Part shown: positions 1 to 64,000 of the stretch, piece after piece | Layout: every line of letters starts with the position of its first letter | Numbering within the stretch: position 1 is the stretch's first letter | NCBI RefSeq assembly: GCF_024298885.1 | Contig: NZ_CP101166.1 | Location: 2,291,149-2,355,148, forward strand | Direction of reading: 5' to 3' | From: Haloglomus halophilum | GTDB taxonomy: Archaea; Halobacteriota; Halobacteria; Halobacteriales; Haloarculaceae | DNA: 64,000 nt | Made by a program: the position numbers and the translations under genes | Notes under the pieces: generated by a model | The model's input: the letters and a program-made list of their open reading frames with translations, nothing else | Told to the model about the DNA's origin: nothing | Databases searched by the model: none

Positions 1-44
1 ACTCACCCTGGATCGAGTCACGAAAGGACGCCGCCGCGCCGACG

Positions 45-536
45 GTGGCCGGTCTGCTGGCGCCCCTCAGCCCGGTCGGGAGTGCCCGGGCCGCGAAGGG
101 CGGCGGGGGCGGCGGCCGCGGGGCCACCGGTCGCGGGACCGGCGGTTTCGCCTCCGCGCCACGGACCAGCAAGGGCCGCGCCTGGTGGCACGGCGGCGAT
201 TACGCCGACGACTGGCGCGAGAACCACGAGGACGAGGTCGAGCGCTACCGCGCCACCGTCGCCGCCATCGGGGTCGCCTTCCTCGGCAGCGACGACCGCT
301 TCGAGGACGACCGCCCCGGCGCCGGCGAGGTCCCGTGGGACGAGGTGTATCAGGACCCCGAGCAGGCCAAGACCTACGAGATCTCCCGCGAGGGGTGGTA
401 CCGGGTCGGTGCGAACATGGTCGCCGCGGACGGGTCCACCGATTTCGGCTGGGAGTCGGTCGACATGGAGATCGACCGGACGGCGGGTGGCGACTTCGTC
501 GTCGACGAGAAGTGGAAGGTCTCGCCGCGCCTGTGA
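45..536 (+). CDS. hypothetical protein. The frame is open to the left window edge and the track start is a GTG, so it may be 5'-truncated
   Basis: 163-aa ORF with haloarchaeal acidic composition; no recognisable motif. Confidence 0.35.
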   Translation: MAGLLAPLSPVGSARAAKGGGGGGRGATGRGTGGFASAPRTSKGRAWWHGGDYADDWRENHEDEVERYRATVAAIGVAFLGSDDRFEDDRPGAGEVPWDEVYQDPEQAKTYEISREGWYRVGANMVAADGSTDFGWESVDMEIDRTAGGDFVVDEKWKVSPRL

Positions 537-591
537 CCGGCAGCGCACCGGCCCGCCCGTCGCTCCCCGCCGGTAGCTACTCGACGCCCAC

Positions 592-2469
592 ATGACCGAC
601 AGCCCCGCGCCGGCCGCCAGGCTCCCTGCGGTCGGTGTCCTGCACGCACTGACGTTCGTCGTCGCGTTCTGTAGCTTCGCGTACGAGCTCGTCTACGCCG
701 AGTTGCTGACGGTCGTCTTCGGCGGTACCGTCACCCAGTACGGGCTCACGGTCGGGCTGTTCTTCTCGTCGCTGGGCATCGGCTCGTTCGCCTCGCGGGC
801 GCTCGACGACGACCGGCCGGCGAACTTCCTCCGCGTGGAGTTCCTGCTCGCGCTGGTCGGCCCCGCCGGCTTCCTGTTCGTCCTGCTCGTGACGGCGAGC
901 GAGCCGCCGGCGTACCTCCCGTACGGGGTCGTCGAGGTCGCCGCCCGGCTGCCCGTGGTGGCCGTCGGCCTGCTGTCCGGGTTCGAACTCCCGCTCCTGA
1001 CCGCGCTGGTCGAGCGCGAGGCCACCGACGGTCGCCGGGCGGGTCCGCTCGCCCGGGTTCGCCAGCGCCTCCGGGCGGGGACCTACCGCGCCGCGGGCCT
1101 GCTGTTCCACGTCTCCCGTGACGAGGAGGCCGTCGAAGGCTACCCGACGGTGCTGGGGATGGACTACCTCGGCGGGCTGGCCGGGGCGCTCCTGTACGTC
1201 TTCTGGCTGTATCCCCGGTACGGGCTGGTGGCGACGGTGTTCGTGCTGGGGTTGCTGAACGGGCTGGCCGCGCTGGCGTTCGTCGCCCGGTTCAGCACCT
1301 GGAGCCCGTTCGTGGGCGGGGACGGGACGGGCACGGGCGGGGACGGAACCGGCACGGCCGACGAGAGTGCCGCGGCCGACGGCGGGCACCGCCGGCTCCG
1401 CAGCGAGGAGGCCCGGGCGCTGATACTCGCCACGCTCCTGCTCACCGCGACCTACGCCGGGGTCGTCCTCGCCGCCGACCGCGTCGAGGGCGAGGTGGAG
1501 ACGTTCTACTTCGCGAACCGCATCGAGGCGGAGTACCCCGACGGCACCATCGACGCCACCGTCTCGGCGGTCGAGCGGACCCGGTACCAGCGTATCGTCC
1601 GCTACGAGCGGACCTGGACCGGCACCGGCCCGAACCCGTACTTCGCGGGGGCGAGCGAGGAGTGCCTGCGGCTCGGGACCGCCGTCCAGCTCTGTGAGTC
1701 GTGGGCGGACTCCTACCACCAGGGGCTCGTCGACGTGCCGATGACGATGTACGAGAACGGGAGCGAGACGGAGGTGCTGTTGCTCGGCGGCGGCGACTGG
1801 ATCGCTGCCGACCACCTGCGCGCGTACAACGTCACCGTCGACCACGTCGACCTCGACGGGGAGTTCATGCAGCGGACGAGGAATCGCGAGTTCTACGCCC
1901 GCTACCACGACGACGCCTACGAGTACGACCGGCTGAACACGACGGTCGGCGACGCGTGGCGCTACCTCGGCGAGACCGACGAGACGTACGACCTCATCCT
2001 GCTCGACCTCCCCGGCGCCGAGGACGACGACCTGCTGCGGCTCTACTCGACGGAGTTCTACGACCGCCTCCGGACCCACCTCGAACCGGACGGCGTCGTC
2101 GGGACGTGGGTCTACTCCCGTTACGACCAGGCCCGCCACCACGCCGCCTACGTCGAGACCGTACGGGCGGCCGGTTTCGACCGCCACGTCGCCTACAGCG
2201 CCTGGGAGGACCTCGACGCCGACGGCGAGACCGAGCGCGTCGAGCGGTTCTACCTGCTCTCGCCGGACGACGGCCCCGCGTTCGACCCCGCCGCGGGAGG
2301 GGCCTACGTCCGCCGGCACGCCGACCGCTACCGCGGCCTGCAGTGGGAGCCGACCCCGTCCTACCGCGGCGTCCGACCGAACCGCGTCCTCCACCCGAAC
2401 TACGACATCCTCATCCGGCCGAACCTGCGCAACGAGGACCGACACACCGGGAGGTGGTTGCCGTGGTGA
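592..2469 (+). CDS. membrane-anchored spermidine synthase-like aminopropyltransferase (N-terminal multi-TM domain plus C-terminal PABS domain)
   Basis: N-terminal hydrophobic helices, then LLLGGGDWIAADHL...VDLDGEF...DLILLDLPGAEDD, which is typical of spermidine synthase family AdoMet/aminopropyl binding. Confidence 0.7.
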   Translation: MTDSPAPAARLPAVGVLHALTFVVAFCSFAYELVYAELLTVVFGGTVTQYGLTVGLFFSSLGIGSFASRALDDDRPANFLRVEFLLALVGPAGFLFVLLVTASEPPAYLPYGVVEVAARLPVVAVGLLSGFELPLLTALVEREATDGRRAGPLARVRQRLRAGTYRAAGLLFHVSRDEEAVEGYPTVLGMDYLGGLAGALLYVFWLYPRYGLVATVFVLGLLNGLAALAFVARFSTWSPFVGGDGTGTGGDGTGTADESAAADGGHRRLRSEEARALILATLLLTATYAGVVLAADRVEGEVETFYFANRIEAEYPDGTIDATVSAVERTRYQRIVRYERTWTGTGPNPYFAGASEECLRLGTAVQLCESWADSYHQGLVDVPMTMYENGSETEVLLLGGGDWIAADHLRAYNVTVDHVDLDGEFMQRTRNREFYARYHDDAYEYDRLNTTVGDAWRYLGETDETYDLILLDLPGAEDDDLLRLYSTEFYDRLRTHLEPDGVVGTWVYSRYDQARHHAAYVETVRAAGFDRHVAYSAWEDLDADGETERVERFYLLSPDDGPAFDPAAGGAYVRRHADRYRGLQWEPTPSYRGVRPNRVLHPNYDILIRPNLRNEDRHTGRWLPW

Positions 2470-3047
2470 GCGACGACCTGGCGGGCGAGTCGCTCGGCGG
2501 CACCGACGACGCGCCGGACCACACGCTGCTCCGGCTGGTGCATCTCTCGACCGCGCCCGACCTCCAGGCGATGGACGTGAAACGGCGGGCCGAGGGCCGG
2601 CTGCTCGACGCCCGCGCCGACGTGCGCGTCATCGGGAGCTCGCACTGTCTGAGCCTGCCCGATGCGGGCTTCCACGAGCTCTGCTCCTGCCGGGCCCTTC
2701 CGGAGCTGGGCGTCCACCCCCCCGAGGAGGCGGCCGAACCCGATGGCGGCGTCCCGACCACCGCGGCGGGCGAGCAGGGCGCCGTGTCGCCCCGCCGGAT
2801 TCCGCTCTCGCCCGGCGTCGAGCGGACCCTGACGACCACGACGGGCGAGGTGCGCGCCGCCACGACGGTCGAGGGGCTCGGGCTGGACGCGTTCCCCGCC
2901 GACCGCGACTTCGATGTCCGTTACCGGTTCGGTCCGGATGCCGTCACCGCCATCACGCTCGACGGCGACCGGTTCGAGACCTACCACACCTACCCGGAGT
3001 TCGACCTCGCGCTCCGCTCGGAGACGGTGCTGACCCGGCTGAAGTGA
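2466..3047 (+). CDS. hypothetical protein, translationally coupled to the upstream gene (GTGA start/stop overlap)
   Basis: GTG at 2466 overlaps the TGA of the 592-2469 gene; 193-aa ORF, the tail of track ORF 1701-3047. Confidence 0.45.
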   Translation: MSDDLAGESLGGTDDAPDHTLLRLVHLSTAPDLQAMDVKRRAEGRLLDARADVRVIGSSHCLSLPDAGFHELCSCRALPELGVHPPEEAAEPDGGVPTTAAGEQGAVSPRRIPLSPGVERTLTTTTGEVRAATTVEGLGLDAFPADRDFDVRYRFGPDAVTAITLDGDRFETYHTYPEFDLALRSETVLTRLK

Positions 3048-3087
3048 CCGGGGGATTCACGGCGAACGACGCTGAACGACTCCAGAT

Positions 3088-4053
3088 ATGACCGACGAAC
3101 CCGCGTGGGCGGACGGCCCGGAGGCGACACACTACGACGGGGACGTGACGCTGACGGGTGAGCCCGGTCCCGTCGTCGTGGAGGACCCTGCGGACACGTT
3201 CGTCCGGGCCGACGCCGTGACCGGCGACCTGAAACTGGTCGACGCGGAGTACGTCTTCACCGACACGCCGGTGGAGGGGGGGACGACCGTCGCCCAGCCG
3301 GAACTCCGGGTCGCGGGCGACGTCGAGGACGGCTACGTCGACCGGCGCGGCGTGGAGGGTGACGCCGTCATCGCCGACGCCGAGGACGTGTTCGTCGCCG
3401 GCCGGGCCGCCGGAACGCTGGACGTGACGGGCGCCGAGAGCGTCTTCCGGGCGAGCGGTGACCCGCCGGACACGAGCGGCTTCGAGTCGTTCGTCGGCTG
3501 GCGGCGCTCCGGGAACGTCGAGAACCCCGACGGCATCGTACTGGTCGGCGCCCGCCACGACGTGACCGTCTCCGGTGTCACCGGCGACCTGACCGTCTAC
3601 GTCGTCGGGCACGACCACCGCGTTCGCGTGGACGGGCCACGCGGGACCGATGCCGACGTGACCGTCCGGTTCGTCGGGTACGAGAACACCGTCCGGCTGG
3701 GGCCGTATCTGACCGTCGCCGACACCGTCGAGGGCGGCTACGACAACGTCGTCGACGCCGACCCGTTCCCGGTGAACGACCTCATCGAGACCAGCCACGA
3801 CGAGGCCTACGGGGTCGCCTCCTTCGGCCGCACGAAGGTGACCTACCAGGCAGAGGCCACCGAGGACTGGTGTCCCAACTGCGGTGCCGAGGCCGACGCC
3901 ATCATCGAGCGCCACCAGGAGGAGGTGTTCCTCCTGTTCGGCATCCCGGTGAAGACCTACGACGAGGGCGGCGTCTCCTACGAGTGCGAGGAGTGTGCGG
4001 TCCGGAACGACACGGCCCTCTCGGAGTCCGAGCGGCGGTCGGTGCTGCGCTGA
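3088..4053 (+). CDS. hypothetical repeat protein (beta-strand-rich VTGD/VAGD repeats, bactofilin/beta-solenoid-like) with a C-terminal CxxC...CxxC zinc ribbon
   Basis: Repeated motifs VTGDLKLVDAEYVF / RVAGDVEDGYVD / VSGVTGDLTVYVVG; C-terminal CPNCGAE...YECEECA. Confidence 0.55.
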   Translation: MTDEPAWADGPEATHYDGDVTLTGEPGPVVVEDPADTFVRADAVTGDLKLVDAEYVFTDTPVEGGTTVAQPELRVAGDVEDGYVDRRGVEGDAVIADAEDVFVAGRAAGTLDVTGAESVFRASGDPPDTSGFESFVGWRRSGNVENPDGIVLVGARHDVTVSGVTGDLTVYVVGHDHRVRVDGPRGTDADVTVRFVGYENTVRLGPYLTVADTVEGGYDNVVDADPFPVNDLIETSHDEAYGVASFGRTKVTYQAEATEDWCPNCGAEADAIIERHQEEVFLLFGIPVKTYDEGGVSYECEECAVRNDTALSESERRSVLR

Positions 4054-4069
4054 CGCCCGGTGACGGTCG

Positions 4070-4142
4070 CGCCGCCCGGACGACGACCCGCGCCGCCTGG
4101 ACGACGACCCGCGCCGCCTGGACGACGACCCGCGCCGCCCGG
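4070..4142. repeat. perfect tandem repeat, 21-bp unit GACGACGACCCGCGCCGCCTG x3 plus a partial unit
   Basis: Direct reading of 4079-4141: three units, the third differing by one base. Intergenic, immediately 3' of the 3088-4053 gene. Confidence 0.9.
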
Positions 4143-4217
4143 CGCTCGCTCGCGTCCGCCCGCTCTCGTCGCGCTCGGCCGGACGAACGGGGTCGAATCG
4201 GGGGAACGTATTAGTCG

Positions 4218-6614
4218 GTGAACGCACCAGTCCGTGCCATGTCCGACGAACAGGAGGCAGGTCCCGACCCCGACGCTGGCGGGGGTGGGGGGACGACACC
4301 CGAGGACGGCGACGGCTCGGTCGCCGATACGACTGCCGAGCCCCGCACCGACCCCGGCGACCTGCCCACCTACGACGACGTAGCGACCGCGCGGGAGGTG
4401 CTCCGCGCGTCCCCGGCCGAGCGCGACGAGCGCGGCCTCACCGACGACGACGTGCGGGCAGCGTTCCGGACGGTCATCGACGAGGGTGACCGGGAGGAGA
4501 AGGACCTCTCGGGGGTCACGCTCCCGGCCCTGGACCTCGATTACGAGGTCGTCGACGGGACGAACAAGCACCCAGTCGACCTCCGGGGGGCGACCGTCGA
4601 GAAGCTCAGCGCCGAGCGGGGAACCATCCGGATTCCCCTCCACCTCGAGGACGCCACCGTCGGCGATATCCAGCTGGAGGGCGCGCACGTCACGCAGGAC
4701 CTCATCCTCGACGACGCGACCGTCACCGGCGACGTGGACACGTTCGAGGCCGTGTTCGACGGCGACCTGGAGTGTCGCGGGACCACGTTCGAGGGCGCGG
4801 TCGAACTGGACGAGGGCTCGTTCCACGACGACGTGAGCTTCGACGAGGCGACGTTCGAATCAGGGTTCGCCGCCCGGAACGCGGAGTTCTTCGGCGAGTC
4901 CCATCTGCTGGACGACAGCACCAGCTTCGACGAGGCGACGTTCGCCGGCGAGGCGGACCTCCGGCACACGGACTTCGGCTACGCCCGGTTCGAGGGCGTG
5001 GCCTTCGAGAGCGACGCGACGTTCGAGGAGGCCGACTTCCGGGGCGATGTCGAGTTCGATGGCGCGACGTTCGGTGACGAGGCGGACTTCGACGAGATAC
5101 GCTTCGGCGGGGACGCCTCCTTCGCCGGCGTGACGTTCGGCGGCCTGGCGCACTTCCGTGGCTCCGTCTTCGAGGGCGGGGCCCGAGTGCTGGAGGCCGA
5201 TGCCGCCTTCCAGGACGTCTCCTTCGAGGGCGAGGCGGACTTCACCCGCGCCGGCTTCCGGGTGGCGGACTTCACGGGCACGTCGTTCGCCGGGCCGGCG
5301 ACGTTCACGGAGCTCGCGGCGAGCGACGACCTGACCCTCGCCGACTGCGAGTTCGACGCTGAACTCCACGCCGAGGAGGCGGTTCTCGACGGAGACGTGG
5401 ATGCCACGGGCGCGGCGTTCGCTGCGCCGGTCGTCTTCGAGGAGGCGGAGTTCGGCGACGACGCCTCCTTCGCCGACTGCCGGTTCGATGCGCTGGCGGA
5501 TTTCGACGAGGTGCTGTTCGACGGCGACACCACCTTCGAGGCCGCGACGTTCGAGGACGAGGCCGACTTCCGTGGGACCGAGTTCCTGGGTGACGCCAAC
5601 CACCTCGCCGACGGCATCTCGTTCGCGGACTGTCGGTTCGAGGCGCACACGGACTTCGACGACGCGGCGTTCACCTCCGCGGACTTCGGCGGCGTCACCT
5701 TCGGCGCGCCCGCGGATTTCACGGGCGCGACCTTCGACGACCGGCTCGTCTGCCTGGCCAGCGCGACCACCGCCGCGACGTATCTCGACTTCACCGACGC
5801 GAAGATCAAGCGCGGCCGCATCGTCCAGCCCGAATCCAGCTGGATCCACTACGACATGACCCGTGCCAGCCTGGGTGACGTGGCGCTGGATGCCGAGCGC
5901 GAGTCGGACCGCCGGGAGCTGCTGGACTACTTCCGATTCTGCAACACGGAGTTCGACGAGTTCGACGGCCTGGCCTTCGACTTCTCGGACCACACCGACT
6001 ACCTCGACCGCAACGAGTGGGTGCTCCACGACTTCACCGAGAACGACGCCGCCGACCACGAGTTCGCCGTCGAGATGACGCCGGGGGTGACCGAGACGAC
6101 CTACCTGAAGGCGAAGAACGCCGCCTCCGCGGCGGGGGAGATGAAGGCCGCCGGCGAGTTCCGCGTGAAGCGGCAGGCGTTCTCGCGCCGGAAGCACATC
6201 GACATCGCCAAGGACCCGAGCGTGAGCCTCGGCGCCAGGCTCCAGAACGCCGCGAGAGCCGCCGAGAACGGATTCCTCGGGCTCACCTGCGGCCACGGGA
6301 TGCGCCTGATGCGCATCGCGCTGGTCTTCCTGCTCGCGCCGCTCCTGTTCGTCCCCTTCTACACGTTCGGCGGCCCGGCGTTCGCCACCACCACCGGCCA
6401 GCTGGACTCGCTCTCCGAACTGGCGACCCCTGCCGGGCAGGAGGTGCTGCTCGGCAACATTCACCTCAGCTACATCTCCTACACCACCATCGGCTACGGG
6501 AACGAGGCGCCGACCGCTATCGCCGGGCGGCTGATGGCCAGCAGCGAGGCCTTCCTCAGCACCGTGCTCGCGGCGCTGGTCGTCTATGCGCTGGTCAAGC
6601 GCTCGGAGCTGTAG
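4218..6614 (+). CDS. pentapeptide-repeat beta-helix protein fused to a C-terminal 2-TM potassium-channel pore domain (TTIGYGN selectivity filter)
   Basis: About 350 residues of xxFxx pentapeptide repeats (ATFES/GFAAR/ADFRG...). C-terminus: TM1 LMRIALVFLLAPLLFVPFY, pore helix plus filter HLSYISYTTIGYGNEAPTAIAGRL, TM2 FLSTVLAALVVYALV. Aligns with the KcsA-type TVGYGD...GR pattern. Confidence 0.75.
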   Translation: MNAPVRAMSDEQEAGPDPDAGGGGGTTPEDGDGSVADTTAEPRTDPGDLPTYDDVATAREVLRASPAERDERGLTDDDVRAAFRTVIDEGDREEKDLSGVTLPALDLDYEVVDGTNKHPVDLRGATVEKLSAERGTIRIPLHLEDATVGDIQLEGAHVTQDLILDDATVTGDVDTFEAVFDGDLECRGTTFEGAVELDEGSFHDDVSFDEATFESGFAARNAEFFGESHLLDDSTSFDEATFAGEADLRHTDFGYARFEGVAFESDATFEEADFRGDVEFDGATFGDEADFDEIRFGGDASFAGVTFGGLAHFRGSVFEGGARVLEADAAFQDVSFEGEADFTRAGFRVADFTGTSFAGPATFTELAASDDLTLADCEFDAELHAEEAVLDGDVDATGAAFAAPVVFEEAEFGDDASFADCRFDALADFDEVLFDGDTTFEAATFEDEADFRGTEFLGDANHLADGISFADCRFEAHTDFDDAAFTSADFGGVTFGAPADFTGATFDDRLVCLASATTAATYLDFTDAKIKRGRIVQPESSWIHYDMTRASLGDVALDAERESDRRELLDYFRFCNTEFDEFDGLAFDFSDHTDYLDRNEWVLHDFTENDAADHEFAVEMTPGVTETTYLKAKNAASAAGEMKAAGEFRVKRQAFSRRKHIDIAKDPSVSLGARLQNAARAAENGFLGLTCGHGMRLMRIALVFLLAPLLFVPFYTFGGPAFATTTGQLDSLSELATPAGQEVLLGNIHLSYISYTTIGYGNEAPTAIAGRLMASSEAFLSTVLAALVVYALVKRSEL

Positions 6615-6897
6615 CGGCTCCAGCGGCTCGGGAGCGATGACGTCGAGGCCTCCCTCGTTGACGTCTACCCAGCCATCCAGCGCGCTGGTGACTCCCTCGT
6701 CCGGTGCCGGGACTCGGAGGCGGCCCTCGACTGCCCGAGCTTGGAGGACGAGCGGCGACGCCGGCGCGGCGTTGCGAGAGGCGTAGCCCCAGCGTTCGGC
6801 CCCGCTCCGCGGCACCCGCTCGCGAACCCGGTCCGATTTCGTGCTCGATGTTCCCCGAGTCGGAAGGACTTTCCCGCTCGCACGCCCCACTCCGTCC

Positions 6898-7074
6898 ATG
6901 AGCGAGTATACGGTCAGCGGGCGCTTCCAGGCCCGCGACGGCTGGCAGGAGTTCGAGACGAACGTCGAGGCGCCCAACGAGGACGTCGCCCGCGAGCGGA
7001 CGTACGCGAACGTCGGCTCCCGACACGGCAAGAAGCGCACGCAGGTGGAGCTCCAGGAGGTGCGTGCCGCATGA
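6898..7074 (+). CDS. rplX: 50S ribosomal protein LX (L18Ae/L20A family)
   Basis: 58-aa MSEYTVSGRFQARDGWQEFETNVEAPNEDVARERTYANVGSRHGKKRTQVELQEV, upstream of pfdA-ftsY as in other archaea. Internal ATG of track ORF 6841-7074. Confidence 0.7.
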   Translation: MSEYTVSGRFQARDGWQEFETNVEAPNEDVARERTYANVGSRHGKKRTQVELQEVRAA

Positions 7075-7547
7075 GCCTCGGTGGTGGCGGCGGCGGCGGC
7101 ATGGACCAGCTGCAGCAGCAACTCCAGGCGCTCGAACAGGAGAAGGAGGCCGTTCAGGAGGAGATCGAGGGTGTGCAGGCCGACAAGAGCGACATCGACG
7201 AGGCCATCAACGCGCTCGAGGAGCTCGAGACGAACGACACCGTGAAGGTGCCGCTCGGCGGCGACGCGTACGTCAGCGCCGAGCTCGGGAGCATCGAGGA
7301 GATCGTCGTCTCCATCGGCGGCGGCTTCGCCGCCGAGCGCGATCAGGAGGGTGCCATCGACACGCTCGAGAGCAAGAAGGACGTGCTCGACGAGCGCATC
7401 GCCGAGCTGGAGGCCGAGATCGACGAGATCGAGGAGCAGACCGAGCAGGTCGAGCAGAAGGCCCAGCAGGCACAGCAGCAGCAGATGCAGCAGATGATGC
7501 AGCAGCAACAGCAGATGGAGGGCGGCGAGGGCGACGAGGACGAGTGA
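7071..7547 (+). CDS. pfdA: prefoldin alpha subunit, with poly-Gly N-terminal and poly-Gln acidic C-terminal low-complexity tails
   Basis: Coiled-coil / beta-hairpin / coiled-coil pattern (LQALEQEKEAVQEEIEGVQ...VKVPLGGDAYVSAEL...LDERIAELEAEIDEIEEQ). ATGA overlap with rplX stop. Confidence 0.8.
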   Translation: MSLGGGGGGGMDQLQQQLQALEQEKEAVQEEIEGVQADKSDIDEAINALEELETNDTVKVPLGGDAYVSAELGSIEEIVVSIGGGFAAERDQEGAIDTLESKKDVLDERIAELEAEIDEIEEQTEQVEQKAQQAQQQQMQQMMQQQQQMEGGEGDEDE

Positions 7548-7551
7548 CGCG

Positions 7552-8817
7552 ATGTTCGACGGACTGAAGGAGAAACTCGGGAAGTTCCGCGACGACGCTG
7601 CCGAGGAGGCCGTCGAGGTCGAGGAGACCGACGAGGAGTCGGAAGCGGCGGCCGAGCCGGACGCGGCCGAGCCGGACGCGGCCGGGTCCGACGACACTCC
7701 CGAGTCCACCGAAGCCGAAACGGCGACCGACGCCGAGCCGGAGGCCGGCGCGGCCCCCGACGACGCCGCTGCGGACGAGAACGAGGGGCCCGACGCCGAC
7801 GCCGACGCCGAGGTCGCCGAGGCCGCTCCGGACGGCCAGTCCGAGTCCGAGCGCGAGAGCAACGTCCCCGACGCCCTCTCGCGCCGGACCGAGGAGGTGA
7901 CCGCCGGCTCCGCCGAGGAGACCGGCGGCGAGAGCCTCTTCGGCTCCGTCAAGCGCGCGGCGACGGGGAAGGCGCTCATCAAGCGCGAGGAGCTCCAGCG
8001 CCCGCTGGAGGAGCTGGAGATGGCGCTCATCCAGGGTGACGTGGAGATGAGCGTCGCCCAGGCCATCACCGACCGCATCGAGGAGAAGCTGGTCGGGCAG
8101 ACCCGGGCGCAGGTCCAGACCGGCGAGATCGTCGTTCAGCGGGCCATCGGCGACGCGCTCCGGGACGTCATCAGCGTCGGCCAGTTCGACTTCGACCAGC
8201 GCATCCAGGAGGCCGAGAAGCCCGTCACCATCATCTTCACCGGCGTCAACGGCGTCGGGAAGACCACCACCATCGCGAAGCTCGCGCGGCGGTTCCAGAA
8301 CCAGGGACTGACGCCCGTCATCGCGAACGGCGACACCTACCGCGCCGGCGCGAACGAGCAGATCGAGGAGCACGCCGAGGCGCTCGACGCGAAGATCATC
8401 ACCCACCAGCAGGGCGGTGACCCGGCGGCGGTCATCTACGACGCCGTCGAGTACGCCGAGGCCAACGACGCCGACGTGGTGCTGGGCGACACTGCGGGTC
8501 GGCTCCACACCTCGAACGACCTGATGGCCCAGCTGGAGAAGATCGACCGCGTCGTCGACCCAGACATGACCATCTTCGTCGACGAGGCCGTCGCCGGCCA
8601 GGACGCGACCCAGCGCGCGAAACAGTTCAACGACGCTGCCGAGATCGACGGCGTCGTGCTGACGAAGGCCGACGCCGACTCGCAGGGCGGGGCGGCCGTC
8701 TCCATCGCCCACGTCACGGGCAAGCCCATCCTCTTCCTCGGGGTCGGACAGGGGTACGAGGACCTCGAACGGTTCGACCCGGACGTCATCGTCGACCGCA
8801 TCGTCGGCGAGGAGTGA
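7552..8817 (+). CDS. ftsY: signal recognition particle receptor FtsY (acidic N-terminal domain plus NG domain)
   Basis: IIFTGVNGVGKTTTIAKLA (G1), DTAGRLH (G3), TKADADSQGG (G4). Confidence 0.9.
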   Translation: MFDGLKEKLGKFRDDAAEEAVEVEETDEESEAAAEPDAAEPDAAGSDDTPESTEAETATDAEPEAGAAPDDAAADENEGPDADADAEVAEAAPDGQSESERESNVPDALSRRTEEVTAGSAEETGGESLFGSVKRAATGKALIKREELQRPLEELEMALIQGDVEMSVAQAITDRIEEKLVGQTRAQVQTGEIVVQRAIGDALRDVISVGQFDFDQRIQEAEKPVTIIFTGVNGVGKTTTIAKLARRFQNQGLTPVIANGDTYRAGANEQIEEHAEALDAKIITHQQGGDPAAVIYDAVEYAEANDADVVLGDTAGRLHTSNDLMAQLEKIDRVVDPDMTIFVDEAVAGQDATQRAKQFNDAAEIDGVVLTKADADSQGGAAVSIAHVTGKPILFLGVGQGYEDLERFDPDVIVDRIVGEE

Positions 8818-8820
8818 AGC

Positions 8821-8832
8821 CGGTTTTTCCAT
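8821..8832 (+). terminator. T5 tract immediately after the ftsY stop, a candidate archaeal oligo-T terminator
   Basis: agcCGGTTTTTCC follows TGA at 8815-8817; it opens a 150-bp AT-rich island in a GC-rich genome. Confidence 0.4.
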
Positions 8833-8968
8833 CCTCTCCGTGATATCTGTGGGATAACTATACCTTTAGAATTATTCCGTTCCTATATCATCTCTACAAT
8901 CTATATTTTGTTCTCCGTCGGATATATACTTCCGATAGCGGCTCCCTCTCGGCGAAACGCCTACAGGG

Positions 8969-9193
8969 ATGAATTCAGTACGAATTCATATGAGCCGCAC
9001 CTCCATCCCGGTCGATGCTGCGACCAAGGAGCGACTCGACCGGCTGAAGCGGGACGTCGAGACGTGGGACGAGTTCCTGCGGCGAGTCACTGCCACAGCC
9101 GCCGGTGAGTCGATGGAGGCCGGCGTCTGGTCCGACGAGACGGCCGAGCGTGCTCGGGAGGCTATCCGGGAGTCTCGAGAGAACTGGAGATGA
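8969..9193 (+). CDS. small hypothetical protein, ribbon-helix-helix / antitoxin-like N-terminus
   Basis: SIPVDAATKERLDRLKRDVETWDEFLRRV resembles CopG/VapB-type RHH openings; the start may be the internal MSRTSIPV; no partner toxin gene adjacent. Confidence 0.4.
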   Translation: MNSVRIHMSRTSIPVDAATKERLDRLKRDVETWDEFLRRVTATAAGESMEAGVWSDETAERAREAIRESRENWR

Positions 9194-9213
9194 GGCGTTT
9201 CGAGGACGGACTG

Positions 9214-10218
9214 TTACAATCCGTGCTCCGCGCGCACCTCGTCCAGCCGCTCGCGCGCCCGGTCGTTGACCGGCTCCTCGTTCTCGACGGGGTCGCGGCC
9301 GTGCATCGTCTCGTGGACCATCGCGATGGAGTCCGCGAGCGCGTCGAGGCTGTAGCCGCCCTCCAGCACGAACGCGAGCGCGGCGTCGAGGTCGTCACAG
9401 AGGTCGTCGAGCCGGCGGGTCATCGCGCCGTACCCCTCCGTTGAGACACGCATCCGGGAGATGGGGTCGTGCTCGTGGGCGTCGAAGCCCGCGCTGACGA
9501 TGAGGAGGTCCGGGTCGTACCGTTCGAGCGCGGGCCGGAGCGCCTCGTCGATTGCGGCGAGGTACTCGGCGTCGCCACAGCCGCCCCGATAGGGCACGTT
9601 CAGGATGGAGCCCTCGCCCTCGCCGCGGCCGGGTTCGTCGACGTGGCCGGTGCCGGGGAAGAGGCCGCGCTCGTGGATGGAGGCGTAGAAGACATCGCCG
9701 CGCTCGTAGAACATCTTCTGCGTGCCGTTGCCGTGGTGGACATCCCAGTCGAAGACGGCGACGCGGTCCACGTCGTCGCGCTGGAGGGCGTCGGTGGCCG
9801 CGACGCCGGCGTTGCCGAGGAAGCAGAAGCCCATCGCCTCGTCCGGTTCGGCGTGGTGGCCGGGCGGCCGGCCGATTGCGAAGGGCGTATCGTGGCCCTG
9901 CTGGCCGTCGAGGGCCGCGTTGGCCGCCCAGACGGAGAGCCCGGCGCTGGCGCGGGCGGCCTCCCAGGTGGCACCCACTGCCACGGTGTCGGCGTCCCAG
10001 GTGCCACCGCCGTCGGCGCAGAACTGCTCGACCTCGTCGAGGTAGTCCGGGTCGTGGACGCGTTCGAGCGCCTCGCGGGTGGCCAGCGAGCCCTCCTCGT
10101 ACTCGACGCCGTGGAGGCGCGAGAGTCGCCGGCGGATGGCCCGGAGCCGGTCCGACGACTCCGGGTGCCGGGCGCCGGTCTCGTGTCGTAGACAGGCGTC
10201 GCGGTAGCCGAATCGCAT
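9214..10218 (-). CDS. hdaI: class II histone deacetylase / acetoin utilisation AcuC family protein
   Basis: HDAC catalytic motifs FCFLGNAG...DWDVHHGNGTQ...SAGFDAH...EGGY; start ATG located at 10218 (MRFGYRD). Confidence 0.85.
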   Translation of the reverse strand: MRFGYRDACLRHETGARHPESSDRLRAIRRRLSRLHGVEYEEGSLATREALERVHDPDYLDEVEQFCADGGGTWDADTVAVGATWEAARASAGLSVWAANAALDGQQGHDTPFAIGRPPGHHAEPDEAMGFCFLGNAGVAATDALQRDDVDRVAVFDWDVHHGNGTQKMFYERGDVFYASIHERGLFPGTGHVDEPGRGEGEGSILNVPYRGGCGDAEYLAAIDEALRPALERYDPDLLIVSAGFDAHEHDPISRMRVSTEGYGAMTRRLDDLCDDLDAALAFVLEGGYSLDALADSIAMVHETMHGRDPVENEEPVNDRARERLDEVRAEHGL

Positions 10219-10673
10219 CAGAAGTACTCTGCGAGTCGGAAGTAGACCGCCACATCCTCCTCCTTGATGGTGCGGCGGTCGGCGTGTTCGGCGAGGACGG
10301 CCGCGGCGGCCGCCACGCGGTCGGCGTACCGTTCGAGGACGGTCGCGAGCGCGACCCGGGCGTCCATCGCGACCCGATAGGAGTCGTCGATGTCGAGCCG
10401 GGCGATGCGGTCGACCGGCGCGATGGGCAGTTCCAGCCCTTCCGGGTCGCCGTTCGCGGGTACGCCCCCCTCGGCGAGGTCGGCGAAGTCCTCGGCCATC
10501 AGGGTCTTGCGACCGTCCTCGGTGGCGCGTTCGGCGGCCTCGACCGCCAGTGCGGCCCCACGGGACTGGATACGGCGCGCGAGCTCCTCGGCCGCCTCTG
10601 CGCTCACGCGGAGGTCGCCCGCGTTCCGCCGGATGACGGTATCGACGGGGGCGAACGGTAGCTCGACACTCAT
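10218..10673 (-). CDS. hpyA: archaeal histone, tandem (doublet) histone-fold protein
   Basis: MSVELPFAPVDTVIRRNAGDLRVSAEAAEELARRIQ, then a second fold LELPIAPVDRIARLDIDDSYRVAMDARVALATVLERYAD; its stop TGA overlaps the hdaI ATG (TGATG). Confidence 0.8.
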   Translation of the reverse strand: MSVELPFAPVDTVIRRNAGDLRVSAEAAEELARRIQSRGAALAVEAAERATEDGRKTLMAEDFADLAEGGVPANGDPEGLELPIAPVDRIARLDIDDSYRVAMDARVALATVLERYADRVAAAAAVLAEHADRRTIKEEDVAVYFRLAEYF

Positions 10674-10810
10674 ACCGCGTATCCGGTCCGTTCGACACTT
10701 CAACCCGTCGGTCGTGGGGTGTTCACAGGCCGCCCCCGTGACGACGGCGCTCCTCCCGGTTCCGGCCGGATGCCGGGACTGTTATCGGCACCCCCTGCGT
10801 CGGTGCCACC

Positions 10811-11197
10811 GTGCTTCCCGTACTCCAGTCCGAACTCCCGTTCGCGCTGGTCGCCGGCGGTGGCGTCCTCGTGCTCGTTCTGCTGTTGCTCGGCCGCGCC
10901 ATGCTGGGTGGCGGCGACGGCAAGTACGACGACCCCGAGGCCCAGGCCGCCCACGAGGCGGCCCAGCGCCGCGACGAGAGCGAGGCCGCACCCGTCGGCT
11001 CCGAGCAGACGGCGGTCGTCACCGAGACGAACGACACCGGCCACGGCCGCGAGGCCGTCGTCAAGGTGAACGGGCTGGTCGTGTTCGTCGACCAGAACGT
11101 CCCCGACACGGTCGAGACCGGCGACACCATCCGACTCAAGGTCACCTCCCACAGTGAGAACGCGGCGCACGCGATGTTCGTCACGAAGGTGGAGTGA
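10811..11197 (+). CDS. membrane-anchored TRAM-domain protein
   Basis: N-terminal hydrophobic helix (LPFALVAGGGVLVLVLLLL) and a C-terminal TRAM-like beta-barrel (GREAVVKVNGLVVFVDQNVPDTVETGDTIRLKVTSHSENAAHAMFV). Confidence 0.55.
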   Translation: MLPVLQSELPFALVAGGGVLVLVLLLLGRAMLGGGDGKYDDPEAQAAHEAAQRRDESEAAPVGSEQTAVVTETNDTGHGREAVVKVNGLVVFVDQNVPDTVETGDTIRLKVTSHSENAAHAMFVTKVE

Positions 11198-11291
11198 GCG
11201 CCGCCGCTGTCGCGATGGGGTAACTGCATATGTTTACTTTGATTGTATGAATTCGGAATGAGTAACCGGTAGTAGGAACAACACCCACTCG

Positions 11292-12839
11292 ATGCAGCGC
11301 GAGAACTTCCGCGGGAGCGCCGACGGCGTGAGCGAGTCGGTCCTCGAGACACACCGGTCGACGGCCGAGGAGTTACTGGACGAGGAGTACGGCCTGCTGA
11401 TCGGCGGCGAGTGGGTCGACGGCAGTGCGGAACCGGAGGCGGCCGTCGACGCCGTGACCGGCGAGGAACTGGCGACGTACCAGCGCGGGACGAGCGACGA
11501 CGTGGACCGTGCGGTCGCGGCCGCCCAGGATGCGTTCGAGGGCGCGTGGGGGGACATGGACGGGCGCCAGCGCGCCGAGAAGCTCGAGGAGCTCGCCGAC
11601 CGCATCGAGGAGCGGAAGGCCGACCTCGCGAAGATCGACCCGCTGGAGATGGGCAAGCCCAACCAGCTGTCGCTGTTCGCCGACTTCACCATCCTGCTGC
11701 GCCAGCTCCGACACTTCGCCTCGCTCGCCCGGACCGAGGACGCTGGCCGGAGTCCGAACACGAGCGGCGACAAGCTCGGCTACACGCAGCGCGAGCCGTA
11801 CGGCGTCGTCGGGCAGATCAGCGCGTGGAACTTCCCCGCGATGTTCGTCGCGTGGAAGACCGCCCCCGCGCTCGCCGCGGGCAACACGGTCGTGTTCAAA
11901 CCGTCTCCCCGCGCGGTGCTGTCGACGCTGGAGCTCGCCGACCTCATGGACGACGTGCTGCCCGAGGGAACCGTCAACGTCGTCCCCGGCGACGGGCCGG
12001 AGGTCGGCGCCGCCATCAGCGAACACGACGACGTGCGGAAGGTGTCGCTGACCGGGTCCGAGCGCGCCGGCCGCGCCGTGATGCAGGGCGCTGCTGCGAA
12101 CATGAAGGCCGTCTCCCTCGAGCTGGGTGGCAAGAGTCCCAATATCGTCTGCGCGGACGCCGATATCGAGGACGCGACGGAGGGGGCGATGGTGGCGAGC
12201 TTCTTCAACGCCGGCCAGCAGTGCACGGAGGGCGCCCGCCTCTTCCTCCACGAGGCCATCGCCGACGAGTTCCTGGAGACGTTCACGGAGAAGATGGAGC
12301 GGCTCGAACTGGGCGACCCGCTGGCGCCGAACACCACCGTCGGGCCGCTGGTCGACCACGAGCACCTCGAGACGGTGCAGGGCTACGTCGACACGGCCGT
12401 GGCCGAGGGAGCGGAGGTGCTCGCCGGCGGTGACGCGCCCGACATCGAGGGCTGTGGGGACGCCCCCTTCTTCGAGCCGACCGTGCTGACGAACGTCGAC
12501 CACGACCACACGGTCGCCTGCGAGGAGGTGTTCGGGCCCGTCATCACGGTCCACGAGTGGAGCGACCGCGACGAGATGGTCGCGCAGGCCAACGACACGG
12601 AGTACGGTCTCGCGAGTGCGGTGTGGACGACGGACCTCGAGACTGCCCACACGGTCGCCGACGACCTCGAAGCGGGCACCGTGTGGGTCAACTGCTACAA
12701 CGAGATGGGCGAGGCGATGCCCCACGGCGGCTACAAGCGCTCGGGCATCGGCCGCGAACTCGACGAGGAGGCGTTCGAGGACTACCGTCGGACCAAATCG
12801 GTGCTGGTGAACTTCGGCAAGCCTGCACGACTGGGATAG
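11292..12839 (+). CDS. NAD(P)-dependent aldehyde dehydrogenase
   Basis: ALDH family motifs (FNAGQQCTEGARLF catalytic Cys region, ELGGKSP, GSERAG); 515 aa. Confidence 0.85.
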   Translation: MQRENFRGSADGVSESVLETHRSTAEELLDEEYGLLIGGEWVDGSAEPEAAVDAVTGEELATYQRGTSDDVDRAVAAAQDAFEGAWGDMDGRQRAEKLEELADRIEERKADLAKIDPLEMGKPNQLSLFADFTILLRQLRHFASLARTEDAGRSPNTSGDKLGYTQREPYGVVGQISAWNFPAMFVAWKTAPALAAGNTVVFKPSPRAVLSTLELADLMDDVLPEGTVNVVPGDGPEVGAAISEHDDVRKVSLTGSERAGRAVMQGAAANMKAVSLELGGKSPNIVCADADIEDATEGAMVASFFNAGQQCTEGARLFLHEAIADEFLETFTEKMERLELGDPLAPNTTVGPLVDHEHLETVQGYVDTAVAEGAEVLAGGDAPDIEGCGDAPFFEPTVLTNVDHDHTVACEEVFGPVITVHEWSDRDEMVAQANDTEYGLASAVWTTDLETAHTVADDLEAGTVWVNCYNEMGEAMPHGGYKRSGIGRELDEEAFEDYRRTKSVLVNFGKPARLG

Positions 12840-12908
12840 CGACGACCGCTGACCACACGGCCCTCCACCGGTACGCGCCCTCGCGGGACCAGCTGTCGCC
12901 CCCGGGCT

Positions 12909-13904
12909 TCAGGCCTCGTCTCCCCCCGTGAACCGGAGCCAGTAGTCGAAGTACGTCCCATCGTACAGCACCATCCGACGACCGTCGTCTACCACGCCGG
13001 CGTCCTTCTCGATGTTCCCGTCGAGGTAGGCCCGCCGGTGGAGCGCCCGCAGGACCTCCCGGTAGCCGTCCGAGTAGGGGTGGCTCTCGCTGTACCCGCC
13101 GTTCTCGGCCTCGCGGAGCACGTCCCGGGCCGCCTGCGAGCGGTCGTCACGCGAGAACCGCGCGTCGACGAACTGCGCGCGGAGGATGGCCTCCAGCCGC
13201 TCGGGTGACTCGGCGACCGGTTCGGCGGTCGCGCGGTAGACCGGCTCGTGGAAGGTCTCGCGCGTCACCTCGACGGTGTACACCGTCTCACGGTGGGTGA
13301 CGTGGTCCGGGCCGTCCGCCCCGAGCAGCTCGCTGGTCTCGACGGCCGTCTCGTCGCGGTAGACGTAGCCGCCGCGCTGGACCAGCCCCCAGGGGACACC
13401 GCCCACGTTCCCCCGGGCGCGAGCTGCTTTGTAGGCGATGCGCACCGCCCGCTGGTCGCTGTCCGGAAGCGACTCCATGGGAGCCCCATCGGGCGTGTCC
13501 TCCGCATCGGCGTCTCCGGCCGCCGAGAGACGGAGTACCGGATGGGTGACCGTCTCCTCGTCGACGACGACCGCGCCGAGGCGGTAGTAGGTCCCCTCGT
13601 GCTCGACGTACTCCGGGTCGTCCGCGGTGGAGTAGAACGGCCGGCGGTACTGGGTGGTGTAGGCCTCGCCGTTCACGGCCGCCGCGAAGGCGTCCTCGTC
13701 GTCGGGCGACCGGGTCTCGGAAAGGTCGACGACGAACGACTCGCGGAGCGGTCCGTCCTCGCGGGAGAGCGAGAGCTCCAGTTCGCGCTCCCCGGACTCT
13801 CCTATCGTGTCGCTCTCGATGAGGCCGGTACAGCCGGCCATGACGGCGGTCCCTGCGGCGAGCGTCGCCGTCAGGAACCGGCGTCGGGAGGGCGTCGCGT
13901 CCAT
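12909..13904 (-). CDS. secreted Tat/lipobox lipoprotein, hypothetical
   Basis: MDATPSRRRFLTATLAAGTAVMAGC: twin-arginine motif plus lipobox Cys; start ATG at 13904 inside the longer track ORF. Confidence 0.6.
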   Translation of the reverse strand: MDATPSRRRFLTATLAAGTAVMAGCTGLIESDTIGESGERELELSLSREDGPLRESFVVDLSETRSPDDEDAFAAAVNGEAYTTQYRRPFYSTADDPEYVEHEGTYYRLGAVVVDEETVTHPVLRLSAAGDADAEDTPDGAPMESLPDSDQRAVRIAYKAARARGNVGGVPWGLVQRGGYVYRDETAVETSELLGADGPDHVTHRETVYTVEVTRETFHEPVYRATAEPVAESPERLEAILRAQFVDARFSRDDRSQAARDVLREAENGGYSESHPYSDGYREVLRALHRRAYLDGNIEKDAGVVDDGRRMVLYDGTYFDYWLRFTGGDEA

Positions 13905-14078
13905 GCCCCGACTCGTGGCGCCGGCACAAAGGACGTTCCCGTGGCTCAAACAGCGATTTGGCTGAGACCCCTTGACACGCGGTCGGGGGCGGTACGGTGG
14001 TGGTCGCCGTGGGGAAGTGGGTTCCCGAGCCGGCACGCAACCCGGAGGCCTTTCGACGCCGCCGTCCCAAGCCCGGGT

Positions 14079-14702
14079 ATGTTCACCGGCATCGTCGCGG
14101 AGACCGGCGAGATTCTCGCCCGGGAGGCGACCGTCGAGGGGCTTCGGATGCGCGTCGCGGCCTCGTTCGCGGACGAACTCGCACATGGCGAGTCCATCGC
14201 CGTCTCCGGCGCCTGCCTCACGGTCGAGGCTCACGACGACGAATCGTTCGAGCTGTTCTGCTCGGAGGAGACCATCGAGCGCACCTACCTCGGTTCGCTC
14301 GCGGTGGGCGATGTCGTCAACCTCGAACGGGCGCTGCCCGCCGATGGGCGCTTCGACGGCCACTTCGTCCAGGGGCACGTCGACGGCACCGCCCGGGTGA
14401 CGGGTATCGAGCAGGTTGGGGGGGATTGGACGTTCTCGTTCTCGCTGCCGCGCCCGCTGGCGAAGTACGTCGTCGAGAAGGGTTCCATCGCCGTCGACGG
14501 CATCTCGCTGACCGTCGCGCGACTGGAGAAGCCGGGAACGGGCTACGAGGGCGGCGCCGAGGGCGAGTTCGACGTGGCCGTCATCCCCGCGACCTACGAC
14601 CTGACGAACCTCCGGGAGAAGTCGGTGGGTGACCCCGTCCACCTCGAGGTCGACGTGGTCGCGAAGTACGTCGAGTCGCTCACCGAGGGGTACGTCGAAT
14701 AG
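14079..14702 (+). CDS. riboflavin synthase (alpha-subunit type)
   Basis: MFTGIVAETGEIL...GESIAVSGACLTV...GHFVQGHVDG...GSIAVDGISLTV: duplicated lumazine-binding repeats. Confidence 0.85.
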   Translation: MFTGIVAETGEILAREATVEGLRMRVAASFADELAHGESIAVSGACLTVEAHDDESFELFCSEETIERTYLGSLAVGDVVNLERALPADGRFDGHFVQGHVDGTARVTGIEQVGGDWTFSFSLPRPLAKYVVEKGSIAVDGISLTVARLEKPGTGYEGGAEGEFDVAVIPATYDLTNLREKSVGDPVHLEVDVVAKYVESLTEGYVE

Positions 14703-14815
14703 AGCAGAGATATAGCTGATACTGGCCAGATATCGGTGTAGTGGGCGAAATCCTGCAGTAATTGCGAGGGGATCTCGAGAACACTGCTTTCCCGCCCGAC
14801 GAGTATGCCGCCCTC

Positions 14816-15025
14816 CTACACCGATTTCTCGCTGATACCGATGGAGAGGACGCCGATGACGACGGTGATGACGCCGACGGTTCCGAGGACGATCTGGAGC
14901 GACTCGGACTGGACCCCAGCGAAGGTGAGCAGGCCGAGGATGAGCACTCCCGCGAGGAAGAGCACCGCGCCGCCGCCGACCTTCTCTTTCTCACCCAGTG
15001 CGTCGAACCGTTCGGTCACGCTCAT
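14816..15025 (-). CDS. small membrane protein (2 TM), hypothetical
   Basis: 69-aa ORF with two hydrophobic helices. Confidence 0.4.
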   Translation of the reverse strand: MSVTERFDALGEKEKVGGGAVLFLAGVLILGLLTFAGVQSESLQIVLGTVGVITVVIGVLSIGISEKSV

Positions 15026-15278
15026 AGGGAACCGTTCGTGCTACCCCCTATTTGACGCCCGCGCTTCGGAGCGACGAGTGCTGGTGCCCTCGCGCCCTTC
15101 GCTCCGGGCTCGACGGCCGACCTCATGTTCGTTCGGCCAGTGAGGCCGTCTGACGTTCTCGCACTCTCGAAGATATATCGATAACGTTCGTCGGGATATA
15201 CGGGTATATGGTTGCCATATCGGTTGATATTCTCCGAAAAAGTTATGGGTGTTGGTGGGCTGGATTGGAATGTAACCG

Positions 15279-15473
15279 ATGCGTGCAGATACACTTCGGA
15301 CGGCGGTGACCTTGTACGAGAACGGGACTGTCGACATCGCGGGGGCGGCTCGGTCGGTCGGAGTATCGCAGGCACGGATGCGCCGCTGTCTGCGGGCCAA
15401 CGGGGTCACGGTACGTACCCATCCTCCGGAGGGGGAACCGTCGACCGGGAAGGCGGTCGTCGAGGCGCGGTAG
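15279..15473 (+). CDS. small helix-turn-helix protein; possibly an orphan N-terminal HTH of an IS630/ISH-type transposase
   Basis: TLYENGTVDIAGAARSVGVSQARMRRCLRANGV resembles transposase/resolvase-type HTH; it is preceded by an AT-rich region with repeated GATAT(A/T)CG motifs. Confidence 0.35.
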   Translation: MRADTLRTAVTLYENGTVDIAGAARSVGVSQARMRRCLRANGVTVRTHPPEGEPSTGKAVVEAR

Positions 15474-15495
15474 CTCGCGGCGCTCCGGTTGCCGC

Positions 15496-15615
15496 TCACT
15501 CCCGGCGGACGCCGATGTTCATCAGGTGGCCGCCACAGCCGTTACAGCGCCCGGGGAACCCCTGGGCCATCACGCGGGACCCGCACCCGGCACATTCGTA
15601 GATTCGGATGGACAT
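15496..15615 (-). CDS. small zinc-ribbon protein (39 aa, CxxC-N12-CxxC); not on the ORF track
   Basis: Manual translation: MSIRIYECAGCGSRVMAQGFPGRCNGCGGHLMNIGVRRE, ATG at 15615 and TGA at 15496-15498. Confidence 0.45.
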   Translation of the reverse strand: MSIRIYECAGCGSRVMAQGFPGRCNGCGGHLMNIGVRRE

Positions 15616-15710
15616 GTGTCTGTTAATGACTCGCAAGGAGATAACCGCTGCGCGCGTGGCGTCCCCCGGCCGTGACGTGAATTTAACCTCGCGCCCCTGG
15701 AACGGCCGGT

Positions 15711-16169
15711 ATGTACGCGTTCGAGGACATGACCGTCGGCTGGGGCGAGACCTACGGCAGCCACGAGATGACCGCGGACGGCATCGTCGCGTTCGCCGAG
15801 CAGTTCGACCCGCAGCCGATGCACACGGACCCCGAGGCTGCCGCCGAAACGCAGTACGGGGGCCTCATCGCGAGCGGGCTCCACACCGTCGGCGTCGCTA
15901 CCCGTCTGATGGTCGAGGGGTTCCTCAACGACTCCACCAACAGGGGCGGTCTCGGCCTGACCGACCTCACCTGGCATCGGCCCGTGCGTCCGGGCGATGT
16001 CCTCCGGGTGCGCCACGAGGTGGTCGAGCGGCGTGACTCCGACAGCCACCCCGACGCCGGCGTCGTCGTGCGTGACATCGAGGTGCTCGCGAGCGACGGT
16101 GAGGGCGGTGACGAGACGGTCGTCTGCTCGTGGACGGTAGCCATCCTGATGGGGAAGCGCGACCCGTGA
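15711..16169 (+). CDS. MaoC-like (R)-specific enoyl-CoA hydratase / hotdog-fold dehydratase
   Basis: FAEQFDPQPMHTDPEAAAETQYGGLIASGLHT hotdog motif. Confidence 0.8.
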   Translation: MYAFEDMTVGWGETYGSHEMTADGIVAFAEQFDPQPMHTDPEAAAETQYGGLIASGLHTVGVATRLMVEGFLNDSTNRGGLGLTDLTWHRPVRPGDVLRVRHEVVERRDSDSHPDAGVVVRDIEVLASDGEGGDETVVCSWTVAILMGKRDP

Positions 16170-16459
16170 GCGACGCCGACGACCTCGACCACGGGACGCT
16201 GGAGGCTCTGCACGACCATCTCGCGGCCACGGCCGAGCGACCGGTCGAGCGGACGGCCAGTCGCTGGCTCGGTGAGGCCGAGGCCGTCGCCGCCGACGCC
16301 CGGCACATCGAGGACCCGGCCGTCGTACGCGAGCGAATCGCCGAGGTCGCGAAGCTCCTCTCGAACGTCGGTGGCACGGGCGACGAGGCGGCCGACGAGC
16401 ACGTCGCGGCGGCGCGGTCGCTGGCCGAGGAACTCACGAGCGCGGCCGGCGACGACTGA
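16166..16459 (+). CDS. hypothetical acidic protein, GTGA-coupled to the maoC-like gene
   Basis: GTG at 16166 overlaps the maoC-like stop; C-terminal part of track ORF 16130-16459. Confidence 0.4.
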   Translation: MSDADDLDHGTLEALHDHLAATAERPVERTASRWLGEAEAVAADARHIEDPAVVRERIAEVAKLLSNVGGTGDEAADEHVAAARSLAEELTSAAGDD

Positions 16460-16460
16460 T

Positions 16461-16802
16461 TCAGGGCCGCGTCGTCGCCCAGACGGCGAGCGCGCCGAGC
16501 ACGATGGCCGGCAGCAGCGGCAGGACGAGGAACGCGTCGCGCAGCGAGAGACCCAGCGAGGCGACGAACCCCTGCGCCCGCGGGAGGAAGTACAGCGCGA
16601 CGGGGATGACGACGAACGCGAACAGGATGGCGACGACCAGGACCCACCCGCGCCAGTCGAACTCGCGGGCGTCGCCGCGGGGGATGTCGCCGGGTGCCGT
16701 GCCGCCCGCTGCCCTGGGGCCACCCCCCTTCTCCGCCTCCGCTTCCGCCTCGTCCTCCCCGAAGGCCGCCGGGTCGTGGACGTACCCGTCGTCGTCGCTC
16801 AT
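16461..16802 (-). CDS. small membrane protein, hypothetical
   Basis: MSDDDGYVHDP... acidic N-terminus then two TM helices; ATG at 16802. Confidence 0.45.
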   Translation of the reverse strand: MSDDDGYVHDPAAFGEDEAEAEAEKGGGPRAAGGTAPGDIPRGDAREFDWRGWVLVVAILFAFVVIPVALYFLPRAQGFVASLGLSLRDAFLVLPLLPAIVLGALAVWATTRP

Positions 16803-16852
16803 ACCTCGATATTCGGCGCCAGCCTCCTGAACCTGCCGTGTCGCGGCGGTCG

Positions 16853-17839
16853 TCAGAGGTAGCCCTGCTCGTTGAAGTACAGCGCGAGCACGGCGGCGAC
16901 ACCGGTCATCCCGACCAGCGCGGCGTGGTAGGCGAACGGCCATCCGAGTTCCGGCATCGTCTCGAAGTTCATGCCGAACACGCCGGCGAAGAAGGTGAGC
17001 GGGAGGAAGATGACTGCGACCACGGTGAGCCGCTTCATCACCTCGTTGGTGGACTGGGAGAGCGTGTTGAGGTAGATGTCCCGGGAGCCCCGGACCAGCT
17101 CGCGGTAGGTCTCGATGAGGTCGACGACCTGCACGAGGTGGTCGGCGACGTCCCGGAAGTACTTCTCCGTCTCCGGCTGGACCTGTGGCGGGTCGCCCCG
17201 GGCGAGCACCCCGAGGGCGTCGCGGGCGGGCCACGCCAGCTTCCGGAACGCCAGCAGCTCGCGCCGGAGCCCGTTCACCCGTTCGAGCACCTCGATATCC
17301 GTCGTGACGAGGACGAGCTCCTCCAGCGCCTCGATACTGGTCTCGATGTCGTCGAGTACGTCGAAGTAGCCGTCGACGACCACGTCGAGGACGCGGTAGG
17401 CGGTGAAGTCTGGGCCGCGCTGGAGCAGGCGCTCGTCCTCGCGGGCGACGGCCTGCCGGACCCGGTCGACGGAGGGGAGCCGCGCGGTCGACATCGTCAC
17501 GACCCAGTCCGGGCCGAAGAAGACGCCCACGGGGTCGTCCCGGACGACCTCGTCGAACGTGGGTGTCTCCGCATCGTCGCGCAGGAGTTCCGTCGCCTTC
17601 AGCAGGCAGAACGTGTAGCTCGGGAACTCCTCGACCTTCGGCTGGACGTTGTTGACGACGTCCTCGACGGCCAGTGCGTGGATGCCGAACGTCTCGGCCA
17701 CGCGGTCGAACGTCTCGCGGTCGGTCTCGTGGGCCCGGACCCAGGTCGTCCCGTCGGCGTCCCGGGCCGCCCCGAGCGAGGCGTCGGCGTCGAACTCCCG
17801 GACGCCGTGCTCGCGGTCGAAGACGACGGCGTCCAGCAT
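16853..17839 (-). CDS. corA: magnesium/cobalt transporter CorA
   Basis: C-terminal 2 TM with the GVFGMNFETMPE (GMN) signature. Confidence 0.9.
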   Translation of the reverse strand: MLDAVVFDREHGVREFDADASLGAARDADGTTWVRAHETDRETFDRVAETFGIHALAVEDVVNNVQPKVEEFPSYTFCLLKATELLRDDAETPTFDEVVRDDPVGVFFGPDWVVTMSTARLPSVDRVRQAVAREDERLLQRGPDFTAYRVLDVVVDGYFDVLDDIETSIEALEELVLVTTDIEVLERVNGLRRELLAFRKLAWPARDALGVLARGDPPQVQPETEKYFRDVADHLVQVVDLIETYRELVRGSRDIYLNTLSQSTNEVMKRLTVVAVIFLPLTFFAGVFGMNFETMPELGWPFAYHAALVGMTGVAAVLALYFNEQGYL

Positions 17840-18060
17840 CAGGACCCCTCCTCGGGCTCCTCGGCTGCTGCTGCCGCCTCCGAGGCCGTGGCGGTCAGGT
17901 CGTGGTCAGCGGCGAGGCCGACGGCCAGCAGGGTCAGCCCCACCATCAGCCCCGGGAGCGTGAGTGCCCGCCCCGGGTACGGAGCGACCGTCGCGAGCGC
18001 GTACCCGACCGTCGCGAGCAGGGTCAGCCCCGCGCCGGCGAGCGTGACGGCGTCGGTCAT
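17839..18060 (-). CDS. small membrane protein, translationally coupled to corA (TGATG)
   Basis: MTDAVTLAGAGLTLLATVGYALATV..., two TM; its stop overlaps the corA ATG. Confidence 0.4.
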   Translation of the reverse strand: MTDAVTLAGAGLTLLATVGYALATVAPYPGRALTLPGLMVGLTLLAVGLAADHDLTATASEAAAAAEEPEEGS

Positions 18061-18145
18061 ACTGCTCACGCAGGCGGCGGGGAGAAAAGCGTTGCCGCGG
18101 GCGGCGTGTGGCCGCCGCGTCGGGCCCGCCCGGGTGCCGTGGGCG

Positions 18146-18898
18146 TCAGACGAGGCCGTCGTCGGTCGGCGTGGCGGTGGCGCCGCCGGAACCGCTCCCG
18201 TCGGTTGCGGTCGGGGTGCTGTCGGGGCTGTCGCCGCTGTTGCCGCCGTCTCCACTGCCGCCGCCACTGCCGCCGCCGCCGGGATGCTGGACGCCGTTCA
18301 ACAGCGTGTCGACGTTCTCCTGCTCGCTGTCGAGCTGGGTCGGGTAGACCGCGATGGCGACGACGTAGTCGTCACCGCTCCGGGTCTGGGCGATATGCAT
18401 GAACACCTCGGTGTCCGTGCCCTGCGTCGTCTGTGCATCGGCGCGGAACTTGCTGACGGTCACCTCGTCGCCGAGCATCGTCGCCGTCCGGTTCCCCTCG
18501 AACCGGACGTTGTCGATGGTGTCGTACTGGGCCTGGAGCTGCAGCGCCAGCTGCGTGTTGTTCAGGTCCGCGACGGGGTTGAACGGTCCCTGGCCGGCGA
18601 CCTCGACCGCCGGCGTGGTGAACACGCTGAACCGGGCAACCTCCTGGTCACCGAACACCGGCAGGCTGGTGGAGCGTGAGTACTCGGTGAGCTGGTTGTT
18701 CACCTTCACCTCCTGCCCGGCGAACGAGCGAGTGACCTCCTGTGTATCCTCGTTCGCCAGCGAGTAGTCCGTACTGGACTGTGCCGACTCCGAGACGGTC
18801 CCCCGCTCGGCGGTGAAGGTGGTCGCCCCGGTGAGGGCCGAACAGCCCGCAGTGATGGTCAGTAGCGCGAGCAACGCGGCGACTGCACGTCGTGTCAT
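18146..18898 (-). CDS. secreted lipoprotein, hypothetical (Gly/Ser/Thr-rich C-terminal tail)
   Basis: MTRRAVAALLALLTITAGC signal plus lipobox. Confidence 0.6.
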   Translation of the reverse strand: MTRRAVAALLALLTITAGCSALTGATTFTAERGTVSESAQSSTDYSLANEDTQEVTRSFAGQEVKVNNQLTEYSRSTSLPVFGDQEVARFSVFTTPAVEVAGQGPFNPVADLNNTQLALQLQAQYDTIDNVRFEGNRTATMLGDEVTVSKFRADAQTTQGTDTEVFMHIAQTRSGDDYVVAIAVYPTQLDSEQENVDTLLNGVQHPGGGGSGGGSGDGGNSGDSPDSTPTATDGSGSGGATATPTDDGLV

Positions 18899-18988
18899 CG
18901 GCCGTCGGTTCTCGACTGCCGGGCATAAGTCCGGTGGCATGACCCCGTCAGGGCGTCGAACGGACGGTCAGGATGGCCCTGCGGGCCG

Positions 18989-20488
<1,500 letters not shown>

Positions 20489-20552
20489 GTCCCGGGATTG
20501 CCCCGGTCGGGATTTCAACGATGCGGTCCCTGCGGACGGTGCGAGTCCCTGC

Positions 20553-21041
20553 CTACACCGTCTCCTCGACCACCCGCAGCGCCGTCGGGCCGTCGCGTCG
20601 CGGCACGACCACCACGAGGCTCTCGTCGGTCGCGCCGGCCGCGTTCACGTCGATATCGTCGATGCGGAGGCGGTCGAGGACGGTCGCCAGCTGGACGGGG
20701 TCGAGGTCGCCGGTCGCGACGATACCGGTGTCGTCGCCGCCGGTCGGCGCGAGGATGGTGCCACCGACCGAGAGGACGGCGTCCGCGCGGTCGTCCGTGG
20801 GGCCGATGCCCGAGCGCATCTCGACGCGGGCGCTCGCGTCGGCGGTGGTGGGCTCGTACTCGCCGAGTTCGTCGGCGTAGCGGCGGAGCGCGGCCGCGAC
20901 GGCCTCGTGGTCCTCGTCGCTCCCGTCGCCCACGTCGAGGTAGCGGGCCGCGGCGGTGAAGTTGACCACGCCCGCCTGGAGCGCGGCGTGGAGGAAGGGC
21001 CGCGCGTCGACGGCCTCGCGCGTGTCGGCTGCCAGCGTCAT
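20553..21041 (-). CDS. hypothetical protein
   Basis: 163-aa ORF starting MTLAADTREAVDARPFLHAAL; no known motif recognised. Confidence 0.4.
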   Translation of the reverse strand: MTLAADTREAVDARPFLHAALQAGVVNFTAAARYLDVGDGSDEDHEAVAAALRRYADELGEYEPTTADASARVEMRSGIGPTDDRADAVLSVGGTILAPTGGDDTGIVATGDLDPVQLATVLDRLRIDDIDVNAAGATDESLVVVVPRRDGPTALRVVEETV

Positions 21042-21106
21042 GTGTTGGTGCGCTCGTGGAAGCGTCGTCAACGTGTTGGTGGGGGCAGAACGCTCCTGGC
21101 GATTCC

Positions 21107-21440
21107 GGTGGCGCTGCTTTCGATGGAACCGGATAGAAAGCCCCCGACCGCTCGACCAGCCGCGGCTCGCTGCGGTCCTCGGTCGCTCACTACGTTCACT
21201 CCCTGCGGTCCTTGTGTCGCCGGGGCTGGGTCGAGCGGCCGGCCCCTTTCAGTCCCGCCCTGTGGCCTGTTCGGGGTAGCGCTCGCGCGTGGTGGTTCCG
21301 GCCGAGCAGGGTATCCCCACCCCTCCCCGCGCGGGCGCCGAGAACGGCTCACCCCCTCGGCCGGAGGCCTCGGGGTTCACCGCGAGTGGCGCCCGCGCGC
21401 TTCCTGCTCCCGGAACCGGTCGGCCAACCAACCGCCCCAC
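21107..21440 (-). repeat. hairpin-rich intergenic repeat element, copy R1 (core about 21133-21267 plus extension to about 21440)
   Basis: The reverse complement of 21133-21267 aligns nearly base-for-base with 23713-23836 and 46366-46492 (GGGACTGAAAGGGGCCGG...CTCGAC...GCAGGGAG...GCGCAGCGAG...TCGAGC...GGGGGCTTTC). The extension 21268-21440 matches the reverse complement of 46205-46360. Confidence 0.75.
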
Positions 21441-21537
21441 GGCCGGGAGCGCGTGGCGCAGCGCGGACGCGCAAGCCCGCGCGACACGGGGAAGGGCAGG
21501 GCCGCCGCGAGCCTCCACACTCCACGGTCGGGTGGGA

Positions 21538-21700
21538 ATGGAAGGGGCCGCGGGCTCGACCCTGCCCGGACGACGCAAGCAGCGGGGCGCTACGCGCCCC
21601 GGGCGAACGGCGAAGCCGTGAGCACCACAGGGTGAGCGAAGCGAACCCGAGGAGCGCAGCGAGGCCCGGCAGGTCGAGCCCGCGGGGGCTTCCTATCTAT
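21538..21700 (+). repeat. repeat element copy R2 (degenerate/rearranged), forming an inverted pair with R1
   Basis: Contains GGAAGGGGCCGCGGGCTCGAC...ACGACGCAAGCAGC...GAGCGAAGCGAACCCGAGGAGCGCAGCGAGGCCCGGCAGGTCGAGCCCGCGGGGGCTTCC, matching the core motif order. Confidence 0.6.
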
Positions 21701-21788
21701 CCCACTCTGCGGTCACTGAGTTCGCAAATTATTGTCCAATCTGGCGATTAAATATTTTATTCTATGGTTTCGATAAGATAGAGCCGAA

Positions 21789-22670
21789 TTACGCGATAAC
21801 CAGCCACGCACCGAACACGGCGAGTGCCCCGAGCGCCGTGCTCCCGACCGCGTGCATCCGGAGCCGGTCCAGAAGCTGGTGTGCCTCGCCCTCCATATCC
21901 TCCAGCTCCGCGACCTGTCCGACCTCCCCACCCAGCTCGCACTCGGGCAGGAAGTCCATCGCGAGGTGGAGGAAGATGCCGGCGGCGAAGCCGAACACCG
22001 CCGCACTGACGTTGTCCGACAGCGGCGGCTGGATGGCGGCCACCGGGATGGCCGTGAGCGCGACGCCGGCGGCCGGGAGCAGCAGGAGCGAGATGCGCTG
22101 GCCCTCGTGGCGGAGGCGGCGGGCAGCCGCGTAGCCCGCGGGCCCCTTGTGCGAGACGATGGCGAGGCCGAGCAGGAGGCCGGGGTCCGGGAGCGCGGCG
22201 TAGATGACGCCGATGATGAGTCCCGCGGCCAGCGAGTGCGCGGTGAGCTCGACTGCGGCGGAGTTGACGCCGTCGACGTGCGCGAGGCGGTGACTGACGG
22301 TGTGGGAGGCGTAGCCCGCGAGCAGCCCCGCGGCGACGCCGAAGCCGCCGATCTGTCCGCCGAGACCGAACGCCTGCGGCAGGAGGAAGACGGCGGCGGA
22401 GGTGACCATCGCGCCGGCCGCGAGGCCGTAGCCCCACACCAGCCCGAACGCGTCGCGGGTCCGGGCGGCACGGTTGCCCAGCAGCGCGGCGCCCGCCATC
22501 GCGACGAACGCGACCCAGCCGACGATCAGGAGCTTCCACAGGCCCTCCGAGACCGCTATCGCGGAGACTGCGAGTAGCCCCACGACGGCCACGGCCCCGA
22601 CCGTCGACACGTCTCCGAGGCTCCCCTCGACCACCGACTCGTCACCGTCCGTCCGTGCCTCCGCACTCAT
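21789..22670 (-). CDS. zupT: ZIP family divalent metal (zinc) transporter
   Basis: HSLAAGLIIG, HKGPAGYAAA, FLHLAMDFLPE: ZIP signature helices with His/Asp/Glu metal ligands. Confidence 0.8.
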   Translation of the reverse strand: MSAEARTDGDESVVEGSLGDVSTVGAVAVVGLLAVSAIAVSEGLWKLLIVGWVAFVAMAGAALLGNRAARTRDAFGLVWGYGLAAGAMVTSAAVFLLPQAFGLGGQIGGFGVAAGLLAGYASHTVSHRLAHVDGVNSAAVELTAHSLAAGLIIGVIYAALPDPGLLLGLAIVSHKGPAGYAAARRLRHEGQRISLLLLPAAGVALTAIPVAAIQPPLSDNVSAAVFGFAAGIFLHLAMDFLPECELGGEVGQVAELEDMEGEAHQLLDRLRMHAVGSTALGALAVFGAWLVIA

Positions 22671-22760
22671 GTTGATAATAACTCTATGGCGCTAGTTAAT
22701 AGAACTGTCGGGGTGGCGTGCGTGGAGTTGTTAACCGGCGGGGTCGGTGCGGCGGCCTGG

Positions 22761-23447
22761 TCATCCCGTCGCCTGCTTCCACGCCCGCAGGTCCAGTACG
22801 CCGCCGTCGAGGTCCTCGGCTGGCGCCTCGGTGGCGGCCCAGTGGAACAGGTCCGCGACCTCTTCGGCGTCGCGTCCGGGTCCCTCCCCGGTCAACTCGG
22901 TCGAGACCTGCCCGGGGTCGACGACGCCGACCGGCACGTCGAGGTCGGCGGCGAACTGCCGGGCGAGTGCCTCCGCGAGCCCCTTCGACACCGCGTAGCT
23001 CCCGAACCCGGCCTTCGCGTCGCGGGCGATGCTCCCGGAGGGCACGAGCACCCGCGCGTCGTCGGCGAGGTGGGGGACGGACTCGCGGATGGTGGCGAAC
23101 ACGCCCCGGCCGTTCGTGCGGAGGTGGTCGTCGAACGCGGCGTAGGACTCGTCGGCGAGCGGTGTCGCTCCCGGGTCGCCGTGGTAGACACCGGCGTTGG
23201 CGACGACGAGGTCGAGCGGGCCCCCCGCCCGGGCGGCCGTCTCGGCGAATCGCTCGACATCGAACTCGTCGCGCACGTCCGCGCGCTGGGTCGTCGCCTC
23301 GCCGCCAGCCGAGACGATGTCGGCGGCCACCTCGTGGAGGGGATCTTCCTCGCGGGCACAGAGTGCGACGTGCGCCCCCTTCTCGCCGAATCGACGGGCG
23401 ACGGCGGCGCCGATGCCGCGACTGCCACCCGTGATGAGTACGTTCAT
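22761..23447 (-). CDS. short-chain dehydrogenase/reductase (SDR)
   Basis: ITGGSRGIG Rossmann motif, NAG, YxxxK (YAVSKGLAEALARQ). Confidence 0.85.
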   Translation of the reverse strand: MNVLITGGSRGIGAAVARRFGEKGAHVALCAREEDPLHEVAADIVSAGGEATTQRADVRDEFDVERFAETAARAGGPLDLVVANAGVYHGDPGATPLADESYAAFDDHLRTNGRGVFATIRESVPHLADDARVLVPSGSIARDAKAGFGSYAVSKGLAEALARQFAADLDVPVGVVDPGQVSTELTGEGPGRDAEEVADLFHWAATEAPAEDLDGGVLDLRAWKQATG

Positions 23448-23559
23448 GACCCGGGGGACGGCCGGCGGGGGGATGGTCGTTTTCCCCGCGGCAGTCCAGG
23501 TCGCGGATGAGCCGTGTCCGATAGTGTCGAGGGTGGATGCTCCATCTGGTCGTTAGAGG

Positions 23560-23836
23560 TGATGTTTCTCCCAGTCGTTCCACGGTGGAGCGCGACGAAC
23601 AGAGCGGTTGGAAGTCCCTGGTCCCTTCCATTCCCACCCGAAATGCCCGTTCCACGGAGCGTACGCACCGAGCCAGCACGGTGTGAAGCGCCCCTGGACC
23701 GCCGAACCGAGCGGGACTGAAAGGGGCCGGCTGCTCGACGAAGCACGACGACGCAAGCACTGCAGGGAGCGAGCGAAGCGAGCGACCGAGGCGCGCAGCG
23801 AGGCACGCGAGTCGAGCAGCCGGGGGCTTTCAACAG
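23560..23836 (+). repeat. repeat element copy R3 (core 23713-23836 plus upstream related segment)
   Basis: Core GGGACTGAAAGGGGCCGGCTGCTCGACGAAGCACGACGACGCAAGCACTGCAGG...GCGCGCAGCGAGGCACGCGAGTCGAGCAGCCGGGGGCTTTC; the upstream CCCTTCCATTCCCACCC is the reverse complement of 21524-21540. Confidence 0.75.
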
Positions 23837-24231
23837 GTTCCCGTCACTGTGTCACCGCACCGAACACATCGCTGATAGAAACGCATGCTCGTTCTCACGG
23901 GCGAGCGAAGCGGGGTCCATATCCGGACACCATCCGGAGTCGTGACGTAACGGCTAAGTTCGCGGCTCCTGATTCGGCACGTATGCGACGGCGCGCGCAC
24001 GCTCGGTTCCGCACGACGCCGAGCGGCGCGTCCGCCCGTCCGTTCTCGAAGGCCGGGAAGCGCAAGCGCAAGCGTCAGTGATGGCTCGCGGCGGGTTGCC
24101 ACCCCGTCCCGGGCCGCTCCCGGTCGCCCGAACTACAACTACATAGGGGAGCGACCCGACGACCTCCCCACGAACGGCCTCGGCCCGCTCCGCGGCGCCC
24201 GCGGCCACCGACACACCACACGACACCCACC

Positions 24232-25131
24232 ATGACACACGACACCTTCGACGGCGTGTTCCCCGCGATGACCACGCCGTTCCACGATGACGAGAGCATC
24301 GACTTCGAGACACTGCAGGCGAACGCCCGCCGACTGGAGGAAGCCGGCGTCGACGGCGTCGTCCCCGTCGGGACGACCGGCGAGTCCGCCACGATGACCC
24401 ACGACGAGCACGTCGAGGTCATCGAGGCGGTCGTCGAGGCCATCGAGGACGTGCCCGTCATCGCGGGCAGCGGCTCGAACAACACCCGCGAGGCGCTGGA
24501 GCTCTCCCGGCGCGCCGAGGCCGCCGGCGCCGACGCGCTGCTCCTGATCTCGCCGTACTACAACATCCCCGAACCCGAGGGGATGGAGCACCACTTCCGG
24601 CAGGTCGCTGACGAGGTCGACCTCCCGCAGATCATCTACAACGTCCCCGGCCGCACCGGGCGCAACATCGCCGTCGAGACGGCGGTCAACCTCTCCAGCC
24701 ACGAGAACATCGTCGGCTACAAGGCCGCCAGCGGCGACATGGGCCGCATCTGCGAGGTCATCGAGCGGACGCGCGAGGAGAACTTCACCGTCCTCTCCGG
24801 TGACGACGGGATGACCCTGCCCGTCGTCGCGACCGGCGGCACCGGCTGCATCTCCGTCGCCGCGAACGTCGAGCCCGAGCGCACCGTGGAGATGGCCCAC
24901 GCGGCACTGGCCGACGAGATGGACCGCGCCCGCGAACTCCACCACGAACTGGGGCCGCTGTTCCGCACGCTGTTCGTCGAGACCAACCCCATCCCCATCA
25001 AGGAGGCCATGGAGATGCGGGGCCACCATCCGCGAACGATGCGCTCGCCGCTGTCGTACCTGAGCGAGCCGAACCGTGACCGCCTCCGCGAGGTGCTGGC
25101 GGCGCTCGAACCCGTCGACGCCGAAGCATGA
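24232..25131 (+). CDS. dapA: 4-hydroxy-tetrahydrodipicolinate synthase
   Basis: DapA/NAL fold with catalytic Lys region (GYKAASGD) and TTGESATMT. Confidence 0.9.
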   Translation: MTHDTFDGVFPAMTTPFHDDESIDFETLQANARRLEEAGVDGVVPVGTTGESATMTHDEHVEVIEAVVEAIEDVPVIAGSGSNNTREALELSRRAEAAGADALLLISPYYNIPEPEGMEHHFRQVADEVDLPQIIYNVPGRTGRNIAVETAVNLSSHENIVGYKAASGDMGRICEVIERTREENFTVLSGDDGMTLPVVATGGTGCISVAANVEPERTVEMAHAALADEMDRARELHHELGPLFRTLFVETNPIPIKEAMEMRGHHPRTMRSPLSYLSEPNRDRLREVLAALEPVDAEA

Positions 25132-25889
25132 GAGTGATTGTCACCGGCGCGACCGGCCGGACCGGCGGCGAGGTCGCACGCGAGGTCGCAGAGCGCGGCC
25201 ACGAGCTCGTCCCCGTCTCGCGCGAACCCGCCGGCACGGTCGCGGGCGCAGACCTTCGGCCCGCCGAGGACCTGCCCGCACTCCTCGATGCCGAGGGCAC
25301 CGTTCTGATCGATTTCACGGTGCCCGTCGCGAGCGCCGACTACATCGCGCAGGCGGCCGAGGCCGGCACGCCTGCGGTCATCGGTACCACCGGCTTCGAC
25401 AGTGAGGGGACTGCCGCGCTGGACGCCGCCGCGGAGTCGATCCCGTTGCTGAAGGCCGCCAACTTCGCCCGCGGTGTGCAGGCGCTGCTGAACGTGGTCC
25501 GAGAGGCCGCGACGGCGCTCCCGGGCTACGACGTGGAACTGACCGAGACCCACCACAACGGGAAGCGCGACGCTCCGAGCGGGACCGCGAAGACGCTGCT
25601 CGACGCTCTGGACGACGCCCGCGACGAGGCGCTCGACCGGACCCACGGCCGCGAGGGCGAGGACCCGCGTGAGCCGGGGCAGGTCGGCGTTCACGTCCGC
25701 CGGGCGGGCGACGTTCGGGGCGAGCACGAACTCATGTTCGCCGACAACGACGAGGTGCTCACGCTCGCCCATCGCGCCGAGTCCCGCGGCGTGTTCGCCG
25801 CCGGCGCGGTCGATGCAGCCGAGTGGCTTCCCGGGCACGAGGCGGGCTGGTACGAGTTCGGGGACGTTATCGGGGACGGGGGTGACTGA
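25128..25889 (+). CDS. dapB: 4-hydroxy-tetrahydrodipicolinate reductase
   Basis: MRVIVTGATGRTG NAD(P)-binding, ELTETHHNGKRDAPSGTA catalytic motif; ATGA overlap with dapA. Confidence 0.9.
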   Translation: MRVIVTGATGRTGGEVAREVAERGHELVPVSREPAGTVAGADLRPAEDLPALLDAEGTVLIDFTVPVASADYIAQAAEAGTPAVIGTTGFDSEGTAALDAAAESIPLLKAANFARGVQALLNVVREAATALPGYDVELTETHHNGKRDAPSGTAKTLLDALDDARDEALDRTHGREGEDPREPGQVGVHVRRAGDVRGEHELMFADNDEVLTLAHRAESRGVFAAGAVDAAEWLPGHEAGWYEFGDVIGDGGD

Positions 25890-25895
25890 CAACCC

Positions 25896-26729
25896 ATGAG
25901 CACGCTGGAAGCGGACGTGGCGGAACTGGCAGCGCGGTACGATGCCGGCAACGTCGACGCGGTCGGAAGCGAGGAGCTGGATACGCTGGAGGCCTTCCTC
26001 GATGCCCTCGAGTCGGGCGAGATTCGCGCCGCTGAACCCGGCGACGACGGCTGGGAGGCCAACGAGTGGGTCAAGCGCGGCATCCTGCTCAACTTCGGCC
26101 TGCGCGATATCCAGGCCTACGAACACGGCGGCGTCACATATCACGACGTCCTGCCGCTGCGCGAGACCGGCGACCTGCCCGAGCGCGGGACCCGCAACAC
26201 CCCGACCGGCACCGTCATCCGCCGGGGCGCGTACGTCGGTGCCGACGCCATCATGATGTCGCCCGCGTTCGTCAACATCGGCGCCCACGTCGGCGACGGT
26301 ACGCTGGTCGACTCCTGCGACACGGTCGGCTCCTGTGCCCAGATCGGCGACGACGTGAAACTCGGCGCGAACACACTCATCGGCGGCGTCCTCGAACCCG
26401 TCGAGGCCGAACCCGTCGTCGTCGAGGACGGTGTCTCGCTGGGCGCGGGCTGTCGGGTCACGTCGGGCTTCGAGGTCGGCGAGAACTCCGTCGTCGGCGA
26501 GAATACGCTCCTGACGCCGCGCATCCCGGTGTACGACCTCGTCGAGGACGAGGTCATCTACGGCCAACTCCCGCCGGAGCGCCGGGCGTTCATCCGGTAC
26601 GTCGAGTCGAGCGTCGGCGAGCACGACCTGTTCGACGGCGGCGCGTACAAGCCAGCGGTCGTGGCGACCCACGTCGAGGAGTCGACGCTGGAGGCGACCG
26701 AGCGCGAGGACGCACTGCGGGACAACTGA
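25896..26729 (+). CDS. dapD: 2,3,4,5-tetrahydropyridine-2,6-dicarboxylate N-acyl(succinyl)transferase
   Basis: Left-handed beta-helix hexapeptide repeats (GAYVGADAIMMSPAFVNIGAHVGDGTLVDS...) with a DapD-type N-terminal domain. Confidence 0.8.
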   Translation: MSTLEADVAELAARYDAGNVDAVGSEELDTLEAFLDALESGEIRAAEPGDDGWEANEWVKRGILLNFGLRDIQAYEHGGVTYHDVLPLRETGDLPERGTRNTPTGTVIRRGAYVGADAIMMSPAFVNIGAHVGDGTLVDSCDTVGSCAQIGDDVKLGANTLIGGVLEPVEAEPVVVEDGVSLGAGCRVTSGFEVGENSVVGENTLLTPRIPVYDLVEDEVIYGQLPPERRAFIRYVESSVGEHDLFDGGAYKPAVVATHVEESTLEATEREDALRDN

Positions 26730-26785
26730 GATTCAGTATGGTTTCCACTCGAACGCACAGCGACGACGGACAACGGCGGAACCTC

Positions 26786-27000
26786 GGAAGCCCTCGCGCT
26801 CTCGACTCGCGCGCCTCGCTGCGCGCTTCGGCCTCGCTTCGCTCGGCCTGCAGTGCTTGCGTCGTCCTCAGAATCGAAGATTCTGCTGGGCTGCGGGAGA
26901 GCTTCGCTCTCCCGAACGGCGTGCTTCGTCGAGAGGATTGTCGGCTCCGCCGACAATCTATTAGCTGGCGGCTTCGCCGCCAGCCGCGCTCGCCCTTCCA
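26786..27000 (-). repeat. repeat element copy R4, inside the lysine operon (dapD-lysA spacer), core interrupted by a 52-nt two-hairpin insertion
   Basis: CTCGACTCGCGCGCCTCGCTGCGCGC...CCTGCAGTGCTTGCGTCGTC[52-nt insert]GTGCTTCGTCGAGAGG is the reverse complement of the R3 core; downstream perfect hairpins GATTGTCGG-ctcc-CCGACAATC and CTGGCGGC-ttc-GCCGCCAG. Confidence 0.7.
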
Positions 27001-27059
27001 GTCCGCCAGGACGTCGCCTGTCACACCGAGCGACGCTACTTGCTGGAGAGGTGCGTGCC

Positions 27060-28376
27060 ATGCCTGATGGCGAGGGCTGGCCGTCGACGACGGACAACCC
27101 GGCGGTCCGTCGGCTCTCGGACTGGCCGGCCGAACCGCTCCGGAACCTGGCCGACGAGTACGAGACGCCGCTGTACGTGGCGGACCTGGACCGCGTGAAG
27201 GCCAACGCCTCGCGGTTGCGGTCGGCGTTTCCGGACGCGGACCTGAGCTACGCGGTGAAGGCCAACACCACGCGGCCGGTGCTAGAGACCCTCGCCGACC
27301 GCGGTGTCGGCGCCGAGTGCGCGGCGGCGGGCGAGGTGAAGCGGTCGCTGGAGGCCGGGTTCCCCGCCAGTCGGGTCCGGTACACGGCGGTCAACCCGCC
27401 GGCACGTGACCTCGACTACGTCTGCGGGCTGGACGCCGCGGACGACATGGTGCTCACGGTCGGCGCGATGGACACCCTGAACCGGGTCGCACAGCGCGGC
27501 TTCCGGGGACGGCTCTGTGTCCGCGTGAATCCGGGTGTCGGCGCGGGCCACCACGCGAAGGTGTCGACCGGCGGGGAGCCGAAGTTCGGCGTCCCGTACG
27601 ACCGGACGGCGGCGGTCGTCGAGCAGGCGCTCGAGCACGGCTTCGAGGTGGTCGGGCTCCACGCCCACGCCGGGAGCGGTATCTCCGGCGACGACCTCTC
27701 CGCACACCGCGAGCTCGTCCGGCGAATGGGCGGGCTCGCGGGCGACGTGGAGGAGAGCCTGGACTTCGTCGCCGTCGGCGGCGGGTTCGGCGTCCCGTAC
27801 CACGAGGACGAGCCGCCGCTCGACCTCGACACGGTGGCCGAGGCGACCCGGGAGGCGTACCGCGAGGGGTGGCTGGAGGCCGTGGCGGGCGACGACGGCG
27901 AGGACGCGCCGGCGCCGCCACAGCTCGCCATCGAGCCGGGGCGCTACTTCGTTGCCGACGCCGGCGTCCTGCTGACGACCGTCAACACCGTCAAGCCGAC
28001 GCCGGAGACGACCGTCGTCGGCATCGACGCCGGGATGACGACCCTGGTCCGGCCAGCGATGTACGACGCCTACCACGAACTCCGGAGCCTGGAGCCGGAC
28101 ACGCCACGGCGCGACGCCGTCGCCTGTGATATCTCCGGGCCCGTCTGCGAGACCGCGGACGTCTTCGCAAGGGACCGACCCCTGCCTGACCCGTCACGCG
28201 GCGACCTGCTCGCCATCGGCAACGCCGGCGCCTACGGCTACGAGATGGCCAGCAACTACAACTCTCGGCCGCGGCCGGCGGTGGTCGCGCTGGAGCACGG
28301 CGAGCCCCGGCTGGCGGCGCGACGCGAGCGGCTGGACGAATTAACCCGGCTAGAATCAGAAGCGGAGGACTCTTGA
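27060..28376 (+). CDS. lysA: diaminopimelate decarboxylase
   Basis: PLP fold-III decarboxylase: SYAVKAN (PLP Lys), GLHAHAGSG, CGPVCE. Confidence 0.9.
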   Translation: MPDGEGWPSTTDNPAVRRLSDWPAEPLRNLADEYETPLYVADLDRVKANASRLRSAFPDADLSYAVKANTTRPVLETLADRGVGAECAAAGEVKRSLEAGFPASRVRYTAVNPPARDLDYVCGLDAADDMVLTVGAMDTLNRVAQRGFRGRLCVRVNPGVGAGHHAKVSTGGEPKFGVPYDRTAAVVEQALEHGFEVVGLHAHAGSGISGDDLSAHRELVRRMGGLAGDVEESLDFVAVGGGFGVPYHEDEPPLDLDTVAEATREAYREGWLEAVAGDDGEDAPAPPQLAIEPGRYFVADAGVLLTTVNTVKPTPETTVVGIDAGMTTLVRPAMYDAYHELRSLEPDTPRRDAVACDISGPVCETADVFARDRPLPDPSRGDLLAIGNAGAYGYEMASNYNSRPRPAVVALEHGEPRLAARRERLDELTRLESEAEDS

Positions 28377-28456
28377 GCGCGACTCACATCTAGCCATCAA
28401 CGAACGACGTGTCAGACGGTCTCACGGGTCGGCACGTCACCCCACGCGAGGACACG

Positions 28457-29422
28457 ATGGTACACATCCAGAAATACCACGGAACGGGCAACGACTTCGT
28501 CGTCGTGGACGCCGCCGAGCGGGTCGGTGACCGGCGGGCGTTCGCACGAGCACTCTGTGACCGAACCACTGGCATCAGCCACCCGGACAGCCCCCACATC
28601 GGGGCGGACGGCGTGCTCTTCCTCCATCTCGAGACGGAGTACGCCTCCCCGCGCGTCGTGATGACGCTCGTCCAGCCGGACGGGTCCGTCGCCGCGATGT
28701 GTGGCAACGGCGCGCGCTGTGCGGCCCGCTGGGCCGCCGAACGCACCGGGAGCGACGAGGTGATGATCGATACGCAGTCCGGGACCCGTCGCGCGGTCAT
28801 CGCACGCGAGGCTCCGGACGACGGCAACCGTGGCCACGGCGACGACCGGGGCTTCGGCGACGATGTCACCATCGAGATGGGTCGCCCGCGGTTCCTCCCG
28901 GGCGCGGTCCCGGTCCAGACGGCCGAACCGCTCGTCCAGGAACACGTCGAGGGCCTCACCGTCACGGCCGTCAACACGGGCGTCCCGCACGCGGTCTCCT
29001 TCGTCGAGGACGTGGACGCGGTGGACCTCGAGGACGTGGCACCCGCGGTCCGACACGCCGACGTGTTCCCGGAGGGCGCGAACGTGACTCTCGCCTCGCG
29101 TGTCGCACCGGTCGGGGACGAGGACGCGGCCTTCCGCCAGCGGACCTACGAGCGCGGCGTCGAGGGTGAGACGGATTCCTGTGGGACGGGTGCGGTCGCC
29201 ATCGCGGCGGTCGCCCACCGACTCGGACGAATCGGAACCGGCGAGACCGTCCGGGTCACCCCGCCGGGTGGTGACCTGTTCGTCACGGTCACCGACGACG
29301 ACGCGCTCCTCCGCGGGCCAGCCGTCTTCGAGTTCGAGGCCGAGGTCCCGGAGCCGGGCGTGGGGCCGGACGCCGAACTGGATGTCGATTTGACGGATGC
29401 GGGTACCAACACGGGCGACTAG
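28457..29422 (+). CDS. dapF: diaminopimelate epimerase
   Basis: MVHIQKYHGTGNDFVVVD opening and two catalytic Cys (CGNGARC, SCGTGAVA). Confidence 0.85.
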   Translation: MVHIQKYHGTGNDFVVVDAAERVGDRRAFARALCDRTTGISHPDSPHIGADGVLFLHLETEYASPRVVMTLVQPDGSVAAMCGNGARCAARWAAERTGSDEVMIDTQSGTRRAVIAREAPDDGNRGHGDDRGFGDDVTIEMGRPRFLPGAVPVQTAEPLVQEHVEGLTVTAVNTGVPHAVSFVEDVDAVDLEDVAPAVRHADVFPEGANVTLASRVAPVGDEDAAFRQRTYERGVEGETDSCGTGAVAIAAVAHRLGRIGTGETVRVTPPGGDLFVTVTDDDALLRGPAVFEFEAEVPEPGVGPDAELDVDLTDAGTNTGD

Positions 29423-29426
29423 ACGC

Positions 29427-30533
29427 GTGAGTGCTGCCCCCGGGTTCGACCCGCTCGGCTTCCACGAGCGTGCCGTCCACACCGCATCCCACGAGTCGGT
29501 CAAGGAGATGCGCGACCTGCTCGTCGAGACGCTGATCGATGCCGGCGCCGACCCACGCGTCGACGACGCCGGCAACACGCTCGCCGTCCGCGAGGGCGAC
29601 AGCGACGGGCCCCACCTGGTTCTCAACACGCACATCGATACCGTCCCGCCGCACGTCCCCTTCGAGACGGCCGAGGACGGCGCCGTCGTCCGTGGGCGCG
29701 GGGCCTGCGACGCGAAGGGGCCGCTGGCGGCGCTGGTCGACGCCTTCCTGAACGCGCCGGTCGAACGGGGGCGCCTGACGCTGGCCATCACGCCCGACGA
29801 GGAGACCACCTCGGCCGGCGCGGACGCGCTGGCGTTCGGGGACGACCCGCTCCGGGCCGACGGCTACATCGTCGGCGAGCCGACGGGGCTGGATGTCTGC
29901 GCGGCCGCCAAGGGCCGGTTCGAGGGGACGCTGACCGTGACGGGCGAGGCTGCACACGCCGCCGAGCCCGAGTCCGGGACGAACGCGCTCCGGGCGCTGG
30001 CGCCGCTGCTGGAGGCGCTCGACACGTTCGATCGGGAGCGCGGCCCCGGGACGGACCCGCAGCTGGGCGCGCCGACGCTGACCGCCACGACGGTCGAGGG
30101 CGGCGAGGCCATCAACCAGCTGCCCGCCGAGGTCCGGGTCGGCATCGACCGCCGGAGCGTCCCGCCGGAGACGGCCGACGGCTTCGAGCGGGCGCTGAAC
30201 GCGCATCTCCGTGCAGCCGCGATGGACGACGCGGGCGTCGAGTTCGCGCTGACCGAGCGCGAGACGCCGTTCCTCGAAGCCTTCGCGACCGACCCGGACG
30301 AGCCACTGGTCGAGACGCTCACCGACGCGTCGGGCGGCGAGGTTCGCGCGTTCGGGGCCGCGACGGAGGCCTCGTACTTCGCCGCGGACGCGCCGACGGT
30401 CGTCTTCGGCCCCGGCGTGCTGGCGGACGAGGAGGGGGCCGTCGCACACGCCGAGCGCGAGTACGTCCGTCGCGAGGAGATCACGGCGGCGGCCGACGCC
30501 GTCCGCGAGACGCTCGCATCGCTGCTGGGGTAG
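29427..30533 (+). CDS. dapE: succinyl-diaminopimelate desuccinylase / M20 family peptidase (start ambiguous: ATG 29397 or GTG 29427)
   Basis: LNTHIDTVPP, GACDAKG, GEPTGLD: M20 metal-binding motifs. Confidence 0.75.
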   Translation: MSAAPGFDPLGFHERAVHTASHESVKEMRDLLVETLIDAGADPRVDDAGNTLAVREGDSDGPHLVLNTHIDTVPPHVPFETAEDGAVVRGRGACDAKGPLAALVDAFLNAPVERGRLTLAITPDEETTSAGADALAFGDDPLRADGYIVGEPTGLDVCAAAKGRFEGTLTVTGEAAHAAEPESGTNALRALAPLLEALDTFDRERGPGTDPQLGAPTLTATTVEGGEAINQLPAEVRVGIDRRSVPPETADGFERALNAHLRAAAMDDAGVEFALTERETPFLEAFATDPDEPLVETLTDASGGEVRAFGAATEASYFAADAPTVVFGPGVLADEEGAVAHAEREYVRREEITAAADAVRETLASLLG

Positions 30534-30774
30534 GGCGAACAGGCGGTGCTGTGGTCGGGTCCGGCACGCGTCGCACCACGCACCCGCAGCCGCGTGCCGG
30601 GCAGCGCTCAGGGCACACGGGGCCTTGGTCCCGTTCCGGTACTTGAACCTACGCCGGGCGACCCCCGAAGCCCGACCACTGTCACACGGTTTCGATATAT
30701 GGTGTAATTTGAGATTATAACGACACAATCAACTCGTGTTTCAACATGTTATTGAAGAAAATTTGATTGTACGC

Positions 30775-31302
30775 TTACAACGGCATCGGGTCGCCGGACC
30801 CCTCGTCACCACCAGTTCCCCGGGCCGACGCGAGCATCTCGGAGACGGGCGGCTGGTAGTCGTAGCCCGGGACCACCCCCTCCATGTACGTCCCCTCGAC
30901 GTATTCGGCGAACGCCTTCGCGATGGCGGCGGCACGGTCGGGGTCCCCGGACTCGAACCGGTAGGTCGCAACCGCGTCACCGGCCTCCTCGGTCACATCG
31001 AGGGTGATGTCGACCGAATCGCGGACGGCGCCGGGCGCATCCTCCAGCCGGAGCGCCAGCGTGTCGAACCAGCCCGCCTCGACGGTGGAGCCGACCTCGT
31101 CGGCCGTGGCCGTCGAGAGCATCGGCGCCCGGACCTCCAGCTCGTAGGTCAGCGCCCACTCGGGCTCGCCGTCGTCACGAGCCGTGACGGTGGCGTCGAA
31201 CTTCGTGGTCGTCAGCACGAACGCCGGCCCGCCCGCCGCTCGCTCGTAGGCGTCGTGTGCGTCGAACGCCCGGGTCGCCGCGGCCGGTAACTCGTCAGGC
31301 AT
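30775..31302 (-). CDS. hypothetical protein
   Basis: 175-aa ORF from MPDELPAAATRAFDAHD; no motif recognised. Confidence 0.45.
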   Translation of the reverse strand: MPDELPAAATRAFDAHDAYERAAGGPAFVLTTTKFDATVTARDDGEPEWALTYELEVRAPMLSTATADEVGSTVEAGWFDTLALRLEDAPGAVRDSVDITLDVTEEAGDAVATYRFESGDPDRAAAIAKAFAEYVEGTYMEGVVPGYDYQPPVSEMLASARGTGGDEGSGDPMPL

Positions 31303-31378
31303 TACTGGGGCGTAGACGGGGGAGCGACAAGAGCGCGTCGGGGCCAACCTTCAAGCCCCGTTGCGCCGAAGGCGCCGT

Positions 31379-32623
31379 ATGGCCCTCCCGCTCTATCCAG
31401 CACAGGCCGGCGTCGTCGGCGGTATCGTCACGCTGGTCATCCTGGCCATCGCCATCGTCGCCGTCTACAAGTCCGTCGTCATCGTGCAGGCGTACGAGCG
31501 GAAGGTGTGGACGCTGTTCGGGCAGTACCGCGGTATCAAGGAGCCCGGCATCTCGTTCATCCCGCCGTTCGTCTCGGCCACCTACGCGTTCGACATGCGA
31601 ACCCAGACGCTCGACGTGCCCCGGCAGGAGGCCATCACGCGCGACAACTCGCCCGTGACGGCCGACGCCGTCGTCTACATCAAGGTGATGGACGCCAAGA
31701 AGGCGTTCCTCGAGGTCGACAACTACAAACGCGCCGTTTCGAACCTCGCCCAGACCACGCTCCGGGCGGTGCTGGGCGACATGGAGCTGGACGACACGCT
31801 GAACAAGCGCGGCGAGATCAACGCCCGCATCCGCAAGGAACTCGACGAACCCACCGACGAGTGGGGGGTCCGCGTCGAGTCCGTCGAGGTCCGCGAGGTC
31901 AACCCCTCGCAGGACGTCCAGCAGGCGATGGAGCAGCAGACCTCCGCCGAGCGCCGCCGCCGTGCCATGATTCTCGAAGCGCAGGGTGAGCGCCGCTCCG
32001 CCGTCGAGAAGGCCGAGGGTGACAAGCAGTCCGACATCATCCGCGCACAGGGGGAGAAGCAGTCACAGATCCTCGAAGCGCAGGGTGACGCCATCTCGAC
32101 CGTCCTCCGCGCCAAATCCGCCGAGTCGATGGGCGAGCGTGCGGTCATCGAGAAGGGGATGGAGACGCTCGAATCCATCGGGCAGAACGAGTCCACGACG
32201 TTCGTGCTCCCGCAGGAACTCACCTCACTCGTCGGGCGCTACGGCAAGCACCTCACCGGCAGCGACGTGCAGGGTGACGGCCAGGAGCTGGAGGCGCTCG
32301 ACTTCGACGACGAGACCCGTGAACTGCTCGGCCTCGACGATATCGAGGAGATACTCGGGCAGATCGAGCAGGAGACGGAGATGGACGTCGAGCAGATGGA
32401 GGCCGAGGCCCAGGCGATCAAGGAGGGACAGGACGCGGCCGACATCCGCGACCCCGACGAGGTCATCGAGGAGATGGACCAGGAGATGGGCGCGGGCGCC
32501 GACATCGATGTCGGCGCGGGCGACAACACCGGCGCGGCGACCCCGGAGCGCGGCAGTGATTCGGATGCCGACGGTGACGCCGGCGCGGACGGCGATGGCG
32601 AGCGCGAACCCGAGACGGAGTGA
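31379..32623 (+). CDS. SPFH/band-7 (stomatin/HflK-like) membrane protein with long acidic coiled-coil tail
   Basis: N-terminal TM then YERKVWTLFGQYRGIKEPGISFIPPF...TRDNSPVTADAVVYIKV (SPFH core). Confidence 0.85.
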   Translation: MALPLYPAQAGVVGGIVTLVILAIAIVAVYKSVVIVQAYERKVWTLFGQYRGIKEPGISFIPPFVSATYAFDMRTQTLDVPRQEAITRDNSPVTADAVVYIKVMDAKKAFLEVDNYKRAVSNLAQTTLRAVLGDMELDDTLNKRGEINARIRKELDEPTDEWGVRVESVEVREVNPSQDVQQAMEQQTSAERRRRAMILEAQGERRSAVEKAEGDKQSDIIRAQGEKQSQILEAQGDAISTVLRAKSAESMGERAVIEKGMETLESIGQNESTTFVLPQELTSLVGRYGKHLTGSDVQGDGQELEALDFDDETRELLGLDDIEEILGQIEQETEMDVEQMEAEAQAIKEGQDAADIRDPDEVIEEMDQEMGAGADIDVGAGDNTGAATPERGSDSDADGDAGADGDGEREPETE

Positions 32624-32634
32624 TTCCGCCGCGG

Positions 32635-34464
32635 CTACCGCTGGACCGACCGGGTCAGCGCGAAGACGAACAGGGCGATGAGGAAGCCACCGAGGAACCC
32701 TTCTGACGAGGCGAGCAGTCTGACGGGAAGCGTCGCGCCACGCGGGACGCCGCCGAAGATGAGGCTCACGAACGACTGGAGGCTGAACGTCAGGTTCTCG
32801 AGCGCGACGGTCGCGAGCGACGCGTCCGGTCGCGTCACGGCTCCCAGTCCGGCGAACACCGCCCCGTACCCGGCCACGAGCAGCAGGGAGACCGCGACCG
32901 TTCTGAGCGGCCGCTCGCCGTAGCCACAGCTCAGTCCGAACAGCGCGTTGGTGGCCCAGCCGCCGGCCGCCCGCAGCCGGTCGGTGGCTGTCTCGCCCGT
33001 CCCGACAGCATCCCGTTTGAGCCGGCGGCGGTAGCGCATCTCCCGGACGAAGAACTGCGAGGCCGCGGTCCGGTCGCCGGTGGCATCGGCCCCACGACGG
33101 GCCTTGAGGTACGTCGACTCCAGAACCTTCGGCGCGAGGTCGGCATCGACGGCCCGGCCGCGCCCGGGGTCGTGAACCCGGTGGAGGTTCCACGTCTCGC
33201 CGAGTGCGCCACGGTGGTCCTCGAACGCGAACCCGTCGAACGAGGTCCGGGCCACCCGGAGGTGGTCGAACGGCACCACCCCCGAGTCGCCACCGACGAG
33301 GGTGACATCCGCGATGGCTCCGTCCGTGCAGTCGAAGACGACCCGTTCGTCGTCGGGCAGGTGGAGTTTGCCGTCGGCGACGGTGGCGTCCGTACAGTCG
33401 ACGACGACGCGCTCGTCGGCCGGACGGTCCGGTCCAGGGACGAGCCCCGAGCAGTCGAGGCCACCGTCGATGCTGGCGCCCCGGAGTCCGAGGTCACCGA
33501 CGAGCGTCGCCCCGGCGAACTCCACGCCCGACCGGAACGTGGCGTTCCTGAACTGGAGGTCCGCTCGCGGCCCGGACCGGTGCCGTCGTCCGCCGTGGAT
33601 TCCGACGAACCAGGTCCGGTCGGCGAACGTGGCGTCGAGGAAGTCCGTGCCACCCTCGAAGCGACAGTCGGTGAAGTGTGCCTCCCCGTCGAAGTGGGCG
33701 CCACCGAATCCCGCGTCCCCCTCGAAGCGGGTGTGGCGGAACCACGCGTCGCCGCCGAACTCGACGCGGCGGAACCCGGCGGCCCCGCGGCAGCGAGCCC
33801 CCGCGAATCGGACCGTGCCATCGAAGGCCGCCCCCTTCGCACGGACCGAACCGAACGAACAGGCGTCGAGCCGGAGCTCCGTCCCGAACCGGGCGTCCGA
33901 GAGGTCGGCCCGTTCCGAGACGGTACAGAACCGCAGGTCGACGGGGCGGTTGTACGCCGGGCGATGGACGTAGCCGGCGAGGTCGAGCGTCTCGAACGAG
34001 GCCCCGACGACGACGTGACGCGCCGGGTCGTCGGCCGACAGCGCCTCGTGGAGCGCCTCCCGGACTGCCGCGGGCGATGCGTCGCCGTGGAAGACACAGC
34101 GGTCGCTCCCGTCGGTCGCGGGATGTGGACACTCGGTCGGCAGGTCCTCGTCCGTCCGGTCGTTGCTCCCGCGGCGGACGAGCAGGTCGACGACGTCGTC
34201 CACCGTCCGTCCGAGGACCTCCGCGTCCGCGTCCGCGACGACGCTGGCGGCGCCCTGCGCGAGCAGGTCATCGTCGACCGGACGGTCTGCCGGGAGCGCC
34301 TCCCGGAGCCGTCGTCGCCCCACCTCGACCCCGTTCCCCTCGCGGTCCGCCCCGTTGAACCCCTCCGGAGCCGTGCAGAACGCCCGGACCGTCACCAGCT
34401 CGTCCGCGAGCGCGACCAGGTGGTCGCGCCAGTCCTCGTCGGCGAAGTACGTGCAGCTGTCCAT
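32635..34464 (-). CDS. paralog of the 4218-6614 protein: pentapeptide-repeat domain plus C-terminal 2-TM pore-loop domain with a degenerate filter
   Basis: Shares STYLKA(K/R), FGL(S/T)CG(Y/H)G and ASSE(G/A)FL with the paralog, but has SLQSFVSLIFGGVP where the paralog has SYISYTTIGYGNEAP. Confidence 0.7.
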   Translation of the reverse strand: MDSCTYFADEDWRDHLVALADELVTVRAFCTAPEGFNGADREGNGVEVGRRRLREALPADRPVDDDLLAQGAASVVADADAEVLGRTVDDVVDLLVRRGSNDRTDEDLPTECPHPATDGSDRCVFHGDASPAAVREALHEALSADDPARHVVVGASFETLDLAGYVHRPAYNRPVDLRFCTVSERADLSDARFGTELRLDACSFGSVRAKGAAFDGTVRFAGARCRGAAGFRRVEFGGDAWFRHTRFEGDAGFGGAHFDGEAHFTDCRFEGGTDFLDATFADRTWFVGIHGGRRHRSGPRADLQFRNATFRSGVEFAGATLVGDLGLRGASIDGGLDCSGLVPGPDRPADERVVVDCTDATVADGKLHLPDDERVVFDCTDGAIADVTLVGGDSGVVPFDHLRVARTSFDGFAFEDHRGALGETWNLHRVHDPGRGRAVDADLAPKVLESTYLKARRGADATGDRTAASQFFVREMRYRRRLKRDAVGTGETATDRLRAAGGWATNALFGLSCGYGERPLRTVAVSLLLVAGYGAVFAGLGAVTRPDASLATVALENLTFSLQSFVSLIFGGVPRGATLPVRLLASSEGFLGGFLIALFVFALTRSVQR

Positions 34465-34584
34465 CCGCTCGACGGTGCCGGGGGCGGGGACAACACTGTT
34501 TCGACGAGCGACAGCCCGGGGGGACCTGTATACCCATGCATCACCGCCGACGGGCTTTTATCCGGTGTGTGCCTTGACCCGGCA

Positions 34585-35217
34585 ATGAGCGAGGAGTCGG
34601 TCGACGAGGAGAAACGGGCCACACTCCGCCGGTTCGCCGCGGTCGGCGCCGGCGGCCCACTGGCTCGACTCGCCGGCTCCGACGCGGACGCGAGCGCCCC
34701 CGACGACCGCGAGACCACCAGCGAGGTCCCCGCGGCCATCCGTGGCTACCTCGCCACGACGCCGGGCGCACACTTCTCGAAGCTCCGGGACGACCTCCGC
34801 CTGGGCACCGGCGAGGCCCAGTACCACCTCCGCCGGCTGGCAGAGCGCGACGCCGTGGACTCCTGGAAGGACGGCGACTACCGTCGCTACGCTCCGGCCG
34901 GCCGGTTCTCGGACTTCGAACGCCGGACGCTGGGCTTCCTCCGACGGGACACCGCTCGCGGCCTGCTCGTGGAACTGCTCCGCGACCCGGACGCGACGGG
35001 GGCAGAGCTCGCCGACCGCCTCGGCGTCTCGGCACCCACCGTCAGCAAGTACGCCGCCGAACTCGCGGAGGCGGGCCTGCTCGACCGCTCGGACGGCTAC
35101 GACCTCACGCGTCCGGAGACGACGCTGTTGCTTCTGGTGCGGTACGCCGACTCCTTCGGCCCCGACGCCGTCGCGCTCGCCGCTGACGCCGACGAGCTTG
35201 TGGAGTATTCAGGATAA
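34585..35217 (+). CDS. tandem winged-helix (ArsR/TrmB-like) transcriptional regulator, divergent from the 32635-34464 gene
   Basis: Two wHTH units (GAHFSKLRDDLRLGTGEAQYHLRRL; ELADRLGVSAPTVSKYAAELAEAGLL). Confidence 0.55.
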   Translation: MSEESVDEEKRATLRRFAAVGAGGPLARLAGSDADASAPDDRETTSEVPAAIRGYLATTPGAHFSKLRDDLRLGTGEAQYHLRRLAERDAVDSWKDGDYRRYAPAGRFSDFERRTLGFLRRDTARGLLVELLRDPDATGAELADRLGVSAPTVSKYAAELAEAGLLDRSDGYDLTRPETTLLLLVRYADSFGPDAVALAADADELVEYSG

Positions 35218-35271
35218 CTGCGGGAGAAACCACGAGGTTGGCGGATTACAAACGAATGACGCCAGCTGTCC

Positions 35272-35532
35272 TCAGACCGTGACCTTCCACGTCGTACCCG
35301 AGGAGTATCCCCATTTCTCGACCTCGAACGGGGCGGCCTCCTTCACCGCACGCATGTTCGCGCCGACCTCCTTCGCGCTCATGTCCAGCGCCTCGCCGAC
35401 GAGCCGCGACTTGAAGTAGGCCGTCCCGTCGGCCTCCGTCCGGAGGTAGTCGACGATGCGCTGCTGTTTCTCGTTCAGGTCCTCGGTGAGGTCGGTCTCG
35501 CTCTCGTTCGCCTGTGCCGCCGTCGCGCTCAT
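35272..35532 (-). CDS. small conserved hypothetical, probable winged-helix DNA-binding protein
   Basis: 86 aa; QQRIVDYLRTEADGTAYFKSRLVGEALDMSAKEV. Confidence 0.45.
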   Translation of the reverse strand: MSATAAQANESETDLTEDLNEKQQRIVDYLRTEADGTAYFKSRLVGEALDMSAKEVGANMRAVKEAAPFEVEKWGYSSGTTWKVTV

Positions 35533-35599
35533 ACCTCACTGGATGGGAGAGACACGGATAGTGGGTTTGGTATGATGGGTTAATCGGGTGGTAGAGGTC

Positions 35600-36000
35600 C
35601 TGACGGGCTGTTATTGGCGAATTCAGCGACCGTGGCTGGAGTCGTGGCGTCCATCGAAGCCGGTTGCTTGGTACGGCGGGGAAACTTCCGATCCGCAATC
35701 GGATCAGAATCGAGCGGTTGCGTACGCGCGAGCAGGCGGGAACTCCGTTCCCGGAGCCCGCGGCGAAGCCGCGGACAGGGCGGGACTCCGTCCCGCTTGC
35801 AGTCGGACGTAGTCCGACGACGAAGCGAGCGCGTTTGGGTTCGAGACGGCTTCGCCGTCTCGTCCTCCCGAAAATCTCCGATTTTCGGAGACACCAGCCC
35901 GAGCGACCGAAGGGAGCGAGGGCTGGCATTTTCTCTGAACGTTTTTGCGACGAGCGGTGTCCACAGGCTCACGCCTACGGCGCGAGTCGAGGGCACCCGA
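35600..36000 (+). repeat. hairpin-dense intergenic region, loosely related to the R-family repeats (R5); possible structured RNA
   Basis: Perfect hairpins GTCGGAC-gta-GTCCGAC, CGAGACGGC-ttc-GCCGTCTCG, CGAAAAT-ctccg-ATTTTCG, GCCGCGGC-gaa-GCCGCGGAC; shares GACGACGAAGCGAGCG and GCGCGAGTCGAG with the core. Confidence 0.45.
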
Positions 36001-36012
36001 GGAGAGAAAAGC

Positions 36013-37233
36013 TCAATGGAACGCGATGGGCGTCCCGAGCTCGTCGCCGTCGTGGTCGATTTTCGCCATCGCCTCGTCGAAGTCCTCGCGGCGGACCTCG
36101 GTGCGGTCGTCGCGGATGGCGAACATCCCGGCCTCCGTCGAGAGCGACTCCAGTTCCGCGCCGGTGAAGCCCTCGGTGGCCTCGGCGAGCGACGCGAGGT
36201 CCACGTCGTCGGAGAGGTTCATGTCGCGCGTGTGGATCTTGAGGATCTCCGTGCGGCCCTCGTCGTTGGGTTCGGGCACCTCGATGAGGCGATCGAAGCG
36301 GCCCGGCCGGAGGATGGCCCGGTCGAGCATGTCGAAGCGGTTGGTGGCGGCGATGATGGAGATGTCCCCACGCTGGTCGAAGCCGTCCATCTCCGAGAGG
36401 AGCTGCATCATCGTCCGCTGGACCTCGGCGTCGCCCGACGTTTTGGACTCCGTGCGCTTCGAGGCGATGGCGTCGATCTCGTCGATGAAGATGATGGCGG
36501 GCTCGCGCTCCTCGGCGAGTTCGAAGAGGTCCCGGACGAGCCGGGCGCCCTCGCCGATGAACTTCTGGACCAGCTCGGAGCCGGCCATCTTGATGAAGGT
36601 GGCGTCCGTCTGGTTGGCGACCGCTTTCGCGAGCATCGTCTTCCCGGTGCCCGGCGGGCCGTGGAGCAGGACGCCGGTGGGCGGTTCGATGCCGACGGTC
36701 TCGAACACCTCCGGGTTGGTGAGTGGGTCCTCGACGGCCTCGCGGACCTCGGTGATCTGCTCCTCGAGCCCGCCGATGTCGGCGTAGGTGACGGTCGGGG
36801 AGGCGTCGACCTGCATCGCCTGTGCCCGGGCGTCCTTCTCGGTGTCGAGGACGGTCTGGATGGCGAAGGAGTCGTTGATAGCGACGCGGTCGCCGGCCTC
36901 GAGCTTGTCGGCGAGCCGCGGGGAGACGTCCGTGAGGACCTCCTGGTTGTTGCCGTGCTGTTTGAGGACGACCTCGTCGTCGGCGATCTCCTCGACGGTG
37001 GCGAGGTACAGCGAGGAGGTCTTCAGCGCCTCGTTCTCCCGCTGGAGTTTGTCGACCTCCTCCCGGAGCTCGGACTGGCGGTCCTGGGCGGCGTCGAGCT
37101 GACTCGTCAGCTCCTCGTGGACGCGCGTGACCTCGGCGAAATGGTCCTCCAGCGCGGCCAGCCGCTCGTCGGGCCCCATGTCCGGGTCCAGGTCGAGCGT
37201 GGGTTGGTCTGGTAGTGAGGGACTACGCGACAT
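36013..37233 (-). CDS. pan: proteasome-activating nucleotidase
   Basis: N-terminal coiled coil; AAA module [22 protein letters not shown], and a C-terminal hydrophobic-Tyr-X-like tail. Confidence 0.9.
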
Positions 37234-37349
37234 CAGGTGTATGGAAGTTGGGTGTTCTCGTTAGAAGTGTCTTTGGGTTGCTACAGGTACTCATACCAGC
37301 TGCGGGCTGGGCCGAACGGCCTCCGGACGGCCACGTCGTGAGGGCGGCC

Positions 37350-39143
37350 CTACGTGAGCGACTCGAACTCCGCGACCAGGTCGTCGTAGGCGTCGATGGC
37401 CTGCTCGACCGGCTCCGGCGAGGCCATGTCGACCCCGGCGCCGCGCAGGAGTTCGAGCGGGTACTCCCGGGAGCCCTTCGAGAGGAACTCCCGGTAGTCC
37501 GCGGCCGCCGGCTCGCCCTCCTCCATGATGCGGTCGACCAGCGCGTTCGCCGCCGAGATGCCCGTGGCGTACTGGTAGACGTAGAACCCGTAGTAGAAGT
37601 GCGGGATGCGCATCCACTCTCGCCGGATGCCGTCGTCCATGGCCATCGGCTCGTAGTAGGTCGATTTGAGGTCGCCGTAGATCTCGTCGCAGACGTCCGG
37701 CGTGATGGCCTCGCCGTCCTCGGCGAGTTCGTGGGTCCGGTGCTCGAAGTCGGCGAACATCGTCTGCCGGAACAGCGTCGACCGGAACCGTTCGAGGTAC
37801 TCGTCGAGGACGTGCCGGCGGAACTGCTCGTCCTCGACCGTCTCGAGCAGGTGCTCGGTGAGCAGCGCCTCGTTGACCGTGGAGGCGACCTCGGCGACGA
37901 AGATCTCGTAGCCCGAGTAGACGTGCGGCTGTGTCTCGCTCGTGAGTTCGGAGTGCAGCGAGTGCCCCAGTTCGTGGGCCAGCGTGTACATCGAGCTCAT
38001 GTCGTCCTGGTAGTTCATCAGGATGTACGGCTGGCTGTCGTACGTGCCGCCCGAATACGCCCCCGAGCGCTTGTTGGCGGTCTCGTACACGTCGACCCAG
38101 CGCGAGTCCAGGCCCTCCGCCACCCGGTTCTGGTAGTCCTCGCCCAGCGGCGCGACGGCCTCGACGACGTGCTCGCGGGCCTCCTCGTACGGGATGTCCA
38201 CCTCGCCCTCGGCGAGCGGGGTGTAGAGGTCCCAGCTCCGGAGCTCGTCGACGCCGAGCACGTCGCGCTTGAGTTCGGCGTGCCGGTGGAGCACGTCGAG
38301 GTTCGCCTCGACGGTGTCGACGAGGTTGTCGTACACCGTGACCGGGATGTTGGCGTCGTCGAGGCTCGCCTGGCGGGCGGTCTCGTAGTTGCGCGCCCGG
38401 GCGAGCTTGATGTCGGCCTTCACACTGTTCTTGTACGCCGTGCCGACGGCGTTCCGGAGCGACGCCCACTCCTCGTAGAAGGTGTCGCTGACCCGCTGGC
38501 GGAAGTCGCGGTCGCGCCGCTTCAGGAGCGTCGTGAAGTTCGACAGCGTCGGCCGGACCTCTCCACCCTCGGGCTCCTCGACCGGCGGGAACTCCATGTC
38601 CGCGTTCGTCAGCATGTTGTACACCTCGCCGCCCGCGCCGGTGACCTCCGAGAGGTCCGCCAGCAGCTCCTCGACCTCGGCCGAGCGGGTGTGGGGTTTC
38701 ATCCGGAGCACGTCGTCGAAGTAGTGCTCGTACTGCTCGAGCGCGGGGTTCTCCTCGACGAACGCCTGCAGCTCCTCGCGGGTGCACTGCTGGAGCTCGG
38801 GCTCGATGAACGAGGCTGCCGAGGAGGCGTCGGCCGAGAGCGACTGGGCCCGTGCCGACAGCGCCTGGTAGTGCTGGTCGGCGGTGTCCTCGTCGCTCCG
38901 CATGCGGGCGTACGCGGAGACGTTCGCGACCTGGCGCATGATCTCCTCGCGGGTCTCGAGGACGGCCGCCAGGGTGTCGGCGTCCTCAGTGACCTGTCCC
39001 TCGTACGCTTCGAGGTCGCCGAGACGCTCGCTCACCGCCTCGAAGGCGTCCTCCCACTCGTCGTCGCTGGCGAACAGGGAGTCGAGGTCCCACTTGTACT
39101 GTTCGTCGACCTCCTCCCGTTCCGGAACGTCCGCGACACTCAT
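37350..39143 (-). CDS. pepF: oligoendopeptidase F (M3B family)
   Basis: HELGHSLH zinc motif plus a downstream Glu; about 600 aa. Confidence 0.85.
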   Translation of the reverse strand: MSVADVPEREEVDEQYKWDLDSLFASDDEWEDAFEAVSERLGDLEAYEGQVTEDADTLAAVLETREEIMRQVANVSAYARMRSDEDTADQHYQALSARAQSLSADASSAASFIEPELQQCTREELQAFVEENPALEQYEHYFDDVLRMKPHTRSAEVEELLADLSEVTGAGGEVYNMLTNADMEFPPVEEPEGGEVRPTLSNFTTLLKRRDRDFRQRVSDTFYEEWASLRNAVGTAYKNSVKADIKLARARNYETARQASLDDANIPVTVYDNLVDTVEANLDVLHRHAELKRDVLGVDELRSWDLYTPLAEGEVDIPYEEAREHVVEAVAPLGEDYQNRVAEGLDSRWVDVYETANKRSGAYSGGTYDSQPYILMNYQDDMSSMYTLAHELGHSLHSELTSETQPHVYSGYEIFVAEVASTVNEALLTEHLLETVEDEQFRRHVLDEYLERFRSTLFRQTMFADFEHRTHELAEDGEAITPDVCDEIYGDLKSTYYEPMAMDDGIRREWMRIPHFYYGFYVYQYATGISAANALVDRIMEEGEPAAADYREFLSKGSREYPLELLRGAGVDMASPEPVEQAIDAYDDLVAEFESLT

Positions 39144-39200
39144 GACGCGACCTAACGGTGGGGGCGTGGTAAACGCATCGTCCGGGGTCCTCCCCGCCGG

Positions 39201-40196
39201 TTACGGCCTGGGGGCGGCCTTCTGGAGGGCTGTCTCGGCGATGTTCCCGCCGTAGTCGGCGGCCCGCGTGAGCGAGTCGACGACCAGCCCGAGCAGCTGG
39301 GCCTGCTGGGGGTCGAGGTCGCGGATGAGCGCATCCACCTCGCGGGCCTGGGGATCGATATCCTCGATCTGCCGGCGGGCATCGTTGGCCATGCGGGTGG
39401 CCTCCTCGGAGTCGTCCTCCAGCAGCGCGTCCATCGCCGTCTCGATGACCTCCTCGGCTGCGACGTGGAGGTTCTCCAGTCCCGTCGCGGCGTCCGCTGG
39501 CACCTCGTCGAGCTCCTGGGCGTGGGTGGCGATCTTGGTCGCGTGGTCGGCGACGCGCTCCAGCTGGCGGGCCGACGAGTGGTAGTCGAAGCAGGTCTCC
39601 CGGTCCAGCCCCACGTCCGCGGCCGCCGCGGGATCCCGAAGGACCGACCGGAACACGCGCGAGACCATCGACCAGAGCCGGTCGACGTCGTCGTCGCGCT
39701 GGATCACGTCCGTCGCGAGGTCGGCGTCGTTCTCGACCAGTGCGGCCACGGCGTCCTGCAGCATCGTCACCGCGACCAGCCGCATCCGTGTGATGGCGTT
39801 GTGCAGCGACAGCTCCGAGGAGTCGAGCAGGTCCTGCAGGCGGACGCGCTCGGAGGTCTCGCCGATGACCTCCAGGCCGACCAGCGACTGGACGGCGTCG
39901 CGGATGGTCCGGCGCTGGGCCGCGGTCACGCGCGAACTCTCCAGCGTGATGATGTCGAAGCCGCTGACGTACATCGTCACGACCGCGCGCATGAGGTCGC
40001 GCTCCTCCAGCCCGCTGATATCGAGGGTACCCTCGACCTTCTCCTCGTCGCGACGCGGCGTCAGGAGGAGTGCGTCGTCCTCGGGATGGAACTCCACGAC
40101 GCTCCCGCCGCTGACCCCGTTGTCGGTCGCCCAGTCCTTCGGGAGCGAGACGGTGAACGTCGACCCCCCCGTCACCTGCACCTTGCGCGTCTCCAT
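39201..40196 (-). CDS. phosphate uptake regulator, archaeal PhoU-like (SpoVT/AbrB-type N-terminus plus two PhoU repeats)
   Basis: MKVQVTGGSTFTVSLPKDWA AbrB-like swapped hairpin; PhoU helical repeats. Confidence 0.8.
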   Translation of the reverse strand: METRKVQVTGGSTFTVSLPKDWATDNGVSGGSVVEFHPEDDALLLTPRRDEEKVEGTLDISGLEERDLMRAVVTMYVSGFDIITLESSRVTAAQRRTIRDAVQSLVGLEVIGETSERVRLQDLLDSSELSLHNAITRMRLVAVTMLQDAVAALVENDADLATDVIQRDDDVDRLWSMVSRVFRSVLRDPAAAADVGLDRETCFDYHSSARQLERVADHATKIATHAQELDEVPADAATGLENLHVAAEEVIETAMDALLEDDSEEATRMANDARRQIEDIDPQAREVDALIRDLDPQQAQLLGLVVDSLTRAADYGGNIAETALQKAAPRP

Positions 40197-40766
40197 AGCC
40201 GACGGTGAGTGCCACCGGGTAATAAAATATGGGCATTTCTATATACATTCGAGTACATCTCCAGTCTATGCCGGAGGCGCTCCGCTCGGGGACGGATGGC
40301 CGCGGCTCGCGGGCTATCCGAATCTGGGGATATATGCATCTATACGTCCGTATACTGCTATCTGGGCAGCAGAACGTATGAGGTCATTGCCGAATATTCT
40401 AATATATAGATATGGTTCGGCGCGCGGGATTCGTGGTACTCTCCCGCTCCAGCGTTCAACTGGACCCCGGTGATAACACGACGGGAGCGCGACGCAGTAT
40501 CGTGACGGGGCTTCCCGACCGCGGCGGGGCTTCCCGACCGCGGAGGGGGTACCAACCCGACATCGTCGTGGACGCGGGGGGATACGACGGGTTCCGTCAC
40601 GGAACCGGCCGTGTTCCCCCGGGCGCTCCCCTGGAGTCCGCCCGGGATGCCCTCGTCGCGCTCGTCGGTCGTTCGAGCAGCCCGCCGGTCGGGCGTGACT
40701 GTGTGAGAACATTTCTCTATATAGATGACATAGTAGGATATTTACTTCAACTACCGATACGGTCTG
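40197..40766. promoter_or_regulatory. divergent promoter region of the pst operon and the phoU-like gene; AT-rich islands plus an 18-bp direct repeat
   Basis: AT-rich blocks at 40205-40260 and 40320-40420; GGGGCTTCCCGACCGCGG x2 at 40506-40541; TATA-like ctatatagat at 40707-40716. Confidence 0.4.
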
Positions 40767-41855
40767 GTGATGTCGGACCGCCCCGCCAGCCGCCGCACAG
40801 TACTCGCGGGCGTGGCTGGCACTGCCGCCTCGCTTGCGGGCTGTATCAGCACGAGTCCACAGCCACCCGGCGCCAGCGCCGCCACCGACGACGGCGGCGG
40901 CGGTGGCGGGTCGGCGACTGTTCTCAAGCTCGGTGGCTCCTCGACGGTGTACCCGATAGCGAACCGCGGGGGGTCGTTCTGGAACTCGAACCCACCGCCG
41001 TCCGACGAGGAGTACTGGGGTCCGTCCGAGTACGGGATCGCGACCAACGAGCGCCTCGCCGACTACTTCGCCAGCAAGTACGGGTTCGAGGCGACCGGCG
41101 GCGCCTCGCCGCCGTTCCGCGTCTCGGTCGGCCTGAGTCACTCCGGTACCGGCCTGGAGAAGGTCGAAGCCGGACAGGTGGACATCGGGAACGCCTCGGC
41201 GCCGGTCGCCGCGGAGTTCCCCGAGAGGTCCGAGGAGGAGCTCTCGAAGTTCACGAACCACGTCGTCGGCGTCGACGCCCAGCCCATCGTCGTCAGCAAG
41301 GAGATCTACGACGCGGGCGTCACGGAACTCACCGGCGAACAGGTCCGGGCCATCTACCGCGGCGATGTCACCTCGTGGAGCGAGATCGACGCGTACGACG
41401 GCCCGGACCGGGAGATCCAGGCCATCGGTCGCTCCGTCGGCTCGGGGACGGACACCGCCTTCCGCGCGAACCTGCTTGGGTCGCCCGACGCCGACATGTC
41501 CGGCGTCGACATCCGGCGTGGGCAGAACCAGCAGGTGAAAGCCACCGTCTCCCGGTCGGACAACGCCATCGCCTACATGGCGCTCGCGTTCGTCGACCAG
41601 CAGGCGGCGCCGGCCATCTCACTGACGTTCGAGGGGACCACCTACACCCCCGGAGAGAACCTCTCTGACCCCGGGTACCCGCTCGCGCGTGACCTCCACT
41701 GCTACACCTGGGAGGGCACCTCGAAGAAGGAGGCGGCGTTCCTGCACATGCTCATCAGTGACTTCGGCCAGCAGAACTTCGTCGCGTTCGCGGGCTACTC
41801 GAAGCTGACCGACGAACGGCAGCAAGAAGAACTCGACAAACTCCCGGACCAATGA
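40767..41855 (+). CDS. pstS: phosphate ABC transporter substrate-binding lipoprotein
   Basis: Tat-like RRTVLAGVAGTAASLAGC lipobox; PstS fold motifs (GGSSTVYP, GSGTGLEKV). Confidence 0.85.
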   Translation: MMSDRPASRRTVLAGVAGTAASLAGCISTSPQPPGASAATDDGGGGGGSATVLKLGGSSTVYPIANRGGSFWNSNPPPSDEEYWGPSEYGIATNERLADYFASKYGFEATGGASPPFRVSVGLSHSGTGLEKVEAGQVDIGNASAPVAAEFPERSEEELSKFTNHVVGVDAQPIVVSKEIYDAGVTELTGEQVRAIYRGDVTSWSEIDAYDGPDREIQAIGRSVGSGTDTAFRANLLGSPDADMSGVDIRRGQNQQVKATVSRSDNAIAYMALAFVDQQAAPAISLTFEGTTYTPGENLSDPGYPLARDLHCYTWEGTSKKEAAFLHMLISDFGQQNFVAFAGYSKLTDERQQEELDKLPDQ

Positions 41856-42895
41856 GTACCCACACGAGTCGCCTCGACCGGGTCCGCGACGCCGACCACG
41901 GGCTGAAACTCGTCGGGAGCGTCGGCGGTGTCGCCATCGCCACCGCGCTGGTCGCGTTCCTCGTCGCGCCGGCACTCACCCTCTACCCGCTGCTGGCGTT
42001 CGTCGCCGTCATCGGCTACGGCTGGCTCCGATACCAGGAGTCGACCGCGCGGTTCCTGATGTTCCTCACGACGGTCTCGACGGTCCTCATCCTCGGGCTC
42101 ATCACCGTCTACCTCCTCATCCGGTCGTTCCCCGCATTCGGCGAACTCGGCATCGACATGTTCACCGGAACGGAGTACGGCGCGGCGGGCTACTCGCTGG
42201 TCCCGATGATATGGGGCACACTGCTGACGACGCTCATCGCGATGCTCATCGCCGGGCCGCTGGGCATCGCGGGCGCCCTGTTCCTCGCCGAGATCGCGCC
42301 CGGCTGGGTCCGGGAACTGCTCAAGCCCGCCGTCGAGGTGCTGGCGGGCATCCCCTCCATCGTCTACGGCTTCCTCGGGCTGGTCGTCCTGAGTCAGTAC
42401 CTGTTCGACCAGTTCGACATGCCCGTGTTCGGGAGCCTGCTCGCCGTCGGCCTCGTCGTCGGCGTGATGGCGCTGCCGACGGTCATCTCGGTGGCCGAGG
42501 ACGCCATCACCAGCGTCCCGGACAGCATGAAGGACGGCTCGCTCGCGCTCGGCGCGACCGACTGGCAGACCATCAAGAGCGTCACCGTCCCGACCTCGTT
42601 CTCGGGTGTCTCCGCGGCGGTCATCCTCGGCGTCGGCCGGGCGGTGGGGGAGACGATGGCCGCGACGGTCATCCTCGCCAACATCGCCGACCTGCCGGAC
42701 CCGCTGTACGACGTCTTCGGCAACACCGTCACGCTGACCAGCCTCATCGCCAGCCAGTACGGCAACGCCAGCGGCCTCCAGATGTCGGTCCTGTTCGCGG
42801 CCGGCGTCGTGCTGTTCGTGACGGTGATGACGCTGAGCATCGGCTCGCAGTACGTCGAGGTTCGCATGGAGCGCAAGCTCGGAGGGCGACAATGA
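41852..42895 (+). CDS. pstC: phosphate ABC transporter permease
   Basis: 6 TM; EAA-like loop (AEDAITSVPDSMKDGSLALGATDWQT). Confidence 0.85.
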   Translation: MSTHTSRLDRVRDADHGLKLVGSVGGVAIATALVAFLVAPALTLYPLLAFVAVIGYGWLRYQESTARFLMFLTTVSTVLILGLITVYLLIRSFPAFGELGIDMFTGTEYGAAGYSLVPMIWGTLLTTLIAMLIAGPLGIAGALFLAEIAPGWVRELLKPAVEVLAGIPSIVYGFLGLVVLSQYLFDQFDMPVFGSLLAVGLVVGVMALPTVISVAEDAITSVPDSMKDGSLALGATDWQTIKSVTVPTSFSGVSAAVILGVGRAVGETMAATVILANIADLPDPLYDVFGNTVTLTSLIASQYGNASGLQMSVLFAAGVVLFVTVMTLSIGSQYVEVRMERKLGGRQ

Positions 42896-44514
42896 GTACG
42901 GACACACGCGCGCTCGTCGCGACGGAATCGTCGACGCTGGAACTGGCCGGTGGGGGGCTCGTCGCCCTCTCGCTCCTGTTGGTCGTCGGGGGCCTCGTCG
43001 GGCTGTTCGGGGTCGTCCCGGTCGGCGCGACCGTCGCTGGCGTCCCGTTCGCCACGCTCCTCGGGGCCGGCCTGCTGGTGCTGGGTGCCGGGGTACTCGG
43101 TATCGGTGCGGCCTCGCGGACGGGGCTCGTGGCGACCGACCCGAGTCGGAGCGCCGGGCTGCTCGCCGGCGGCGTCTTCGCGCTGTTCGGCCTCGTCGTC
43201 GGGGGACTCGTCGGTGCGTTCGCGCTCGGCCTCGCGACGGCCTGGCCGGTGACGGCACTGCTCGTCGGAGTCGGCGCGGGCGCGGCCACGGTCCTCCCGC
43301 GCGAGGACCTCGGCAGCACGCTCGTCCCCGGGAGCGTCGCTGTCGTCTCCGGGCTGACCATGCTGTCGGGGCTGGTCGGTCCGGGCTGGTCGTGGCCCAT
43401 CGGTGACCTCTCGGCGACGCTGTACGCCGAGGTGGCCATCCCGCTGCTGGCGGCCGTCGCCGGCCTCCTGGCCGCCTGGACCGCCGCGAAGGCGTACGGT
43501 GGCTTCGGGAGCCGGGGGCGACAGCTCGGCGCGTACCTCCTCATCGGCGCGAACGCGGCCTGGATGGCCGCGCTGCTGGTGGGGCTGGTCGCGTTCGTGC
43601 TCATGAAGGGGTTCGCTCCGATGACCCGTGGCATCCGCTACGGGCTGTTCGTCCAGCCCTGGACCTGGTTCTACTTCCCGCCCATCGAGGAGTACGTCGT
43701 CATCAGCGGGCCCGTCATCTGGTTCTACTGGCCGTTCGTGATGGAGGGGGTCGCGCTGACGAACGATATCAACGGCGTCCTGCCGGCCATCGTGGGGACG
43801 TTCTGGCTGGTGCTCGGGGCGGTGACGTTCGCGGTGCCGCTCGGGGTCGGGGCGGCCGTCTTCCTCACGGAGTACGCCGAGCAGGGCCGGTTCACCGGGC
43901 TCGTCGAGGTCTCGACCAACGGGCTCTGGTCGACGCCGAGCATCGTCTACGGCCTGTTCGGGCTCGCATTCCTCGTTCCGCGGCTCGGGAACACGACCTC
44001 CATCCTCGCGGGCCAGCTCGTGCTCGGGTTCATGCTGCTCCCGCTGGTGGTCATCACCTCGCGCGAGGCGCTCAAGAGCGTCCCCGACGCCTACCGTGAC
44101 GCCTCGGCGGCGCTGGGCGTGAGCAAGTGGGAGACCATCAAGAGCGTCGTCCTGCCGGCGGCGCTACCGGGGGTCATCACGGGCATCATCCTCGGCGTCG
44201 GCCGCATCGCCGGCGAGACGGCGCCCATCCTGCTGGTGATGGTGTCCGACCCGTTCCCCAGCGCGGCAGCGAGGGTCGTCCAGGGGTCGTTCCACTTCAC
44301 GGGCTCGTTCCCGTTCGTGGCTGCCCCGACCATCGACCTCGTGCAGTCCTCGTCGGCGCTGCCCTACCAGCTGTACGCCGTCATCAGCGCCGGACTCGAC
44401 CAGAACATGGCTTTCGCCTGGGGGACGGCGCTCGTGTTGCTGCTCGTGGTGCTGAGCTTCTACGCGGTCGGTATCGCGTCGCGGGTCTACTTCCGGAGGA
44501 AACTCAACCAATGA
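42892..44514 (+). CDS. pstA: phosphate ABC transporter permease with extended N-terminal membrane domain
   Basis: [28 protein letters not shown] loop; ATGA overlaps on both sides. Confidence 0.85.
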
Positions 44515-45452
44515 GCGAATCATCACTCACCGACAGCGAGATGGAGACGGGAGAACTGGACGAGAGCACCGCCGGCATCGACGCCGGGGGCTCGACCACG
44601 ACCGACGGCGAGACCGAGGAGGAGGTTCAGGCGGAGTGGACCGACTACAGCTTCGACGGCGAGCCGAAGATCTCCGTCGAAGACCTCGATGTCTGGTACG
44701 GCGACGACCACGCCATCCAGAGCGTCTCGATGGATATCCCCGAGGAGTCCGTGACGGCGCTCATCGGCCCCTCGGGCTGTGGGAAGTCGACGTTCCTGCG
44801 GAGCATCAACCGCATGAACGACCGTATCAACATCGCCCGGACGGAGGGGCGGGTCGCCATCGACGGGCAGGACATCTACCAGGACGGCACCGACCTGGTC
44901 GAGCTCCGCAAGCGCGTCGGGATGGTGTTCCAGTCGCCGAACCCGTTCCCCAAATCCATCCGCGACAACATCGCCTACGGCCCGCGCAAGCACGGCGACA
45001 TCGAGCGCGGCCTGCTCGCCCGGCTCCTCGGGCGTGACGAGAAAGCGGAGGAGGACCGACTCGTCGAGCGCTCGCTCCGGCAGGCGGCGCTGTGGGACGA
45101 GGTGAGCGACCGCCTCGACGACAACGCCATCGGCCTCTCCGGCGGGCAACAGCAGCGCCTCTGCATCGCGCGCTGTCTCGCCGTCGACCCCGAGGTCATC
45201 CTGATGGACGAGCCGGCGTCCGCGCTGGACCCCGTCGCCACCTCGAAGATCGAGGACCTCATCGAGGAGCTGTCCGAGGACTACACGGTCGTCGTCGTCA
45301 CCCACAACATGCAGCAGGCCGCCCGCATCTCCGACCAGACGGCAGTCTTCCTCACGGGCGGCGAGCTGGTCGAGTACGGCGACACCGACCAGATATTCGA
45401 GAACCCGGAGAGCCAGCGCGTCGAGGACTACATCACCGGGAAGTTCGGCTGA
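44511..45452 (+). CDS. pstB: phosphate ABC transporter ATP-binding protein
   Basis: GPSGCGKST Walker [10 protein letters not shown] signature, ILMDEP Walker B. Confidence 0.9.
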
Positions 45453-45453
45453 C

Positions 45454-46122
45454 GTGCCCCGCGAGGAGTTCCAGGCCGAACTCGACGACCTCCGAACGGA
45501 GATCGTCGAGCTGGGCCGCACGGTGCTGGCAGGGTTCGAGCGGGCCGCGGTCGCGCTCGTCGAGAACGACACCGAGGCCGCCCGCGCCGTCATCGATGGT
45601 GACGCGACGGTCAACCGGCGCTACCTCGACCTCGAATCCCGCTGTATCGACCTGCTCGCCCTCCAGCAACCCGTCGCCGGTGACCTCCGGTTCGTCGCCT
45701 CCTCGTTCAAGATTCTCACCGACATCGAACGCATCGGCGACCTCGCGGTCAACCTCGCCGAGCGCGCCCGCGACAAACGCGAGGACTACCTCCCCGAGGT
45801 GAACGTCGACGACCTCACCGGCATCGCCGCGGAGATGCTCGACCGCGCGCTGGACGCCTACGCGGCCGGCAACGCCGCTGCCTGCCGCGCGGTCGCGGAC
45901 CAGGACGACGAACTCGACGGGCTCTGTGAGCGCGTCGCCGGCCTCGTCATGGAGGATCTCGTCGGCCGCGAGGTCGGCCACGAGATGGCGGACGACCTGC
46001 TGGCCGGTGTCCGCCGCCTGCTGCTGACCGTGCGGGATATCGAGCGCGTCGGCGACCACGCCGTCAACATCGCCGCGCGGACGCTGTATATGGTGGAAGG
46101 GACCGAGACGTTGTTGTATTAG
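45454..46122 (+). CDS. phoU: phosphate transport system regulator PhoU
   Basis: Two PhoU repeats (E/D-x-x-x-D: ERIGDLAVNLAE, ERVGDHAVNIAA). Confidence 0.85.
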   Translation: MPREEFQAELDDLRTEIVELGRTVLAGFERAAVALVENDTEAARAVIDGDATVNRRYLDLESRCIDLLALQQPVAGDLRFVASSFKILTDIERIGDLAVNLAERARDKREDYLPEVNVDDLTGIAAEMLDRALDAYAAGNAAACRAVADQDDELDGLCERVAGLVMEDLVGREVGHEMADDLLAGVRRLLLTVRDIERVGDHAVNIAARTLYMVEGTETLLY

Positions 46123-46204
46123 GTTGTGAATTTCACTCGTACGCTCTGTGCAGCGAGATTTCTGCTATGCTTGAGCACTAAAACGGAAATTTCGAAGAGA
46201 ATAA

Positions 46205-46492
46205 TCAGGCTGGTTCCGAGAACAGGAAGCGCGCGAGCGCCCACCACCGAGACCGCGACCGGGGGGAGCGTGTCGAGGTAATCGGCGCTCGCGCGGGGAG
46301 GTGTGGGGACCCCGCGCTCCGCTGGAACCGCCACACGCGAACGCTCGGTGCAACCAGCCACAGGGTGGGACTGAAAGGGGCTGCACGCTCGACGAAGCAC
46401 GGCGACGCAAGCACCGCAGGCCGAACGAAGTGAGGCCGCGGCGCGCAGCGAGCCGCGCGAGTCGAGCGTGTAGGGGCTTTCTACAGTCGCTG
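46205..46492 (+). repeat. repeat element copy R6 (extension 46205-46360 plus core 46366-46492), upstream of rpl15e
   Basis: Core CCACAGGGTGGGACTGAAAGGGGCTGCACGCTCGACGAAGCACGGCGACGCAAGCACCGCAGG...GCGCGCAGCGAGCCGCGCGAGTCGAGCGTGTAGGGGCTTTC, over 85% identical to R3; extension equals the reverse complement of the R1 extension. Confidence 0.75.
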
Positions 46493-46698
46493 TCCACCAC
46501 TTGCGGCTCCACCTCTCTCACGCCCACGTTCCGAAGCCCTTAGAAGCCCGAACCAAGAAGATAGCTCCAACTCGTCGGTCGCGGGCACCGACGGGCACCT
46601 GCTACGGCAGGATGGAATGTGGCCAGCGGGGGCGAAGCCCCCGGAGAGGCGGCGCAGCCGCCGATGGGCTGAACCACGCAACGCCCGCGGTGACACAC

Positions 46699-47289
46699 AT
46701 GACACGAAGCTTCTATTCGCACATCCGGGAGGCCTGGAACTCCCCGAAGGAGGGCAAGCTCGCGGAACTGCAGTGGCAGCGCCAGCAGGAGTGGCGCGAC
46801 CAGGGCGCCATCGAGCGCATCGAGCGGCCAACCCGACTGGACCGCGCGCGCTCGCTGGGCTACAAGGCAAAGCAGGGTATCGTCGTGGCCCGCGTCGCCG
46901 TCCGGAAGGGCGGGGCGCGCAAGCAGCGGTTCAAGGCCGGCCGGCGCTCGAAGCGCCAGGGTGTGAACAAGATCACCCGCCGGAAGTCCATCCAGCGCAT
47001 CGCCGAGGAGCGCGCTGGCCGGAAGTTCCGGAACCTGCGGGTCCTGAACTCCTACTGGGTCGGTGAGGACGGCTCGAAGAAGTGGCACGAGGTCATCCTC
47101 GTGGACCCCGAGCACCCCGCCATCGAGAACGACGACGACCTGAACTGGATCTGCGACAGCAGCCAGCGCGGGCGCGCCTACCGCGGGCGAACCTCCGCGG
47201 GGCAGAAGGGTCGCGGCCAGCAGGGTCGTGGCAAGGGCACCGAGCACACGAAGCCCAGTCTCGGCGCCGACCGTCGGCGCGGGAAATAA
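46699..47289 (+). CDS. rpl15e: 50S ribosomal protein L15e
   Basis: [16 protein letters not shown]...[27 protein letters not shown]: L15e family. Confidence 0.85.
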
Positions 47290-47442
47290 CGGATACCGCG
47301 GCCGTTCCTCCGGAGTTCTTCGAGCGCTCTAGCGACAGCCACGACGATAGGCTGGCGACAGTCCCACATCGACTCGGAGTCCCGCCGTGACCGTCGAGGC
47401 GGGTCACGGAAGAATTATCTGAAGACTTGCTCAATCGAGAAT

Positions 47443-47850
47443 ATGGCCGATGCCGAACCCGCGGTCGACACCGAGCGGCTCCGGCGGTTGCTGGGCGACC
47501 AGCTGGGGGAGTGCTGTGAGGGTGATGTGGAGGACCGGGTGGCGGAGCTCCGGACGCTGGAGCGCGAGACCACCGCGCCCGGCGGCGACCTGACGGCGCT
47601 CCAGGCACTCGGCGGGGAGACGCGCTACCGACTGACCCGGCTGCTCGCCGCGGGGGGCGAGCGCTGTGTCTGTGAACTCGCGCCGCTCGTCGATGTCTCC
47701 GAATCCGCGGTGAGCCACGCGCTCTCCTCGCTGGCTGACGCCGGGCTGGTCGAGCGTCGGAAGGCGGGCCGCTGGCGCTACTACCGCGCCACCGACCGCG
47801 CGACCGCACTGCTGGACGCGCTCGACCGGACCCGGGAGGTGCCGGCATGA
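47443..47850 (+). CDS. arsR: ArsR/SmtB family metalloregulator
   Basis: LAAGGERCVCELAPLVDVSESAVSHALSSLADAGLV: metal-sensing CVC plus HTH. Confidence 0.8.
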   Translation: MADAEPAVDTERLRRLLGDQLGECCEGDVEDRVAELRTLERETTAPGGDLTALQALGGETRYRLTRLLAAGGERCVCELAPLVDVSESAVSHALSSLADAGLVERRKAGRWRYYRATDRATALLDALDRTREVPA

Positions 47851-48275
47851 GCCGCCGGACGCTGGGCTTCGTCTGCGTGCAGAACGCCGGCCGGTCGCAG
47901 ATGTCGGCCGCCTTCGCCGAGCGCGAGCGCGCACGCCGCGGGCTGGCGGACGAGGTCGATATCGTCACCGGCGGGACCGACCCCGCCGACGCGGTCCACC
48001 CGGAGGTCGTCGAGGCCATGCGCGAACTCGACATCGACCTCTCGGACCGCACGCCGCGTGCGGTCACCGACGCGGAGCTCGCCGAGTGCGATGTCGTGGC
48101 GACGATGGGCTGTTCGACGCTGTCGCTCCCCGAGGGCGTCGAGGCCCGGGACTGGGCGCTCGCGGACCCGCACGGCCAGGACATCGAGCGCGTCCGCGAG
48201 ATCCGCGAGGAGATCGAGGGCCTCGTCGTCGACCTGTTCGACGAGGTCGAGGCCGACCTCGCCGCCGGGCAGTAA
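47847..48275 (+). CDS. arsC: arsenate reductase, LMW-PTPase type
   Basis: LGFVCVQNAGRSQMSAAF (CX5R P-loop) plus downstream Cys; ATGA overlap with arsR. Confidence 0.8.
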   Translation: MSRRTLGFVCVQNAGRSQMSAAFAERERARRGLADEVDIVTGGTDPADAVHPEVVEAMRELDIDLSDRTPRAVTDAELAECDVVATMGCSTLSLPEGVEARDWALADPHGQDIERVREIREEIEGLVVDLFDEVEADLAAGQ

Positions 48276-48290
48276 CGCCCACGAGAGACC

Positions 48291-48350
48291 GCTTCTCTCG
48301 ACGGCGCTTCTCTCGATGCCGCTTCTCTCGACGGCGCTTCTCTCGATGCC
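48291..48350. repeat. perfect tandem repeat, 30-bp unit (GCTTCTCTCGACGGC GCTTCTCTCGATGCC) x2, equivalent to a 15-bp unit x4
   Basis: Direct reading; 16 bp 3' of the arsC stop. Confidence 0.9.
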
Positions 48351-48547
48351 CGACCTCCCGTGAGCCGGCGCGCCAGCCACCGCCCGTCCGGGGTATAATA
48401 CCCCACCTCACAACTGCGGGGGACCACCTACCGTGGTCGCCCCGTAGAAACGAGTATGAACCGACGAAGGATTCGTCCTGAATCGTCTCACAGTGTCTCC
48501 AGTCGGAATCGAGTACCACGAAACGGCAACCATCGGAGGGGGGACCG

Positions 48548-49867
48548 ATGACGGAGACGGTCCCGTTCACCCCGCTGGACGAGGCCGTGTTCCACCTCGA
48601 GGAGGAACTCGAACCCTGGAACGTCCAGATCGAGATCGGCTCGGCGGCCAGTCTGGACGGCGAGCGCCTGTACGACGCCGTCGAGGCGGCCGCGGCGGCG
48701 CACCCGCTCGCACGGGCGCGTCTGCGCGACTACGGTGCCCTCGACGACGAGTACGTCTGGGAGATCCCCGACGAGCCCGACACGGTCCCGCTGAAGCGGA
48801 CCGAGGCGGCCGATGCCGGGGCGCTGGCCGACTTCCGGACGCAGTTCTACAGCCCCCGCGTCGAACTCCGCGAGTCGCCGCCGTTCCGGGTCGCGCTGGC
48901 CCGCGGCGGCGGTATCGACGGCGGCGACCGGCTCATGGTCTGCGGGAGCCACGTCGCGATGGACGGCGTCGGGACGCTCCGGCTCGCGCGCTCGATCTGT
49001 CAGGCCTACCGCGGCGGCCCCATCGACGAGGACCCCGTGGGGCTGGCCGAATCCCGTGCCGTGCTGGCCGAGAACGGCCCGAGCTCGCTCGCCGAGGCCG
49101 GGACCCGCCTTGCCGAGGGACTGGGTCGGCTCCCGGACGCACTGGACGAGCCGACCCGTATTGCCGTCGACGGCGGGACGGACGACTCCGGCTGGGGGTT
49201 CGTCCACCGGGAACTGGACGACGACCTCGTCGCGGCGGTCGTGGGGAACCGGCCGGATGGCGTGTCGGTCAACGACTGCTTCCTCGCGGCGCTCCACCTC
49301 GCCATCGACGGCTGGAACGCCAGCCACGGCGAGGAGCGCGACCGCATCAGCCTGATGATGCCGGTCAACGCCCGGCCGCCGGAGTGGTTCTACGAGACGG
49401 TCGGGATGTACGCCCCGTTCGTGAGCATCGACACGAAGCCGTGCCACCGCACGAGTCCGGGTGCGGCCGTCGAACGCGTCGTCGAGCAGACCAGCCGGCA
49501 CAAGCGCCACGACGGCGCCGGCTGGGTCACGGATGCGCTGGGCCCGCTCTCATCGAACCTCCCGGTCGGCATCAAGCGCCTCGTCCCGGGGCTGCTCGGC
49601 GCGACGCAGTACCGCTTCGTCGACAGCGCCGTCCTCTCGAACCTGGGGCGGGCTCCCGAACTCCGGGCACTGGGCGGCGACGGCGACGCGACGGACCTGT
49701 GGTTCTCGCCCCCGTCGATGATGCCGCTCGGCGTCGGCTTCGGCGTCGCGACCCTGGACGGCGACGTGCGGCTGGTCACCCGCTACAGTCAGCAGCAGTT
49801 CGACCGCGACGCCGCCCGTCGGTTCACGGACCGCTACCTCGACCGGCTCGGCGCGACGGTCCCGTGA
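48548..49867 (+). CDS. condensation-domain-like acyltransferase (HxxxDG superfamily; WS/DGAT- or PapA5-like)
   Basis: N-terminal FTPLDEAVFHLEE like WS/DGAT LSPLDxxFL; catalytic-site-like CGSHVAMDGVG (HxxxDG) at about residue 135; 439 aa. Confidence 0.55.
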   Translation: MTETVPFTPLDEAVFHLEEELEPWNVQIEIGSAASLDGERLYDAVEAAAAAHPLARARLRDYGALDDEYVWEIPDEPDTVPLKRTEAADAGALADFRTQFYSPRVELRESPPFRVALARGGGIDGGDRLMVCGSHVAMDGVGTLRLARSICQAYRGGPIDEDPVGLAESRAVLAENGPSSLAEAGTRLAEGLGRLPDALDEPTRIAVDGGTDDSGWGFVHRELDDDLVAAVVGNRPDGVSVNDCFLAALHLAIDGWNASHGEERDRISLMMPVNARPPEWFYETVGMYAPFVSIDTKPCHRTSPGAAVERVVEQTSRHKRHDGAGWVTDALGPLSSNLPVGIKRLVPGLLGATQYRFVDSAVLSNLGRAPELRALGGDGDATDLWFSPPSMMPLGVGFGVATLDGDVRLVTRYSQQQFDRDAARRFTDRYLDRLGATVP

Positions 49868-49945
49868 CGCGTTCGGGAGGTGTTTCGAGCGCAGGCGGCG
49901 CTGGAGCGCCACGTCCGCCTGGTCGGACTGGTGGACCGGCCGGTT

Positions 49946-50353
49946 CTACCGCTCGATGTCCCCGTCGTCGGGCCCGAACTCGTCGATGCGCTCGTGGACG
50001 TAGTCGGTCCACTCATCGAGCGTCTCGTGCATCAGTTCACGGGCCTCCTCCAGTGGCGTGGCGGTGTACTGGTAGACGTGCCCGCCCGAGTCGAGCAGGC
50101 GGCGTTCGCGGGTTGCGAGGTTCTTCTCGCGGAGCGTCGCGAGCGAGCGGTTCACGTTCGAGCGGTCGCGGTCCAGCGTATCAGCCAGCTCGGCGACCGT
50201 GCTCCCTGGGGTCTCCAGCAGCGTGAGATAGGTCCGGGCCTCGTGGCTCTGGATACCGAAGACACAGGCCATCACGTCCGTGACGCCCGGCTCGTCGTCG
50301 ATCATCAGCTCGCGGAACCGGCCGGGGTCGGGGTCGGAAGCGGGCGTGTCCAT
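49946..50353 (-). CDS. HTH transcriptional regulator (TrmB/MarR-like)
   Basis: ARTYLTLLETPGSTVAELADTLDRDRSNVNRSLATLREKNL. Confidence 0.55.
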   Translation of the reverse strand: MDTPASDPDPGRFRELMIDDEPGVTDVMACVFGIQSHEARTYLTLLETPGSTVAELADTLDRDRSNVNRSLATLREKNLATRERRLLDSGGHVYQYTATPLEEARELMHETLDEWTDYVHERIDEFGPDDGDIER

Positions 50354-50626
50354 CTGTGCCCGGTACTACCGGCGAGACTGGAATAAATCCCGCCGTTACC
50401 TCGGATTCACCTAGAATCACCCGTGTCACCACCCCATGCACGGTGTCCCCGAACCGGGAGCACAGGTGAGCGGGCATCGCCACGTCACACGCCGACGGCA
50501 CCGACCCGCCGATGCCGGCGCTCGTGCGTCTCCGGCGCGCTCGCGCCCGTGTGCGCGAATGTGACCGTGATGCCCATCCACGCAGCCGCGGTGCCACTAA
50601 CAGGGAACCAGCGGAACCGGCGGCCG

Positions 50627-51106
50627 ATGGCAGAGACACAGACCGCGAACGCCACCGGACTGACCGATATCGAAGCACCGTCGTGGAAAGGCGGCGTCGT
50701 CGCCGGGGTTGTCGGGGGCGCCGTCATGGCCGCCGTGATGCTGATGATGAACCCTGCCCCGATCGAGGTCGCGATTCCGAGCCTCTACGGGCTCGCACCG
50801 CCCCCCAACGGAGCGGCCGGACTCGTCGTCCACCTCTCGCACGGCGCGGTCCTCGGGGTCGCCTTCGCCGGCCTGGTCGGCGTGGCGGACATCGGCGACT
50901 CGCGGGGGACGCTCCTCGGTGCAGGCGTCGTCTGGGGCGTCGTGACGTGGGTCGTGCTCGCGGCGCTGGTGATGCCGGCCTGGCTGTCCGTGGTCGGCTC
51001 GCCGGCCCAGCCGCCGCTGCCCAACTTCGCGCTCCCGAGCCTGCTGTGGCACGTCGTCTACGGCGTCGTCGCTGCCGCGGTGCTCCCTGCGGTCGACGAG
51101 CTGTAA
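50627..51106 (+). CDS. membrane protein (4 TM), hypothetical
   Basis: MAETQTANATGL then hydrophobic helices; internal ATG of track ORF 50423-51106. Confidence 0.45.
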   Translation: MAETQTANATGLTDIEAPSWKGGVVAGVVGGAVMAAVMLMMNPAPIEVAIPSLYGLAPPPNGAAGLVVHLSHGAVLGVAFAGLVGVADIGDSRGTLLGAGVVWGVVTWVVLAALVMPAWLSVVGSPAQPPLPNFALPSLLWHVVYGVVAAAVLPAVDEL

Positions 51107-51124
51107 TCGGGGTCGCGGAGCCGC

Positions 51125-53932
51125 TCAGGCCTCCAGCTTCTGCCGGAGCACGTCGGGCGCCGCGGCCAGCGCGTCGTCCAGCGCATCGGCGTCGGGACCA
51201 CCACCCTGCGCGAAGTCCGGCGGACCACCTCCGCCACCGCCGACACGCCCCGCGAGGTCGGCGACGACCTCGCCGGCGTTGATGCCGACAGCGTCCGGGA
51301 CGGCGACGACGAACGTGGCGCCGTCGATGCCGGAGCCGATGACGGCCACCTTCCCCTCCTCGGCCAGCGCGTTCGCGGTTGCGCGGAGTTCGTCCATGTC
51401 GGCGTCGAGCCGCTGGACGACCGCGGTCGTCTCGCCGAGGTCGACCTCCTCGCCGGACTCGCCACCCTGGGCACGCGCCTCGGCGAGCTGCTCTTTCAGC
51501 TCGTCGATGCGCTTGCCCCTCTCTTTCCACTCGACGAAGAACCGCTCGGCCGTGTCGGGGACCTCCTGCGGGTCCACGTCGAGCGTGTCGGCCGCGTCGT
51601 AGAGGGCATCCTCCGTGCGCTGGGTGGCCTCGACGGCGGCGTCGCCGGCTGCGAAGACGAGCCGCTCGACCCCGTCCTGGACCCGCTCCGTGCCGAGGAC
51701 CTTGATGGCGCCGATCTCGCCGGTCCGCTCGACGTGGGTACCCGCGCAGGCCTGCACGTCCTCGCCGACGGTGATGACCCGGACCTCCGTGCCGGCGGGG
51801 ATACCCCCCTGGAACAGGTCGAAGCCGTACTTCGCCTGCGCGTCGTTCCGGTCGAGCCACTCCTGTTTCACGGAGAGGTTCTCGCGGACCATGTCGTTCG
51901 CGACCCGCTCGATGGCCTTGACCTGCTCGCGGTCGATGCGGTCGTAGTGGGTCACGTCCAGCCGCGAGGAGTCGGTCCCCTTCTGCGCCCCGGCCTGCCG
52001 GATGTGGTCGCCCAGCACCTCGCGGGCGGCGTGCCCGATGACGTGCGTCGCGGTGTGGTGGGCCATCAGCCGACGGCGGCGAGTCCCGTCGACCTGCCCG
52101 CGGACGAACTCACCCTTGCCGGGGTCGGCGTCGGTCCGGTGGAGGACCACGCCGTCGACCTCCTGTACGTCGCGCACCTCGGCGGTGACGTCCTCGGTCG
52201 AGAGGGTGCCGGTGTCGGCCGGCTGACCACCGCCCTCCGGGTAGAACATCGTCTGGTCCAGCGCCACGTCGTACAGCGTCTCGCCCTCCTCGCCCGCGTC
52301 GGGACGCTCGATGACATCCAGGACGACGGCCTCGAACTCCGTGCGGTCCTGGTCCTCGTAGAACAGCTTGTCCGTCTCGGGCAGGTCCGCGACCTGCTCG
52401 TCGATACCCTCCGAGTCGTCGTCGAAGGCCGTCCCGCCGCCGTGGCGCGAGGCGACCAGCGAGTAGAAGTCGTCGGGGACCTCCACGTCGGCGCCGCGCT
52501 GGACCGCGATCTCCTCGACCATGTCCGGCTGGATGCCGTGGCTGTCGTACAATTCGATGACCTCCTCCAGGGGGATGGGCTCGTCGCGCTCGGCGTAGTC
52601 CTCGGCGAGTTGCTCGACACGGCGCCCGCCGCGTTCGAGCGTCTCGCGGTACTTCTCGACCTCCGTCCGGACGATGTCCCGGACGGTGTCGCGGTTCCGG
52701 TAGCCCAGGCGCTCGGCCTGCATGTCCACGAGTTCGTCCAGCGGGGCGTCGACGCCGACGCTGTCGACGAGTCGCTTCGTCCGCCGCAGGACCATCCGCG
52801 CCAGGTAGCCCGTCCCCGCGTTGGAGGGGACGATGCCGTCGCCCAGCATGTAGGCGAGGGTGCGGCAGTGGTCGGCGATGGCGTAGAGCTCCTCCAGCGG
52901 CTCCATCAGCGTCTCCAGCCGCTCGACCTCGACGTCGAGGCGCTCGGCGATCTCGCGGCGAGCAGTCTCCATATCCTCGGCCTCGTCGATGTCCATCCGG
53001 CCCGCCAGTTTGGCGGCCCGGTGGACGAGGTCCTCCTGGGCCTCGGTGTGCTCGATGCCGGCGTTTGCCTTGAGGAAGTCGATGGTCTCGGGGTAGACGG
53101 CCTCGTAGACGGTGGGCGTGCCCTGGCTCATCCAGGTCCACCGCTCCAGCCCGTAGCCCGTGTCCACGATGTACGTGTCCATCGGGCTGTACCGGTTGCC
53201 GTCCTTCAGTTCGTACTCGCCCTCGGGGTCCTGCTCCATCGACATGAAGACGAGCGTCGCCAGCTCGGCACCCTTGTAGATGACCTCGATGGCGGGCCCG
53301 GCGTTGCCGCCGCCGACCCACGGGTCCTCGATGTAGGTGATCTCCTCGATATCGGCGCCGAGCTCCTCGAACAGCCCCTCGCAGAGCTCGACGGTGCGGT
53401 CCTTCCAGTAGACCTCGCCCTCGTAGGCGTACTGGTCGGGGTCCTCGATGTCCTCGCGGGCGTTGAACGCGTGGTGGGCCATCATCTCGAACGCCATCGT
53501 GTGGCGCCCCGTCTTGCCCACGTTGTCGATGTCCTGCATCCGGATGCAGGGCTGAGAGATACACAGCGGGTTGGCCGGCGGCGGCGTCTTCCCGCTCGTG
53601 ACGAGCGGCTGGAAGTCGTAGATGGAGGCCTGTGTCAGCAACACGTCGTCGCGCCAGCGGTTCGCCGCGACCGGGTACGGCTCGATGCGCTCGTGGTCGT
53701 GGCCCTCGAAGTACGAGAGGAACGCCTCGCGCATCTCCGAGAGGGAGAGCTCCTCCTCGAACCCGGGATCGTCGATGAAACCGTACTCCTCGCAGGGGGG
53801 TTCACCGCACAGCTCGCGGTCCTCGTCGCGTGTCCAGAAGTGGTCGCCACACTCCGGACACTCCCGCCGGACGAACCCCTCCTCCCGGAAGTACTCCAGT
53901 TGATACTCCTCCGTGAGGTCACTCATTACCAC
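51125..53932 (-). CDS. alaS: alanine--tRNA ligase
   Basis: Archaeal AlaRS opening, [10 protein letters not shown] editing-domain His motif, C-terminal DHHA1-like [15 protein letters not shown]. Confidence 0.9.
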
Positions 53933-54019
53933 TACGTGGCCCGGGTTCGTCTAAAAGGGTTCCGAAGGGGTGGGTTGGCTTCGAGACCGACATCCACGGC
54001 CGATTCTCCCGGAGTTCGG

Positions 54020-56263
54020 TCACGGCCGCGGCGGGGCCTCGTCGTACGCGTCCAGCTCCTGGTAGAAGTTCAGCATCGCGAACTTCAGCTTCTCCGGCGC
54101 CACGTCCACGAGTTCCTCGCGCTCCTCCTCGGGGAACGTGTCGTGGACGGAGTACTGGCCCAGGTCGCCGGCTCGTGAACGGGCGTACCGCTCGTCGACC
54201 AGGGCCCGCACCCCGAAGTCCTCCGGCGAGCGGACGACGCGCCCGAGCGCCTGCCGCGTCTTGCGGACGGTCGGAATCTCGACGGCGTAGCGCCAGCCCT
54301 GGTCCTCGCTGCCGAATGCGCCCGCGAACGCCTCCTCGACGGCCTCCATCCGGTCGTCGAGATGGGGGTACGGCACCCCCACGACGAGGACGGTGCGGGC
54401 GTCGTCACCGTCGTAGCTCACCCCCTCGGCGAGCGTGCCCCACAGCGAGGTGAACAGGACACCGTCGTCGTCCGCGGTGAACCGCTCGCGCAGGTCCTCG
54501 GCGCGCTCGCCGGGCCGGTCGAGGTACGGCGTGGAATCGGTCCCGACGCGGTCGTAGTAGCGCTCGGCCTCGGCGTACGAGGGACAGAAGACGAGCGTGT
54601 TGCCCGGCGTGAAGCGCACGGCGTCCTCGATGGTCCCCGCCACGGTCGACTGCACGCCCGGGTCGTCGCGCTTGCTGGCGAACAGCGCCGGCGAGGTGAC
54701 CGCGAAGGTGCGGCGGCGTTCCTCGGGGAACTGGAGCCCGTAGGCCATCGTCACCGGGTCGTCGAGGCCCAGCACGTCGCGCTGGACATCGAACGGCCGG
54801 AGCGTCGCACTCATCAGAACCGAGGCGTGGAGGTCGTCGAACAGCGGCTCGGTCACCTGCCGCGGGATGCACGTGTACAGTTCCGCGCGACCGCGCACCC
54901 CGGCCTCCGTCCGGCGGACGCTGACGACGGGGTACGTGCCCGGTTCCGCGGAGCCGTCCATCCAGTCGTCGATGAACGCGGCCGCCGCCAGCGTCTGACA
55001 CTCCTTGCGCGTCGTCGTCTCCCCCTCCTTGTACGCCTCCTGATAGGACTGGTCGAGGGTCTGCCCGAGGTTCAGGGCGTGTTCGAGGTCCTGCTTGTAG
55101 CCCGGGCCCTCGTAGCGTTCGAGGAATGCCATCGTCAGGTCGTCCCGACCGGTGTCGGCGTCGATGGTCACGTCCTCCCAGTCCTCGCCCAGTGACTCGC
55201 GGGCGCCGAATCCCATCCCGGCCTCGTAGACATCCACGAGCGCGTCGTGGAACGCGCGGACGACGCGCTCGGCGGCCTCGACCCGGAAGTCGTCGGTCTC
55301 GTCGAGTTCGTCGAGCGCGCTCGAGAGGGTCACCTCGTTGCAGGTCCGGGTGGCGTGGTCGCGCGCCGCGTCCTCGATGTTGTGGGCCTCGTCGAACACC
55401 GCCACGATGTCCTCCGGGTCCCGGTCCAGCCACCGGAAGAACTGCTCGCGGATGTTCGGGTCGAGCAGGTGGTGGTAGTTGCAGACGACGAGGTCGACAC
55501 CCTCAATCCCCTCCTTCAGCAGTTCGTAGCCACAGAGCCCGGCCTCGTGCGCGGCGTCGTAGATCTCGTCGGGTGTGCGCACGTCCGCGTACAGCCAGTC
55601 GTAGAAGTCGCTCGTGTCCTGGGTCAGGTTCCGGTGGTAGCGGTCACACACCGTCGCGTCGGCCTGCACCTCGTCGAGCTGGTCCTCGGCGGACTGGAGT
55701 TCGTCCAGCACGGCCGCGCGGGCCTCGGCGACATCGCTGCCGCCGGCCGCCGGCTCGGTCGCCTCCCCGCCGCCCGCGGACACACCGCCCTCGTCGGTCG
55801 CGGCCTCCCGCAACTCGGCGGCCTGCTGTTCCAGCGCCGCCACCTCCTCGGCCTGGTCGACCACCTCGCGGGTCGCGTCGCGGAGCGCCTGGCACTCCTT
55901 GTAGTCGACGTCGATGTGGCACATCGACCCCTTGCCCCGGAAGACGACGGTCCGGATCGGCTCGCCCGTGTTGATCGCGCGGGCCTCCTCGATGAACTGG
56001 CGGGTCTGCTGGTGGACGTTGGTCGTGATGACGACCGTCTTGTTCGCGGCCCGGCCGTACTCCAGCGCCGGGGCGAGCGCCGCGAGCGTCTTGCCCGTCC
56101 CGCAGGCCCCCTCGAACAGCACGTCACGCTCCGTGACCAGGGCCTCGCGGATGGTCTCCATCGCGTCGTGCTGGTGGTCGTACGGCTGGTCGTACGGGAA
56201 GAAGCGCAGGTAGCCCGGGCCGTCACTCGTCGCCACACCGGCGGGTTGTTCGCTCTCGGGCAA
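54020..56263 (-). CDS. Rad3/XPD (DinG) family ATP-dependent DNA helicase
   Basis: FEGACGTGKT Walker A, VCNYHHLLD, VFDEAHNIED (DEAH), 4-Cys Fe-S insert (C..C..C..C) in HD1. Confidence 0.8.
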   Translation of the reverse strand: MPESEQPAGVATSDGPGYLRFFPYDQPYDHQHDAMETIREALVTERDVLFEGACGTGKTLAALAPALEYGRAANKTVVITTNVHQQTRQFIEEARAINTGEPIRTVVFRGKGSMCHIDVDYKECQALRDATREVVDQAEEVAALEQQAAELREAATDEGGVSAGGGEATEPAAGGSDVAEARAAVLDELQSAEDQLDEVQADATVCDRYHRNLTQDTSDFYDWLYADVRTPDEIYDAAHEAGLCGYELLKEGIEGVDLVVCNYHHLLDPNIREQFFRWLDRDPEDIVAVFDEAHNIEDAARDHATRTCNEVTLSSALDELDETDDFRVEAAERVVRAFHDALVDVYEAGMGFGARESLGEDWEDVTIDADTGRDDLTMAFLERYEGPGYKQDLEHALNLGQTLDQSYQEAYKEGETTTRKECQTLAAAAFIDDWMDGSAEPGTYPVVSVRRTEAGVRGRAELYTCIPRQVTEPLFDDLHASVLMSATLRPFDVQRDVLGLDDPVTMAYGLQFPEERRRTFAVTSPALFASKRDDPGVQSTVAGTIEDAVRFTPGNTLVFCPSYAEAERYYDRVGTDSTPYLDRPGERAEDLRERFTADDDGVLFTSLWGTLAEGVSYDGDDARTVLVVGVPYPHLDDRMEAVEEAFAGAFGSEDQGWRYAVEIPTVRKTRQALGRVVRSPEDFGVRALVDERYARSRAGDLGQYSVHDTFPEEEREELVDVAPEKLKFAMLNFYQELDAYDEAPPRP

Positions 56264-56330
56264 AAGGGTTCGTGCGGCGGAGTGGAAGTGGTCGGGGCCG
56301 GATGGTCGGGCGGGCGCCGCGACGGCGCCG

Positions 56331-57596
56331 TCAGTCGCGGCGGATGACCAGTAGTGCCACGGCCAGCAGCCCGCCTACCGCGGCCAGCAGCCCGAACCCG
56401 GGACCCGACCCGGCCGTGGGCGTCACCGGCCCCGAGTCCTGTTGCTGCTGGTTGCGCTGTTGTTGCTGGTTCTGTTGCTGTTGCTGGTTGCGCTGTTGTT
56501 GCTGGTCCTGCTGCTGTGGTTCGGACGTGGCGGTCGGTGTCGCCGGGTCACTGCTGGCGGGGGAGGATGTCGGCGTAGCGGTCGGCGTCGACTGGCCGCT
56601 CCGCTCCGGGGTCGGCGTGGCGGTCGGTGTCGCCGGGTCACTGCTGGCGGGGGAGGGCGTCGGCGTCGACTGGCCGCTCCGCTCCGGGGTCGGCGTGGCG
56701 GTCGGCGTCGAGCCGCCTGGCGGTGGAGTCGCGGTCGGCGTCGAGCCGCCGCCTCCGCCGCCGCTGGAGGGGTCCTCCCCGCGCTGGTAGTACGTGCCGT
56801 CCTCGCTCCGACAGCGCCACGGCTTGTCCGTTATTCCGGTCGTCCCGCTCGGCATGACGCCTGCCGCGGGGCAGGTCTGTGGCGGCGGGCCGAGTTTCTC
56901 GATGGCCTGCTGGCGGCTGTCACAGCCCTCGCAGATGTAGACGTAGTCCATGACAGCGACGGCGAAGTCCGTCTGCGTGTCCATCGCCGTCGACCCGTTG
57001 CTGCGGGCGTACGCCCGGTACCAGCCCGGCTCGGACGGGTTCTTCTGACAGCCGTTCAGCCCAGCGATGACCTGGTCCTCGACACCGATGTCGATAGGCT
57101 CGCCGGCCAGCTTGCTCTCCTTGTAGTAGCCGGTGTAGATGCCGTCCGAACGGAACTTCAGCACCTTGGCCGCCGACAGGAGCGAGACGTCCGTCTCGGT
57201 CCCGGCGTTGTCGTTCCCGCGGTCGACACCGTAGGCGGCGGCGTTGCTCGCGGTACAGCTACTCCAGCTGAAATCGGGCTGGTAGAGGATGTTCCAGTGG
57301 AGCCGGATGTCCTCCTGGAACCCCGAGGCGTAGAGGGCGAACCCCGACGACGCTCCCGGATTGTGGTTCTTCACCCCGATGGTGAAGTTCCCCACGTACT
57401 GCATCTCCTCGTCGTCCTCGCGCCCGGCGACGAACTTCCCGCCACCGCCCCGCGTGAGCGCGGTGCCGTTGTCCAGCCGCTCGTCCTGTGTCTGCAGCCG
57501 TTGCTCCGCCGTGGCGCCCGTTCCGCCGGCGGTCACGACCGGCGCGACCAGAACCACGGAGACCATGATAGCAAGTGCCACGTTGGTGTGTTGCAC
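56331..57596 (-). CDS. secreted surface protein with PGF-CTERM archaeosortase signal, Pro/Thr-rich tandem repeats and a poly-Gln block
   Basis: Signal peptide; repeated ERSGQSTPTxTPxSSPASSDPATPTAT; QQQDQQQQRNQQQQQNQQQQRNQQQQ; C-terminal GPVTPTAGSGPGFGLLAAVGGLLAVALLVIRRD. Confidence 0.7.
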   Translation of the reverse strand: MQHTNVALAIMVSVVLVAPVVTAGGTGATAEQRLQTQDERLDNGTALTRGGGGKFVAGREDDEEMQYVGNFTIGVKNHNPGASSGFALYASGFQEDIRLHWNILYQPDFSWSSCTASNAAAYGVDRGNDNAGTETDVSLLSAAKVLKFRSDGIYTGYYKESKLAGEPIDIGVEDQVIAGLNGCQKNPSEPGWYRAYARSNGSTAMDTQTDFAVAVMDYVYICEGCDSRQQAIEKLGPPPQTCPAAGVMPSGTTGITDKPWRCRSEDGTYYQRGEDPSSGGGGGGSTPTATPPPGGSTPTATPTPERSGQSTPTPSPASSDPATPTATPTPERSGQSTPTATPTSSPASSDPATPTATSEPQQQDQQQQRNQQQQQNQQQQRNQQQQDSGPVTPTAGSGPGFGLLAAVGGLLAVALLVIRRD

Positions 57597-57798
57597 GTCG
57601 CTCCCCTCCGGTGGTTCCGGCGAAACCTTTCTGCCGGGGAGAGCCGGGGATTTTTACTGAATGGTTAGTCACCCGTCGCGCCCGACACCGTCCCACGAAC
57701 GCCACCGTGGTGACCACGCCCGGCGCCCGCAAGCGGCCCGTGATACCACGCCGCGACCCACCGCAAGACCGTTGCCGCGGGGGTCGCAAGTGGGGGGC

Positions 57799-58458
57799 AT
57801 GACGGGGGACGACGACGAAGCCGAGGTGGAGCCGCCGCGGACGTTCGTGGAGCCGTTCCTGGAGCGCGAGCGCGCGGCACGGGACGTGCTCGACGAACTG
57901 GAGGCGGACCTCCTCGTGGGGGAGGCCGAGAGCGTCCGCGAGCGCCTCCGGGAGATGGCCCACGCGGACCACGACACCTTCCTCACGCTGTGTCTCTGCT
58001 GTAACGGCAACGACCAGTTCTTCGAGGACGTGGCCGAGCAGTTCGACGAGGAGACCGCCGACCGACTGGAGCGGCTGGGCGAGTCACACGACCAGCTCGC
58101 CGACGCGTTCCGCATCGTCCGTGAGGAGGTTGACATGGGTCGGGAGAACCCCGTGACGGGCGTGAACTTCTCGGGCGCGTACCGCGAGCGCGAGCAGGTG
58201 CCGCTCATCCGCTACCAGCTCTACTCCGGCGGCGTCGAGCTGCTGGAGTCCCGGGAGTCGCCCGACGAACTCCTGCAGGTCGCGTCCTTCCTCGTCGGCG
58301 CGACCTCGGAGACCCTGGAGAACGCCGTCGAACACGGCGACACCGTCAACACCGAGGAGCTGAGCGACCTGCTGGACCGCCGGGACGACCTCGAGACGCG
58401 GCTGGGTGAACTGGAGGACACGCTCGACGACCTGCGGACCCAGCCGATAGAGGACTGA
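57799..58458 (+). CDS. hypothetical acidic protein
   Basis: 219-aa ORF from MTGDDDEAEVEPP; contains CLCCNGND; no family recognised. Confidence 0.45.
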   Translation: MTGDDDEAEVEPPRTFVEPFLERERAARDVLDELEADLLVGEAESVRERLREMAHADHDTFLTLCLCCNGNDQFFEDVAEQFDEETADRLERLGESHDQLADAFRIVREEVDMGRENPVTGVNFSGAYREREQVPLIRYQLYSGGVELLESRESPDELLQVASFLVGATSETLENAVEHGDTVNTEELSDLLDRRDDLETRLGELEDTLDDLRTQPIED

Positions 58459-58562
58459 ACCGGGTCGCTACGACATCGAGAACCGATGTTCGGTGGTTAC
58501 CACTCGTTACTGTTCGGAAATCTGGACATCTTGGGAGGAATGGGGGCTCTCTCGGAGGAAAC

Positions 58563-59510
58563 CTACACTTCGGGTTCGATGTACACCTTCCGGATACCGC
58601 CCTGTGACTCCTTGAGCGCGCCCTCGATGGCGGTGATGTGGTCGTCGATCTCCTCGGTGCCGAGCGTCCCGGCGAACTCGATGTCGGCCATCACGACGAC
58701 CTTCTCGGGCCCGAAGTAGACGGTCCGGAAATCGACGACCCGCTCGACCCCGTCCCAGCCGGCGACGATTTCGCGGAGTTCCACCTCGTCCTCACGCGGC
58801 ATCGACTCGCCGAGCAGGAGCCGCTTGTTCTCCCAGGCGAGCGCCACCGCGAACCCCATCAGCATGATGCCGATGAGTGCGGCGGAGACGGCGTCGTAGA
58901 TGGGGTTGCCGGTGTAGCGCGAGAGGAAGACGCCGAACAGGGCGATGCCCGCGCCGGCCATCGCGATGAAGTCCTCGGTGAGCGCGGTCAGGACGGTCAC
59001 GTCCGAGGTCTTGCGGAACGCCTCGCGGAGGCCGCTCCAGTCGTTCTCCTCGATCTGTCGGCTCATGTTGGCGTACGCCTTCTTGAACGCCCACGCCTCG
59101 AAGACGATGGCACCGATGAGGACGCTGTAGTTGACGAAGACGGCGGGGAAGGTGATGTTCAGCACCGGGAGTGTCGCGCTCCCCGTCCCCGGCGGGTGTG
59201 GGTTGACGATAGCGCTGTAGCCGTGCTTGAGCGACTCCCAGCCGGCGATGCCGAACAGGAACACGCTGACGAGGAAGGAGTAGAAGAACTGTGCCTTCCC
59301 GTAGCCGAACGGGTGTTCCCGGGAGGCGTCCTTCCCGCTGTAGCGGATGCCGATGAGGAGGAACACCTGGTTGCCCGTATCGGAGATGGAGTGGTAGGTC
59401 TCCGAGAGCATCGCGGCGCTCCCGGTCAGCAGGAAGCCGACGAACTTCATGATCGCGATGAGTCCGTTGGCGACGAGCGCGGCGAGGACGACGGATTTGC
59501 TGCTGGCCAT
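58563..59510 (-). CDS. cation diffusion facilitator (CDF) family metal efflux transporter
   Basis: 6 TM with HSISDTGNQ (HxxxD metal site) and the C-terminal cytoplasmic domain. Confidence 0.85.
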   Translation of the reverse strand: MASSKSVVLAALVANGLIAIMKFVGFLLTGSAAMLSETYHSISDTGNQVFLLIGIRYSGKDASREHPFGYGKAQFFYSFLVSVFLFGIAGWESLKHGYSAIVNPHPPGTGSATLPVLNITFPAVFVNYSVLIGAIVFEAWAFKKAYANMSRQIEENDWSGLREAFRKTSDVTVLTALTEDFIAMAGAGIALFGVFLSRYTGNPIYDAVSAALIGIMLMGFAVALAWENKRLLLGESMPREDEVELREIVAGWDGVERVVDFRTVYFGPEKVVVMADIEFAGTLGTEEIDDHITAIEGALKESQGGIRKVYIEPEV

Positions 59511-59594
59511 CGGTTGTGCGAGGCCTCACGCGACGGTGCAAAAGACCTTGCCGTCCGACCGGGGCTTTAGTCATCCCCCGTCGAACGCCCGACC

Positions 59595-60128
59595 ATGCTC
59601 ACCGTCGTCTCCGACACGCACGGCACCGACGACCCACGCCTCGACGGCCGGACCGCGACCGCGGTCGCCGACGCCGAGGCCGTCGTCCACGCCGGGGACT
59701 TCACCACCGAGCGGGTCCTCGATGCCTTCCACGACGCTGCCGGAACCCTCCACGCGGTGTCCGGCAACCGCGACACGGCCGGCGTGACCGACCGCCTGCC
59801 AGCGCGACGCGTCCTCGAGTACGGTGGCGTCCGGTTCGTCGTCGTCCACGGCCACGAGCACAGCGAGCAGGCGCTCTCGCTGGCGGCCCGCGAGGCCGGC
59901 GCTGACTGCGTCGTCGTGGGCCACTCCCATCGGCCGACGCTGCGGGCGCTCGGTGACGTGACGCTGCTCAACCCGGGGAGCCACGCGGACCCACGGCGGT
60001 ACCGGCCCGCCCACGCCGAGCTCGAAACCGACGGCGACGGACTGGCCGGCCGGTTCGTCCAGCCGGACGGGACGCTGCTGGAAGAGTTCAGAATCGACCC
60101 GAGCGCGGGGCCGGCGGGGACCGAGTGA
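59595..60128 (+). CDS. metallophosphoesterase (YfcE/MJ0936-like)
   Basis: VVSDTHG, HAGDF, GNRD, VHGHEH, GHSH metal-ligand motifs. Confidence 0.8.
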   Translation: MLTVVSDTHGTDDPRLDGRTATAVADAEAVVHAGDFTTERVLDAFHDAAGTLHAVSGNRDTAGVTDRLPARRVLEYGGVRFVVVHGHEHSEQALSLAAREAGADCVVVGHSHRPTLRALGDVTLLNPGSHADPRRYRPAHAELETDGDGLAGRFVQPDGTLLEEFRIDPSAGPAGTE

Positions 60129-60304
60129 CGGCGCCGCGACCGGGCGATGCACCGAACCGGGGGACGGTAGGGGAGAGGGCCGAGTGGGGGACCGGGGGGG
60201 AGGGCCGAAGCGTTCGGCGCAGATTCCGATACGGAGGGATATAGAAAATAGTCGCCGGAAGCTCAAAGAGACGTTTTACCAACGAGAGGGGCGCTCGCGG
60301 CGGT

Positions 60305-61312
60305 TCAGCGGTAGGTAAGCGCGACCGCGACGCCCAGCACGATGGCACCGCCCAGGAAGAACGCCACGCCCGGGGGGAGCCCCATGGTCGGGTCGCCGGC
60401 CCCAGCCGCCGCCTCGGTCGTCATCCGGACCGTCTCCGTCACCGTCTCGTTGACCGGGGTAGGCGTCGGGGTCGCCCCCGTCGCGGCACCGTCGGCCGCC
60501 GCCTGCGTGGCGGTCGAGGTCGCTTCGGGGGCCTCGGTCGCCATCGTCGGCTCGGCGGTCGCTTTCGGTGTCCCGGCCGGCGTGGCCGTCGCCGACGGGT
60601 CCGCGGTCGCGGTGGCGCTGCCACCATCGCCTCCGCCGCCGCCGCCGGCGGCAGCCGCCGTCTCGGTGGCGGTAGCGCTCTCGTCTCCCGTGTTGAAGAT
60701 GCCCACGTCGCCACCGCCGCTGGTCGTCTCCGGTGGGGGTGTTCGGGTGGGTGTCTGCTGGGGCGTCTGCGTGGGCGTTCCCGCCCCGGTCACGTTGCCC
60801 GACAGGTCACTGCCGCCCGCGCCACCACCGTCCGAACCGCTCGAGCCGGTGCCGAACAGCGATGGCGCGAGGCGGCCGACGCCGCGGCCGAACACCTCCT
60901 GTACCGCGACCGCACCGAACAGGAGCGCGAAGAGGCCCCCCACAAGTCGCCGGAGCGCCGCACGGATTCCCGAGGCCTGGTCCTCGCGACCGGCGAAGAT
61001 GACCAGCGGCTTGTCCGCCGGTGCGTAGACGTCCATCTCGCGGCCCTTCTCGGAGTAGGCGGTGCCGACGACCTCGATGGCGCCGGCGTCGGAGAGCCGC
61101 TCGAGGTGGTACTGGGCGTTCTGGAGCGTCGTGTCGACCTCGTCGGCGAGCTTCGACGGCGGCAGAGGCTCCTCGTGGAGCGACGACAACATCTCGCGCG
61201 CGGTGTCGGAGGAGAGCGCACGCATCAGCGCGTCCGCCTCGTCGCTGTCGAGGCCGACCACCCGCGGGTTCTCCTCGACGGACACCTCCGGGCTGGAGGG
61301 CAGGAGGCTCAT
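60305..61312 (-). CDS. membrane-anchored winged-helix protein with Thr/Pro/Ala-rich low-complexity region and a PGF-CTERM-like C-terminal helix
   Basis: N-terminal wHTH (TLQNAQYHLERLSDAGAIEV); internal TM LVGGLFALLFGAVAV; TPTQTPQQTPTRTPPPETT...; C-terminal GLPPGVAFFLGGAIVLGVAVALTYR. Confidence 0.5.
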   Translation of the reverse strand: MSLLPSSPEVSVEENPRVVGLDSDEADALMRALSSDTAREMLSSLHEEPLPPSKLADEVDTTLQNAQYHLERLSDAGAIEVVGTAYSEKGREMDVYAPADKPLVIFAGREDQASGIRAALRRLVGGLFALLFGAVAVQEVFGRGVGRLAPSLFGTGSSGSDGGGAGGSDLSGNVTGAGTPTQTPQQTPTRTPPPETTSGGGDVGIFNTGDESATATETAAAAGGGGGGDGGSATATADPSATATPAGTPKATAEPTMATEAPEATSTATQAAADGAATGATPTPTPVNETVTETVRMTTEAAAGAGDPTMGLPPGVAFFLGGAIVLGVAVALTYR

Positions 61313-61447
61313 CACCCGTTCAAACCGGGTGGTCGCGCATGAATCTTGTGTGCGCACGGTCCACTGTGACGGCGCACAGGGCTCCGGACCGGGAGACTGG
61401 CCGCAGGTGTCGAAACGCCTTTGCGCGCGCCGATACCACCGGCGCGT

Positions 61448-61582
61448 ATGGTACAGGTGGACCCGGTACTGGTCGCCATCGTCGCCGTGCTGCTGTTCAT
61501 CGTGTTCGCCCTCTTCCTCCTGTTCCGCCGCACGGTCAAGGGGTTCACCGACGGGCTCCGTGACGGACAGCGCCGCGACTAG
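61448..61582 (+). CDS. possible 44-aa single-TM micro-protein (not on ORF track)
   Basis: Manual translation: MVQVDPVLVAIVAVLLFIVFALFLLFRRTVKGFTDGLRDGQRRD. Confidence 0.3.
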   Translation: MVQVDPVLVAIVAVLLFIVFALFLLFRRTVKGFTDGLRDGQRRD

Positions 61583-61612
61583 CACGCCGACGGCCGGCGC
61601 CACCGACCCGCT

Positions 61613-62524
61613 TCAGCGCAGGTCCCGGTCCCGCTCCCAGGCGCACAGCAGGTCGGCCAGCGTCCGGAGCGTCGGGGCCGCCACACCGTGTGCGTCGGCG
61701 CGGTCGAGCGCCATCCCGAGGATGGCATCGACCTCCGTCCGCCGCCCGGCGAGCACGTCCTGTTGCATCGAGGAGGTGTTCGCAGCGGTCGCGGCCGCGA
61801 CCCGTTCGACGGCCGCCGTCGCCGCCCCGTCCCCGAGGTCGACCCCCTCGGCCCGGGCGACGCGAGCCACCTCGCGCGCCGCACGCCGGGCCACGTCGTT
61901 GCCCGGGCCGTCCAGCAGGGCCCCGTTCTCGACCCGGGCGAGCGCGGTCGGGGCGTTGATGCCGGCGTTGACGGCCAGTTTCTCCCACAGCCGCCGGGGC
62001 ATGTCGGCCGCCACGGTCGTCTCGATGCCGGCGTCGGCGAAGGCGGCCTCCACACGGTCGGCCGTCGCCGAGGCGCCTCCCTCGTGGGGGCCGAGTACCA
62101 CCTCGCCGACGCCGGTGCAGCGGACGACCCCTGGTCCGGGCGACATCGCGCCGTAGGTGCAGGTGCCCGCGAGCACCTCACAGTCGTCGGCCAGCGCGTC
62201 GGCCAGCACCGCCTCGTTGCCCAGTCCGTTCGAGAGCGACAGTGCCGCCCCGAGGTCGAGGTTCGCGTCGGCGAGGTCGCGGGCCGCGGCTCCCGTGTCG
62301 AACGCCTTCGTCGTCACGAGCGCGCAGTCGAACCGGCCGTCCGGGACCGCCGTCGCAGCCGCCGGGTGGACGTGGGTCTCGATGGCCCCCTCGACGGCGA
62401 GCCCGGACGCGCGGATGGCATCGACGTGGGGCGCACGGCCCACGAGCGTCACGTCGTGGTCACGGGCCAGCAGCCCTCCGAGGAGGCTACCGAGCGAGCC
62501 CGCACCGACGACGAGGAACTCCAT
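61613..62524 (-). CDS. panE: 2-dehydropantoate 2-reductase (ketopantoate reductase) family
   Basis: MEFLVVGAGSLGSLLGGLLA Rossmann N-terminus; ApbA/PanE length and conserved Lys/Glu region. Confidence 0.75.
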   Translation of the reverse strand: MEFLVVGAGSLGSLLGGLLARDHDVTLVGRAPHVDAIRASGLAVEGAIETHVHPAAATAVPDGRFDCALVTTKAFDTGAAARDLADANLDLGAALSLSNGLGNEAVLADALADDCEVLAGTCTYGAMSPGPGVVRCTGVGEVVLGPHEGGASATADRVEAAFADAGIETTVAADMPRRLWEKLAVNAGINAPTALARVENGALLDGPGNDVARRAAREVARVARAEGVDLGDGAATAAVERVAAATAANTSSMQQDVLAGRRTEVDAILGMALDRADAHGVAAPTLRTLADLLCAWERDRDLR

Positions 62525-62628
62525 ACCCGTGGGTCCGGGCGAGCGAGTAAAGACGTGTCGTCAGCGACGTGGCTGGAGGCCAGTCGGATAAACGGAGGTG
62601 GTGGCGACGGCCGCACACGATGCCCGCG

Positions 62629-62928
62629 TCAGTCCTGCGCCCAGTAGTAGAGCTCCTCCTCGGCCGCGCCACACGAGGGACACTGCTCGGGCATCTCGTC
62701 GAGGTTGCCGATCTCGCCGCACTCCCAGCACCGCCAGTGCAGTTCCTTGTGGCCCGAGCGTGCGTCGGCCTCGTGGTCGACGGACATCGCCGTCACTCCC
62801 TCCGAGGTGGCGACGTAGAAGCCGTGCTCGTCCAGGCCGCGTACCCGACCGAGTTCGTTCCCGTCCTCGTCGTACACGGTCTCGCCGAACGGTACCTGCC
62901 GCTCGGTGTCTGCCTGTTCGCTGGACAT
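62629..62928 (-). CDS. small hypothetical protein with C-terminal CxxC...CxxC zinc ribbon
   Basis: HWRCWECGEIGNLDEMPEQCPSCGA. Confidence 0.5.
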   Translation of the reverse strand: MSSEQADTERQVPFGETVYDEDGNELGRVRGLDEHGFYVATSEGVTAMSVDHEADARSGHKELHWRCWECGEIGNLDEMPEQCPSCGAAEEELYYWAQD

Positions 62929-63013
62929 GATGCACGGTACCATACGGCGTGCTGCGGCAAAAAGCTATCCGCGCCCACGGCGCGACGGCTGAGGCAGACG
63001 CCGCCCGCGGCGC

Positions 63014-63430
63014 TCACTCCTCGGTGGTCGTCTGGTCGAGATCCTTCTCGCCGAGGTGGATGGCCGCGCCGTCCTGGGCCACCTTCTCCGCGAGCACCGC
63101 GCACTTGACCCGCATCGGGTTCACGTCGATACCCAGCAGTTCGAAGATGTCGTCGCGGTCCATCTCGCGGATCTCGTCGAGCGTCTTCCCGTGGAGGTCC
63201 TGCGAGAGCATGCTGGCCGAGGCCTGCGAGATGGCACAGCCGTCCCCGACGAAGGAGACCCGCTCGACCGTCTCCCCGTCGTCGTCGAGCTTCACGTACA
63301 TCTTGATCGTATCGCCGCACATCGGGTTCTCCCCGACGTGTTCGAAATCCGCATCCTCGAGCTCCCCGTAGTTGCGCGGGTTCTTGTAGTGGTCGAGGAT
63401 CTGCTGGCGATACATGTCACGGCCGCTCAT
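63014..63430 (-). CDS. Fe-S cluster assembly scaffold, SufU/IscU (NifU N-terminal) family
   Basis: NPMCGD...VGDGCAISQASASM...DVNPMRVKCAVL: three conserved Cys of the U-type scaffold. Confidence 0.8.
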   Translation of the reverse strand: MSGRDMYRQQILDHYKNPRNYGELEDADFEHVGENPMCGDTIKMYVKLDDDGETVERVSFVGDGCAISQASASMLSQDLHGKTLDEIREMDRDDIFELLGIDVNPMRVKCAVLAEKVAQDGAAIHLGEKDLDQTTTEE

Positions 63431-63545
63431 TGTCGTCCGTGGATAGTGGACTGCGGCGCAAAAGGCTTCGCTTCCGGACACCGCCATCGCCACCCGCGGC
63501 ACGCGGTGTCGCAAGGCACATACGCCCCCATTCCGACCCGCAGGT

Positions 63546-64000
63546 ATGAGCGACGGGGACGTCGAGGCGGACGGAGATGCCGAGAGCGACGGGGGGCTCT
63601 CGGCCGAGGGCGACTTCATGCTCATCTTCGGGCTCTCGGCGGCAGTCGTCACCGGACTCTACGCCCTCGGCGGCGGCCTCCCGACGGCCCTCCTCCTGGG
63701 TACCATCGCGTCGGTCGCCTCGCTGGGCGCCGTCGTCGCCGACCTCACCCGCCCCGACTTCCGCCCCTCGACCGGCCTCCACAGCCTCATCACGCTGTCG
63801 GCTGCCGCGGGCGCGCTCGTCGCGTACGTCTACAGCAACGCCCTCCTCACCGCGACCGGCCTCGGCGTCGTGGCCATCGCCAACGCCGGCCGCGTGTTCG
63901 AGGTGGACTTCCGTGACGACGACTCGCTGCTCGACCCGCTGGAGGAGGACGGGGACGAAGACGAGGCCGAGGACGGCGAACCGACCGAGGCCGCCGAAGA
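63546..64000 (+). CDS. membrane protein, 3'-partial (runs off the window)
   Basis: Manual translation MSDGDVEADGDAESDGGLSAEGDFMLIFGLSAAVVTGLYALGGGLPTALLLGTIASVASLGAVVADL...; no stop codon before position 64000. Confidence 0.4.
   Translation, partial: MSDGDVEADGDAESDGGLSAEGDFMLIFGLSAAVVTGLYALGGGLPTALLLGTIASVASLGAVVADLTRPDFRPSTGLHSLITLSAAAGALVAYVYSNALLTATGLGVVAIANAGRVFEVDFRDDDSLLDPLEEDGDEDEAEDGEPTEAAE

Follow-up and report, generated by a model that had tools for sequence, protein, structure and literature searches.

Introduction

Operons encoding 7TM-spermidine-synthase-like proteins have been described together with phage-shock-type (PSP) envelope-stress systems (Ravi et al. 2024, mSystems, PMC11237479). 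They include M. tuberculosis Rv2597-Rv2601 (DUF2617, DUF4247, DUF350, and SpeE) and a CesT/PspA-linked version from Shewanella, and related polyamine-type operons include K+ channels (PMC11237479). The published description treats DUF2617 as a beta-sandwich enzyme of unknown type rather than as a relative of S-adenosylmethionine decarboxylase (AdoMetDC) (PMC11237479).

According to two studies, Haloferax volcanii encodes a membrane-bound SpeE homologue with no assigned role, HVO_B0357, whose deletion causes no phenotype, and spermidine is not detectable in this species (Prunetti et al. 2016, PMC5178350; Gomez et al. 2018, PMC6267482). The former also states that haloarchaea lack a canonical AdoMetDC (PMC5178350).

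Here, we analyze an orthologous locus in a 64,000-nt stretch of the Haloglomus halophilum genome (contig NZ_CP101166.1, positions 2,291,149 to 2,355,148), referred to below as the window. Coordinates are those of the window, and all five genes discussed lie on its + strand.

Results

Of 25 haloarchaeal genome loci that could be assessed, drawn from about a dozen genera, 23 contain the complete set of genes for DUF8229, the 7TM-spermidine-synthase-like protein, DUF2617, DUF8108, and a pentapeptide-repeat/K+ channel fusion. Loci from plasmids, metagenomes, and additional genomes, together with Haloglomus from the window itself, raise the number of genera to 15, and the five-gene context is also present on H. 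volcanii pHV3 (HVO_B0357 region). Gene order is shuffled in some loci, yet the set is retained: the channel gene precedes that of DUF8108 in Halohasta, lies upstream in Salinibaculum, and is inverted in loci L041 and L047, while DUF8108 is divergent in Halosimplex and Halorhabdus. In two genomes (H. elongans and Halocatena), the enzyme genes have no channel gene nearby. The spacing between the SpeE and DUF2617 genes is always ≤6 nt or the genes overlap, and a 4-nt overlap is frequent between the DUF2617 and DUF8108 genes. A natural SpeE::DUF2617 fusion of 765 aa (P0062), found in eight metagenomic samples, lies within the same gene cluster. The module is frequently carried by megaplasmids, in varying genomic contexts; in the window, it adjoins the housekeeping genes for L18a/LX, prefoldin, and FtsY.

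Since the co-location is conserved across genera, it goes far beyond chance, and the five genes form a single module conserved in haloarchaea rather than a chance neighborhood. An initial annotation of the window, which would have given up the association had related genomes not shared it, is thus borne out on this point, and the features that it described lie where it had placed them. It spoke of four co-directional genes upstream of the channel but listed three genes and a repeat; the real fourth gene is that of DUF8229. The phenotype-free deletion of HVO_B0357 would fit mere neighbors, with the SpeE-like protein a decayed, nonfunctional relic and the small open reading frames (ORFs) hitchhikers. 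This reading is effectively refuted by synteny and motif conservation: the set is maintained at 40 to 57% protein identity across the 15 genera with invariant catalytic motifs, it survives rearrangements, the two enzymes occur fused, and the core pair is common to bacteria and archaea. The deletion result and the lack of detectable spermidine rather imply that the module is silent, conditional, or making something else.

The first module gene, that of DUF8229, begins before the window start, so that only its 3′ part (1..536) is included. The near-identical contig L001 supplies the full gene, which encodes 230 aa matching PF26682 and precedes the synthase gene in almost every related locus. Its translation contains an RR motif and a lipobox (MQRREFLRS...LGGC) and matches TAT_signal just under the cutoff (E 6e-4); export by the Tat pathway as a lipoprotein is predicted.

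The next gene (592..2469) encodes the 625-aa 7TM-anchored aminopropyltransferase-like protein, an orthologue of HVO_B0357. As proposed initially, it is a polytopic membrane protein with a C-terminal PABS domain: about seven hydrophobic segments are located within the N-terminal 300 residues, and the spermine/spermidine synthase domain PF01564 matches residues 373 to 505 with 48.9 bits (cutoff 22.9). The match to NCBIfam PRK03612 (215 bits) is under the equivalog cutoff of 472. Among PDB entries, T. thermophilus SpeE (1UIR; E 2.5e-15) is the closest relative. Across 26 orthologues, the invariant positions include GGGD402, D420, D454, D472, P474-G-A, and D479; the protein retains the decarboxylated AdoMet (dcAdoMet)–binding residues and the catalytic Asp and lacks the classical putrescine site. 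The GGGD Asp, which selects dcAdoMet in PABS enzymes, is kept in the window's synthase, while haloarchaea have no canonical AdoMetDC; therefore, a source of dcAdoMet is needed.

The initial annotation overlooked the most informative point of the locus, namely what the coupled 193-aa ORF (2466..3047) encodes: a DUF2617 protein predicted to be a compact, single-chain, AdoMetDC-like beta-sandwich. Its GTG start overlaps the TGA stop of the synthase gene at 2466-2469, in agreement with the initial annotation. In searches of PDB sequences, Aquifex AdoMetDC was the top match of a haloarchaeal DUF2617 profile and the third-ranked match of a broader-family profile, in both cases in the HT[WY]PE register. 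Among 72 diverse DUF2617 members, 12 matched PF02675 (best E 1.9e-4), all under the gathering score (best 17.8 bits versus 25); zf-U11-48K was matched by three members (E at least 0.18) and each remaining family by one. In 7 of 10 members tested, the same DUF2617 segment mapped to PF02675 profile positions 38 to 70. When compared with eight genuine class 1 SpeD sequences, hhalign returned 85.9% (P 5e-6) for whole DUF2617 and 91.7% (P 8e-7) for its C-terminal half. Because the N-terminal half aligned with AdoMetDC at a P of about 0.02, homology of this half, and hence the proposed pyruvoyl Ser59, is weakly based on that alignment plus the fold.

Near-invariant residues of DUF2617 (G57, S59, H60, E71, F155, T161, H174, Y176, and P177) align with human AdoMetDC F223, S229, H243, and E247, as well as with T. 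maritima Ser63-His64, Asp79, and Cys83; the cleavage site between E62 and S63 was confirmed from chains A and B of PDB 3iwb. The polar residues S59, H60, E71, and H174 are near-invariant even though mean column identity in the family is 15%, which argues for catalysis over scaffolding; P177 is equally conserved but not polar. In human AdoMetDC, the aligned counterparts of F155 and E178 are the adenine-stacking Phe and the ribose-binding Glu. These data demonstrate a relationship between DUF2617 and AdoMetDC, a point that stands beside the conservation of the module and the domain identities, and the protein looks like a hidden, miniature AdoMetDC relative with a predicted decarboxylase activity.

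A protein with this fold could also do another job. By analogy with neofunctionalized SpeD homologues, DUF2617 could be an ornithine, arginine, or lysine decarboxylase that supplies the acceptor and not the donor, or it could be a noncatalytic subunit with a regulatory or scaffolding role, comparable to trypanosome prozyme or the spermine synthase N-domain. We consider this rather unlikely, given the near-invariant polar residues, the alignment of F155 and E178 with the adenine- and ribose-contacting residues of human AdoMetDC, a partner that keeps the dcAdoMet-selecting Asp, and a host without another dcAdoMet source. If DUF2617 is indeed a decarboxylase of AdoMet, it could explain how dcAdoMet is supplied to a membrane-bound "spermidine synthase" in organisms thought to be AdoMetDC-free.

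The 321-aa DUF8108 protein (3088..4053) is cytoplasmic. Its AlphaFold2 model (pLDDT 90.6) comprises a right-handed beta-solenoid (residues 14 to 224), a helix, and a beta-rich zinc-ribbon domain (residues 246 to 303), whose four cysteines (C262-x-x-C265 and C300-x-x-C303) are invariant in 20 homologues. The VTGD/VAGD repeats noted initially turned out to be only loosely repetitive, while the solenoid fold and the CxxC-CxxC zinc ribbon proposed with them are real. A bactofilin-like identity, also raised, is unsupported: no bactofilin match was found. There was likewise no sequence-family match to DUF4097, DUF2807, or DUF2154.

The DUF8108-channel spacer contains a 21-bp tandem repeat (4068..4139; TRF period 21, 3.4 copies, 98% matches). 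Thought at first to be a perfect 3x21-bp array, it consists of two perfect copies and one near-perfect copy (copy 1 has C where copies 2 and 3 have T), followed by a 12-nt partial fourth copy. Three full copies are present in the window versus two in four near-identical contigs of the same species (L001 to L004), and the other genera lack the repeat in the corresponding spacer. It is a strain-variable VNTR and may be regarded as a neutral minisatellite in a spacer that would carry the channel gene's own promoter. A candidate TATA-like box, GTATTAGT (4208..4215, + strand), precedes ATG 4239 by about 27 nt and is one of very few AT-rich hexamers within 7.2 kb of DNA whose GC content is ~70%. The Halosimplex and Halorhabdus channel orthologues have clear TATA-like boxes of the AATATTTATG or TATATATT type at the same distance. 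Judging from these motifs, a separate promoter, possibly a leaderless one, probably drives the channel gene; the channel may therefore be a separate transcription unit inside the conserved module.

The channel gene (4218..6614) encodes 798 aa from GTG 4218, with an alternative start at ATG 4239. The predicted fusion of a pentapeptide-repeat domain to a K+ channel holds: the protein matches Pentapeptide_3 (E 7.7e-48) and Ion_trans_2 (E 6.3e-6), has two C-terminal TM segments, and carries a TIGYG filter at residues 757 to 761 (nt 6486-6500), the T-x-G-Y-G pattern being invariant in 25 channel orthologues. Sequence searches revealed no solved homologue of the fusion.

In bacteria, wherever the contig is of sufficient length for assessment, the DUF2617 gene adjoins that of a full-length 7TM-SpeE homologue; two short contigs contain DUF2617 without adjacent SpeE. 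The haloarchaeal and bacterial 7TM + PABS proteins share 22 to 31% identity over their whole length. The operons that contain the bacterial pair are of the envelope-stress type and include either DUF350, DUF4178, and TelA or else PspA, and in one operon a TVGYG K+ channel gene follows the 7TM-SpeE gene by 13 nt. This adjacency identifies the module as a haloarchaeal variant of a bacterial type of operon that comparative genomics has already described.

The association of synthase and channel could mean that a product of the membrane enzyme, spermidine or a related polyamine, directly blocks or rectifies the adjacent channel, as in Kir channels. The strong co-conservation of the two genes, the conserved cofactor and catalytic residues of the synthase, the channel that follows the homologous bacterial SpeE, and K+ channels in other polyamine-type operons (PMC11237479) are consistent with such block. 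We nevertheless find it decidedly doubtful, since spermidine is not detected in H. volcanii, the channel is a minimal 2TM pore with no Kir-type cytoplasmic polyamine site recognizable by sequence, and two genomes lack the channel beside the enzymes.

Ion-channel effectors are common in defense systems. The patchy distribution of the module, its frequent location on megaplasmids in differing contexts, and a weak NCBIfam match between the repeat region and HalA, the Hailong effector (E 0.0025, well short of the cutoff), would suit an accessory defense or abortive-infection system in which the channel depolarizes the membrane and the other proteins sense. This is very improbable: PADLOC was negative except for a weak methyltransferase-fold match, the module contains no nuclease, ATPase, or nucleotide-signal enzyme, the homologous bacterial pair belongs to envelope-stress-type operons, and the window's module adjoins housekeeping genes.

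Discussion

Our preferred reading, to which we assign a probability of about 50%, is a five-gene module with an enzyme-pair core, DUF2617 and the 7TM-anchored aminopropyltransferase, and accessory genes that couple it to K+ flux or envelope stress. The core proteins, fused in one variant, would be translated together. DUF2617 would be a very divergent, miniaturized AdoMetDC relative whose single chain mimics both halves of the class 1 dimer, the N-terminal half keeping a putative Ser-His cleavage/pyruvoyl motif and Cys and the C-terminal half keeping the Thr/Ser and His-Thr-Tyr-Pro-Glu motifs. We infer that it makes the aminopropyl donor locally and that the membrane enzyme transfers the aminopropyl group to some amine acceptor at the inner membrane face; any functional link to the channel is likewise an extrapolation. 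The remaining three genes may co-evolve with the pair as accessory or effector parts: an extracellular Tat lipoprotein, the cytoplasmic beta-solenoid/zinc-ribbon protein, and a K+-selective channel whose large pentapeptide-repeat domain lies in the cytoplasm. Jointly, these parts would tie polycation or aminopropyl chemistry that takes place locally to K+ flux or to envelope stress, and the module would correspond, in haloarchaea, to the 7TM-SpeE/DUF2617 operons of bacteria.

The reference AdoMetDC systems are class 1 SpeD/SpeH (PF02675; T. maritima 1TLU) and the class 2 eukaryotic enzyme (human 1MSV). DUF2617 has about 155 ordered residues versus 2 x 120 to 130 in class 1 enzymes or 334 in the human one, almost lacks helices, unlike either, and has a residue other than Glu before the Ser. 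All its PF02675 scores are under the curated threshold, and self-cleavage and activity are predicted.

HVO_B0357 is about 55% identical to the window's synthase and shares its GGGDW motif, 7TM N terminus, and five-gene context on pHV3. The accessible text of the studies on this gene treats it alone, with no discussion of its neighbors or of a possible donor-supplying partner (PMC5178350, PMC6267482). DUF8108 was compared with toastrack/"putative adhesin" beta-helix domains (DUF4097 and DUF2807) and with the right-handed beta-solenoids of CARP/TBCC, CsgA, and SufB/D; unlike these, it has a C-terminal zinc ribbon.

The haloarchaeal module lacks the DUF350, DUF4178, DUF4247, TelA, and PspA/CesT components of the bacterial operons, which carry a K+ channel occasionally, and instead has DUF8229, DUF8108, and the pentapeptide-repeat–K+ channel fusion, none of which matches the bacterial families. 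Common to both are a 7TM + PABS homologue with a directly adjacent DUF2617 gene, a partner that is either a secreted protein or a lipoprotein, and a cytoplasmic partner rich in beta structure.

Gene organization and noncoding elements of the locus

The DNA of the window has a GC content of ~70% and matches, identically or almost so, both Haloglomus halophilum proteins and conspecific metagenome contigs. Five genes on the forward strand are considered here. The first encodes a DUF8229 protein and is represented by its 3′ part, which ends at position 536; in the identical contig L001, the full product has 230 amino acids and an N terminus, MQRREFLRSAAVVGGVAALGGC, that carries a Tat signal and a lipobox. 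It is followed by genes for a 625–amino acid spermidine synthase–like protein that has a PF01564 domain and, toward its N terminus, ~7 hydrophobic segments (592 to 2469); a 193–amino acid DUF2617 protein whose GTG start overlaps the TGA of the preceding gene (2466 to 3047); a 321–amino acid DUF8108 protein (3088 to 4053); and a 798–amino acid fusion in which pentapeptide repeats are followed by a C-terminal 2TM K+ channel pore (4218 to 6614). Directly downstream are housekeeping genes, which encode L18a/LX, prefoldin alpha, and FtsY. The initial annotation had the coordinates and descriptions right except on two points. The genes that it listed upstream of the channel are real, but the DUF8229 gene, further upstream, belongs to the set as well. 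The second point is a 21-bp tandem repeat, described as three perfect copies.

This repeat (4068 to 4139) exists, within the 164-nt spacer between the DUF8108 and channel genes, but it consists of two perfect copies, another that differs from these by C versus T at one position, and part of a fourth. The window has three full copies versus two in the otherwise near-identical contigs L001 (10981 to 11022), L002, L003, and L004, and the repeat is absent at this spacer from all other genera compared. It is a VNTR without a conserved role, and its copy number could be used as a strain marker.

Promoters and terminators were assessed by simple counts of AT-richness and T-runs over 7.2 kb; a scanner for sigma-70 promoters and intrinsic terminators was left aside because it is inapplicable to archaea. 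No T-runs of four or more were present in the 7.2 kb. One of its very few AT-rich hexamers is a candidate TATA-like element, GTATTAGT (4208 to 4215), ~27 nt before an ATG at 4239, and channel orthologs from Halosimplex and Halorhabdus have clear TATA-like boxes at equal distance. We infer that the channel gene would have its own promoter and a transcript that is probably leaderless. The ATG at 4239, rather than the GTG at 4218, may be the true start of the channel gene.

Conservation of the five-gene module

Genomes were searched using DUF8108 as an anchor with 10-kb flanks, and the other proteins were placed by tblastn. The search yielded 27 loci, two of which are cut by contig ends. All five genes were found in 23 of the 25 assessable loci, which span Halorussus, Haloferax, Halogranum, Halopelagius, Natribaculum, Haloterrigena, Natrinema, Salinigranum, Halohasta, Halosimplex, and Halorhabdus. 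The order is not fixed: DUF8108 is divergent from the other four genes in Halosimplex and Halorhabdus, and the channel gene is ahead of DUF8108 in Halohasta. The same cluster is carried by annotated megaplasmids, namely Haloferax volcanii pHV3, H. mediterranei pHME322, Haloarcula marismortui pHMA288, and a Salinibaculum plasmid, where the channel gene lies upstream and adjoins a MarR-type regulator. When the search was run from the synthase side, Halorientalis was found to have all five genes, with DUF8108 truncated and the channel inverted, and no channel was found near the enzyme genes in Halocatena and Haloferax elongans.

The genes flanking the module differ between all loci, and the window’s housekeeping neighbors are beside it in none of the 27. 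The stretches at 6841 to 8817 and 9214 to 10703 of the window hold the L18a/LX, prefoldin alpha, and FtsY run and, on the opposite strand, a histone deacetylase–family gene beside a histone-fold gene; the latter two likewise accompany the module in 0 of 27 loci.

Across loci, the gap between the synthase-like (SpeE) and DUF2617 genes is at most 6 nt or an overlap, a 4-nt overlap between DUF2617 and DUF8108 is frequent, and the DUF8108-channel spacer measures ~75 to 220 nt. The spacing of the first four genes is thus operon-like. In one haloarchaeal metagenome contig (L041, 786 to 3083), found in eight samples, SpeE and DUF2617 are fused in frame into a 765–amino acid protein (P0062); the fusion lies within the five-gene cluster, in which the channel gene is inverted here. 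Since the five genes stay together through rearrangement and fusion, the lack of conservation among relatives that would speak against the neighborhood proposed in the initial annotation was not found. The five genes form a functional module.

Some loci have further elements. A Salinigranum metagenome-assembled genome (L026, 10924 to 12422) and plasmid pHFX2 of Haloferax sp. S1W (L031, 10936 to 13602) contain 1.5 to 2.7 kb of extra DNA between DUF8108 and the channel gene, which may be an insertion element. Genes for MarR/HTH-type proteins adjoin the module in Salinibaculum (L045, 1 to 2686) and in the fusion-bearing contig (L041, 7171 to 7977) and are candidates for dedicated regulators.

The synthase-like protein retains donor-site residues and lacks a putrescine-site aspartate

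The PF01564 domain (residues 373 to 505) scores 48.9 bits, above the cutoff of 22.9, and the nearest solved relative is Thermus thermophilus SpeE (1UIR, also 3ANX; E = 2.5 × 10−15). Residues GGGD402, D420, D454, and D472 are invariant in 26 orthologs and align with GGGE, VDID, DDA, and IIDL of the T. thermophilus enzyme. Judging by PABS structures, we take D402 of GGGD to select decarboxylated S-adenosylmethionine (dcAdoMet) and the others to be the acidic residues that bind ribose and adenine, plus the catalytic aspartate (D472). The second aspartate of the D-x-x-D putrescine site is missing: The sequence reads D472-L-P-G-A, with a gap in the HMMER alignment to 1UIR. At 215.5 bits, the protein does not reach the NCBIfam equivalog cutoff of PRK03612 (472); the architecture of that type is kept, with bacterial members aligning over residues 14 to 613.

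The ortholog on H. volcanii pHV3, HVO_B0357, carries GGGDW, the motif given for it in PMC6267482. For HVO_B0357, PMC5178350 and PMC3017900 describe seven TM helices and nonconserved putrescine-binding residues, a deletion without a phenotype, and a cell devoid of detectable spermidine. In the same literature, S-adenosylmethionine decarboxylase (AdoMetDC) is stated to be absent from every haloarchaeon, and the donor and role of HVO_B0357 are left as a question.

DUF2617 as a remote relative of AdoMetDC

By sequence, the small protein encoded next to the synthase can be assigned to the DUF2617 family (PF10936). With a local HMM copy its score, 20.9 bits, falls below the cutoff of 22.3, and PF10936.16 is the precomputed domain for this protein and all 77 homologs. 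In an HMM scan, PF10936 was matched by 19 of 21 orthologs and 69 of 72 wider members, and the motifs G-x-S-H and H-T-Y-P-E are near-universal in the family. An exhaustive profile search returned 321 cluster representatives in 1.84 billion proteins; the family is therefore small.

The best PDB match of the haloarchaeal profile was Aquifex AdoMetDC, with F-x-P-x-A-x-T...E-T-Y-H-T-Y-P-E placed on F-Q-P-H-G-A-T...S-I-H-T-W-P-E. The AdoMetDC family PF02675 was matched by 12 of the 72 diverse members at E ≤ 10 (best, 1.9 × 10−4), and its profile positions 38 to 70 aligned to the same segment in 7 of 10 members examined. None of the 72 reached its curated threshold (best, 17.8 bits versus a cutoff of 25). 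Among other families, zf-U11-48K was matched by three members (E ≥ 0.18) and each remaining family by a single one. We also compared DUF2617 with eight class-1 SpeD sequences, those of Thermotoga maritima (verified against 1TLU/3IWB) and of seven plasmid speD genes. Hhalign gave a probability of 85.9% for the whole protein (P = 5 × 10−6) and 91.7% for the C-terminal half (P = 8 × 10−7); the N-terminal half aligned weakly (P ~ 0.02), in the expected register. In a PDB search with a broader alignment, RIG-I C-terminal domains ranked slightly above AdoMetDC through “I-E-E-S-H-Y” (E = 0.08); this match was treated as chance because the fold differs and no member recurs.

The alignments place candidate catalytic residues in both halves. 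In the C-terminal half, F155, T161, H174, and E178 fall on the S55...H68...E72 segment of T. maritima SpeD and on F223, S229, H243, and E247 of human AdoMetDC; the hhalign alignment of the haloarchaeal profile to the single human sequence is not significant (E = 0.12), and its register alone is informative. Structural work on the human enzyme identifies F223 as the adenine-stacking phenylalanine, S229 and H243 as processing or catalytic residues, and E247 as the ribose-binding glutamate. In the weak N-terminal register, I-I-G-x-S59-H60 falls on I-S-E-S63-H64 of T. maritima, E71 on D79, and C75 on C83; S63 is the cleavage, or pyruvoyl, serine of the T. maritima enzyme. Residues G57, S59, H60, E71, F155, T161, H174, Y176, and P177 are conserved in at least 90% of sequences in a family whose mean column identity is 15%. 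The resulting split, with Ser and Cys in the N-terminal half and Ser/Thr, His, and Glu in the C-terminal half, resembles that of eukaryotic single-chain AdoMetDC. Internal duplication was not detectable by sequence (hhalign of the N-terminal versus the C-terminal half, P = 0.56).

The predicted structure of DUF2617 has the double β-sheet fold of AdoMetDC, with which the sequence evidence agrees. We conclude that DUF2617 is a remote and miniaturized AdoMetDC homolog outside the curated membership of PF02675. It would be catalytically active, as an AdoMet decarboxylase with autocatalytic pyruvoyl formation. Action on a different substrate, or in regulation, is a rival reading. Measured against the papers searched, the assignment to AdoMetDC seems to be new.

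The channel fusion and the accessory proteins

The channel domain of the fusion scores 26.4 bits against PF07885 (cutoff, 22.5). Its filter, TIGYG, occupies residues 757 to 761, flanked by TM segments at 693 to 722 and 771 to 796, and T-x-G-Y-G is invariant in 25 orthologs. The pentapeptide repeats match PF13576 above threshold (160.9 bits over seven stretches). A PDB sequence search with the fusion returned nothing. Direct block of the pore by a polyamine, the link suggested in the initial annotation, is a less probable reading.

Most channel orthologs (for example, in loci L009 and L029) start with a conserved ...C-R-Y-T-F-D-P-S... segment, which takes the form C-A-Y-E-F-D-P ... C-P-H in Halohasta and is missing from the Haloglomus protein. 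This Cys-containing segment could serve as a small element for binding metal or for recognition. The window encodes a second pentapeptide-repeat protein (32635 to 34464, reverse strand; 609 amino acids), 31% identical to residues 371 to 794 of the fusion. Its N-terminal part includes a segment rich in Cys and His, and its C-terminal 2TM region has LIFGGVP, not TIGYG, at the filter position. Convergent with its gene is a Band-7/SPFH gene (31361 to 32623, forward strand), from a family associated in the PSP literature with membrane-stress operons of the same type.

For DUF8108, a bactofilin-like or halofilin-like nature had been suggested; neither a bactofilin (DUF583) domain nor a structural match was found. 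The Toastrack domains (DUF4097, DUF2807, and DUF2154) are another candidate relation; at the level of sequence families, DUF8108 matched none of them. A literature search on DUF8108, DUF8229, and archaeal pentapeptide-repeat K+ channels yielded nothing relevant. That the module is a defense system remains a rival, but PADLOC returned no defense-system match for any component; the synthase domain weakly matched a methyltransferase fold (mad2, 21.7 bits), and the other four proteins gave no hit.

Proposed mechanism and its implications

The best-supported reading of these sequence data is a donor-making and donor-using enzyme pair with three co-evolving partners. DUF2617 would make the aminopropyl donor, and the membrane aminopropyltransferase would use it on an amine acceptor at the membrane. 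Their partners would be the lipoprotein, the solenoid/Zn-ribbon protein, and the K+ channel. The module is probably silent under standard laboratory conditions, and its function is likely to lie in the homeostasis of cations or of the envelope.

A more far-reaching proposal joins these elements: DUF2617 would be the “missing” AdoMetDC of haloarchaea and of many bacteria with 7TM-SpeE/DUF2617 pairs, the membrane transferase would aminopropylate an acceptor other than putrescine, and the product would control the haloarchaeal K+ channel. We give this combination a probability of roughly 0.3. DUF2617 would then be an independently miniaturized, single-chain, pseudo-dimeric pyruvoyl enzyme of ~155 residues, and it and the transferase would make up a self-contained machine, tying polycation chemistry to K+ homeostasis in cells with molar K+.

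The role of membrane-bound “spermidine synthases” in cells without spermidine or AdoMet decarboxylase is a question that Prunetti et al. 2016 (PMC5178350) posed explicitly. It becomes directly testable in the genetically tractable H. volcanii, with HVO_B0357 and its four neighbors on pHV3. A second puzzle is likewise testable, the identity of DUF2617 in bacterial 7TM-SpeE operons, including the Mycobacterium tuberculosis Rv2597-Rv2601 cluster. If DUF2617 is of the AdoMetDC type, attempts to infer polyamine and aminopropyl metabolism from genomes have overlooked a donor-supplying family, and the AdoMetDC fold would have a third, very compact architecture. Whatever the mechanism, the module gives a context for the haloarchaeal domains DUF8108 and DUF8229.

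Comparison with bacterial 7TM-SpeE operons

Bacterial operons described by Ravi et al. 2024 (PMC11237479) combine a 7TM-spermidine-synthase-like protein, DUF350, a lipoprotein, and DUF4178, with DUF4247 and DUF2617 in some variants. That work calls DUF2617 a β-sandwich enzyme of unknown type and also describes polyamine-type operons with a K+ channel (PMC11237479). In our comparison, bacterial DUF2617 was in an operon with a full-length homolog of the window synthase in every contig long enough for judging; in two short contigs, it had no adjoining SpeE. SpeE is followed by DUF2617 after 2 to 31 nt in three bacterial contexts (contigs L033 to L035, L037, and L039/L040). Polyamine-independent AdoMetDC and membrane SpdSyn-like proteins were reportedly treated by Li and co-workers in the Biochemical Journal in 2019.

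In the bacterial metagenome contig CAZJZH010000002.1 (L036), DUF2617 precedes SpeE in one operon, and positions 6167 to 14062 encode, in order, TelA, DUF4178, DUF2617, a 544–amino acid protein, DUF350, 7TM-SpeE, and a K+ channel. This channel is GluR0-like (SBP_bac_3 and Ion_trans_2 domains, TVGYG filter), and its gene begins 13 nt past the end of the synthase gene; the operon joins the enzyme pair to a K+ channel independently. Such tight, repeated pairing, in archaea and in at least one bacterial case, offers a prokaryotic entry to polyamine-K+ channel coupling.

DUF8229 and DUF8108 have no Pfam relationship to the bacterial partners DUF4247, DUF4178, and DUF350, and their gene position is the basis for regarding them as “analogs.” The haloarchaeal module shares its enzyme pair with the bacterial 7TM-SpeE operons and, unlike them, has accessory genes of its own, those for DUF8229, DUF8108, and the pentapeptide-repeat channel; it is therefore a lineage-specific form of an operon type that is already known.

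Follow-up and report, generated by a model that had tools for sequence, protein, structure and literature searches.

We conclude that two overlapping minus-strand genes in the window, by which we mean the whole stretch of 64,000 nucleotides analysed, are the version found in the Haloglomus lineage of hstA/hpyA-hdaI, a two-gene operon conserved among haloarchaea, which would be transcribed as a leaderless bicistronic mRNA and translated by termination-reinitiation, a reading to which we give a probability of about 85%. The first gene (10218..10673, minus strand) encodes an acidic histone doublet and is an ortholog of hstA/hpyA, the second (9214..10218, minus strand) encodes an HdaI-type zinc-dependent deacetylase, and the two meet in a TGATG stop/start junction (10216..10220, minus strand) that can be read directly from the sequence. 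Judged by their proteins and layout, the two genes are orthologous to hstA-hdaI of H. volcanii and to hpyA-aup of Halobacterium, so that the arrangement itself is already known.

The upstream gene was identified by its translation and by the Pfam and NCBIfam histone models. Its frame runs on the minus strand from an ATG at 10673-10671 to a TGA at 10220-10218, encodes 151 amino acids and has a GC content of 0.88 at codon position 3. Two stretches of the protein were matched by Pfam CBFD_NFYB_HMF (E 5.6e-26), and two stretches were likewise matched by NCBIfam archaea_histone. Fold 1 (residues 1-68; 10470..10673, minus strand), which contains a GRKT loop-2 motif with the K56 codon at 10508..10506, matched HMk (1f1e), HPhA, HMfA and HMfB when searched alone. 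Fold 2 (residues 80-147; 10233..10436, minus strand) contains an RRT loop-2 motif and the K137 codon at 10265..10263, and residues 81-143 aligned to HMfA with an E value of 3.7e-11. An AlphaFold2 model of the protein (pLDDT 80, pTM 0.76) consisted of two helix-strand-helix-strand-helix units, and its best Foldseek match was again HMk 1f1e (TM 0.75, rmsd 2.7 Å over 142 columns). The two-stretch matches, the similarity of each half to solved histones and the 1f1e-like model thus bear out the tandem histone fold that the original prediction had assigned to this protein, and a histone-fold prediction is present in the ORF upstream of the deacetylase. Like HMk of Methanopyrus kandleri, the protein carries two histone folds in one chain as a pseudo-dimer, although the two are only 27% identical; among named relatives the histone of Haloglomus salinum comes closest, with 97% identity. 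The protein is a putative DNA binder, and its loop-2 motifs, GRKT in the first fold and RRT in the second, align with the loop-2 motif of HMfA. Its composition is acidic (pI 4.58, with 17 arginines and 2 lysines), and with 151 residues it fits the cluster of acidic doublet histones, a group found mostly in Halobacteria whose members have a median length of 143 and a median pI of 4.7 (PMC13260811).

The downstream frame extends from an ATG at 10218-10216 to a TAA at 9216-9214 on the minus strand, has a GC content of 0.93 at codon position 3 and encodes a protein of 334 amino acids, which we identified as a deacetylase by its Pfam match, its catalytic residues and its solved relatives. The match to Hist_deacetyl (PF00850) covered the whole profile (positions 1-297 of 298, E 9.8e-87), and no NCBIfam family matched this protein. 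It contains the motifs GHHA, DWDVHHGNG, SAGFDAH and EGGY, and the residues H121, H122, D159, H161, D246 and Y289 align with the HDAC6 motifs and are invariant in 80 of 80 orthologs. Following established structural knowledge of HDACs, we take H121 and H122 to be the histidine dyad, D159, H161 and D246 the zinc ligands and Y289 the catalytic tyrosine; on this alignment the catalytic set is intact. The top sequence matches were the two catalytic domains of the class IIb enzyme HDAC6 (CD1 and CD2) and bacterial HDAH, and the best 60 solved relatives comprised HDAC6, HDAH, HDA1, Clr3, HDAC4/7, HDAC10, HDAC15 and APAH, with no class I or HDLP enzyme among these best 60 PDB matches. The best solved matches thus support a closer resemblance to class II enzymes than to those of class I, in agreement with its earlier designation as a class II deacetylase. 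The accompanying label 'AcuC-family', which is class I-like, found no such backing and is best regarded as loose annotation. Among the matches, the name 'Acetoin utilization protein' appears only as the depositor's name of Pseudomonas HDAH 5li3. With the HDAC6 domains and the bacterial HDAH enzymes (PA3774, FB188) the protein shares the His-His dyad, the Asp-His-Asp zinc ligands and the catalytic tyrosine; it differs from them in being a single, highly acidic domain of 334 residues (pI 4.68, with one lysine) that carries no extra domains.

The junction reads TGATG at 10220..10216, appearing on the plus strand as catca at 10216-10220, and exactly one base, 10218, is common to both genes; the one-base overlap described in the original prediction is therefore exact in its coordinates. 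Independent support came from two metagenome contigs that encode an identical histone, in which the JGI gene calls place both genes in the same way with one shared base, and which carry the same neighbours. Several plus-strand ORFs that cover the locus, for example 9552..10661 and 9469..10191, were rejected as Arg/Gly-rich antisense or off-frame sequence typical of high-GC DNA, and they were left uncalled in independent gene calling. Rfam and tRNA scans returned nothing in or near the histone-deacetylase locus.

The pairing was then followed across the Halobacteria by a histone-alignment scan with one genome per species, which returned 399 relatives; the best 80 were kept, representing more than 20 genera. 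These 80 genomes are the best-matching of the 399 hits, neither a random nor a complete sample, and are phylogenetically non-independent. In 80 of 80 of them the histone gene is followed directly, on the same strand, by a deacetylase ortholog, and the distance between stop and start falls between -4 and +9 nt in 76 of the 80. The form of the junction was counted at 82 loci, including the two metagenome contigs that encode the window's own histone. The most frequent form was ATGA (-4 nt, 28 loci), followed by TAGATG (0 nt, 22 loci), short gaps of +1 to +9 nt (17 loci), the one-base overlaps TGATG or TAATG (-1 nt, 11 loci, 9 of them in genomes) and long spacers of +31 to +144 nt (4 loci). The one-base class includes Haloglomus, with TGATG at the loci L003-L005 of this genus, and Haloferax profundi, where the junction is TAATG (L063). 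At each of the four long-spacer loci a mini-ORF ends between -4 and +4 nt from the deacetylase ATG, and in two of them (L033 and L037) the mini-ORF is attached by ATGA joins at both ends. We also observed a promoter-like element within the spacer of about 140 nt at two Halorussus loci (L010 and L021). The junction form has thus turned over many times while the proximity of stop and start stayed in 76 of 80 genomes. A 1-nt overlap alone is common; the non-random part is the pairing and the tight junction, which are kept across the class.

This layout can be set against the operons described in model haloarchaea. The annotation aup in Halobacterium salinarum we take to stand for 'acetoin utilization protein', a name given there to the deacetylase homolog. 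In that organism the genes are described as an operon, rpa-hpyA-aup (PMC4600100), in which a doublet histone is likewise joined by a deacetylase homolog. Whereas rpa stands upstream there, the window has a divergent upstream neighbour (10811..11197, plus strand), and its histone gene is immediately preceded by a promoter-like element. In H. volcanii, hstA (HVO_0520) and hdaI (HVO_0522) are reported to overlap and to be cotranscribed (PMC2946573). The window shares with this pair the order of the genes on one strand, first an acidic histone doublet and then an HdaI-type class II deacetylase, as well as the overlap of stop and start, so that the link to H. volcanii hdaI drawn in the original prediction holds as one between ortholog pairs of the same order. 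The window also differs from Haloferax: the junction is TGATG in the window and TAATG in Haloferax profundi, the window proteins are about 69% (histone) and about 60% (deacetylase) identical to the Haloferax profundi orthologs, and the Haloglomus clade has about 6 residues more in the linker that joins the two histone folds. By analogy with these relatives, we infer that the two genes are cotranscribed and translationally coupled in the present organism as well.

Signals for transcription were found upstream of the histone gene. Nearly all loci of the related genomes have a strong conserved element, cGGAAAg-N-TTAAGg/TTATAC, that precedes the histone ATG by 23-24 nt, and the window has a putative BRE/TATA-like promoter element at 10698..10715 (minus strand), in which TTGAAG at 10703..10698 stands 24 nt before the histone ATG. 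We assigned this element by its position, which matches that of the conserved element of the relatives; it matches the promoter motif itself only weakly, scoring 2.5 bits where the family median is 19.7, and the motif is degenerate throughout the Haloglomus clade, the window included. A BRE/TATA-like element 23-24 nt before the ATG would give a leaderless or nearly leaderless mRNA, and a transcription start near the histone ATG is thus putative in this organism. Upstream of the deacetylase, the same motif scored a median of -3.0 bits and a maximum of 6.7, compared with the median of 19.7 bits for the histone, and 22 of 80 upstream regions scored above the 95th percentile of the coding-interior control; these scores come from a crude position weight matrix, which also gives a low score to the histone promoter of the window itself. 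An internal deacetylase promoter inside the histone gene was considered and set aside, since nothing there compares with the histone promoter motif, which is an argument and not a proof. Neither did the 20 nt that precede the window's deacetylase ATG contain a Shine-Dalgarno match of more than 3 nt, and family-wide such matches are fewer before the deacetylase ATG than in coding-interior controls.

How an overlap of this kind is likely to be translated is known from H. volcanii. Among its 2,511 co-directional gene pairs the commonest junctions are -4 nt (354 pairs) and -1 nt (nearly 100 pairs), and about 30% of the pairs lie between -8 and +6 nt (PMC10666635). Both the -1 and the -4 nt overlaps support termination-reinitiation, the efficiency of which is down by 40-60% at 13-14 nt and is about zero at 22-23 nt (PMC10666635), and a Shine-Dalgarno motif is not needed for coupling (PMC6728339). 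The -1 nt TGATG of the window is one of the two canonical configurations of the coupled pairs of Huber et al. 2019 and 2023; the hstA-hdaI pair, in distinction, is absent from their tested set, so that coupling here is argued by analogy. We propose that transcription from the BRE/TATA element, which stands about 24 nt before the histone ATG, would yield a leaderless bicistronic mRNA, that ribosomes would translate the histone and terminate at its UGA, and that the same ribosomes would then reinitiate on the deacetylase at the overlapping AUG. Reinitiation is suggested because the AUG overlaps the stop codon and the deacetylase has neither a Shine-Dalgarno motif nor a promoter-like element of its own. 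Deacetylase synthesis would consequently depend on translation of the histone: the enzyme would be made only by ribosomes that had translated the histone, at a ratio of at most 1 that is capped by the histone and need not equal it. Against a strict dependence stands the finding that H. volcanii, in which hdaI is essential, survives the deletion of hstA; at least in an engineered strain, hdaI can thus be expressed without full-length histone translation. The supplementary data that we searched yielded no ribosome-profiling values for HVO_0520 or HVO_0522.

The original prediction had gone further and inferred from the overlap a stoichiometric co-translation of a chromatin protein and its presumed deacetylase. 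Of this, co-translation in the sense of coupling is a reasonable expectation by analogy with other -1 nt overlaps; the word stoichiometric has to be dropped, since an overlap does not imply a 1:1 ratio. Equal amounts would need a coupling efficiency of 100%, and reinitiation efficiencies vary strongly between gene pairs (PMC6728339). The description as a chromatin protein fares no better, given that HpyA and HstA are non-essential proteins, expressed at transcription factor-like levels, whose binding is confined to less than 1% of the genome (PMC10128011). HdaI, in contrast, is essential in H. volcanii (PMC2946573), and because HstA is not, the histone cannot be the essential substrate of HdaI. 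It may still be one of the substrates of the deacetylase, and a review regards it as a reasonable one (PMC2946573). We nevertheless find no basis for calling the enzyme the histone's presumed deacetylase: besides the difference in essentiality, the window histone has only two lysines, and a search of the H. volcanii acetylome supplements found HVO_0522 listed and HVO_0520 absent, a weak negative for so scarce a protein.

The lysines themselves restrict what such an enzyme could act on. Orthologous doublets have from 1 to 6 lysines, and in 29 of 81 doublets K56 is the only one. K56 is invariant in 81 of 81 and aligns with the lysine of the GRKT loop-2 motif in HMfA, HMfB, HPhA and HMk, and position 137 is occupied by K in 39 orthologs and by Q in 38. 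According to the HMfB mutagenesis literature, K56 would correspond to a DNA-contact position. As the sole invariant lysine, K56 would be the only universal site if the histone is a substrate. One may speculate, with little expectation of being right, that HdaI lacks a translation start signal of its own across the Halobacteria and is always fed by ribosomes ending an upstream ORF, be it the histone or a mini-ORF, and that this is combined with a one-site acetyl switch. The single invariant K56 in the GRKT DNA-contact loop, and the alternation of K with the acetyl-lysine mimic Q at position 137, would fit such a switch, which would act on DNA binding by the histone and be reset by the co-expressed deacetylase.

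Some of these observations could be claimed for a reading in which a chromatin protein and a dedicated deacetylase are held by the overlap to co-translation at a 1:1 ratio, either as an enzyme and its substrate or as a heteromeric complex assembled co-translationally. Subunits of heteromeric complexes are over-represented among the products of overlapping pairs (PMC10666635), both the pairing and the tightness of the junction are conserved class-wide, the invariant K56 sits in a GRKT loop-2 motif common to DNA-binding archaeal histones, and the review opinion on the histone as substrate points the same way. This reading is unlikely in our estimate, as it would require every terminating ribosome to reinitiate, where measured efficiencies vary, and would tie an essential enzyme to a low-abundance, non-essential protein with two lysines in the window and a single one in 29 of 81 doublets, for which the acetylome supplements that list HVO_0522 have no entry.

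A different possibility is that the overlap reflects nothing more than compaction of the genome in an operon of high GC content, with the deacetylase translated independently, by de novo internal initiation or from a leaderless transcript of its own, and the linkage to the histone carrying no translational meaning. Overlaps of -1 and -4 nt are indeed very common in haloarchaea, one overlapping pair tested in E. coli was uncoupled (PMC6728339), and both the viable hstA deletion alongside an essential hdaI and the promoter-like element in the Halorussus spacers would fit independent expression. We nonetheless judge this quite improbable, since the deacetylases at tight junctions lack both a Shine-Dalgarno motif and an upstream match comparable to the histone promoter, the proximity has survived although the junction type changed many times, an ORF that ends at the deacetylase start is kept at the long-spacer loci as well, and every H. 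volcanii pair tested was coupled. Termination-reinitiation on a bicistronic mRNA remains our preferred reading.

Any overlap presupposes that the start of the deacetylase is correctly placed. Its N-terminus, M-[R/N/K/Q/H]-F, occupies the aligned position in 80 of 80 orthologs, the alignment beginning at residue 1, and in 22 genomes a TAG stands in frame directly 5' of the ATG, which makes an earlier start impossible there; no alternative start that would remove the overlap is supported. That the start is mis-assigned, so that there is no true overlap, is extremely improbable: the frame is open upstream to a GTG at 10698, giving an ORF of 494 amino acids, but the extension is Arg/Gly/Pro-rich, off-frame sequence over the histone gene, contradicted by the shared M-x-F start and the 22 upstream TAG codons, while the next in-frame Met lies near residue 128 within the catalytic domain and solved homologs align from residues 5-16 onward.

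In summary, the locus is one more ortholog of an operon already described in model haloarchaea, real but ordinary, and the likely translational consequence of its overlap is likewise established in model relatives. The reading of the pair as a stoichiometric chromatin module is best given up. The comparison with related genomes has been of modest use, in that the pairing holds in every sampled genome and stop and start stay juxtaposed despite repeated changes of the junction. With at most one universally conserved lysine in the histone, the idea that the deacetylase acts on the histone is narrowed to coupling and to the acetylation of K56.

We found that in two Halobacteriales MAGs the histone stop codon and the deacetylase ATG lie 31 nt (locus L033) and 34 nt (locus L037) apart, and that this gap is spanned by a mini-ORF of 12 or 13 codons (MTDHRRTVTASR and MTDHRRTADPTSR; junction regions L033:3435-3473 and L037:2651-2692), joined by ATGA overlaps both to the histone stop at its 5' end and to the deacetylase start at its 3' end. 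The two versions are separated by a 3-nt indel that keeps the frame. Such a mini-ORF could serve as a relay for termination-reinitiation, and it could also be a chance product of GC-rich DNA.

Spacers of 137 or 144 nt were found between the two genes in Halorussus aquaticus and H. ruber (L010:3433-3569 and L021:3433-3576), while the ATGA overlap is retained in three other Halorussus species. Inside these spacers there is a BRE/TATA-like element, GCGAAGCGGTTAAATT, scoring 8.6 bits with the matrix built for the histone promoter, together with a conserved 19-codon ORF (MKHVLPTTEFLPRSGATDP and MIDVPSTTESPPRSDPTDA) that stops 2-4 nt 5' of the deacetylase ATG. As to Haloferax volcanii, HVO_0520 is the histone and HVO_0522 HdaI; since the intervening tag, HVO_0521, belongs in a literature supplement to the CCA-adding enzyme, locus-tag order does not mirror the reported histone/hdaI overlap.

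Comparison of 81 histone doublets showed that K56 of the GRKT loop-2 motif (codon at 10506-10508, minus strand) is invariant (81/81), and in 29 of these orthologs it is the sole lysine. Position 137, in the second histone fold (K137 codon at 10263-10265, minus strand), is occupied by lysine in 39 doublets, glutamine in 38 and threonine in 4.

The deacetylase gene converges, with 20 nt between the stop codons, on a small plus-strand gene for a DUF7557/VapB-antitoxin-like protein (8969-9193), 74 aa in the window versus 79 aa as called on a JGI metagenome contig encoding the identical histone. No PIN or VapC partner adjoins this gene, which has FtsY upstream and the deacetylase opposite. Upstream of the histone gene lies a divergent ORF (10811-11197, plus strand) that both JGI contigs also carry as a called gene; its 128-aa product begins with a hydrophobic segment and matched nothing in Pfam. 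Across the whole window the sole Rfam match exceeding the gathering score was an eL15-Euryarchaeota ribosomal protein leader (46598-46680, plus strand, 38.7 bits), and a tRNA scan of all 64 kb detected no genes.

Finally, the match to the histone promoter motif in the window (10698-10715, minus strand) is degenerate, ccgacgggTTGAAG scoring 2.5 bits against a family median of 19.7 bits. This degeneracy is common to the Haloglomus clade, whereas the motif is otherwise strongly conserved, which suggests that transcription in the Haloglomus lineage is weaker or under different control.

Follow-up and report, generated by a model that had tools for sequence, protein, structure and literature searches.

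What are the hairpin-rich repeats that recur between the genes of a 64,000-nucleotide stretch of Haloglomus halophilum DNA (hereafter the window), and what keeps them there? The initial annotation had proposed a previously unclassified family with five copies and a more distant sixth at 35600-36000, interpreted as a MITE-like mobile element or as structured small RNAs. A blastn self-search of the window recovered the five copies (R1 to R5, Table 1), with coordinates and strands essentially as proposed, matching one another at E values of 1e-7 to 1e-47. A repeat search grouped the same five copies (families D9/D10 and I1-I4/I7), and the pattern CGCAGCGAGN{7,12}GTCGAGN{4,10}GGGCTT matched at the five sites and nowhere else in the window, where 0 matches were expected. 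Run with filters off, a covariance model derived from 75 copies gave exactly five matches in the window, of 45-117 bits. The minus-strand copy placed at 26786-27000 was correct and is a full element carrying two ~50-nt hairpin insertions, made up of four extra C-GNA-G hairpins that interrupt its 5' arm at two junctions; folded over 26780-27015(-), its canonical outer helix closes (-125.3 kcal/mol, z -5.05). The proposed sixth copy was rejected, with no blastn match to the others and a best model score of 9.2 bits (E 5.7). One module in that region (35901-35920, GAGCGACCGAAGGGAGCGAG) is a 20-mer found identically in the IS605-type left-end apex of locus L129.

Table 1. Features of the hairpin family in the window, with scores from the covariance model
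Feature	Coordinates	Strand	Remarks
R1 core hairpin, GAAAG/CTTTC type	21133-21257	-	Left arm of head-to-head doublet; 110.2 bits
R1 5' extension, multibranched hairpin module common to R1 and R5	21258-21445	-	blastn match to 46212-46365
R2 G-rich 5' leader, GGGGAAGGGCAGGGC... module	21446-21539	+	85% identical to H. salinum
R2 core hairpin, GGAAG/CTTCC type, with ~41-nt apical hairpin insertion	21540-21696	+	Right arm of doublet; 48.5 bits
Internally deleted copy relic, 30 nt	23607-23636	-	GGGTGGGAATGGAAGGG (5' arm) fused to CCAGGGACTTCC (3' arm); 16.1 bits
R3 unit: core 23712-23834 preceded by a 44-nt leader and followed by a ~46-nt trailer	23663-23885	+	Core 104.6 bits
R4 full element, GGAAG/CTTCC, CGAG variant	26786-27010	-	44.8 bits on 26789-26886
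Array of short perfect C-GNA-G hairpins, non-member	35660-35925		Includes the IS605-left-end-apex-like module 35901-35920; blastn and model negative
R5 5' extension domain	46207-46365	+	Homologous to R1 extension; separate multibranched fold
R5 core hairpin	46366-46484	+	117.3 bits; between PhoU-family gene and promoter and leader of eL15 gene

The identity of over 85% first ascribed to the best pairs holds for sub-segments; whole cores are 79-82% identical. The extension of about 160 nt said to be common to the first and last copies was borne out by blastn, which aligned R1 and R5 over 285 nt at 74% identity (72.7% over 161 nt for the R1 extension itself). Compared with Haloglomus salinum, the loops of the R1 extension have diverged and its stems are conserved, and an extension of this type is also found in the MAG locus L085. 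The R2 leader module has matches next to cores in L085, L031, L072, and L068. All five copies are intergenic, and a Pfam search of the ORFs crossing them matched no protein family, in agreement with the non-coding nature originally assigned to them.

The core measures 105-130 nt, or ~225 nt at most with inserted hairpins. It follows a leader of ~40 nt, may be joined by further hairpin domains, and folds as a single long imperfect rod hairpin on one strand only. The copies had been described as built from perfect 7-9-bp stems; such stems (7-10 bp, with 3-nt loops) make up the accessory modules but not the core. The outer helix of the rod is GAAAG/CTTTC or the covarying GGAAG/CTTCC or CGAAG/CTTCG. 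It encloses a G-rich 3x3 internal loop, inward of which lies an 8-13-bp stem that is free in sequence and always keeps its complementarity. A purine-rich internal-loop domain (GACGCAAGCACCGCAG ... GAGGAGCGCAGCGAG) is conserved inside this variable stem, the tip is C-GNA-G, and the 5' tail of the core reads GGGYGGGACU. The R1 and R5 cores fold at -66.3 kcal/mol (z -3.4) and -68.6 kcal/mol (z -6.3), respectively.

The covariation check recommended at the outset bore out this fold. Across the 75 copies, standard pairs occupy 94.9% of paired cells, compared with 75% after shuffling and 26-43% when partners are slid; the covariation score is 0.495 against 0.161 in the control, and compensatory double changes occur at 17 of 26 pairs. 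G·T outnumbers A·C (65 versus 16), G·A outnumbers C·T (61 versus 3), and purines fill 72% of the unpaired positions. The model separates the two strands, with 104-117 bits for the sense and 11-22 bits for the antisense, unrelated hairpins scoring up to ~20 bits.

With the covariance model, we counted 119 copies in the window and 100 haloarchaeal loci, and blastn matches were found in 39 plasmids from more than 20 genera. All confirmed copies are from the class Halobacteria; about a dozen pattern matches were bacterial, and none of these (about ten in model-scanned loci) was matched by the model. The family is a Halobacteria-wide, intergenic, strand-specific hairpin element of ~120 bases. A gathering-threshold Rfam scan of the whole window matched the eL15 leader and no other family, and a scan of 20900-27200 with the E-value cutoff relaxed to 10 returned nothing relevant. 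We found no description of this hairpin family in the searchable literature and no matching sequence in the supplements of a halite metatranscriptome paper or in the tables of PMC3119063. The claim of novelty was nevertheless only half right, as the kind of element is known from the PATEs and SMRs of Haloquadratum (PMC3119063).

The ancestry of the family is suggested by comparison with insertion sequences. When a covariance model trained on intergenic cores only was tested on seven IS-derived loci, it matched six of them, at the left-end hairpin of TnpB-carrying elements, with scores of 33.9 (E 6e-6), 22.3, 18.4, 14.7, 12.5, and 10.4 bits. Plus-strand blastn HSPs to IS left ends were obtained from 44 of the 119 cores (31-36 nt, 83-92% identity, E down to 1.5e-9) and minus-strand HSPs from none; they place the central 31-36 nt of the core on the apex of the IS605-type left-end hairpin. 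The 5' end of the core, CTGGAAGGGGC, resembles the terminus of the IS left end, CTGGAATTAGGCGC, and the 3' third is weakly like the right-end hairpin, on the plus strand only. Sequence-only nhmmer profiles barely linked cores and IS left ends (E 0.059), and the reverse search found nothing. Given this weak profile result and a background of ~20 bits, the IS link depends on the blastn matches of 31-36 nt and a single model match of 34 bits. Shared ancestry with IS200/IS605 ends of the IS605/IS1341 type, ISNph20-like, appears to be the best explanation for these similarities. Haloarchaea are known to contain PATEs that derive from the ends of IS605-type elements (PMC3119063), and a published survey reports IS200-type TnpA as the sole Y1 class in Archaea (PMC6006769); ISHsi2 in locus L128 is a haloarchaeal example with TnpA-IS200.

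Intergenic positions are held by 112 of the 119 copies, in random orientation relative to the neighbouring genes. Close pairs (<600 nt) are head-to-head in 18 of 18 cases, two further such pairs occur in Haloglomus relatives, and the whole doublet of the window is found again in another genome (L085) in an unrelated gene context. An archaeal origin recognition box (ORB) was considered and rejected, the motif order being unlike that of published haloarchaeal ORBs; the GC-rich doublet interiors and the lack of a recurrent neighbour gene further ruled it out.

Copies are conserved in place. Orthologous cores are 87-91% identical to those of H. salinum, where neighbouring four-fold sites reach 70% and the flanking spacer 55%. 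The R1 orthologue (L124 11356-11510) is 87% identical, that of R2 (L124 10958-11082), which has no apical insertion, is 91% identical over aligned positions, and R4 has orthologous matches at L124 5927-6022 and L125 1218-1315. Indels between orthologues have lengths that are not multiples of three. Three genera of Natrialbaceae have the same operon gap occupied, with compensatory stem changes. Copies are also gained or lost between congeneric species: the whole R3 unit of ~218 nt is missing in H. salinum and L125, whose orthologous intergenic regions lack it, and the close relative L119 has a syntenic PhoU-eL15 spacer without R5. The 30-nt relic in the window aligns with both ends of a full-length H. 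salinum copy at the same site (L124 8960-9074).

We favour, with moderate confidence, the explanation that the family is a transposase-free IS200/IS605-related element of PATE-like origin and REP/REPIN-like behaviour, which would work as a single-stranded hairpin (DNA or RNA) and be retained under selection. Since the centre of the core matches the IS200/IS605 left-end hairpin, the family would behave like an archaeal counterpart of bacterial REP elements. Like REP, BIME, and REPIN sequences, its members are extragenic imperfect palindromes related to IS200/IS605 ends, with a strand-specific hairpin, a conserved 5' single-stranded tail, many copies, inverted doublets, lineage-specific variants, long vertical persistence, and slow turnover. 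They differ in their length of 105-130 nt, which is three to five times the 20-40 nt of the bacterial repeats, in having no GTAG-type 5' tetranucleotide, and in their archaeal host. A structural parallel is offered by integron attC sites and the ssoA of rolling-circle plasmids, which function in the folded single strand in an orientation-dependent manner, with structure and a few unpaired bases conserved and stem sequence free; the resemblance is in principle only, and the family has no integrase, cassette array, or plasmid context. No RAYT (TnpA-REP) gene adjoins any copy, and RAYT-class proteins are unreported in Archaea (PMC6006769).

The PATE-like origin is consistent with features shared with PATEs and IS605-type ends such as HqIRS71 and ISNph20 (PMC3119063). 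Both are transposase-free and non-coding (units of 105-290 nt in the present family), show homology to IS605-type palindromes, and have no DDE-type terminal repeats; both have GC-rich subterminal hairpins with nested C-GNA-G mini-hairpins, and in both, internal "core deletions" have produced short relics made up of the termini. Evidence of mobility comes from the absences of R3 and R5, the L085 doublet, and the paralogues in Haloparvum, where each event may have been a gain or a loss. Unlike PATEs, the present family appears to fuse left-end-like and right-end-like halves in one long hairpin, adds the long outer helix GAAAG...CTTTC and the G-rich internal loop, has a conserved leader in place of the TTAC/TTAG target, is class-wide rather than confined to one species, forms head-to-head doublets, and is conserved above the neutral rate at orthologous sites. 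SMR-A of Haloquadratum walsbyi (PMC3119063), which makes no target duplication, is similar in its length of ~110 bp, its prominent inverted repeats, its lack of a known transposase, and its association with IS605-type or PATE palindromes; its copies, however, are species-specific and >95% identical, whereas ours are diverged and class-wide.

By analogy with IS200/IS605 ends and bacterial REPs, the top strand would fold as single-stranded DNA, and a Y1 (HUH) transposase of the TnpA-IS200 kind, provided in trans, would recognise and move it. The ~1 Mb of sequence surrounding the copies contains no tnpA or tnpB homologue, and no protein family recurs among their neighbours, so we infer the mobilising enzyme entirely. 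New copies would tend to insert on the opposite strand next to the 5' leader of a copy already present, giving head-to-head doublets, and might then be maintained by gene conversion or because the fold is under selection; apical hairpins may come and go, and whole hairpins may occasionally be deleted, leaving relics of ~30 nt. Some observations speak against this reading. A purely selfish element would not be expected to have orthologues conserved above the neutral rate, a 5-bp direct repeat such as that around R3 should not be made by IS200/IS605 transposition, and the sequence before the core is a conserved leader with GGGA at its end instead of a TTAC/TTAG-type target. The five window copies have mixed orientations over 25 kb (-,+,+,-,+), so no replication-strand bias is obvious. 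The C-GAA-G triloop is also present in the eL15 leader RNA that Rfam identifies in the window, an observation that bears on whether the hairpin acts as DNA or RNA.

A structured RNA family, the second suggestion of the initial annotation, is possible but unlikely. Made as part of neighbouring transcripts, the hairpin would block 3' ends, act as a terminator or insulator, or provide a processing site, roles that REP elements have in bacterial mRNAs and the IS200 left-end hairpin has for read-through transcripts; in another version it would be an independent small RNA. Functional RNAs typically covary strongly, tolerate G·U pairs, and carry hairpin "expansion segments" at the apex and at junctions, as this family does, and substitutions accumulate more slowly in orthologous copies than at four-fold sites. 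A sharp 3' end (CUUUC) is followed by T-enriched sequence, the usual position is 50-130 nt from a gene boundary, singletons lean weakly toward the start of the downstream gene (49 versus 30, p 0.04), stable folds are seen for both orientations, and an AT-rich stretch lies immediately upstream of the R5 extension. However, the 250 nt upstream of the copies show no AT-rich promoter-like peak and no conserved promoter, AT being ~33% throughout, and the doublet interiors, GC-rich and down to 28-33 nt, leave no room for promoters. About one-quarter of the copies have no neighbouring gene able to give sense transcription, exactly as expected at random; the 4:1 asymmetry of G·T over A·C would be unexplained if either orientation worked; and no Rfam family matches.

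That the copies are inert relics, ancient IS200/IS605 ends, immobile and functionless, with conservation reflecting gene conversion in polyploid haloarchaeal genomes, is improbable. The copies are old (~80% identity), transposase genes are absent nearby, and identity within a genome exceeds that between genomes (80.6% versus 71.2%), as concerted evolution would give. Inert relics, however, do not fit copies that come and go between congeneric species, Haloparvum paralogues that are near-identical in the core, or the same doublet in different gene contexts, and stem sequences are not homogenised: each copy retains its own, with compensatory changes.

A classical MITE, meaning a deletion derivative of a DDE-transposase IS that moves by cut-and-paste and has terminal inverted repeats and target-site duplications, is highly improbable. 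The MITE-like label first given holds in that the family is transposase-free, related to IS ends, and subject to copy gain and loss, but not in the classical sense, which calls for DDE-type terminal inverted repeats. Being non-coding and dispersed between genes, with the form of a long inverted repeat, the family recalls the haloarchaeal MITEHsal and MITEHwa series (PMC7002104), which are likewise short, non-coding, and dispersed; those elements, however, have terminal inverted repeats in common with DDE-type IS, regular target duplications, and near-identical copies within a genome. The recommended search for target-site duplications gave one candidate, the 5-bp direct repeat ACGCA around R3 (23663-23667 and 23881-23885), which microhomology-mediated deletion in the other lineage explains equally well, and found no direct repeats in the doublet flanks. 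Identity within a genome is only ~80%, orthologues are conserved above the neutral rate, the structure is strand-specific, the homology is to IS200/IS605 ends, which are without terminal inverted repeats, and we saw neither a recurrent transposase nearby nor a parent IS with these termini.

Barely credible are orphan guide-RNA genes, TnpB omega-RNA-like or IS110 bridge-RNA-like, left by or acting with RNA-guided transposon nucleases: the 3' third of the core is like the right-end hairpin that ends TnpB omega RNA and stops sharply beside variable DNA, but homology is strongest with the left end, which lies outside omega RNA, the variable segment is a stem rather than a loop and covaries on both sides, therefore not a guide, no tnpB lies within ~1 Mb of copies, and the one Haloferax volcanii copy that adjoins IS110-like elements is ~170 nt outside the end of ISHvo9. 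The C-GAA-G triloop is also present in the eL15 leader RNA that Rfam identifies in the window, an observation that bears on whether the hairpin acts as DNA or RNA.

The window has a G+C content of about 70%, and its genes are nearest to those of Haloglomus: the ZIP transporter shows 90% identity to its Haloglomus salinum counterpart, and eL15 shows 94–95% identity to Haloglomus-like entries. A 21-kb section of the H. salinum chromosome (L124) shares synteny with 11.8–32.9 kb of the window at a nucleotide identity of 88–93%. The initial annotation had described five intergenic copies of a hairpin repeat (R1 to R5), and a blastn self-search linked these to one another with E values of 1e-7 to 1e-47, in agreement with a repeat finder. 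A pattern for the 3' part of the core, the 105–130-nt rod hairpin of the element, matched these five sites and no others; none were expected from shuffled sequences. A covariance model of 75 intergenic cores, run on the window with filters off, returned the same five at 117, 110, 105, 48.5, and 44.8 bits; its next-best matches scored 22 bits (the antisense of one copy) and 20 bits (a coding-region hairpin). The latter is a palindromic hairpin within dapA that also matches a microRNA model on both strands, and it was treated as unrelated to the element rather than as a copy.

The 5' extension of about 160 nt attributed to both the first and the last copy (R1 and R5) was borne out, and the description of the copies as non-coding agrees with the lack of a Pfam match for the 10 ORFs across them. 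A scan of Rfam 15 gave no family for the element at the gathering threshold or at E values up to 10, and no tRNAs were found in the window. A further, distant member proposed in the initial annotation received no support from the self-search or the covariance model and was rejected. Its interval holds seven or more perfect 7–9-bp hairpins with C-GNA-G or C-TNC-G triloops, in an intergenic array of a style related to that of the element; part of this array is an 85% match to a segment beside a core in a comparison locus (L005). This loop type occurs in 13 of 16 such intergenic hairpins of the window; hairpins in genes have varied loops.

Coordinates of the repeat copies and of other features, in the window and in comparison loci
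Feature	Sequence	Position (strand)	Interval in the initial annotation (strand)
R1, core	window	21133-21257 (-)	21107-21440 (-)
R2	window	21540-21696 (+)	21538-21700 (+)
Relic of the H. salinum R3-spacer copy	window	23607-23636	
R3	window	23712-23834 (+)	23560-23836 (+)
Conserved region upstream of dapA	window	23886-24231	
Hairpin within dapA	window	24368-24444	
R4	window	26786-27010 (-)	26786-27000 (-)
Hairpin array, proposed distant member	window	35660-35925	35600-36000
R5, core	window	46366-46484 (+)	46205-46492 (+)
eL15 leader	window	46598-46680	
eL15 gene start	window	46699	
49-nt unit repeats	window	4793-5570	
Gene with 49-nt units	window	4218-6614	
51-52-nt duplications	window	56526-56710	
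Gene with 51-52-nt duplications	window	56331-57596	
R5 site in a close relative	L119	2600-3000	
78-nt module, Haloparvum	L035	3945-4345	
78-nt module, Haloparvum	L106	1045-1300	
Region of left-end hairpin and DUF2080 gene, IS loci	L130, L131, L133, L134	about 1650-1820	

Every core folds as a single long rod. From the outside inward, an outer helix (GAAAG/CUUUC) and a G-rich 3x3 internal loop lead to an 8–13-bp stem whose sequence varies from copy to copy with constant self-complementarity; past this stem lie small helices and purine-rich internal loops around the conserved GACGCAAGCACCGCAG and GAGGAGCGCAGCGAG, and the tip is a C-GNA-G hairpin. Most cores are preceded by a semi-conserved leader of about 35–45 nt (…GTCGGCC…GACCAACC…CGGG). 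R4 is a complete element with four extra hairpins at two junctions of its 5' arm, and the canonical outer helix still forms when it is folded (-125 kcal/mol, z -5.05). R2 has an apical insertion, and the extension of R1 and R5 is a separate branched domain.

The 75-sequence alignment shows covariation across this structure. Standard pairs make up 94.9% of cells, compared with 75% when partners were shuffled and 26–43% when they were slid by 1–3 columns; the covariation score is 0.495 versus 0.161 (shuffled) and at most 0.079 (slid), and both sides have changed in 344 cells. In the terminal helix, GAAAG/CTTTC is exchanged for GGAAG/CTTCC or CGAAG/CTTCG, and another example is AAGCAC/GAGCGC for AAGGAC/GACCGC. 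The non-canonical pairs are one-sided (G·T 65 versus A·C 16, G·A 61 versus C·T 3, and G·G 15 versus C·C 4) and 72% of unpaired positions are purines, indicating that the relevant fold is that of the strand reading GGGACTGAAAGGGGC…GGGGGCTTTC. C-GNA-G triloops account for 36 of about 58 apical loops. Their use as a signature of DNA hairpins was dropped, as the Rfam eL15 leader RNA in the window has GGGGGC-GAA-GCCCCC.

A blastn search of plasmids with one unit found the core (about 110 nt) in haloarchaeal plasmids, 39 in all and drawn from more than 20 genera; Haloferax volcanii pHV4 is one of them, and the core is unannotated in nearly all. A pattern scan of one genome per species gave at least 117 loci, with roughly a dozen bacterial ones among the matches listed. 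In the first 100 loci, the model confirmed 120 matches, 114 of which entered the copy set, and it had no match at the bacterial loci among those 100. The family looks specific to Halobacteria, with confirmed copies from this class alone among the matches listed. An association with viruses was rejected, given only 3 pattern matches in 2.9 million viral contigs.

The copies are intergenic in 112 of 119 cases and lie in all four orientations relative to the flanking genes at roughly random frequencies, with a weak bias of singletons toward the start of the downstream gene (49:30, p 0.04). Over the 250 nt upstream, the GC content is like that of coding sequence and no promoter-like AT-rich peak is seen, which makes a promoter of the element's own unlikely; downstream, the copies are followed by ordinary spacer of higher AT content. 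No neighbor family (transposase, orc, or other) recurs among 261 clustered neighboring proteins, and tblastn with TnpA and TnpB found neither gene in about 1 Mb around the copies. All 18 pairs of copies less than 600 nt apart are head-to-head, and two further head-to-head pairs occur in Haloglomus relatives. A rule that such doublets combine two different subtypes proved inconsistent when checked by eye.

The R1/R2 doublet, R4, and one copy in the R3 spacer have orthologous positions in H. salinum. Identity to the orthologues is 87% and 91% for the two doublet cores, compared with 70% at four-fold degenerate sites in the neighboring ZIP and short-chain dehydrogenase genes and 55% in the flanking spacer. 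Differences between orthologues are concentrated apically, where whole hairpins have been gained or lost. In three Natrialbaceae genera, the same operon gap is occupied by a copy of like orientation whose variable stem has undergone several compensatory changes. Copies are 80.6% identical within a genome versus 71.2% across genomes, and the nearest relative of a copy lies in its own genome in 18 of 50 cases, against an expected 3.6%.

There are also signs of turnover. In a close relative (L119), the syntenic spacer between PhoU and eL15 lacks R5. The site there holds a different GC-rich, hairpin-prone sequence of about 115 nt, together with a segment that partly matches the R5 extension; various structured modules seem to build up in this spacer. 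In H. salinum, the R3 spacer contains one full-length copy pointing at the dehydrogenase gene, and the window retains of it a 30-nt relic in which the 5' arm is joined to the 3' arm. The unit of about 218 nt with R3 lies head-to-head beside this relic and has ACGCA at both bounds. A target duplication of 5 bp would explain this repeat, as would a deletion through microhomology in the other lineage. The whole doublet is also found between unrelated genes in a metagenome-assembled genome, at 75–82% identity. In Haloparvum alkalitolerans, paralogous copies are near-identical in the core and share a unit of roughly 500 nt; the Haloparvum 3' tail (…CCGGCTGGGGCTTTCTGG…) is a tandem module of about 78 nt whose copy number differs between the loci compared.

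Subterminal palindromes of haloarchaeal IS605-type elements and of their transposase-free derivatives, the palindrome-associated transposable elements (PATEs), are given in Table S9 of the Haloquadratum genome paper (PMC3119063). Our comparison set consisted of seven IS-derived plasmid loci, six with TnpB and one of those with TnpA too. The model, built from intergenic cores only, matched IS left-end hairpins at 33.9 bits (E 6e-6), 22.3, 18.4, 14.7, 12.5, and 10.4 bits, on a scale where unrelated hairpins can reach about 20 bits. In direct blastn, 44 of 119 cores matched left ends over 31–36 nt at 83–92% identity (best E 1.5e-9), with the TnpB-encoding strand as the matching strand in every case and the opposite strand in none; no window core produced an HSP with left ends below 1e-3. 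The common block reads AAGCA[A/C]CGCAG – apical hairpin – CGAG[G/T]AGCGCAG, and the alternative apical hairpins GAGCGAAGCGAC, GGCCGAAGRCC, and GAGCGACCGAAGGGAGCGAG are likewise found in both. By eye, R3 has the same block with one extra GAGC/GCGA rung. The 5' end of the core (CTGGAAGGGGC) is similar to the left-end terminus (CTGGAATTAGGCGC, CTGAATGCAGGCG), and the 3' third bears a weak likeness to the right-end hairpin, on the plus strand only. The invariant CGCAGCGAG may mark a junction, at their shared CAG, of left-end …AGCGCAG with right-end CAGCGAG…, which would make it a "terminal-only" fusion such as the Haloquadratum paper reports (PMC3119063). We base the link between cores and left ends on pairwise blastn and the covariance model because sequence-only profiles were too weak to establish it alone. 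In four of the IS loci, a small gene (DUF2080, "transposase-associated") separates tnpB from the left-end hairpin, and the model match there is the hairpin just upstream of this gene.

Y1 (HUH) transposases, which read one strand, act on IS200/IS605 elements and bacterial REPs in the form of folded single-stranded DNA (PMC6006769). This model accounts for the strand-specific covariation, for stems that are free in sequence while unpaired bases stay fixed, for the lack of DDE-type ends, and for the homology to the active strand of the IS. We therefore favor the reading that the copies are PATE/REP-like and that a TnpA-type enzyme moves them in trans. New copies would land beside the leader of a resident copy, on the opposite strand. 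The Y1 model does not account for the gene-like conservation of orthologous copies, which points either to gene conversion or to a role at the host level. The main rival is a putative role at the RNA level, in which the copies would form a transcript-end block or insulator or act as independent small RNAs; such a role may complement a DNA element instead of excluding it.

A more far-reaching and rather doubtful extension of the PATE/REP-like reading is that the family is an archaeal counterpart of REP/REPINs: domesticated, Halobacteria-wide, vertically persistent IS200/IS605-end hairpins, serviced by an enzyme (possibly a domesticated Y1/HUH protein) and with a host-level role. The latter could be, for example, bidirectional transcript-end protection or insulation, or genome structuring. 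Domestication would be suggested by the above-neutral conservation at orthologous loci, the lineage-specific covariation of the terminal helix, and the obligate head-to-head doublets. The haloarchaeal hosts contain gyrase and are polyploid. An IS110 bridge RNA was rejected, since the H. volcanii pHV4 copy is beside ISHvo9 and ISHvo10 yet about 170 nt past the IS end and the adjacency was taken as coincidental, and a likeness to origin recognition boxes was rejected on comparison with published haloarchaeal ORBs.

IS200/IS605-derived palindromic repeats are a known kind, as PATEs in Haloquadratum and REPs in bacteria. The present family has no description in the searchable open-access literature, although an earlier one is possible outside open-access text; neither that text nor Rfam 15 has the long fused hairpin, its conservation across the class, the obligate head-to-head pairing, the expansion by hairpin modules, or the conservation in place. 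A class-wide archaeal family of IS200/IS605-end origin, with inverted doublets and conserved in place, would extend REP/REPIN biology, documented in bacteria, to a second domain, and it raises the concrete question of its servicing enzyme. A published survey found no RAYT-class proteins (REP-associated transposases) in Archaea (PMC6006769); mentions of RAYT in haloarchaeal papers turned out to be an author name in the reference list. The element explains why haloarchaeal genomes have many long, GC-rich spacers that seem "gene-less" and many conserved ORFs that are spurious, and the covariance model is ready for their annotation. Tractable species such as H. volcanii gain a defined element for work on transcription ends, mRNA stability, replication, and recombination.

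Several other features of the window were noted. The eL15-Euryarchaeota ribosomal-protein leader of Rfam (38.7 bits) lies just upstream of the eL15 gene, whose start is the one tabulated and not that of earlier ORFs. A stretch of about 355 nt upstream of dapA (DHDPS) is approximately 97% identical to H. salinum and a second genome, compared with four-fold-site identities of 81% for dapA and 70% for other neighbors. It has no Rfam match, no convincing ORF, and an unremarkable fold stability (z -1.1), and it may serve the lysine (dap) operon as a conserved leader or a regulatory region. One large gene contains eight in-register copies of a unit of about 49 nt at multiples of 3 nt, which suggests a protein product with tandem sequence repeats. 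Another gene contains near-perfect (96–98%) tandem duplications of 51–52 nt.

Follow-up and report, generated by a model that had tools for sequence, protein, structure and literature searches.

The spacer between dapD and lysA in the dap operon contains one copy (copy D) of a long-hairpin repeat, which two insertions have lengthened to 224 nt. Searches with an HMM and a covariance model (CM) recovered five copies of this family in the window (the whole 64-kb stretch of DNA that was analysed), all of them intergenic and with E-values from 5e-28 to 6e-8. With a confidence slightly better than even for the whole reading, we interpret copy D as two kinds of haloarchaeal hairpin DNA repeat nested in one another: a REP/BIME/REPIN-like element, nearest by description to SMR-A, is tolerated by the operon and carries short hairpins of a second class. 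The long element, of ~115 bases, appears to be a previously uncatalogued hairpin repeat of haloarchaea. A sequence-only reading of this spacer had placed a repeat copy in minus orientation within the dap operon, as the HMM and CM matches also do (26786-27009); its main omissions were the family's Halobacteria-wide structural conservation and the second class, the GNA-triloop mini-hairpins.

Anatomy of the dapD-lysA spacer

Read from the sequence, the dapD stop at 26729 and the lysA ATG at 27060 leave a spacer of 330 nt, in which copy D divides the dapABD genes from lysA-dapF-dapE (gene identities from Pfam). Copy D was also aligned to the other four copies in the window (A, B, C and E) and to the orthologous copy in L001. 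The features are as follows.

25896..26729, + strand: dapD, tetrahydrodipicolinate N-succinyltransferase, upstream of the spacer (Pfam THDPS_N_2 and Hexapep)
26786..27009, - strand: copy D of the long-hairpin repeat, antisense to the operon (nhmmer and CM matches)
26786..26806, - strand: 3' end of copy D and left arm of stem P1 (read from sequence)
26807..26866, - strand: conserved core of copy D (CM match, model positions 27-105, 42.5 bits)
26867..26920, - strand: insertion 1 of copy D, 54 nt, holding hairpins hp1 and hp2 (aligned to copy B)
26869-26885: hp1, CAGAATC-GAA-GATTCTG, perfect stem (RNA folding -6.1 kcal/mol)
26894-26914: hp2, CGGGAGAGC-TTC-GCTCTCCCG, perfect stem (RNA folding -17.3 kcal/mol)
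26921..26935, - strand: core remainder GTGCTTCGTCGAGAG of copy D, including the P1 right arm GTCGAGAG (alignment)
26936..26985, - strand: insertion 2 of copy D, 50 nt, holding hairpins hp3 and hp4, within the P1 right arm
26936-26958: hp3, GATTGTCGGC-TCC-GCCGACAATC, perfect 10-bp stem (RNA folding -16.4 kcal/mol)
26964-26984: hp4, GCTGGCGGC-TTC-GCCGCCAGC, perfect stem (RNA folding -19.0 kcal/mol)
26986..27009, - strand: degenerate 5' motif of copy D, GCGCTCGCCCTTCCAGTCCGCCAG on the + strand (alignments)
27045..27053, + strand: Shine-Dalgarno-like GGAGAGGTG before lysA (sequence and spacer alignment)
27060..28376, + strand: lysA, diaminopimelate decarboxylase (Pfam Orn_Arg_deC_N and Orn_DAP_Arg_deC)

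The 3' end of copy D reads GGAAGCCCTC on the + strand and is the 3' strand of P0 in its GC variant, followed by the P1 left arm GCGCTCTCGAC. This P0 variant, TGGAAG/CTTCC, is a compensatory change common to copy D, copy C and L001. The core holds the invariant blocks GCGCAGCGAG and CGACGCAAGCAC (element strand) and the apex GCGAAGC, and the family consensus of the degenerate 5' motif is GGGYGGGACTGAAAGGGGC (element strand). The motif CCTGCAGTGCTTGCGTCGTC lies at 26847-26866 and again at 23747-23766 (- strand), and with two mismatches at 46401-46420; by chance, 0.01 matches were expected.

The sequence-only reading had described a core split by a 52-nt module of two perfect hairpins. Both stems and the insertion are real, but measured against the canonical copy B the insertion is 54 nt long. 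Two further perfect hairpins had been reported after it; they exist, although the third had been written with one base missing, and instead of merely following they both sit inside a second insertion, which is missing from copies A, B and E and from the orthologue L001 in the alignments. The element is modular at the hairpin level, as had been proposed, with two added blocks of two perfect hairpins each. An origin of the four hairpins as mobile modules taken from another part of the window was rejected, as no second copy of any of them was found there.

Structure and distribution of the repeat family

The other four copies in the window are listed below.

21134..21350, - strand: copy A (21134-21260, CM 110 bits) with a ~90-nt 5' extension (21261-21350)
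21530..21695, + strand: copy C, head-to-head partner of copy A (CM 57 bits)
23709..23833, + strand: copy B, canonical monomer (CM 119 bits)
46276..46483, + strand: copy E (46363-46483, CM 127 bits) with an extension (46276-46362)

The 5' extension module is common to copies A and E only. Copy C carries inserted hairpins of its own, GGGGCGC-TAC-GCGCCCC and ACGGC-GAA-GCCGT (hmmalign and sequence). Copy B occupies the divergent region between an SDR gene (- strand, Pfam) and dapA (+ strand) and is missing at the orthologous position in L002 and L041, while copy E is flanked by phoU (Pfam PhoU) and the eL15 leader (Rfam, 46598-46680). A tRNA/tmRNA scan of the window found none. Rfam gave nothing at gathering score in the window and nothing related at E<=10 over 21000-27200.

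The element is an imperfect long hairpin of 98-127 nt. Its parts are a GGGYGGGAC tail at the 5' end, the closing helix UGAAAG/CUUUC, a 3x3 G-loop, the stem P1 and, at the apex, a C(GNA)G triloop. Its ends, GGGYGGGACTGAAAGGGGC and GGGGCTTTC, and its purine-rich internal loops, CGACGCAAGCAC and GCGCAGCGAG, are conserved, and P1 is hypervariable yet always complementary. Paired cells amounted to 93.1%, compared with 72.3% in shuffles, and the covariation score was 0.474 against 0.135 in shuffles (0 of 500 reached 0.474) and at most 0.066 for slid partners, with double changes in 23 of 31 pairs. In a sequence-only alignment of 95 copies the stems contained 1644 Watson-Crick, 29 G.U and 26 A.C pairs. 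Since G.U and A.C are equally rare, the pairing constraint appears to act on DNA or on both strands, and we infer that it acts at the DNA level.

The covariance model found 121 copies across 79 sources, and the family is dispersed in most Halobacteria, across dozens of genera; hits also fell on 92 haloarchaeal plasmids from more than 30 genera, including pHV4 of H. volcanii (14804-14908). Both monomers and head-to-head dimers, with partners 18-29 nt apart, are present. At least 29 such dimers were found, and half of the sites are inverted dimers. Dimer arms are 72% alike, the same as the arms of unrelated dimers (72%), which indicates that each monomer folds on itself. This result, together with the self-complementary stem of each arm, led to rejection of the REPIN model, in which a dimer forms one long hairpin. 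No direct repeats were found beside 22 complete dimers, whose flanks are themselves inverted (AACAGC...GCTGTT). Element GC was 63-80% while that of the host flanks was 47-72%, and low-GC contigs (L168 and L162) carry the element. The identity between copies of a single genome is only ~72-85%, much lower than is usual in active mobile families, and this counts against the preferred reading.

Predicted genes overlapped the element at 6 of 84 sites. Gene contexts were taken from our own six-frame codon-model gene caller, which recovers 59 of 62 annotated genes. At 58 sites, 38 contexts were tandem, 10 divergent and 10 convergent (background 125/56/37); no preference for gene 3' ends was seen, and a terminator-like or promoter-like positional bias was rejected as not significant. 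Among 110 neighbouring genes no gene recurred (144 Pfam families, each seen at most three times), so a linked gene or an autonomous parent element was rejected for the chromosomal copies, and the listed Pfam families of these neighbours included no mobilising enzyme for the element. The exceptions are an OB-fold gene beside one plasmid subfamily and IS110 elements that target the element. Viral origin was also rejected, as all 20 of 20 15-mer matches to viral contigs were attributable to chance and none passed the family HMM.

Very strong covariation combined with invariant single-stranded blocks is a classic signature of functional RNA, and the element might instead be a structured RNA, either an sRNA gene family or a cis-acting UTR element of one strand, with copy D an antisense or decayed member. 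Monomers between co-directional genes were sense in 16 cases and antisense in 7 (by our own gene caller, at sites that are not independent), which could point to an RNA role and counts against the preferred reading. The strand-asymmetric apex loops would also suit an RNA, as would the several plasmid copies 50-140 nt downstream of a same-strand gene and the pair columns 55/211, with 36 U.G cells on the sense strand. However, near-equal G.U and A.C counts in stems are unlike those of RNAs selected on one strand, and at the half of the sites that are inverted dimers a transcript would read one sense and one antisense copy. Moreover, no TATA-like box precedes the copies inspected, no Rfam family covers them, and the operon transcribes both copy D and its orthologue L001 in the antisense direction. 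C-G-closed GNA triloops are, furthermore, a DNA-stability motif that is much weaker in RNA (PMC13037366). We consider a structured RNA unlikely. The conserved asymmetric internal loops, retained class-wide, nevertheless imply that more than a bare hairpin is under selection and count against our preferred reading as a DNA repeat.

Literature searches on structured multicopy Halobacteria RNAs, archaeal REP/RAYT, IRS names and extragenic palindromes returned no description of the family. A search for the motif GGGACTGAAAGGGG and its variants gave irrelevant primer matches only, and a lead to 5S rRNA expansion segments yielded nothing relevant.

Mini-hairpins with GNA and TNC triloops

The hairpins added to copy D belong to a class defined by a perfect stem, a purine-rich 5' arm and a GNA or TNC triloop. 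Counting perfect hairpins with a stem of at least 7 bp and such a triloop, we found 13 in the window compared with 1.0 ± 1.0 in dinucleotide shuffles, four of them in the dapD-lysA spacer. In 0.95 Mb of other haloarchaeal loci, 75 mini-hairpins were found where 14.8 were expected, with recurrent stems and arrays; 20 of the 75 lay in a family element or at most 300 nt from one. Comparable hairpin insertions are present in the unrelated copies L075, L108, L117 and L094, and the same class forms a free-standing array in the window.

35690..35930, no strand assigned: mini-hairpin array, at least six perfect hairpins with TCC, GAA, GTA and TTC triloops

The GC content of the window is 69.6% and shuffled dapD-lysA spacers still average -138 kcal/mol on folding, which could suggest chance palindromes in GC-rich, low-complexity intergenic DNA. 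The excess of hairpins over shuffles, family E-values down to 5e-28 and covariation across genera already refute this explanation, and its probability is negligible.

Similar loops cap the long element: read on the element strand, 17 copies have GNA and 3 have TNC at the apex, the loop is closed by a C-G pair in 24 of 30, and copies B and D literally read GCGAAGC there. Mini-hairpins of the sequence GCGNAGC are far more stable as DNA than as RNA (PMC13037366), and which base pair closes a d(GNA) loop matters for that loop (PMC3201870). The present hairpins share with mini-hairpin DNA d(GCGNAGC) the GNA loops (GAA, GGA, GCA and GTA) and the C-G closing pair; judged by these features they belong with it. 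Known natural mini-hairpins are single origin or promoter sites of phages and plasmids (PMC13037366, PMC3201870), whereas those described here have stems of 7-13 bp, are numerous, form arrays and are nested in another repeat. A genuine RNA motif of the window, the eL15 leader (46627-46643), has C(GAA)G loops as well, an observation that counts against a DNA-level reading.

In known systems GNA mini-hairpins have roles in single-stranded DNA (ssDNA) and are poorly bound by SSB (PMC13037366). By analogy, the family and the mini-hairpins might be ssDNA signals of hosts or plasmids, namely priming or restart sites or SSB-free hairpin promoters. GNA mini-hairpins do exactly this at the phage G4 origin, at ssiA and at the phage N4 promoters (PMC13037366), and a strictly Watson-Crick pairing constraint and strand-asymmetric loops would be consistent with it. 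On many plasmids, in addition, a short plasmid subfamily keeps a distance of ~530 nt to an OB-fold, SSB-like gene, although the Pfam evidence for the OB-fold is weak (E-values of 7.6e-06 to 2e-03, below curated cut-offs). However, the chromosomal copies lie in ordinary intergenic DNA with no link to replication genes, and inverted dimers present both strands, so we hold this reading to be very doubtful. A class-wide form of it, in which both kinds of hairpin would be a Halobacteria ssDNA signal and not selfish DNA, seems quite improbable to us. Under that proposal, folds free of SSB would recruit a primase, polymerase or recombinase, much as G4-type origins, ssi sites and hairpin promoters do outside Archaea, and C(GNA)G loops would nucleate the fold-back (template-switch) synthesis from which the perfect, unique mini-hairpin stems arise. 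Fold-back synthesis, if it occurs, would explain the 'compensatory' changes without RNA selection.

Relation to known repeats and fate in the dap operon

REP/BIME/REPIN repeats and the present element are both multi-copy, intergenic, GC-rich imperfect palindromes that occur singly or as short-linker inverted pairs, also within operons. Both keep the hairpin by compensatory change and lack target duplications and coding capacity. The intergenic copy number is high, with 5 copies in 64 kb and 121 in the loci searched. Bacterial IS110-family elements target REPs, and one IS110-family element sits within the element's 5' motif in L058. In contrast to REPs of 20-40 nt, the element is three to four times longer (98-127 nt), and the GTAG/CGTC tag of REPs is not present at its ends. 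REPIN halves pair with each other while the dimer partners here fold singly, and the element differs from REP/BIME/REPIN in having invariant internal loops and in being conserved in sequence class-wide and not within one species group. No RAYT or transposase was among the families listed for the 110 nearest neighbours, and transposases of the RAYT type or classes have not been seen in Archaea (PMC6006769).

The SMR-A elements of Haloquadratum walsbyi (HqIRS42/43/55) are ~110 bp long (HqIRS55 109-122), have prominent inverted terminal repeats, lack target duplications and insert into palindromes, and their mobilisation has been called 'enigmatic' (PMC3119063). Compared by description, they share with the present element the length of ~110 bp, inverted terminal repeats, absence of target duplication, tens of copies and haloarchaeal hosts. 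A nested relation to palindromes is also common to both, but here the element receives the insertions. SMR-A is described as near-identical and Haloquadratum-specific (PMC3119063), whereas this family is ~72% identical and Halobacteria-wide; no Haloquadratum replicon was among the plasmid matches or the top organism names listed. MITEs and PATEs are likewise small non-coding palindromic repeats of haloarchaeal genomes, and the end motifs GAAAGCCCC and GCCCYTTCAG resemble the ends of the PATE HqIRS54, with only short end motifs in common. A MITE was rejected as there is no target-site duplication (22 complete dimers) and no parent IS with the same ends was seen. An IS200/IS605-derived PATE was rejected because the element is one full-length palindrome and not two subterminal direct ones; no tnpA/tnpB was found among the families listed for the 110 neighbours.

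The sequence-only reading had looked to spacer length in related genomes as the way to recognise an insertion, and this comparison bears it out. In most other genera with lysA next after dapD, the two genes abut or overlap (spacer ~0), while in Haloglomus the spacer measures 82, 156, 225 or 330 nt and ranges from a remnant through a plain element to the enlarged one found here. L001 has the plain element, antisense to the operon as copy D is. L002 and L041 keep the element end and the left P1 arm, which indicates deletion remnants, and for the same reason they were rejected as 'empty sites'. With neither a target-site duplication nor a clean empty site found, we infer mobility only from the patchy presence of the element. 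Strain polymorphism of the spacer was rejected, since the sole other contig with an identical DapD, ~0.6% diverged elsewhere, has an identical spacer.

The REP/BIME elements of E. coli operons act as intercistronic RNA structures. Copy D could likewise attenuate or terminate transcription, or shield dapA-dapB-dapD from 3' decay, giving unequal enzyme levels. Its position between the two groups of genes is suited to this, the whole spacer folds at -162.5 kcal/mol (z = -4.4 compared with shuffles) but at only -94.7 kcal/mol without both insertions, and perfect hairpins contribute -16 to -19 kcal/mol each. The identical spacer in the second contig could be taken as further support, but zero differences in 330 nt at 0.6% divergence are not significant, with ~2 expected. 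Archaeal termination relies on oligo-T tracts, and no T run of 4 or more is present on the + strand in 26730-27059, so no hairpin is followed by one. Close relatives, moreover, cope with spacers of 82-225 nt that lack the added hairpins or even the core, and the family has no preference for gene 3' ends. The Shine-Dalgarno-like GGAGAGGTG, 7 nt upstream of the lysA ATG, is kept in Haloglomus relatives, which argues for read-through and internal initiation. Its retention, together with the lack of a T-tract, makes read-through of the operon likely as judged from sequence features, and we regard an intercistronic regulator as improbable.

As a REP/BIME/REPIN-like DNA repeat, the element would be non-coding, non-autonomous DNA, the archaeal counterpart of those bacterial families. 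Its hairpin would matter as DNA, single-stranded or cruciform, with complementarity kept at that level, and it would spread or persist in intergenic DNA while being locally gained, enlarged and eroded. At this locus it may have entered the junction of formerly abutting dapD and lysA in an ancestor of the present Haloglomus clade, to be partially deleted in L002 and L041, left plain in L001 and enlarged here by four mini-hairpins of the second class, which would have joined it at two points. Transcription of the operon most likely continues through the element, with lysA translated from its own Shine-Dalgarno site, and the antisense RNA structure of -162 kcal/mol would be a tolerated passenger that at most modulates processing or decay.

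REP, BIME and REPIN repeats have long been studied in bacteria, and to our knowledge an archaeal equivalent has hardly been described. Here, one constrained hairpin family can be traced through a whole class of Archaea, among them Haloferax volcanii, a genetic model. Its secondary structure is clear, it has a dimer form and a nested second repeat class, and orthologous sites supply a gain and loss series. What binds or moves the element, whether it acts as DNA or RNA, and whether GNA mini-hairpins form in vivo at 4 M salt are testable in a tractable organism. A covariance model of the family would explain many long 'empty' intergenic regions of haloarchaea and eliminate spurious ORF calls, of which Halar_0093 is an example. 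With respect to the dap operon, the finding is a caution that stem-loops, however striking, do not have to be regulatory.

Distribution and structure of the repeat family

The repeat in the dapD-lysA spacer belongs to an uncatalogued family that is class-wide in Halobacteria and has a nested class of mini-hairpins. HMM and covariance-model searches found exactly five copies in the window (GC content 69.6%).

Copies of the element in the window
21134-21260, minus strand, copy A
21530-21695, plus strand, copy C
23709-23833, plus strand, copy B (canonical monomer)
26786-27009, minus strand, copy D (dapD-lysA spacer)
46363-46483, plus strand, copy E

A blastn search of PLSDB with copy B matched plasmids from many haloarchaeal genera over nearly its full length at 70-85% identity, and a second round with a consensus query located the element at 117 places on 92 plasmids, including Haloferax volcanii pHV4 and a Halobacterium salinarum plasmid. 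An exact-motif scan followed by a family-HMM filter added ~65 metagenome loci, and the same HMM rejected all 20 motif matches in viral contigs. In ten gene-annotated records the element lay in unannotated intergenic DNA, except on the DL31 plasmid (locus L052, 3591-4124), where it is overlapped by the hypothetical ORF Halar_0093, probably a spurious call caused by the repeat. Complete copies were 98-127 nt long, with a few outliers of 131-169 nt that contained inserted hairpins. The GC content of the element stayed within 63-80%, while that of the host flanks was 47-72%.

A cross-genus alignment of 15 sequences gave one long imperfect hairpin in which 16 of the 31 pairs show compensatory changes, and the covariance model built from it recovered 121 copies. 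In that alignment, 93.1% of cells were paired versus 72.3% in shuffles, and the covariation score was 0.474 versus 0.135 (reached by 0 of 500 shuffles; slid partners ≤0.066), with double changes in 23 of the 31 pairs.

Parts of the element (element strand, 5' to 3')
5' tail: GGGYGGGAC
Helix P0, after the tail: UGAAAG/CUUUC (copies C and D and the Haloglomus relative L001 have the GC variant UGGAAG/CUUCC)
3x3 loop of G residues, between P0 and P1
Helix P1, inside the G loop: 8 pairs, 97% paired, columns with as many as five pair types
Beyond P1: short helices with the invariant purine-rich loops CGACGCAAGCAC and GCGCAGCGAG between them
Apical hairpin: variable, often literally GCGAAGC

Dimers, genomic context and known elements

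Head-to-head dimers of 228-315 nt were found at no fewer than 29 loci, each consisting of a minus-strand copy, 18-29 nt, and a plus-strand copy, with symmetry reaching outward to AACAGC-nn-GAAAGCCCC...GGGGCUUUC-nn-GCUGUU. No target duplication was found at the dimers. Copies A and C are a dimer of this kind, its centre expanded. Within a dimer the arms were 72% identical, the same as arms of unrelated dimers, and each arm had its own P1 sequence, indicating that each monomer folds on itself. A ~90-nt GC-rich module lies on the 5' side of copies A (21261-21350, minus strand) and E (46276-46362, plus strand) only, and no other copy of it occurred in any comparison locus searched.

Gene context was called with a six-frame codon model, which recovered 59 of 62 annotated genes. 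The sites comprised 38 tandem, 10 divergent and 10 convergent contexts, versus 125, 56 and 37 in the background, so neither gene 3' ends nor promoters are favoured. Where a monomer lay between co-directional genes, it was sense in 16 cases versus antisense in 7, these sites not all being independent. The 110 nearest neighbour genes carried 144 Pfam families, none occurring more than three times, and no transposase family was among those listed. There were two exceptions to this lack of linked neighbours. The first is a short plasmid subfamily of ~105 nt without the apical hairpin: on plasmids of many genera a divergent gene for an OB-fold, SSB-like protein of ~290 aa lies at a constant distance (~530 nt) from it, and the arrangement looks like a conserved plasmid module. 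The second concerns IS110-family insertion sequences, which land on the element and are found at or in its 5' motif.

Comparison loci with linked neighbours
L055, 1577-2473: short subfamily and OB-fold gene
L056, 1672-2538: short subfamily and OB-fold gene
L057, 1582-2442: short subfamily and OB-fold gene
L052, 2642-3541: short subfamily and OB-fold gene
L058, ~1590-3010: IS110-family insertion
L199, ~950-2500: IS110-family insertion sequence

The Halomontanus IS110-family element, with ends ATGGAAATTCTGCT...AGCAGAATTCCCAT, splits the 5' motif as GGGTGGGA|...|GGTGAAAGGGGC. An intact element copy on H. volcanii pHV4 has the ISHvo9 transposase gene ~390 nt away.

The family most resembles REP/BIME/REPIN repeats: both are multi-copy and intergenic, form inverted pairs, occur within operons, preserve a hairpin through compensatory changes and are targeted by IS110 elements. 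It departs from them in size, GTAG/CGTC tag and doublet pairing, no RAYT was found among the neighbour families listed, and REPINs differ from the element dimers, whose monomers each fold alone. The only Y1 transposases known in Archaea are of the IS200 type (PMC6006769). Compared by description rather than sequence, the family matches the published account of Haloquadratum SMR-A (PMC3119063). A MITE was rejected because there was neither target duplication nor a parent IS. An IS605-type PATE was also rejected, although the short end motifs resemble HqIRS54.

The dapD-lysA spacer and the lysine operon

Genes of the lysine cluster (Pfam)
24232-25131, plus strand, dapA
25128-25889, plus strand, dapB
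25896-26729, plus strand, dapD
27060-28376, plus strand, lysA
28409-29422, plus strand, dapF
29397-30533, plus strand, M20 dapE-like gene

The sequence-only reading had described a split element and four hairpins in the 330-nt dapD-lysA spacer, and all of these features are present. Measured against copy B, the first insertion spans 26867-26920 and is 54 nt rather than 52 nt long, and the third hairpin is corrected to a 10-bp stem, GATTGTCGGC-TCC-GCCGACAATC. The motif of that reading occurs twice more in the window (chance expectation 0.01). As mRNA, the spacer folds at -162.5 kcal/mol (z = -4.4), and at -94.7 kcal/mol without both inserted blocks; the opposite strand folds about equally well.

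The nearest DapD sequences were from Haloglomus (94%, 92% and 91% identity). Spacer lengths differ among relatives, as an insertion had been expected to show, and dapD and lysA abut or overlap in most other genera with lysA after dapD. The window spacer is the longest in the Haloglomus series. The orthologous spacer of L001 (225 nt) holds a plain element whose P1 sequence is that of copy D. In L002 (H. irregulare, 156 nt) the two ends and the left P1 arm remain but the core is gone, and in L041 (82 nt) the element's end alone is left. The P1 arm retained in L002 marks L002 and L041 as deletion remnants, and the element was thus already in the ancestor of the clade. Both lack copy B at the corresponding position. 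An identical spacer in a second contig, which differs by 0.6% elsewhere, is not informative.

The hairpins had been proposed to attenuate, terminate or stabilise the transcript, a regulatory interpretation that is so far unsupported. No run of four or more T follows any spacer hairpin, no TATA-like box was seen in the spacer, and GGAGAGGTG lies 7 nt before the lysA ATG, with equivalent sites in relatives. The simplest reading of the sequence is that the spacer would be transcribed through and lysA internally initiated; the hairpins may have a possible role in processing or decay.

Upstream of dapA, a leader is conserved in several haloarchaeal genera (window 23940-24231; L002 4058-4340; L041 4022-4317), more weakly in the comparison loci L036, L018, L027, L009 and L010, and has no Rfam match. 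It contains a promoter-like CAACGGCTAAGTT, an ATG ~23 nt later (23983), a 32-codon ORF (MRRRAHARFRTTPSGASARPFSKAGKRKRKRQ*, stop 24079-24081) whose C-terminus, K-R-K-R, is shared by L036 and L018, and a conserved hairpin after the ORF. This region is a candidate lysine-rich leader peptide/attenuator, or basic microprotein, before the lysine operon. Three further repeats of the window are unrelated to the hairpin family: a tandem 21-nt repeat in three copies (4068-4142), tandem repeats of 18 nt and 42-90 nt (56440-56710), and about eight diverged ~49-nt repeats spaced by multiples of 3 (4793-5570), which probably encode a repeat protein.

Mini-hairpins and the constraint on pairing

None of the four copy D hairpins is repeated elsewhere in the window. 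As a class, however, perfect hairpins with stems of at least 7 bp and GNA or TNC triloops numbered 13 in the window versus 1.0 ± 1.0 in shuffles, located in copy D, the copy C insertion, a free-standing array (35690-35930) and the eL15 leader. Other haloarchaeal loci (0.95 Mb) held 75 versus 14.8 expected, often in arrays (Halococcus loci L022, L085, L124 and L147), with the recurrent purine-rich 5' arms CGAAAATC, CGAGAGAGC, CGAAAGRCC and CGGGAGAGC; for 20 of the 75, a family element contained the hairpin or lay no more than 300 nt away. Two mini-hairpins with TGATCA between them occupy the element apex in each of the unrelated copies L075 and L108, so nesting is a recurrent process not peculiar to the dapD-lysA locus. 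The proposed modularity at the hairpin level is confirmed.

The array at 35690-35930 lies between two minus-strand genes and contains six or more perfect hairpins (stems of 7-9 bp), their triloops being TCC, GAA, GTA and TTC. One of them, CCGAAAATC-TCC-GATTTTCGG, is nearly unchanged in unrelated metagenome contigs and Halococcus.

When 95 distinct copies were aligned by sequence alone (HMM), their stems had 1644 Watson-Crick, 29 G.U and 26 A.C pairs. RNA under one-strand selection normally tolerates G.U far more than A.C. Since the two were equally rare, the pairing constraint acts on both strands or on DNA. Despite this, the loops are strand-asymmetric: among copies whose apical stem is at least 3 bp, 17 had a GNA and 3 a TNC triloop on the element strand, and the closing pair was C-G in 24 of 30.

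GCGNAGC-type 'mini-hairpin DNA' is exceptionally stable, its RNA version being much weaker, and natural examples are located at ssDNA priming sites and hairpin promoters and bind SSB poorly (PMC13037366). For the d(GNA) loop, stability is governed by its closing base pair (PMC3201870). As a caveat to the DNA-motif view, a C(GAA)G hairpin is also present in the window's eL15 RNA leader. This leader (eL15-Euryarchaeota, Rfam RF03144, 38.7 bits; 46598-46680) lies 115 nt downstream of copy E, and its hairpin is CGGGGGC-GAA-GCCCCCG. One possibility is that the long hairpins and the mini-hairpins are functional single-stranded-DNA signals.
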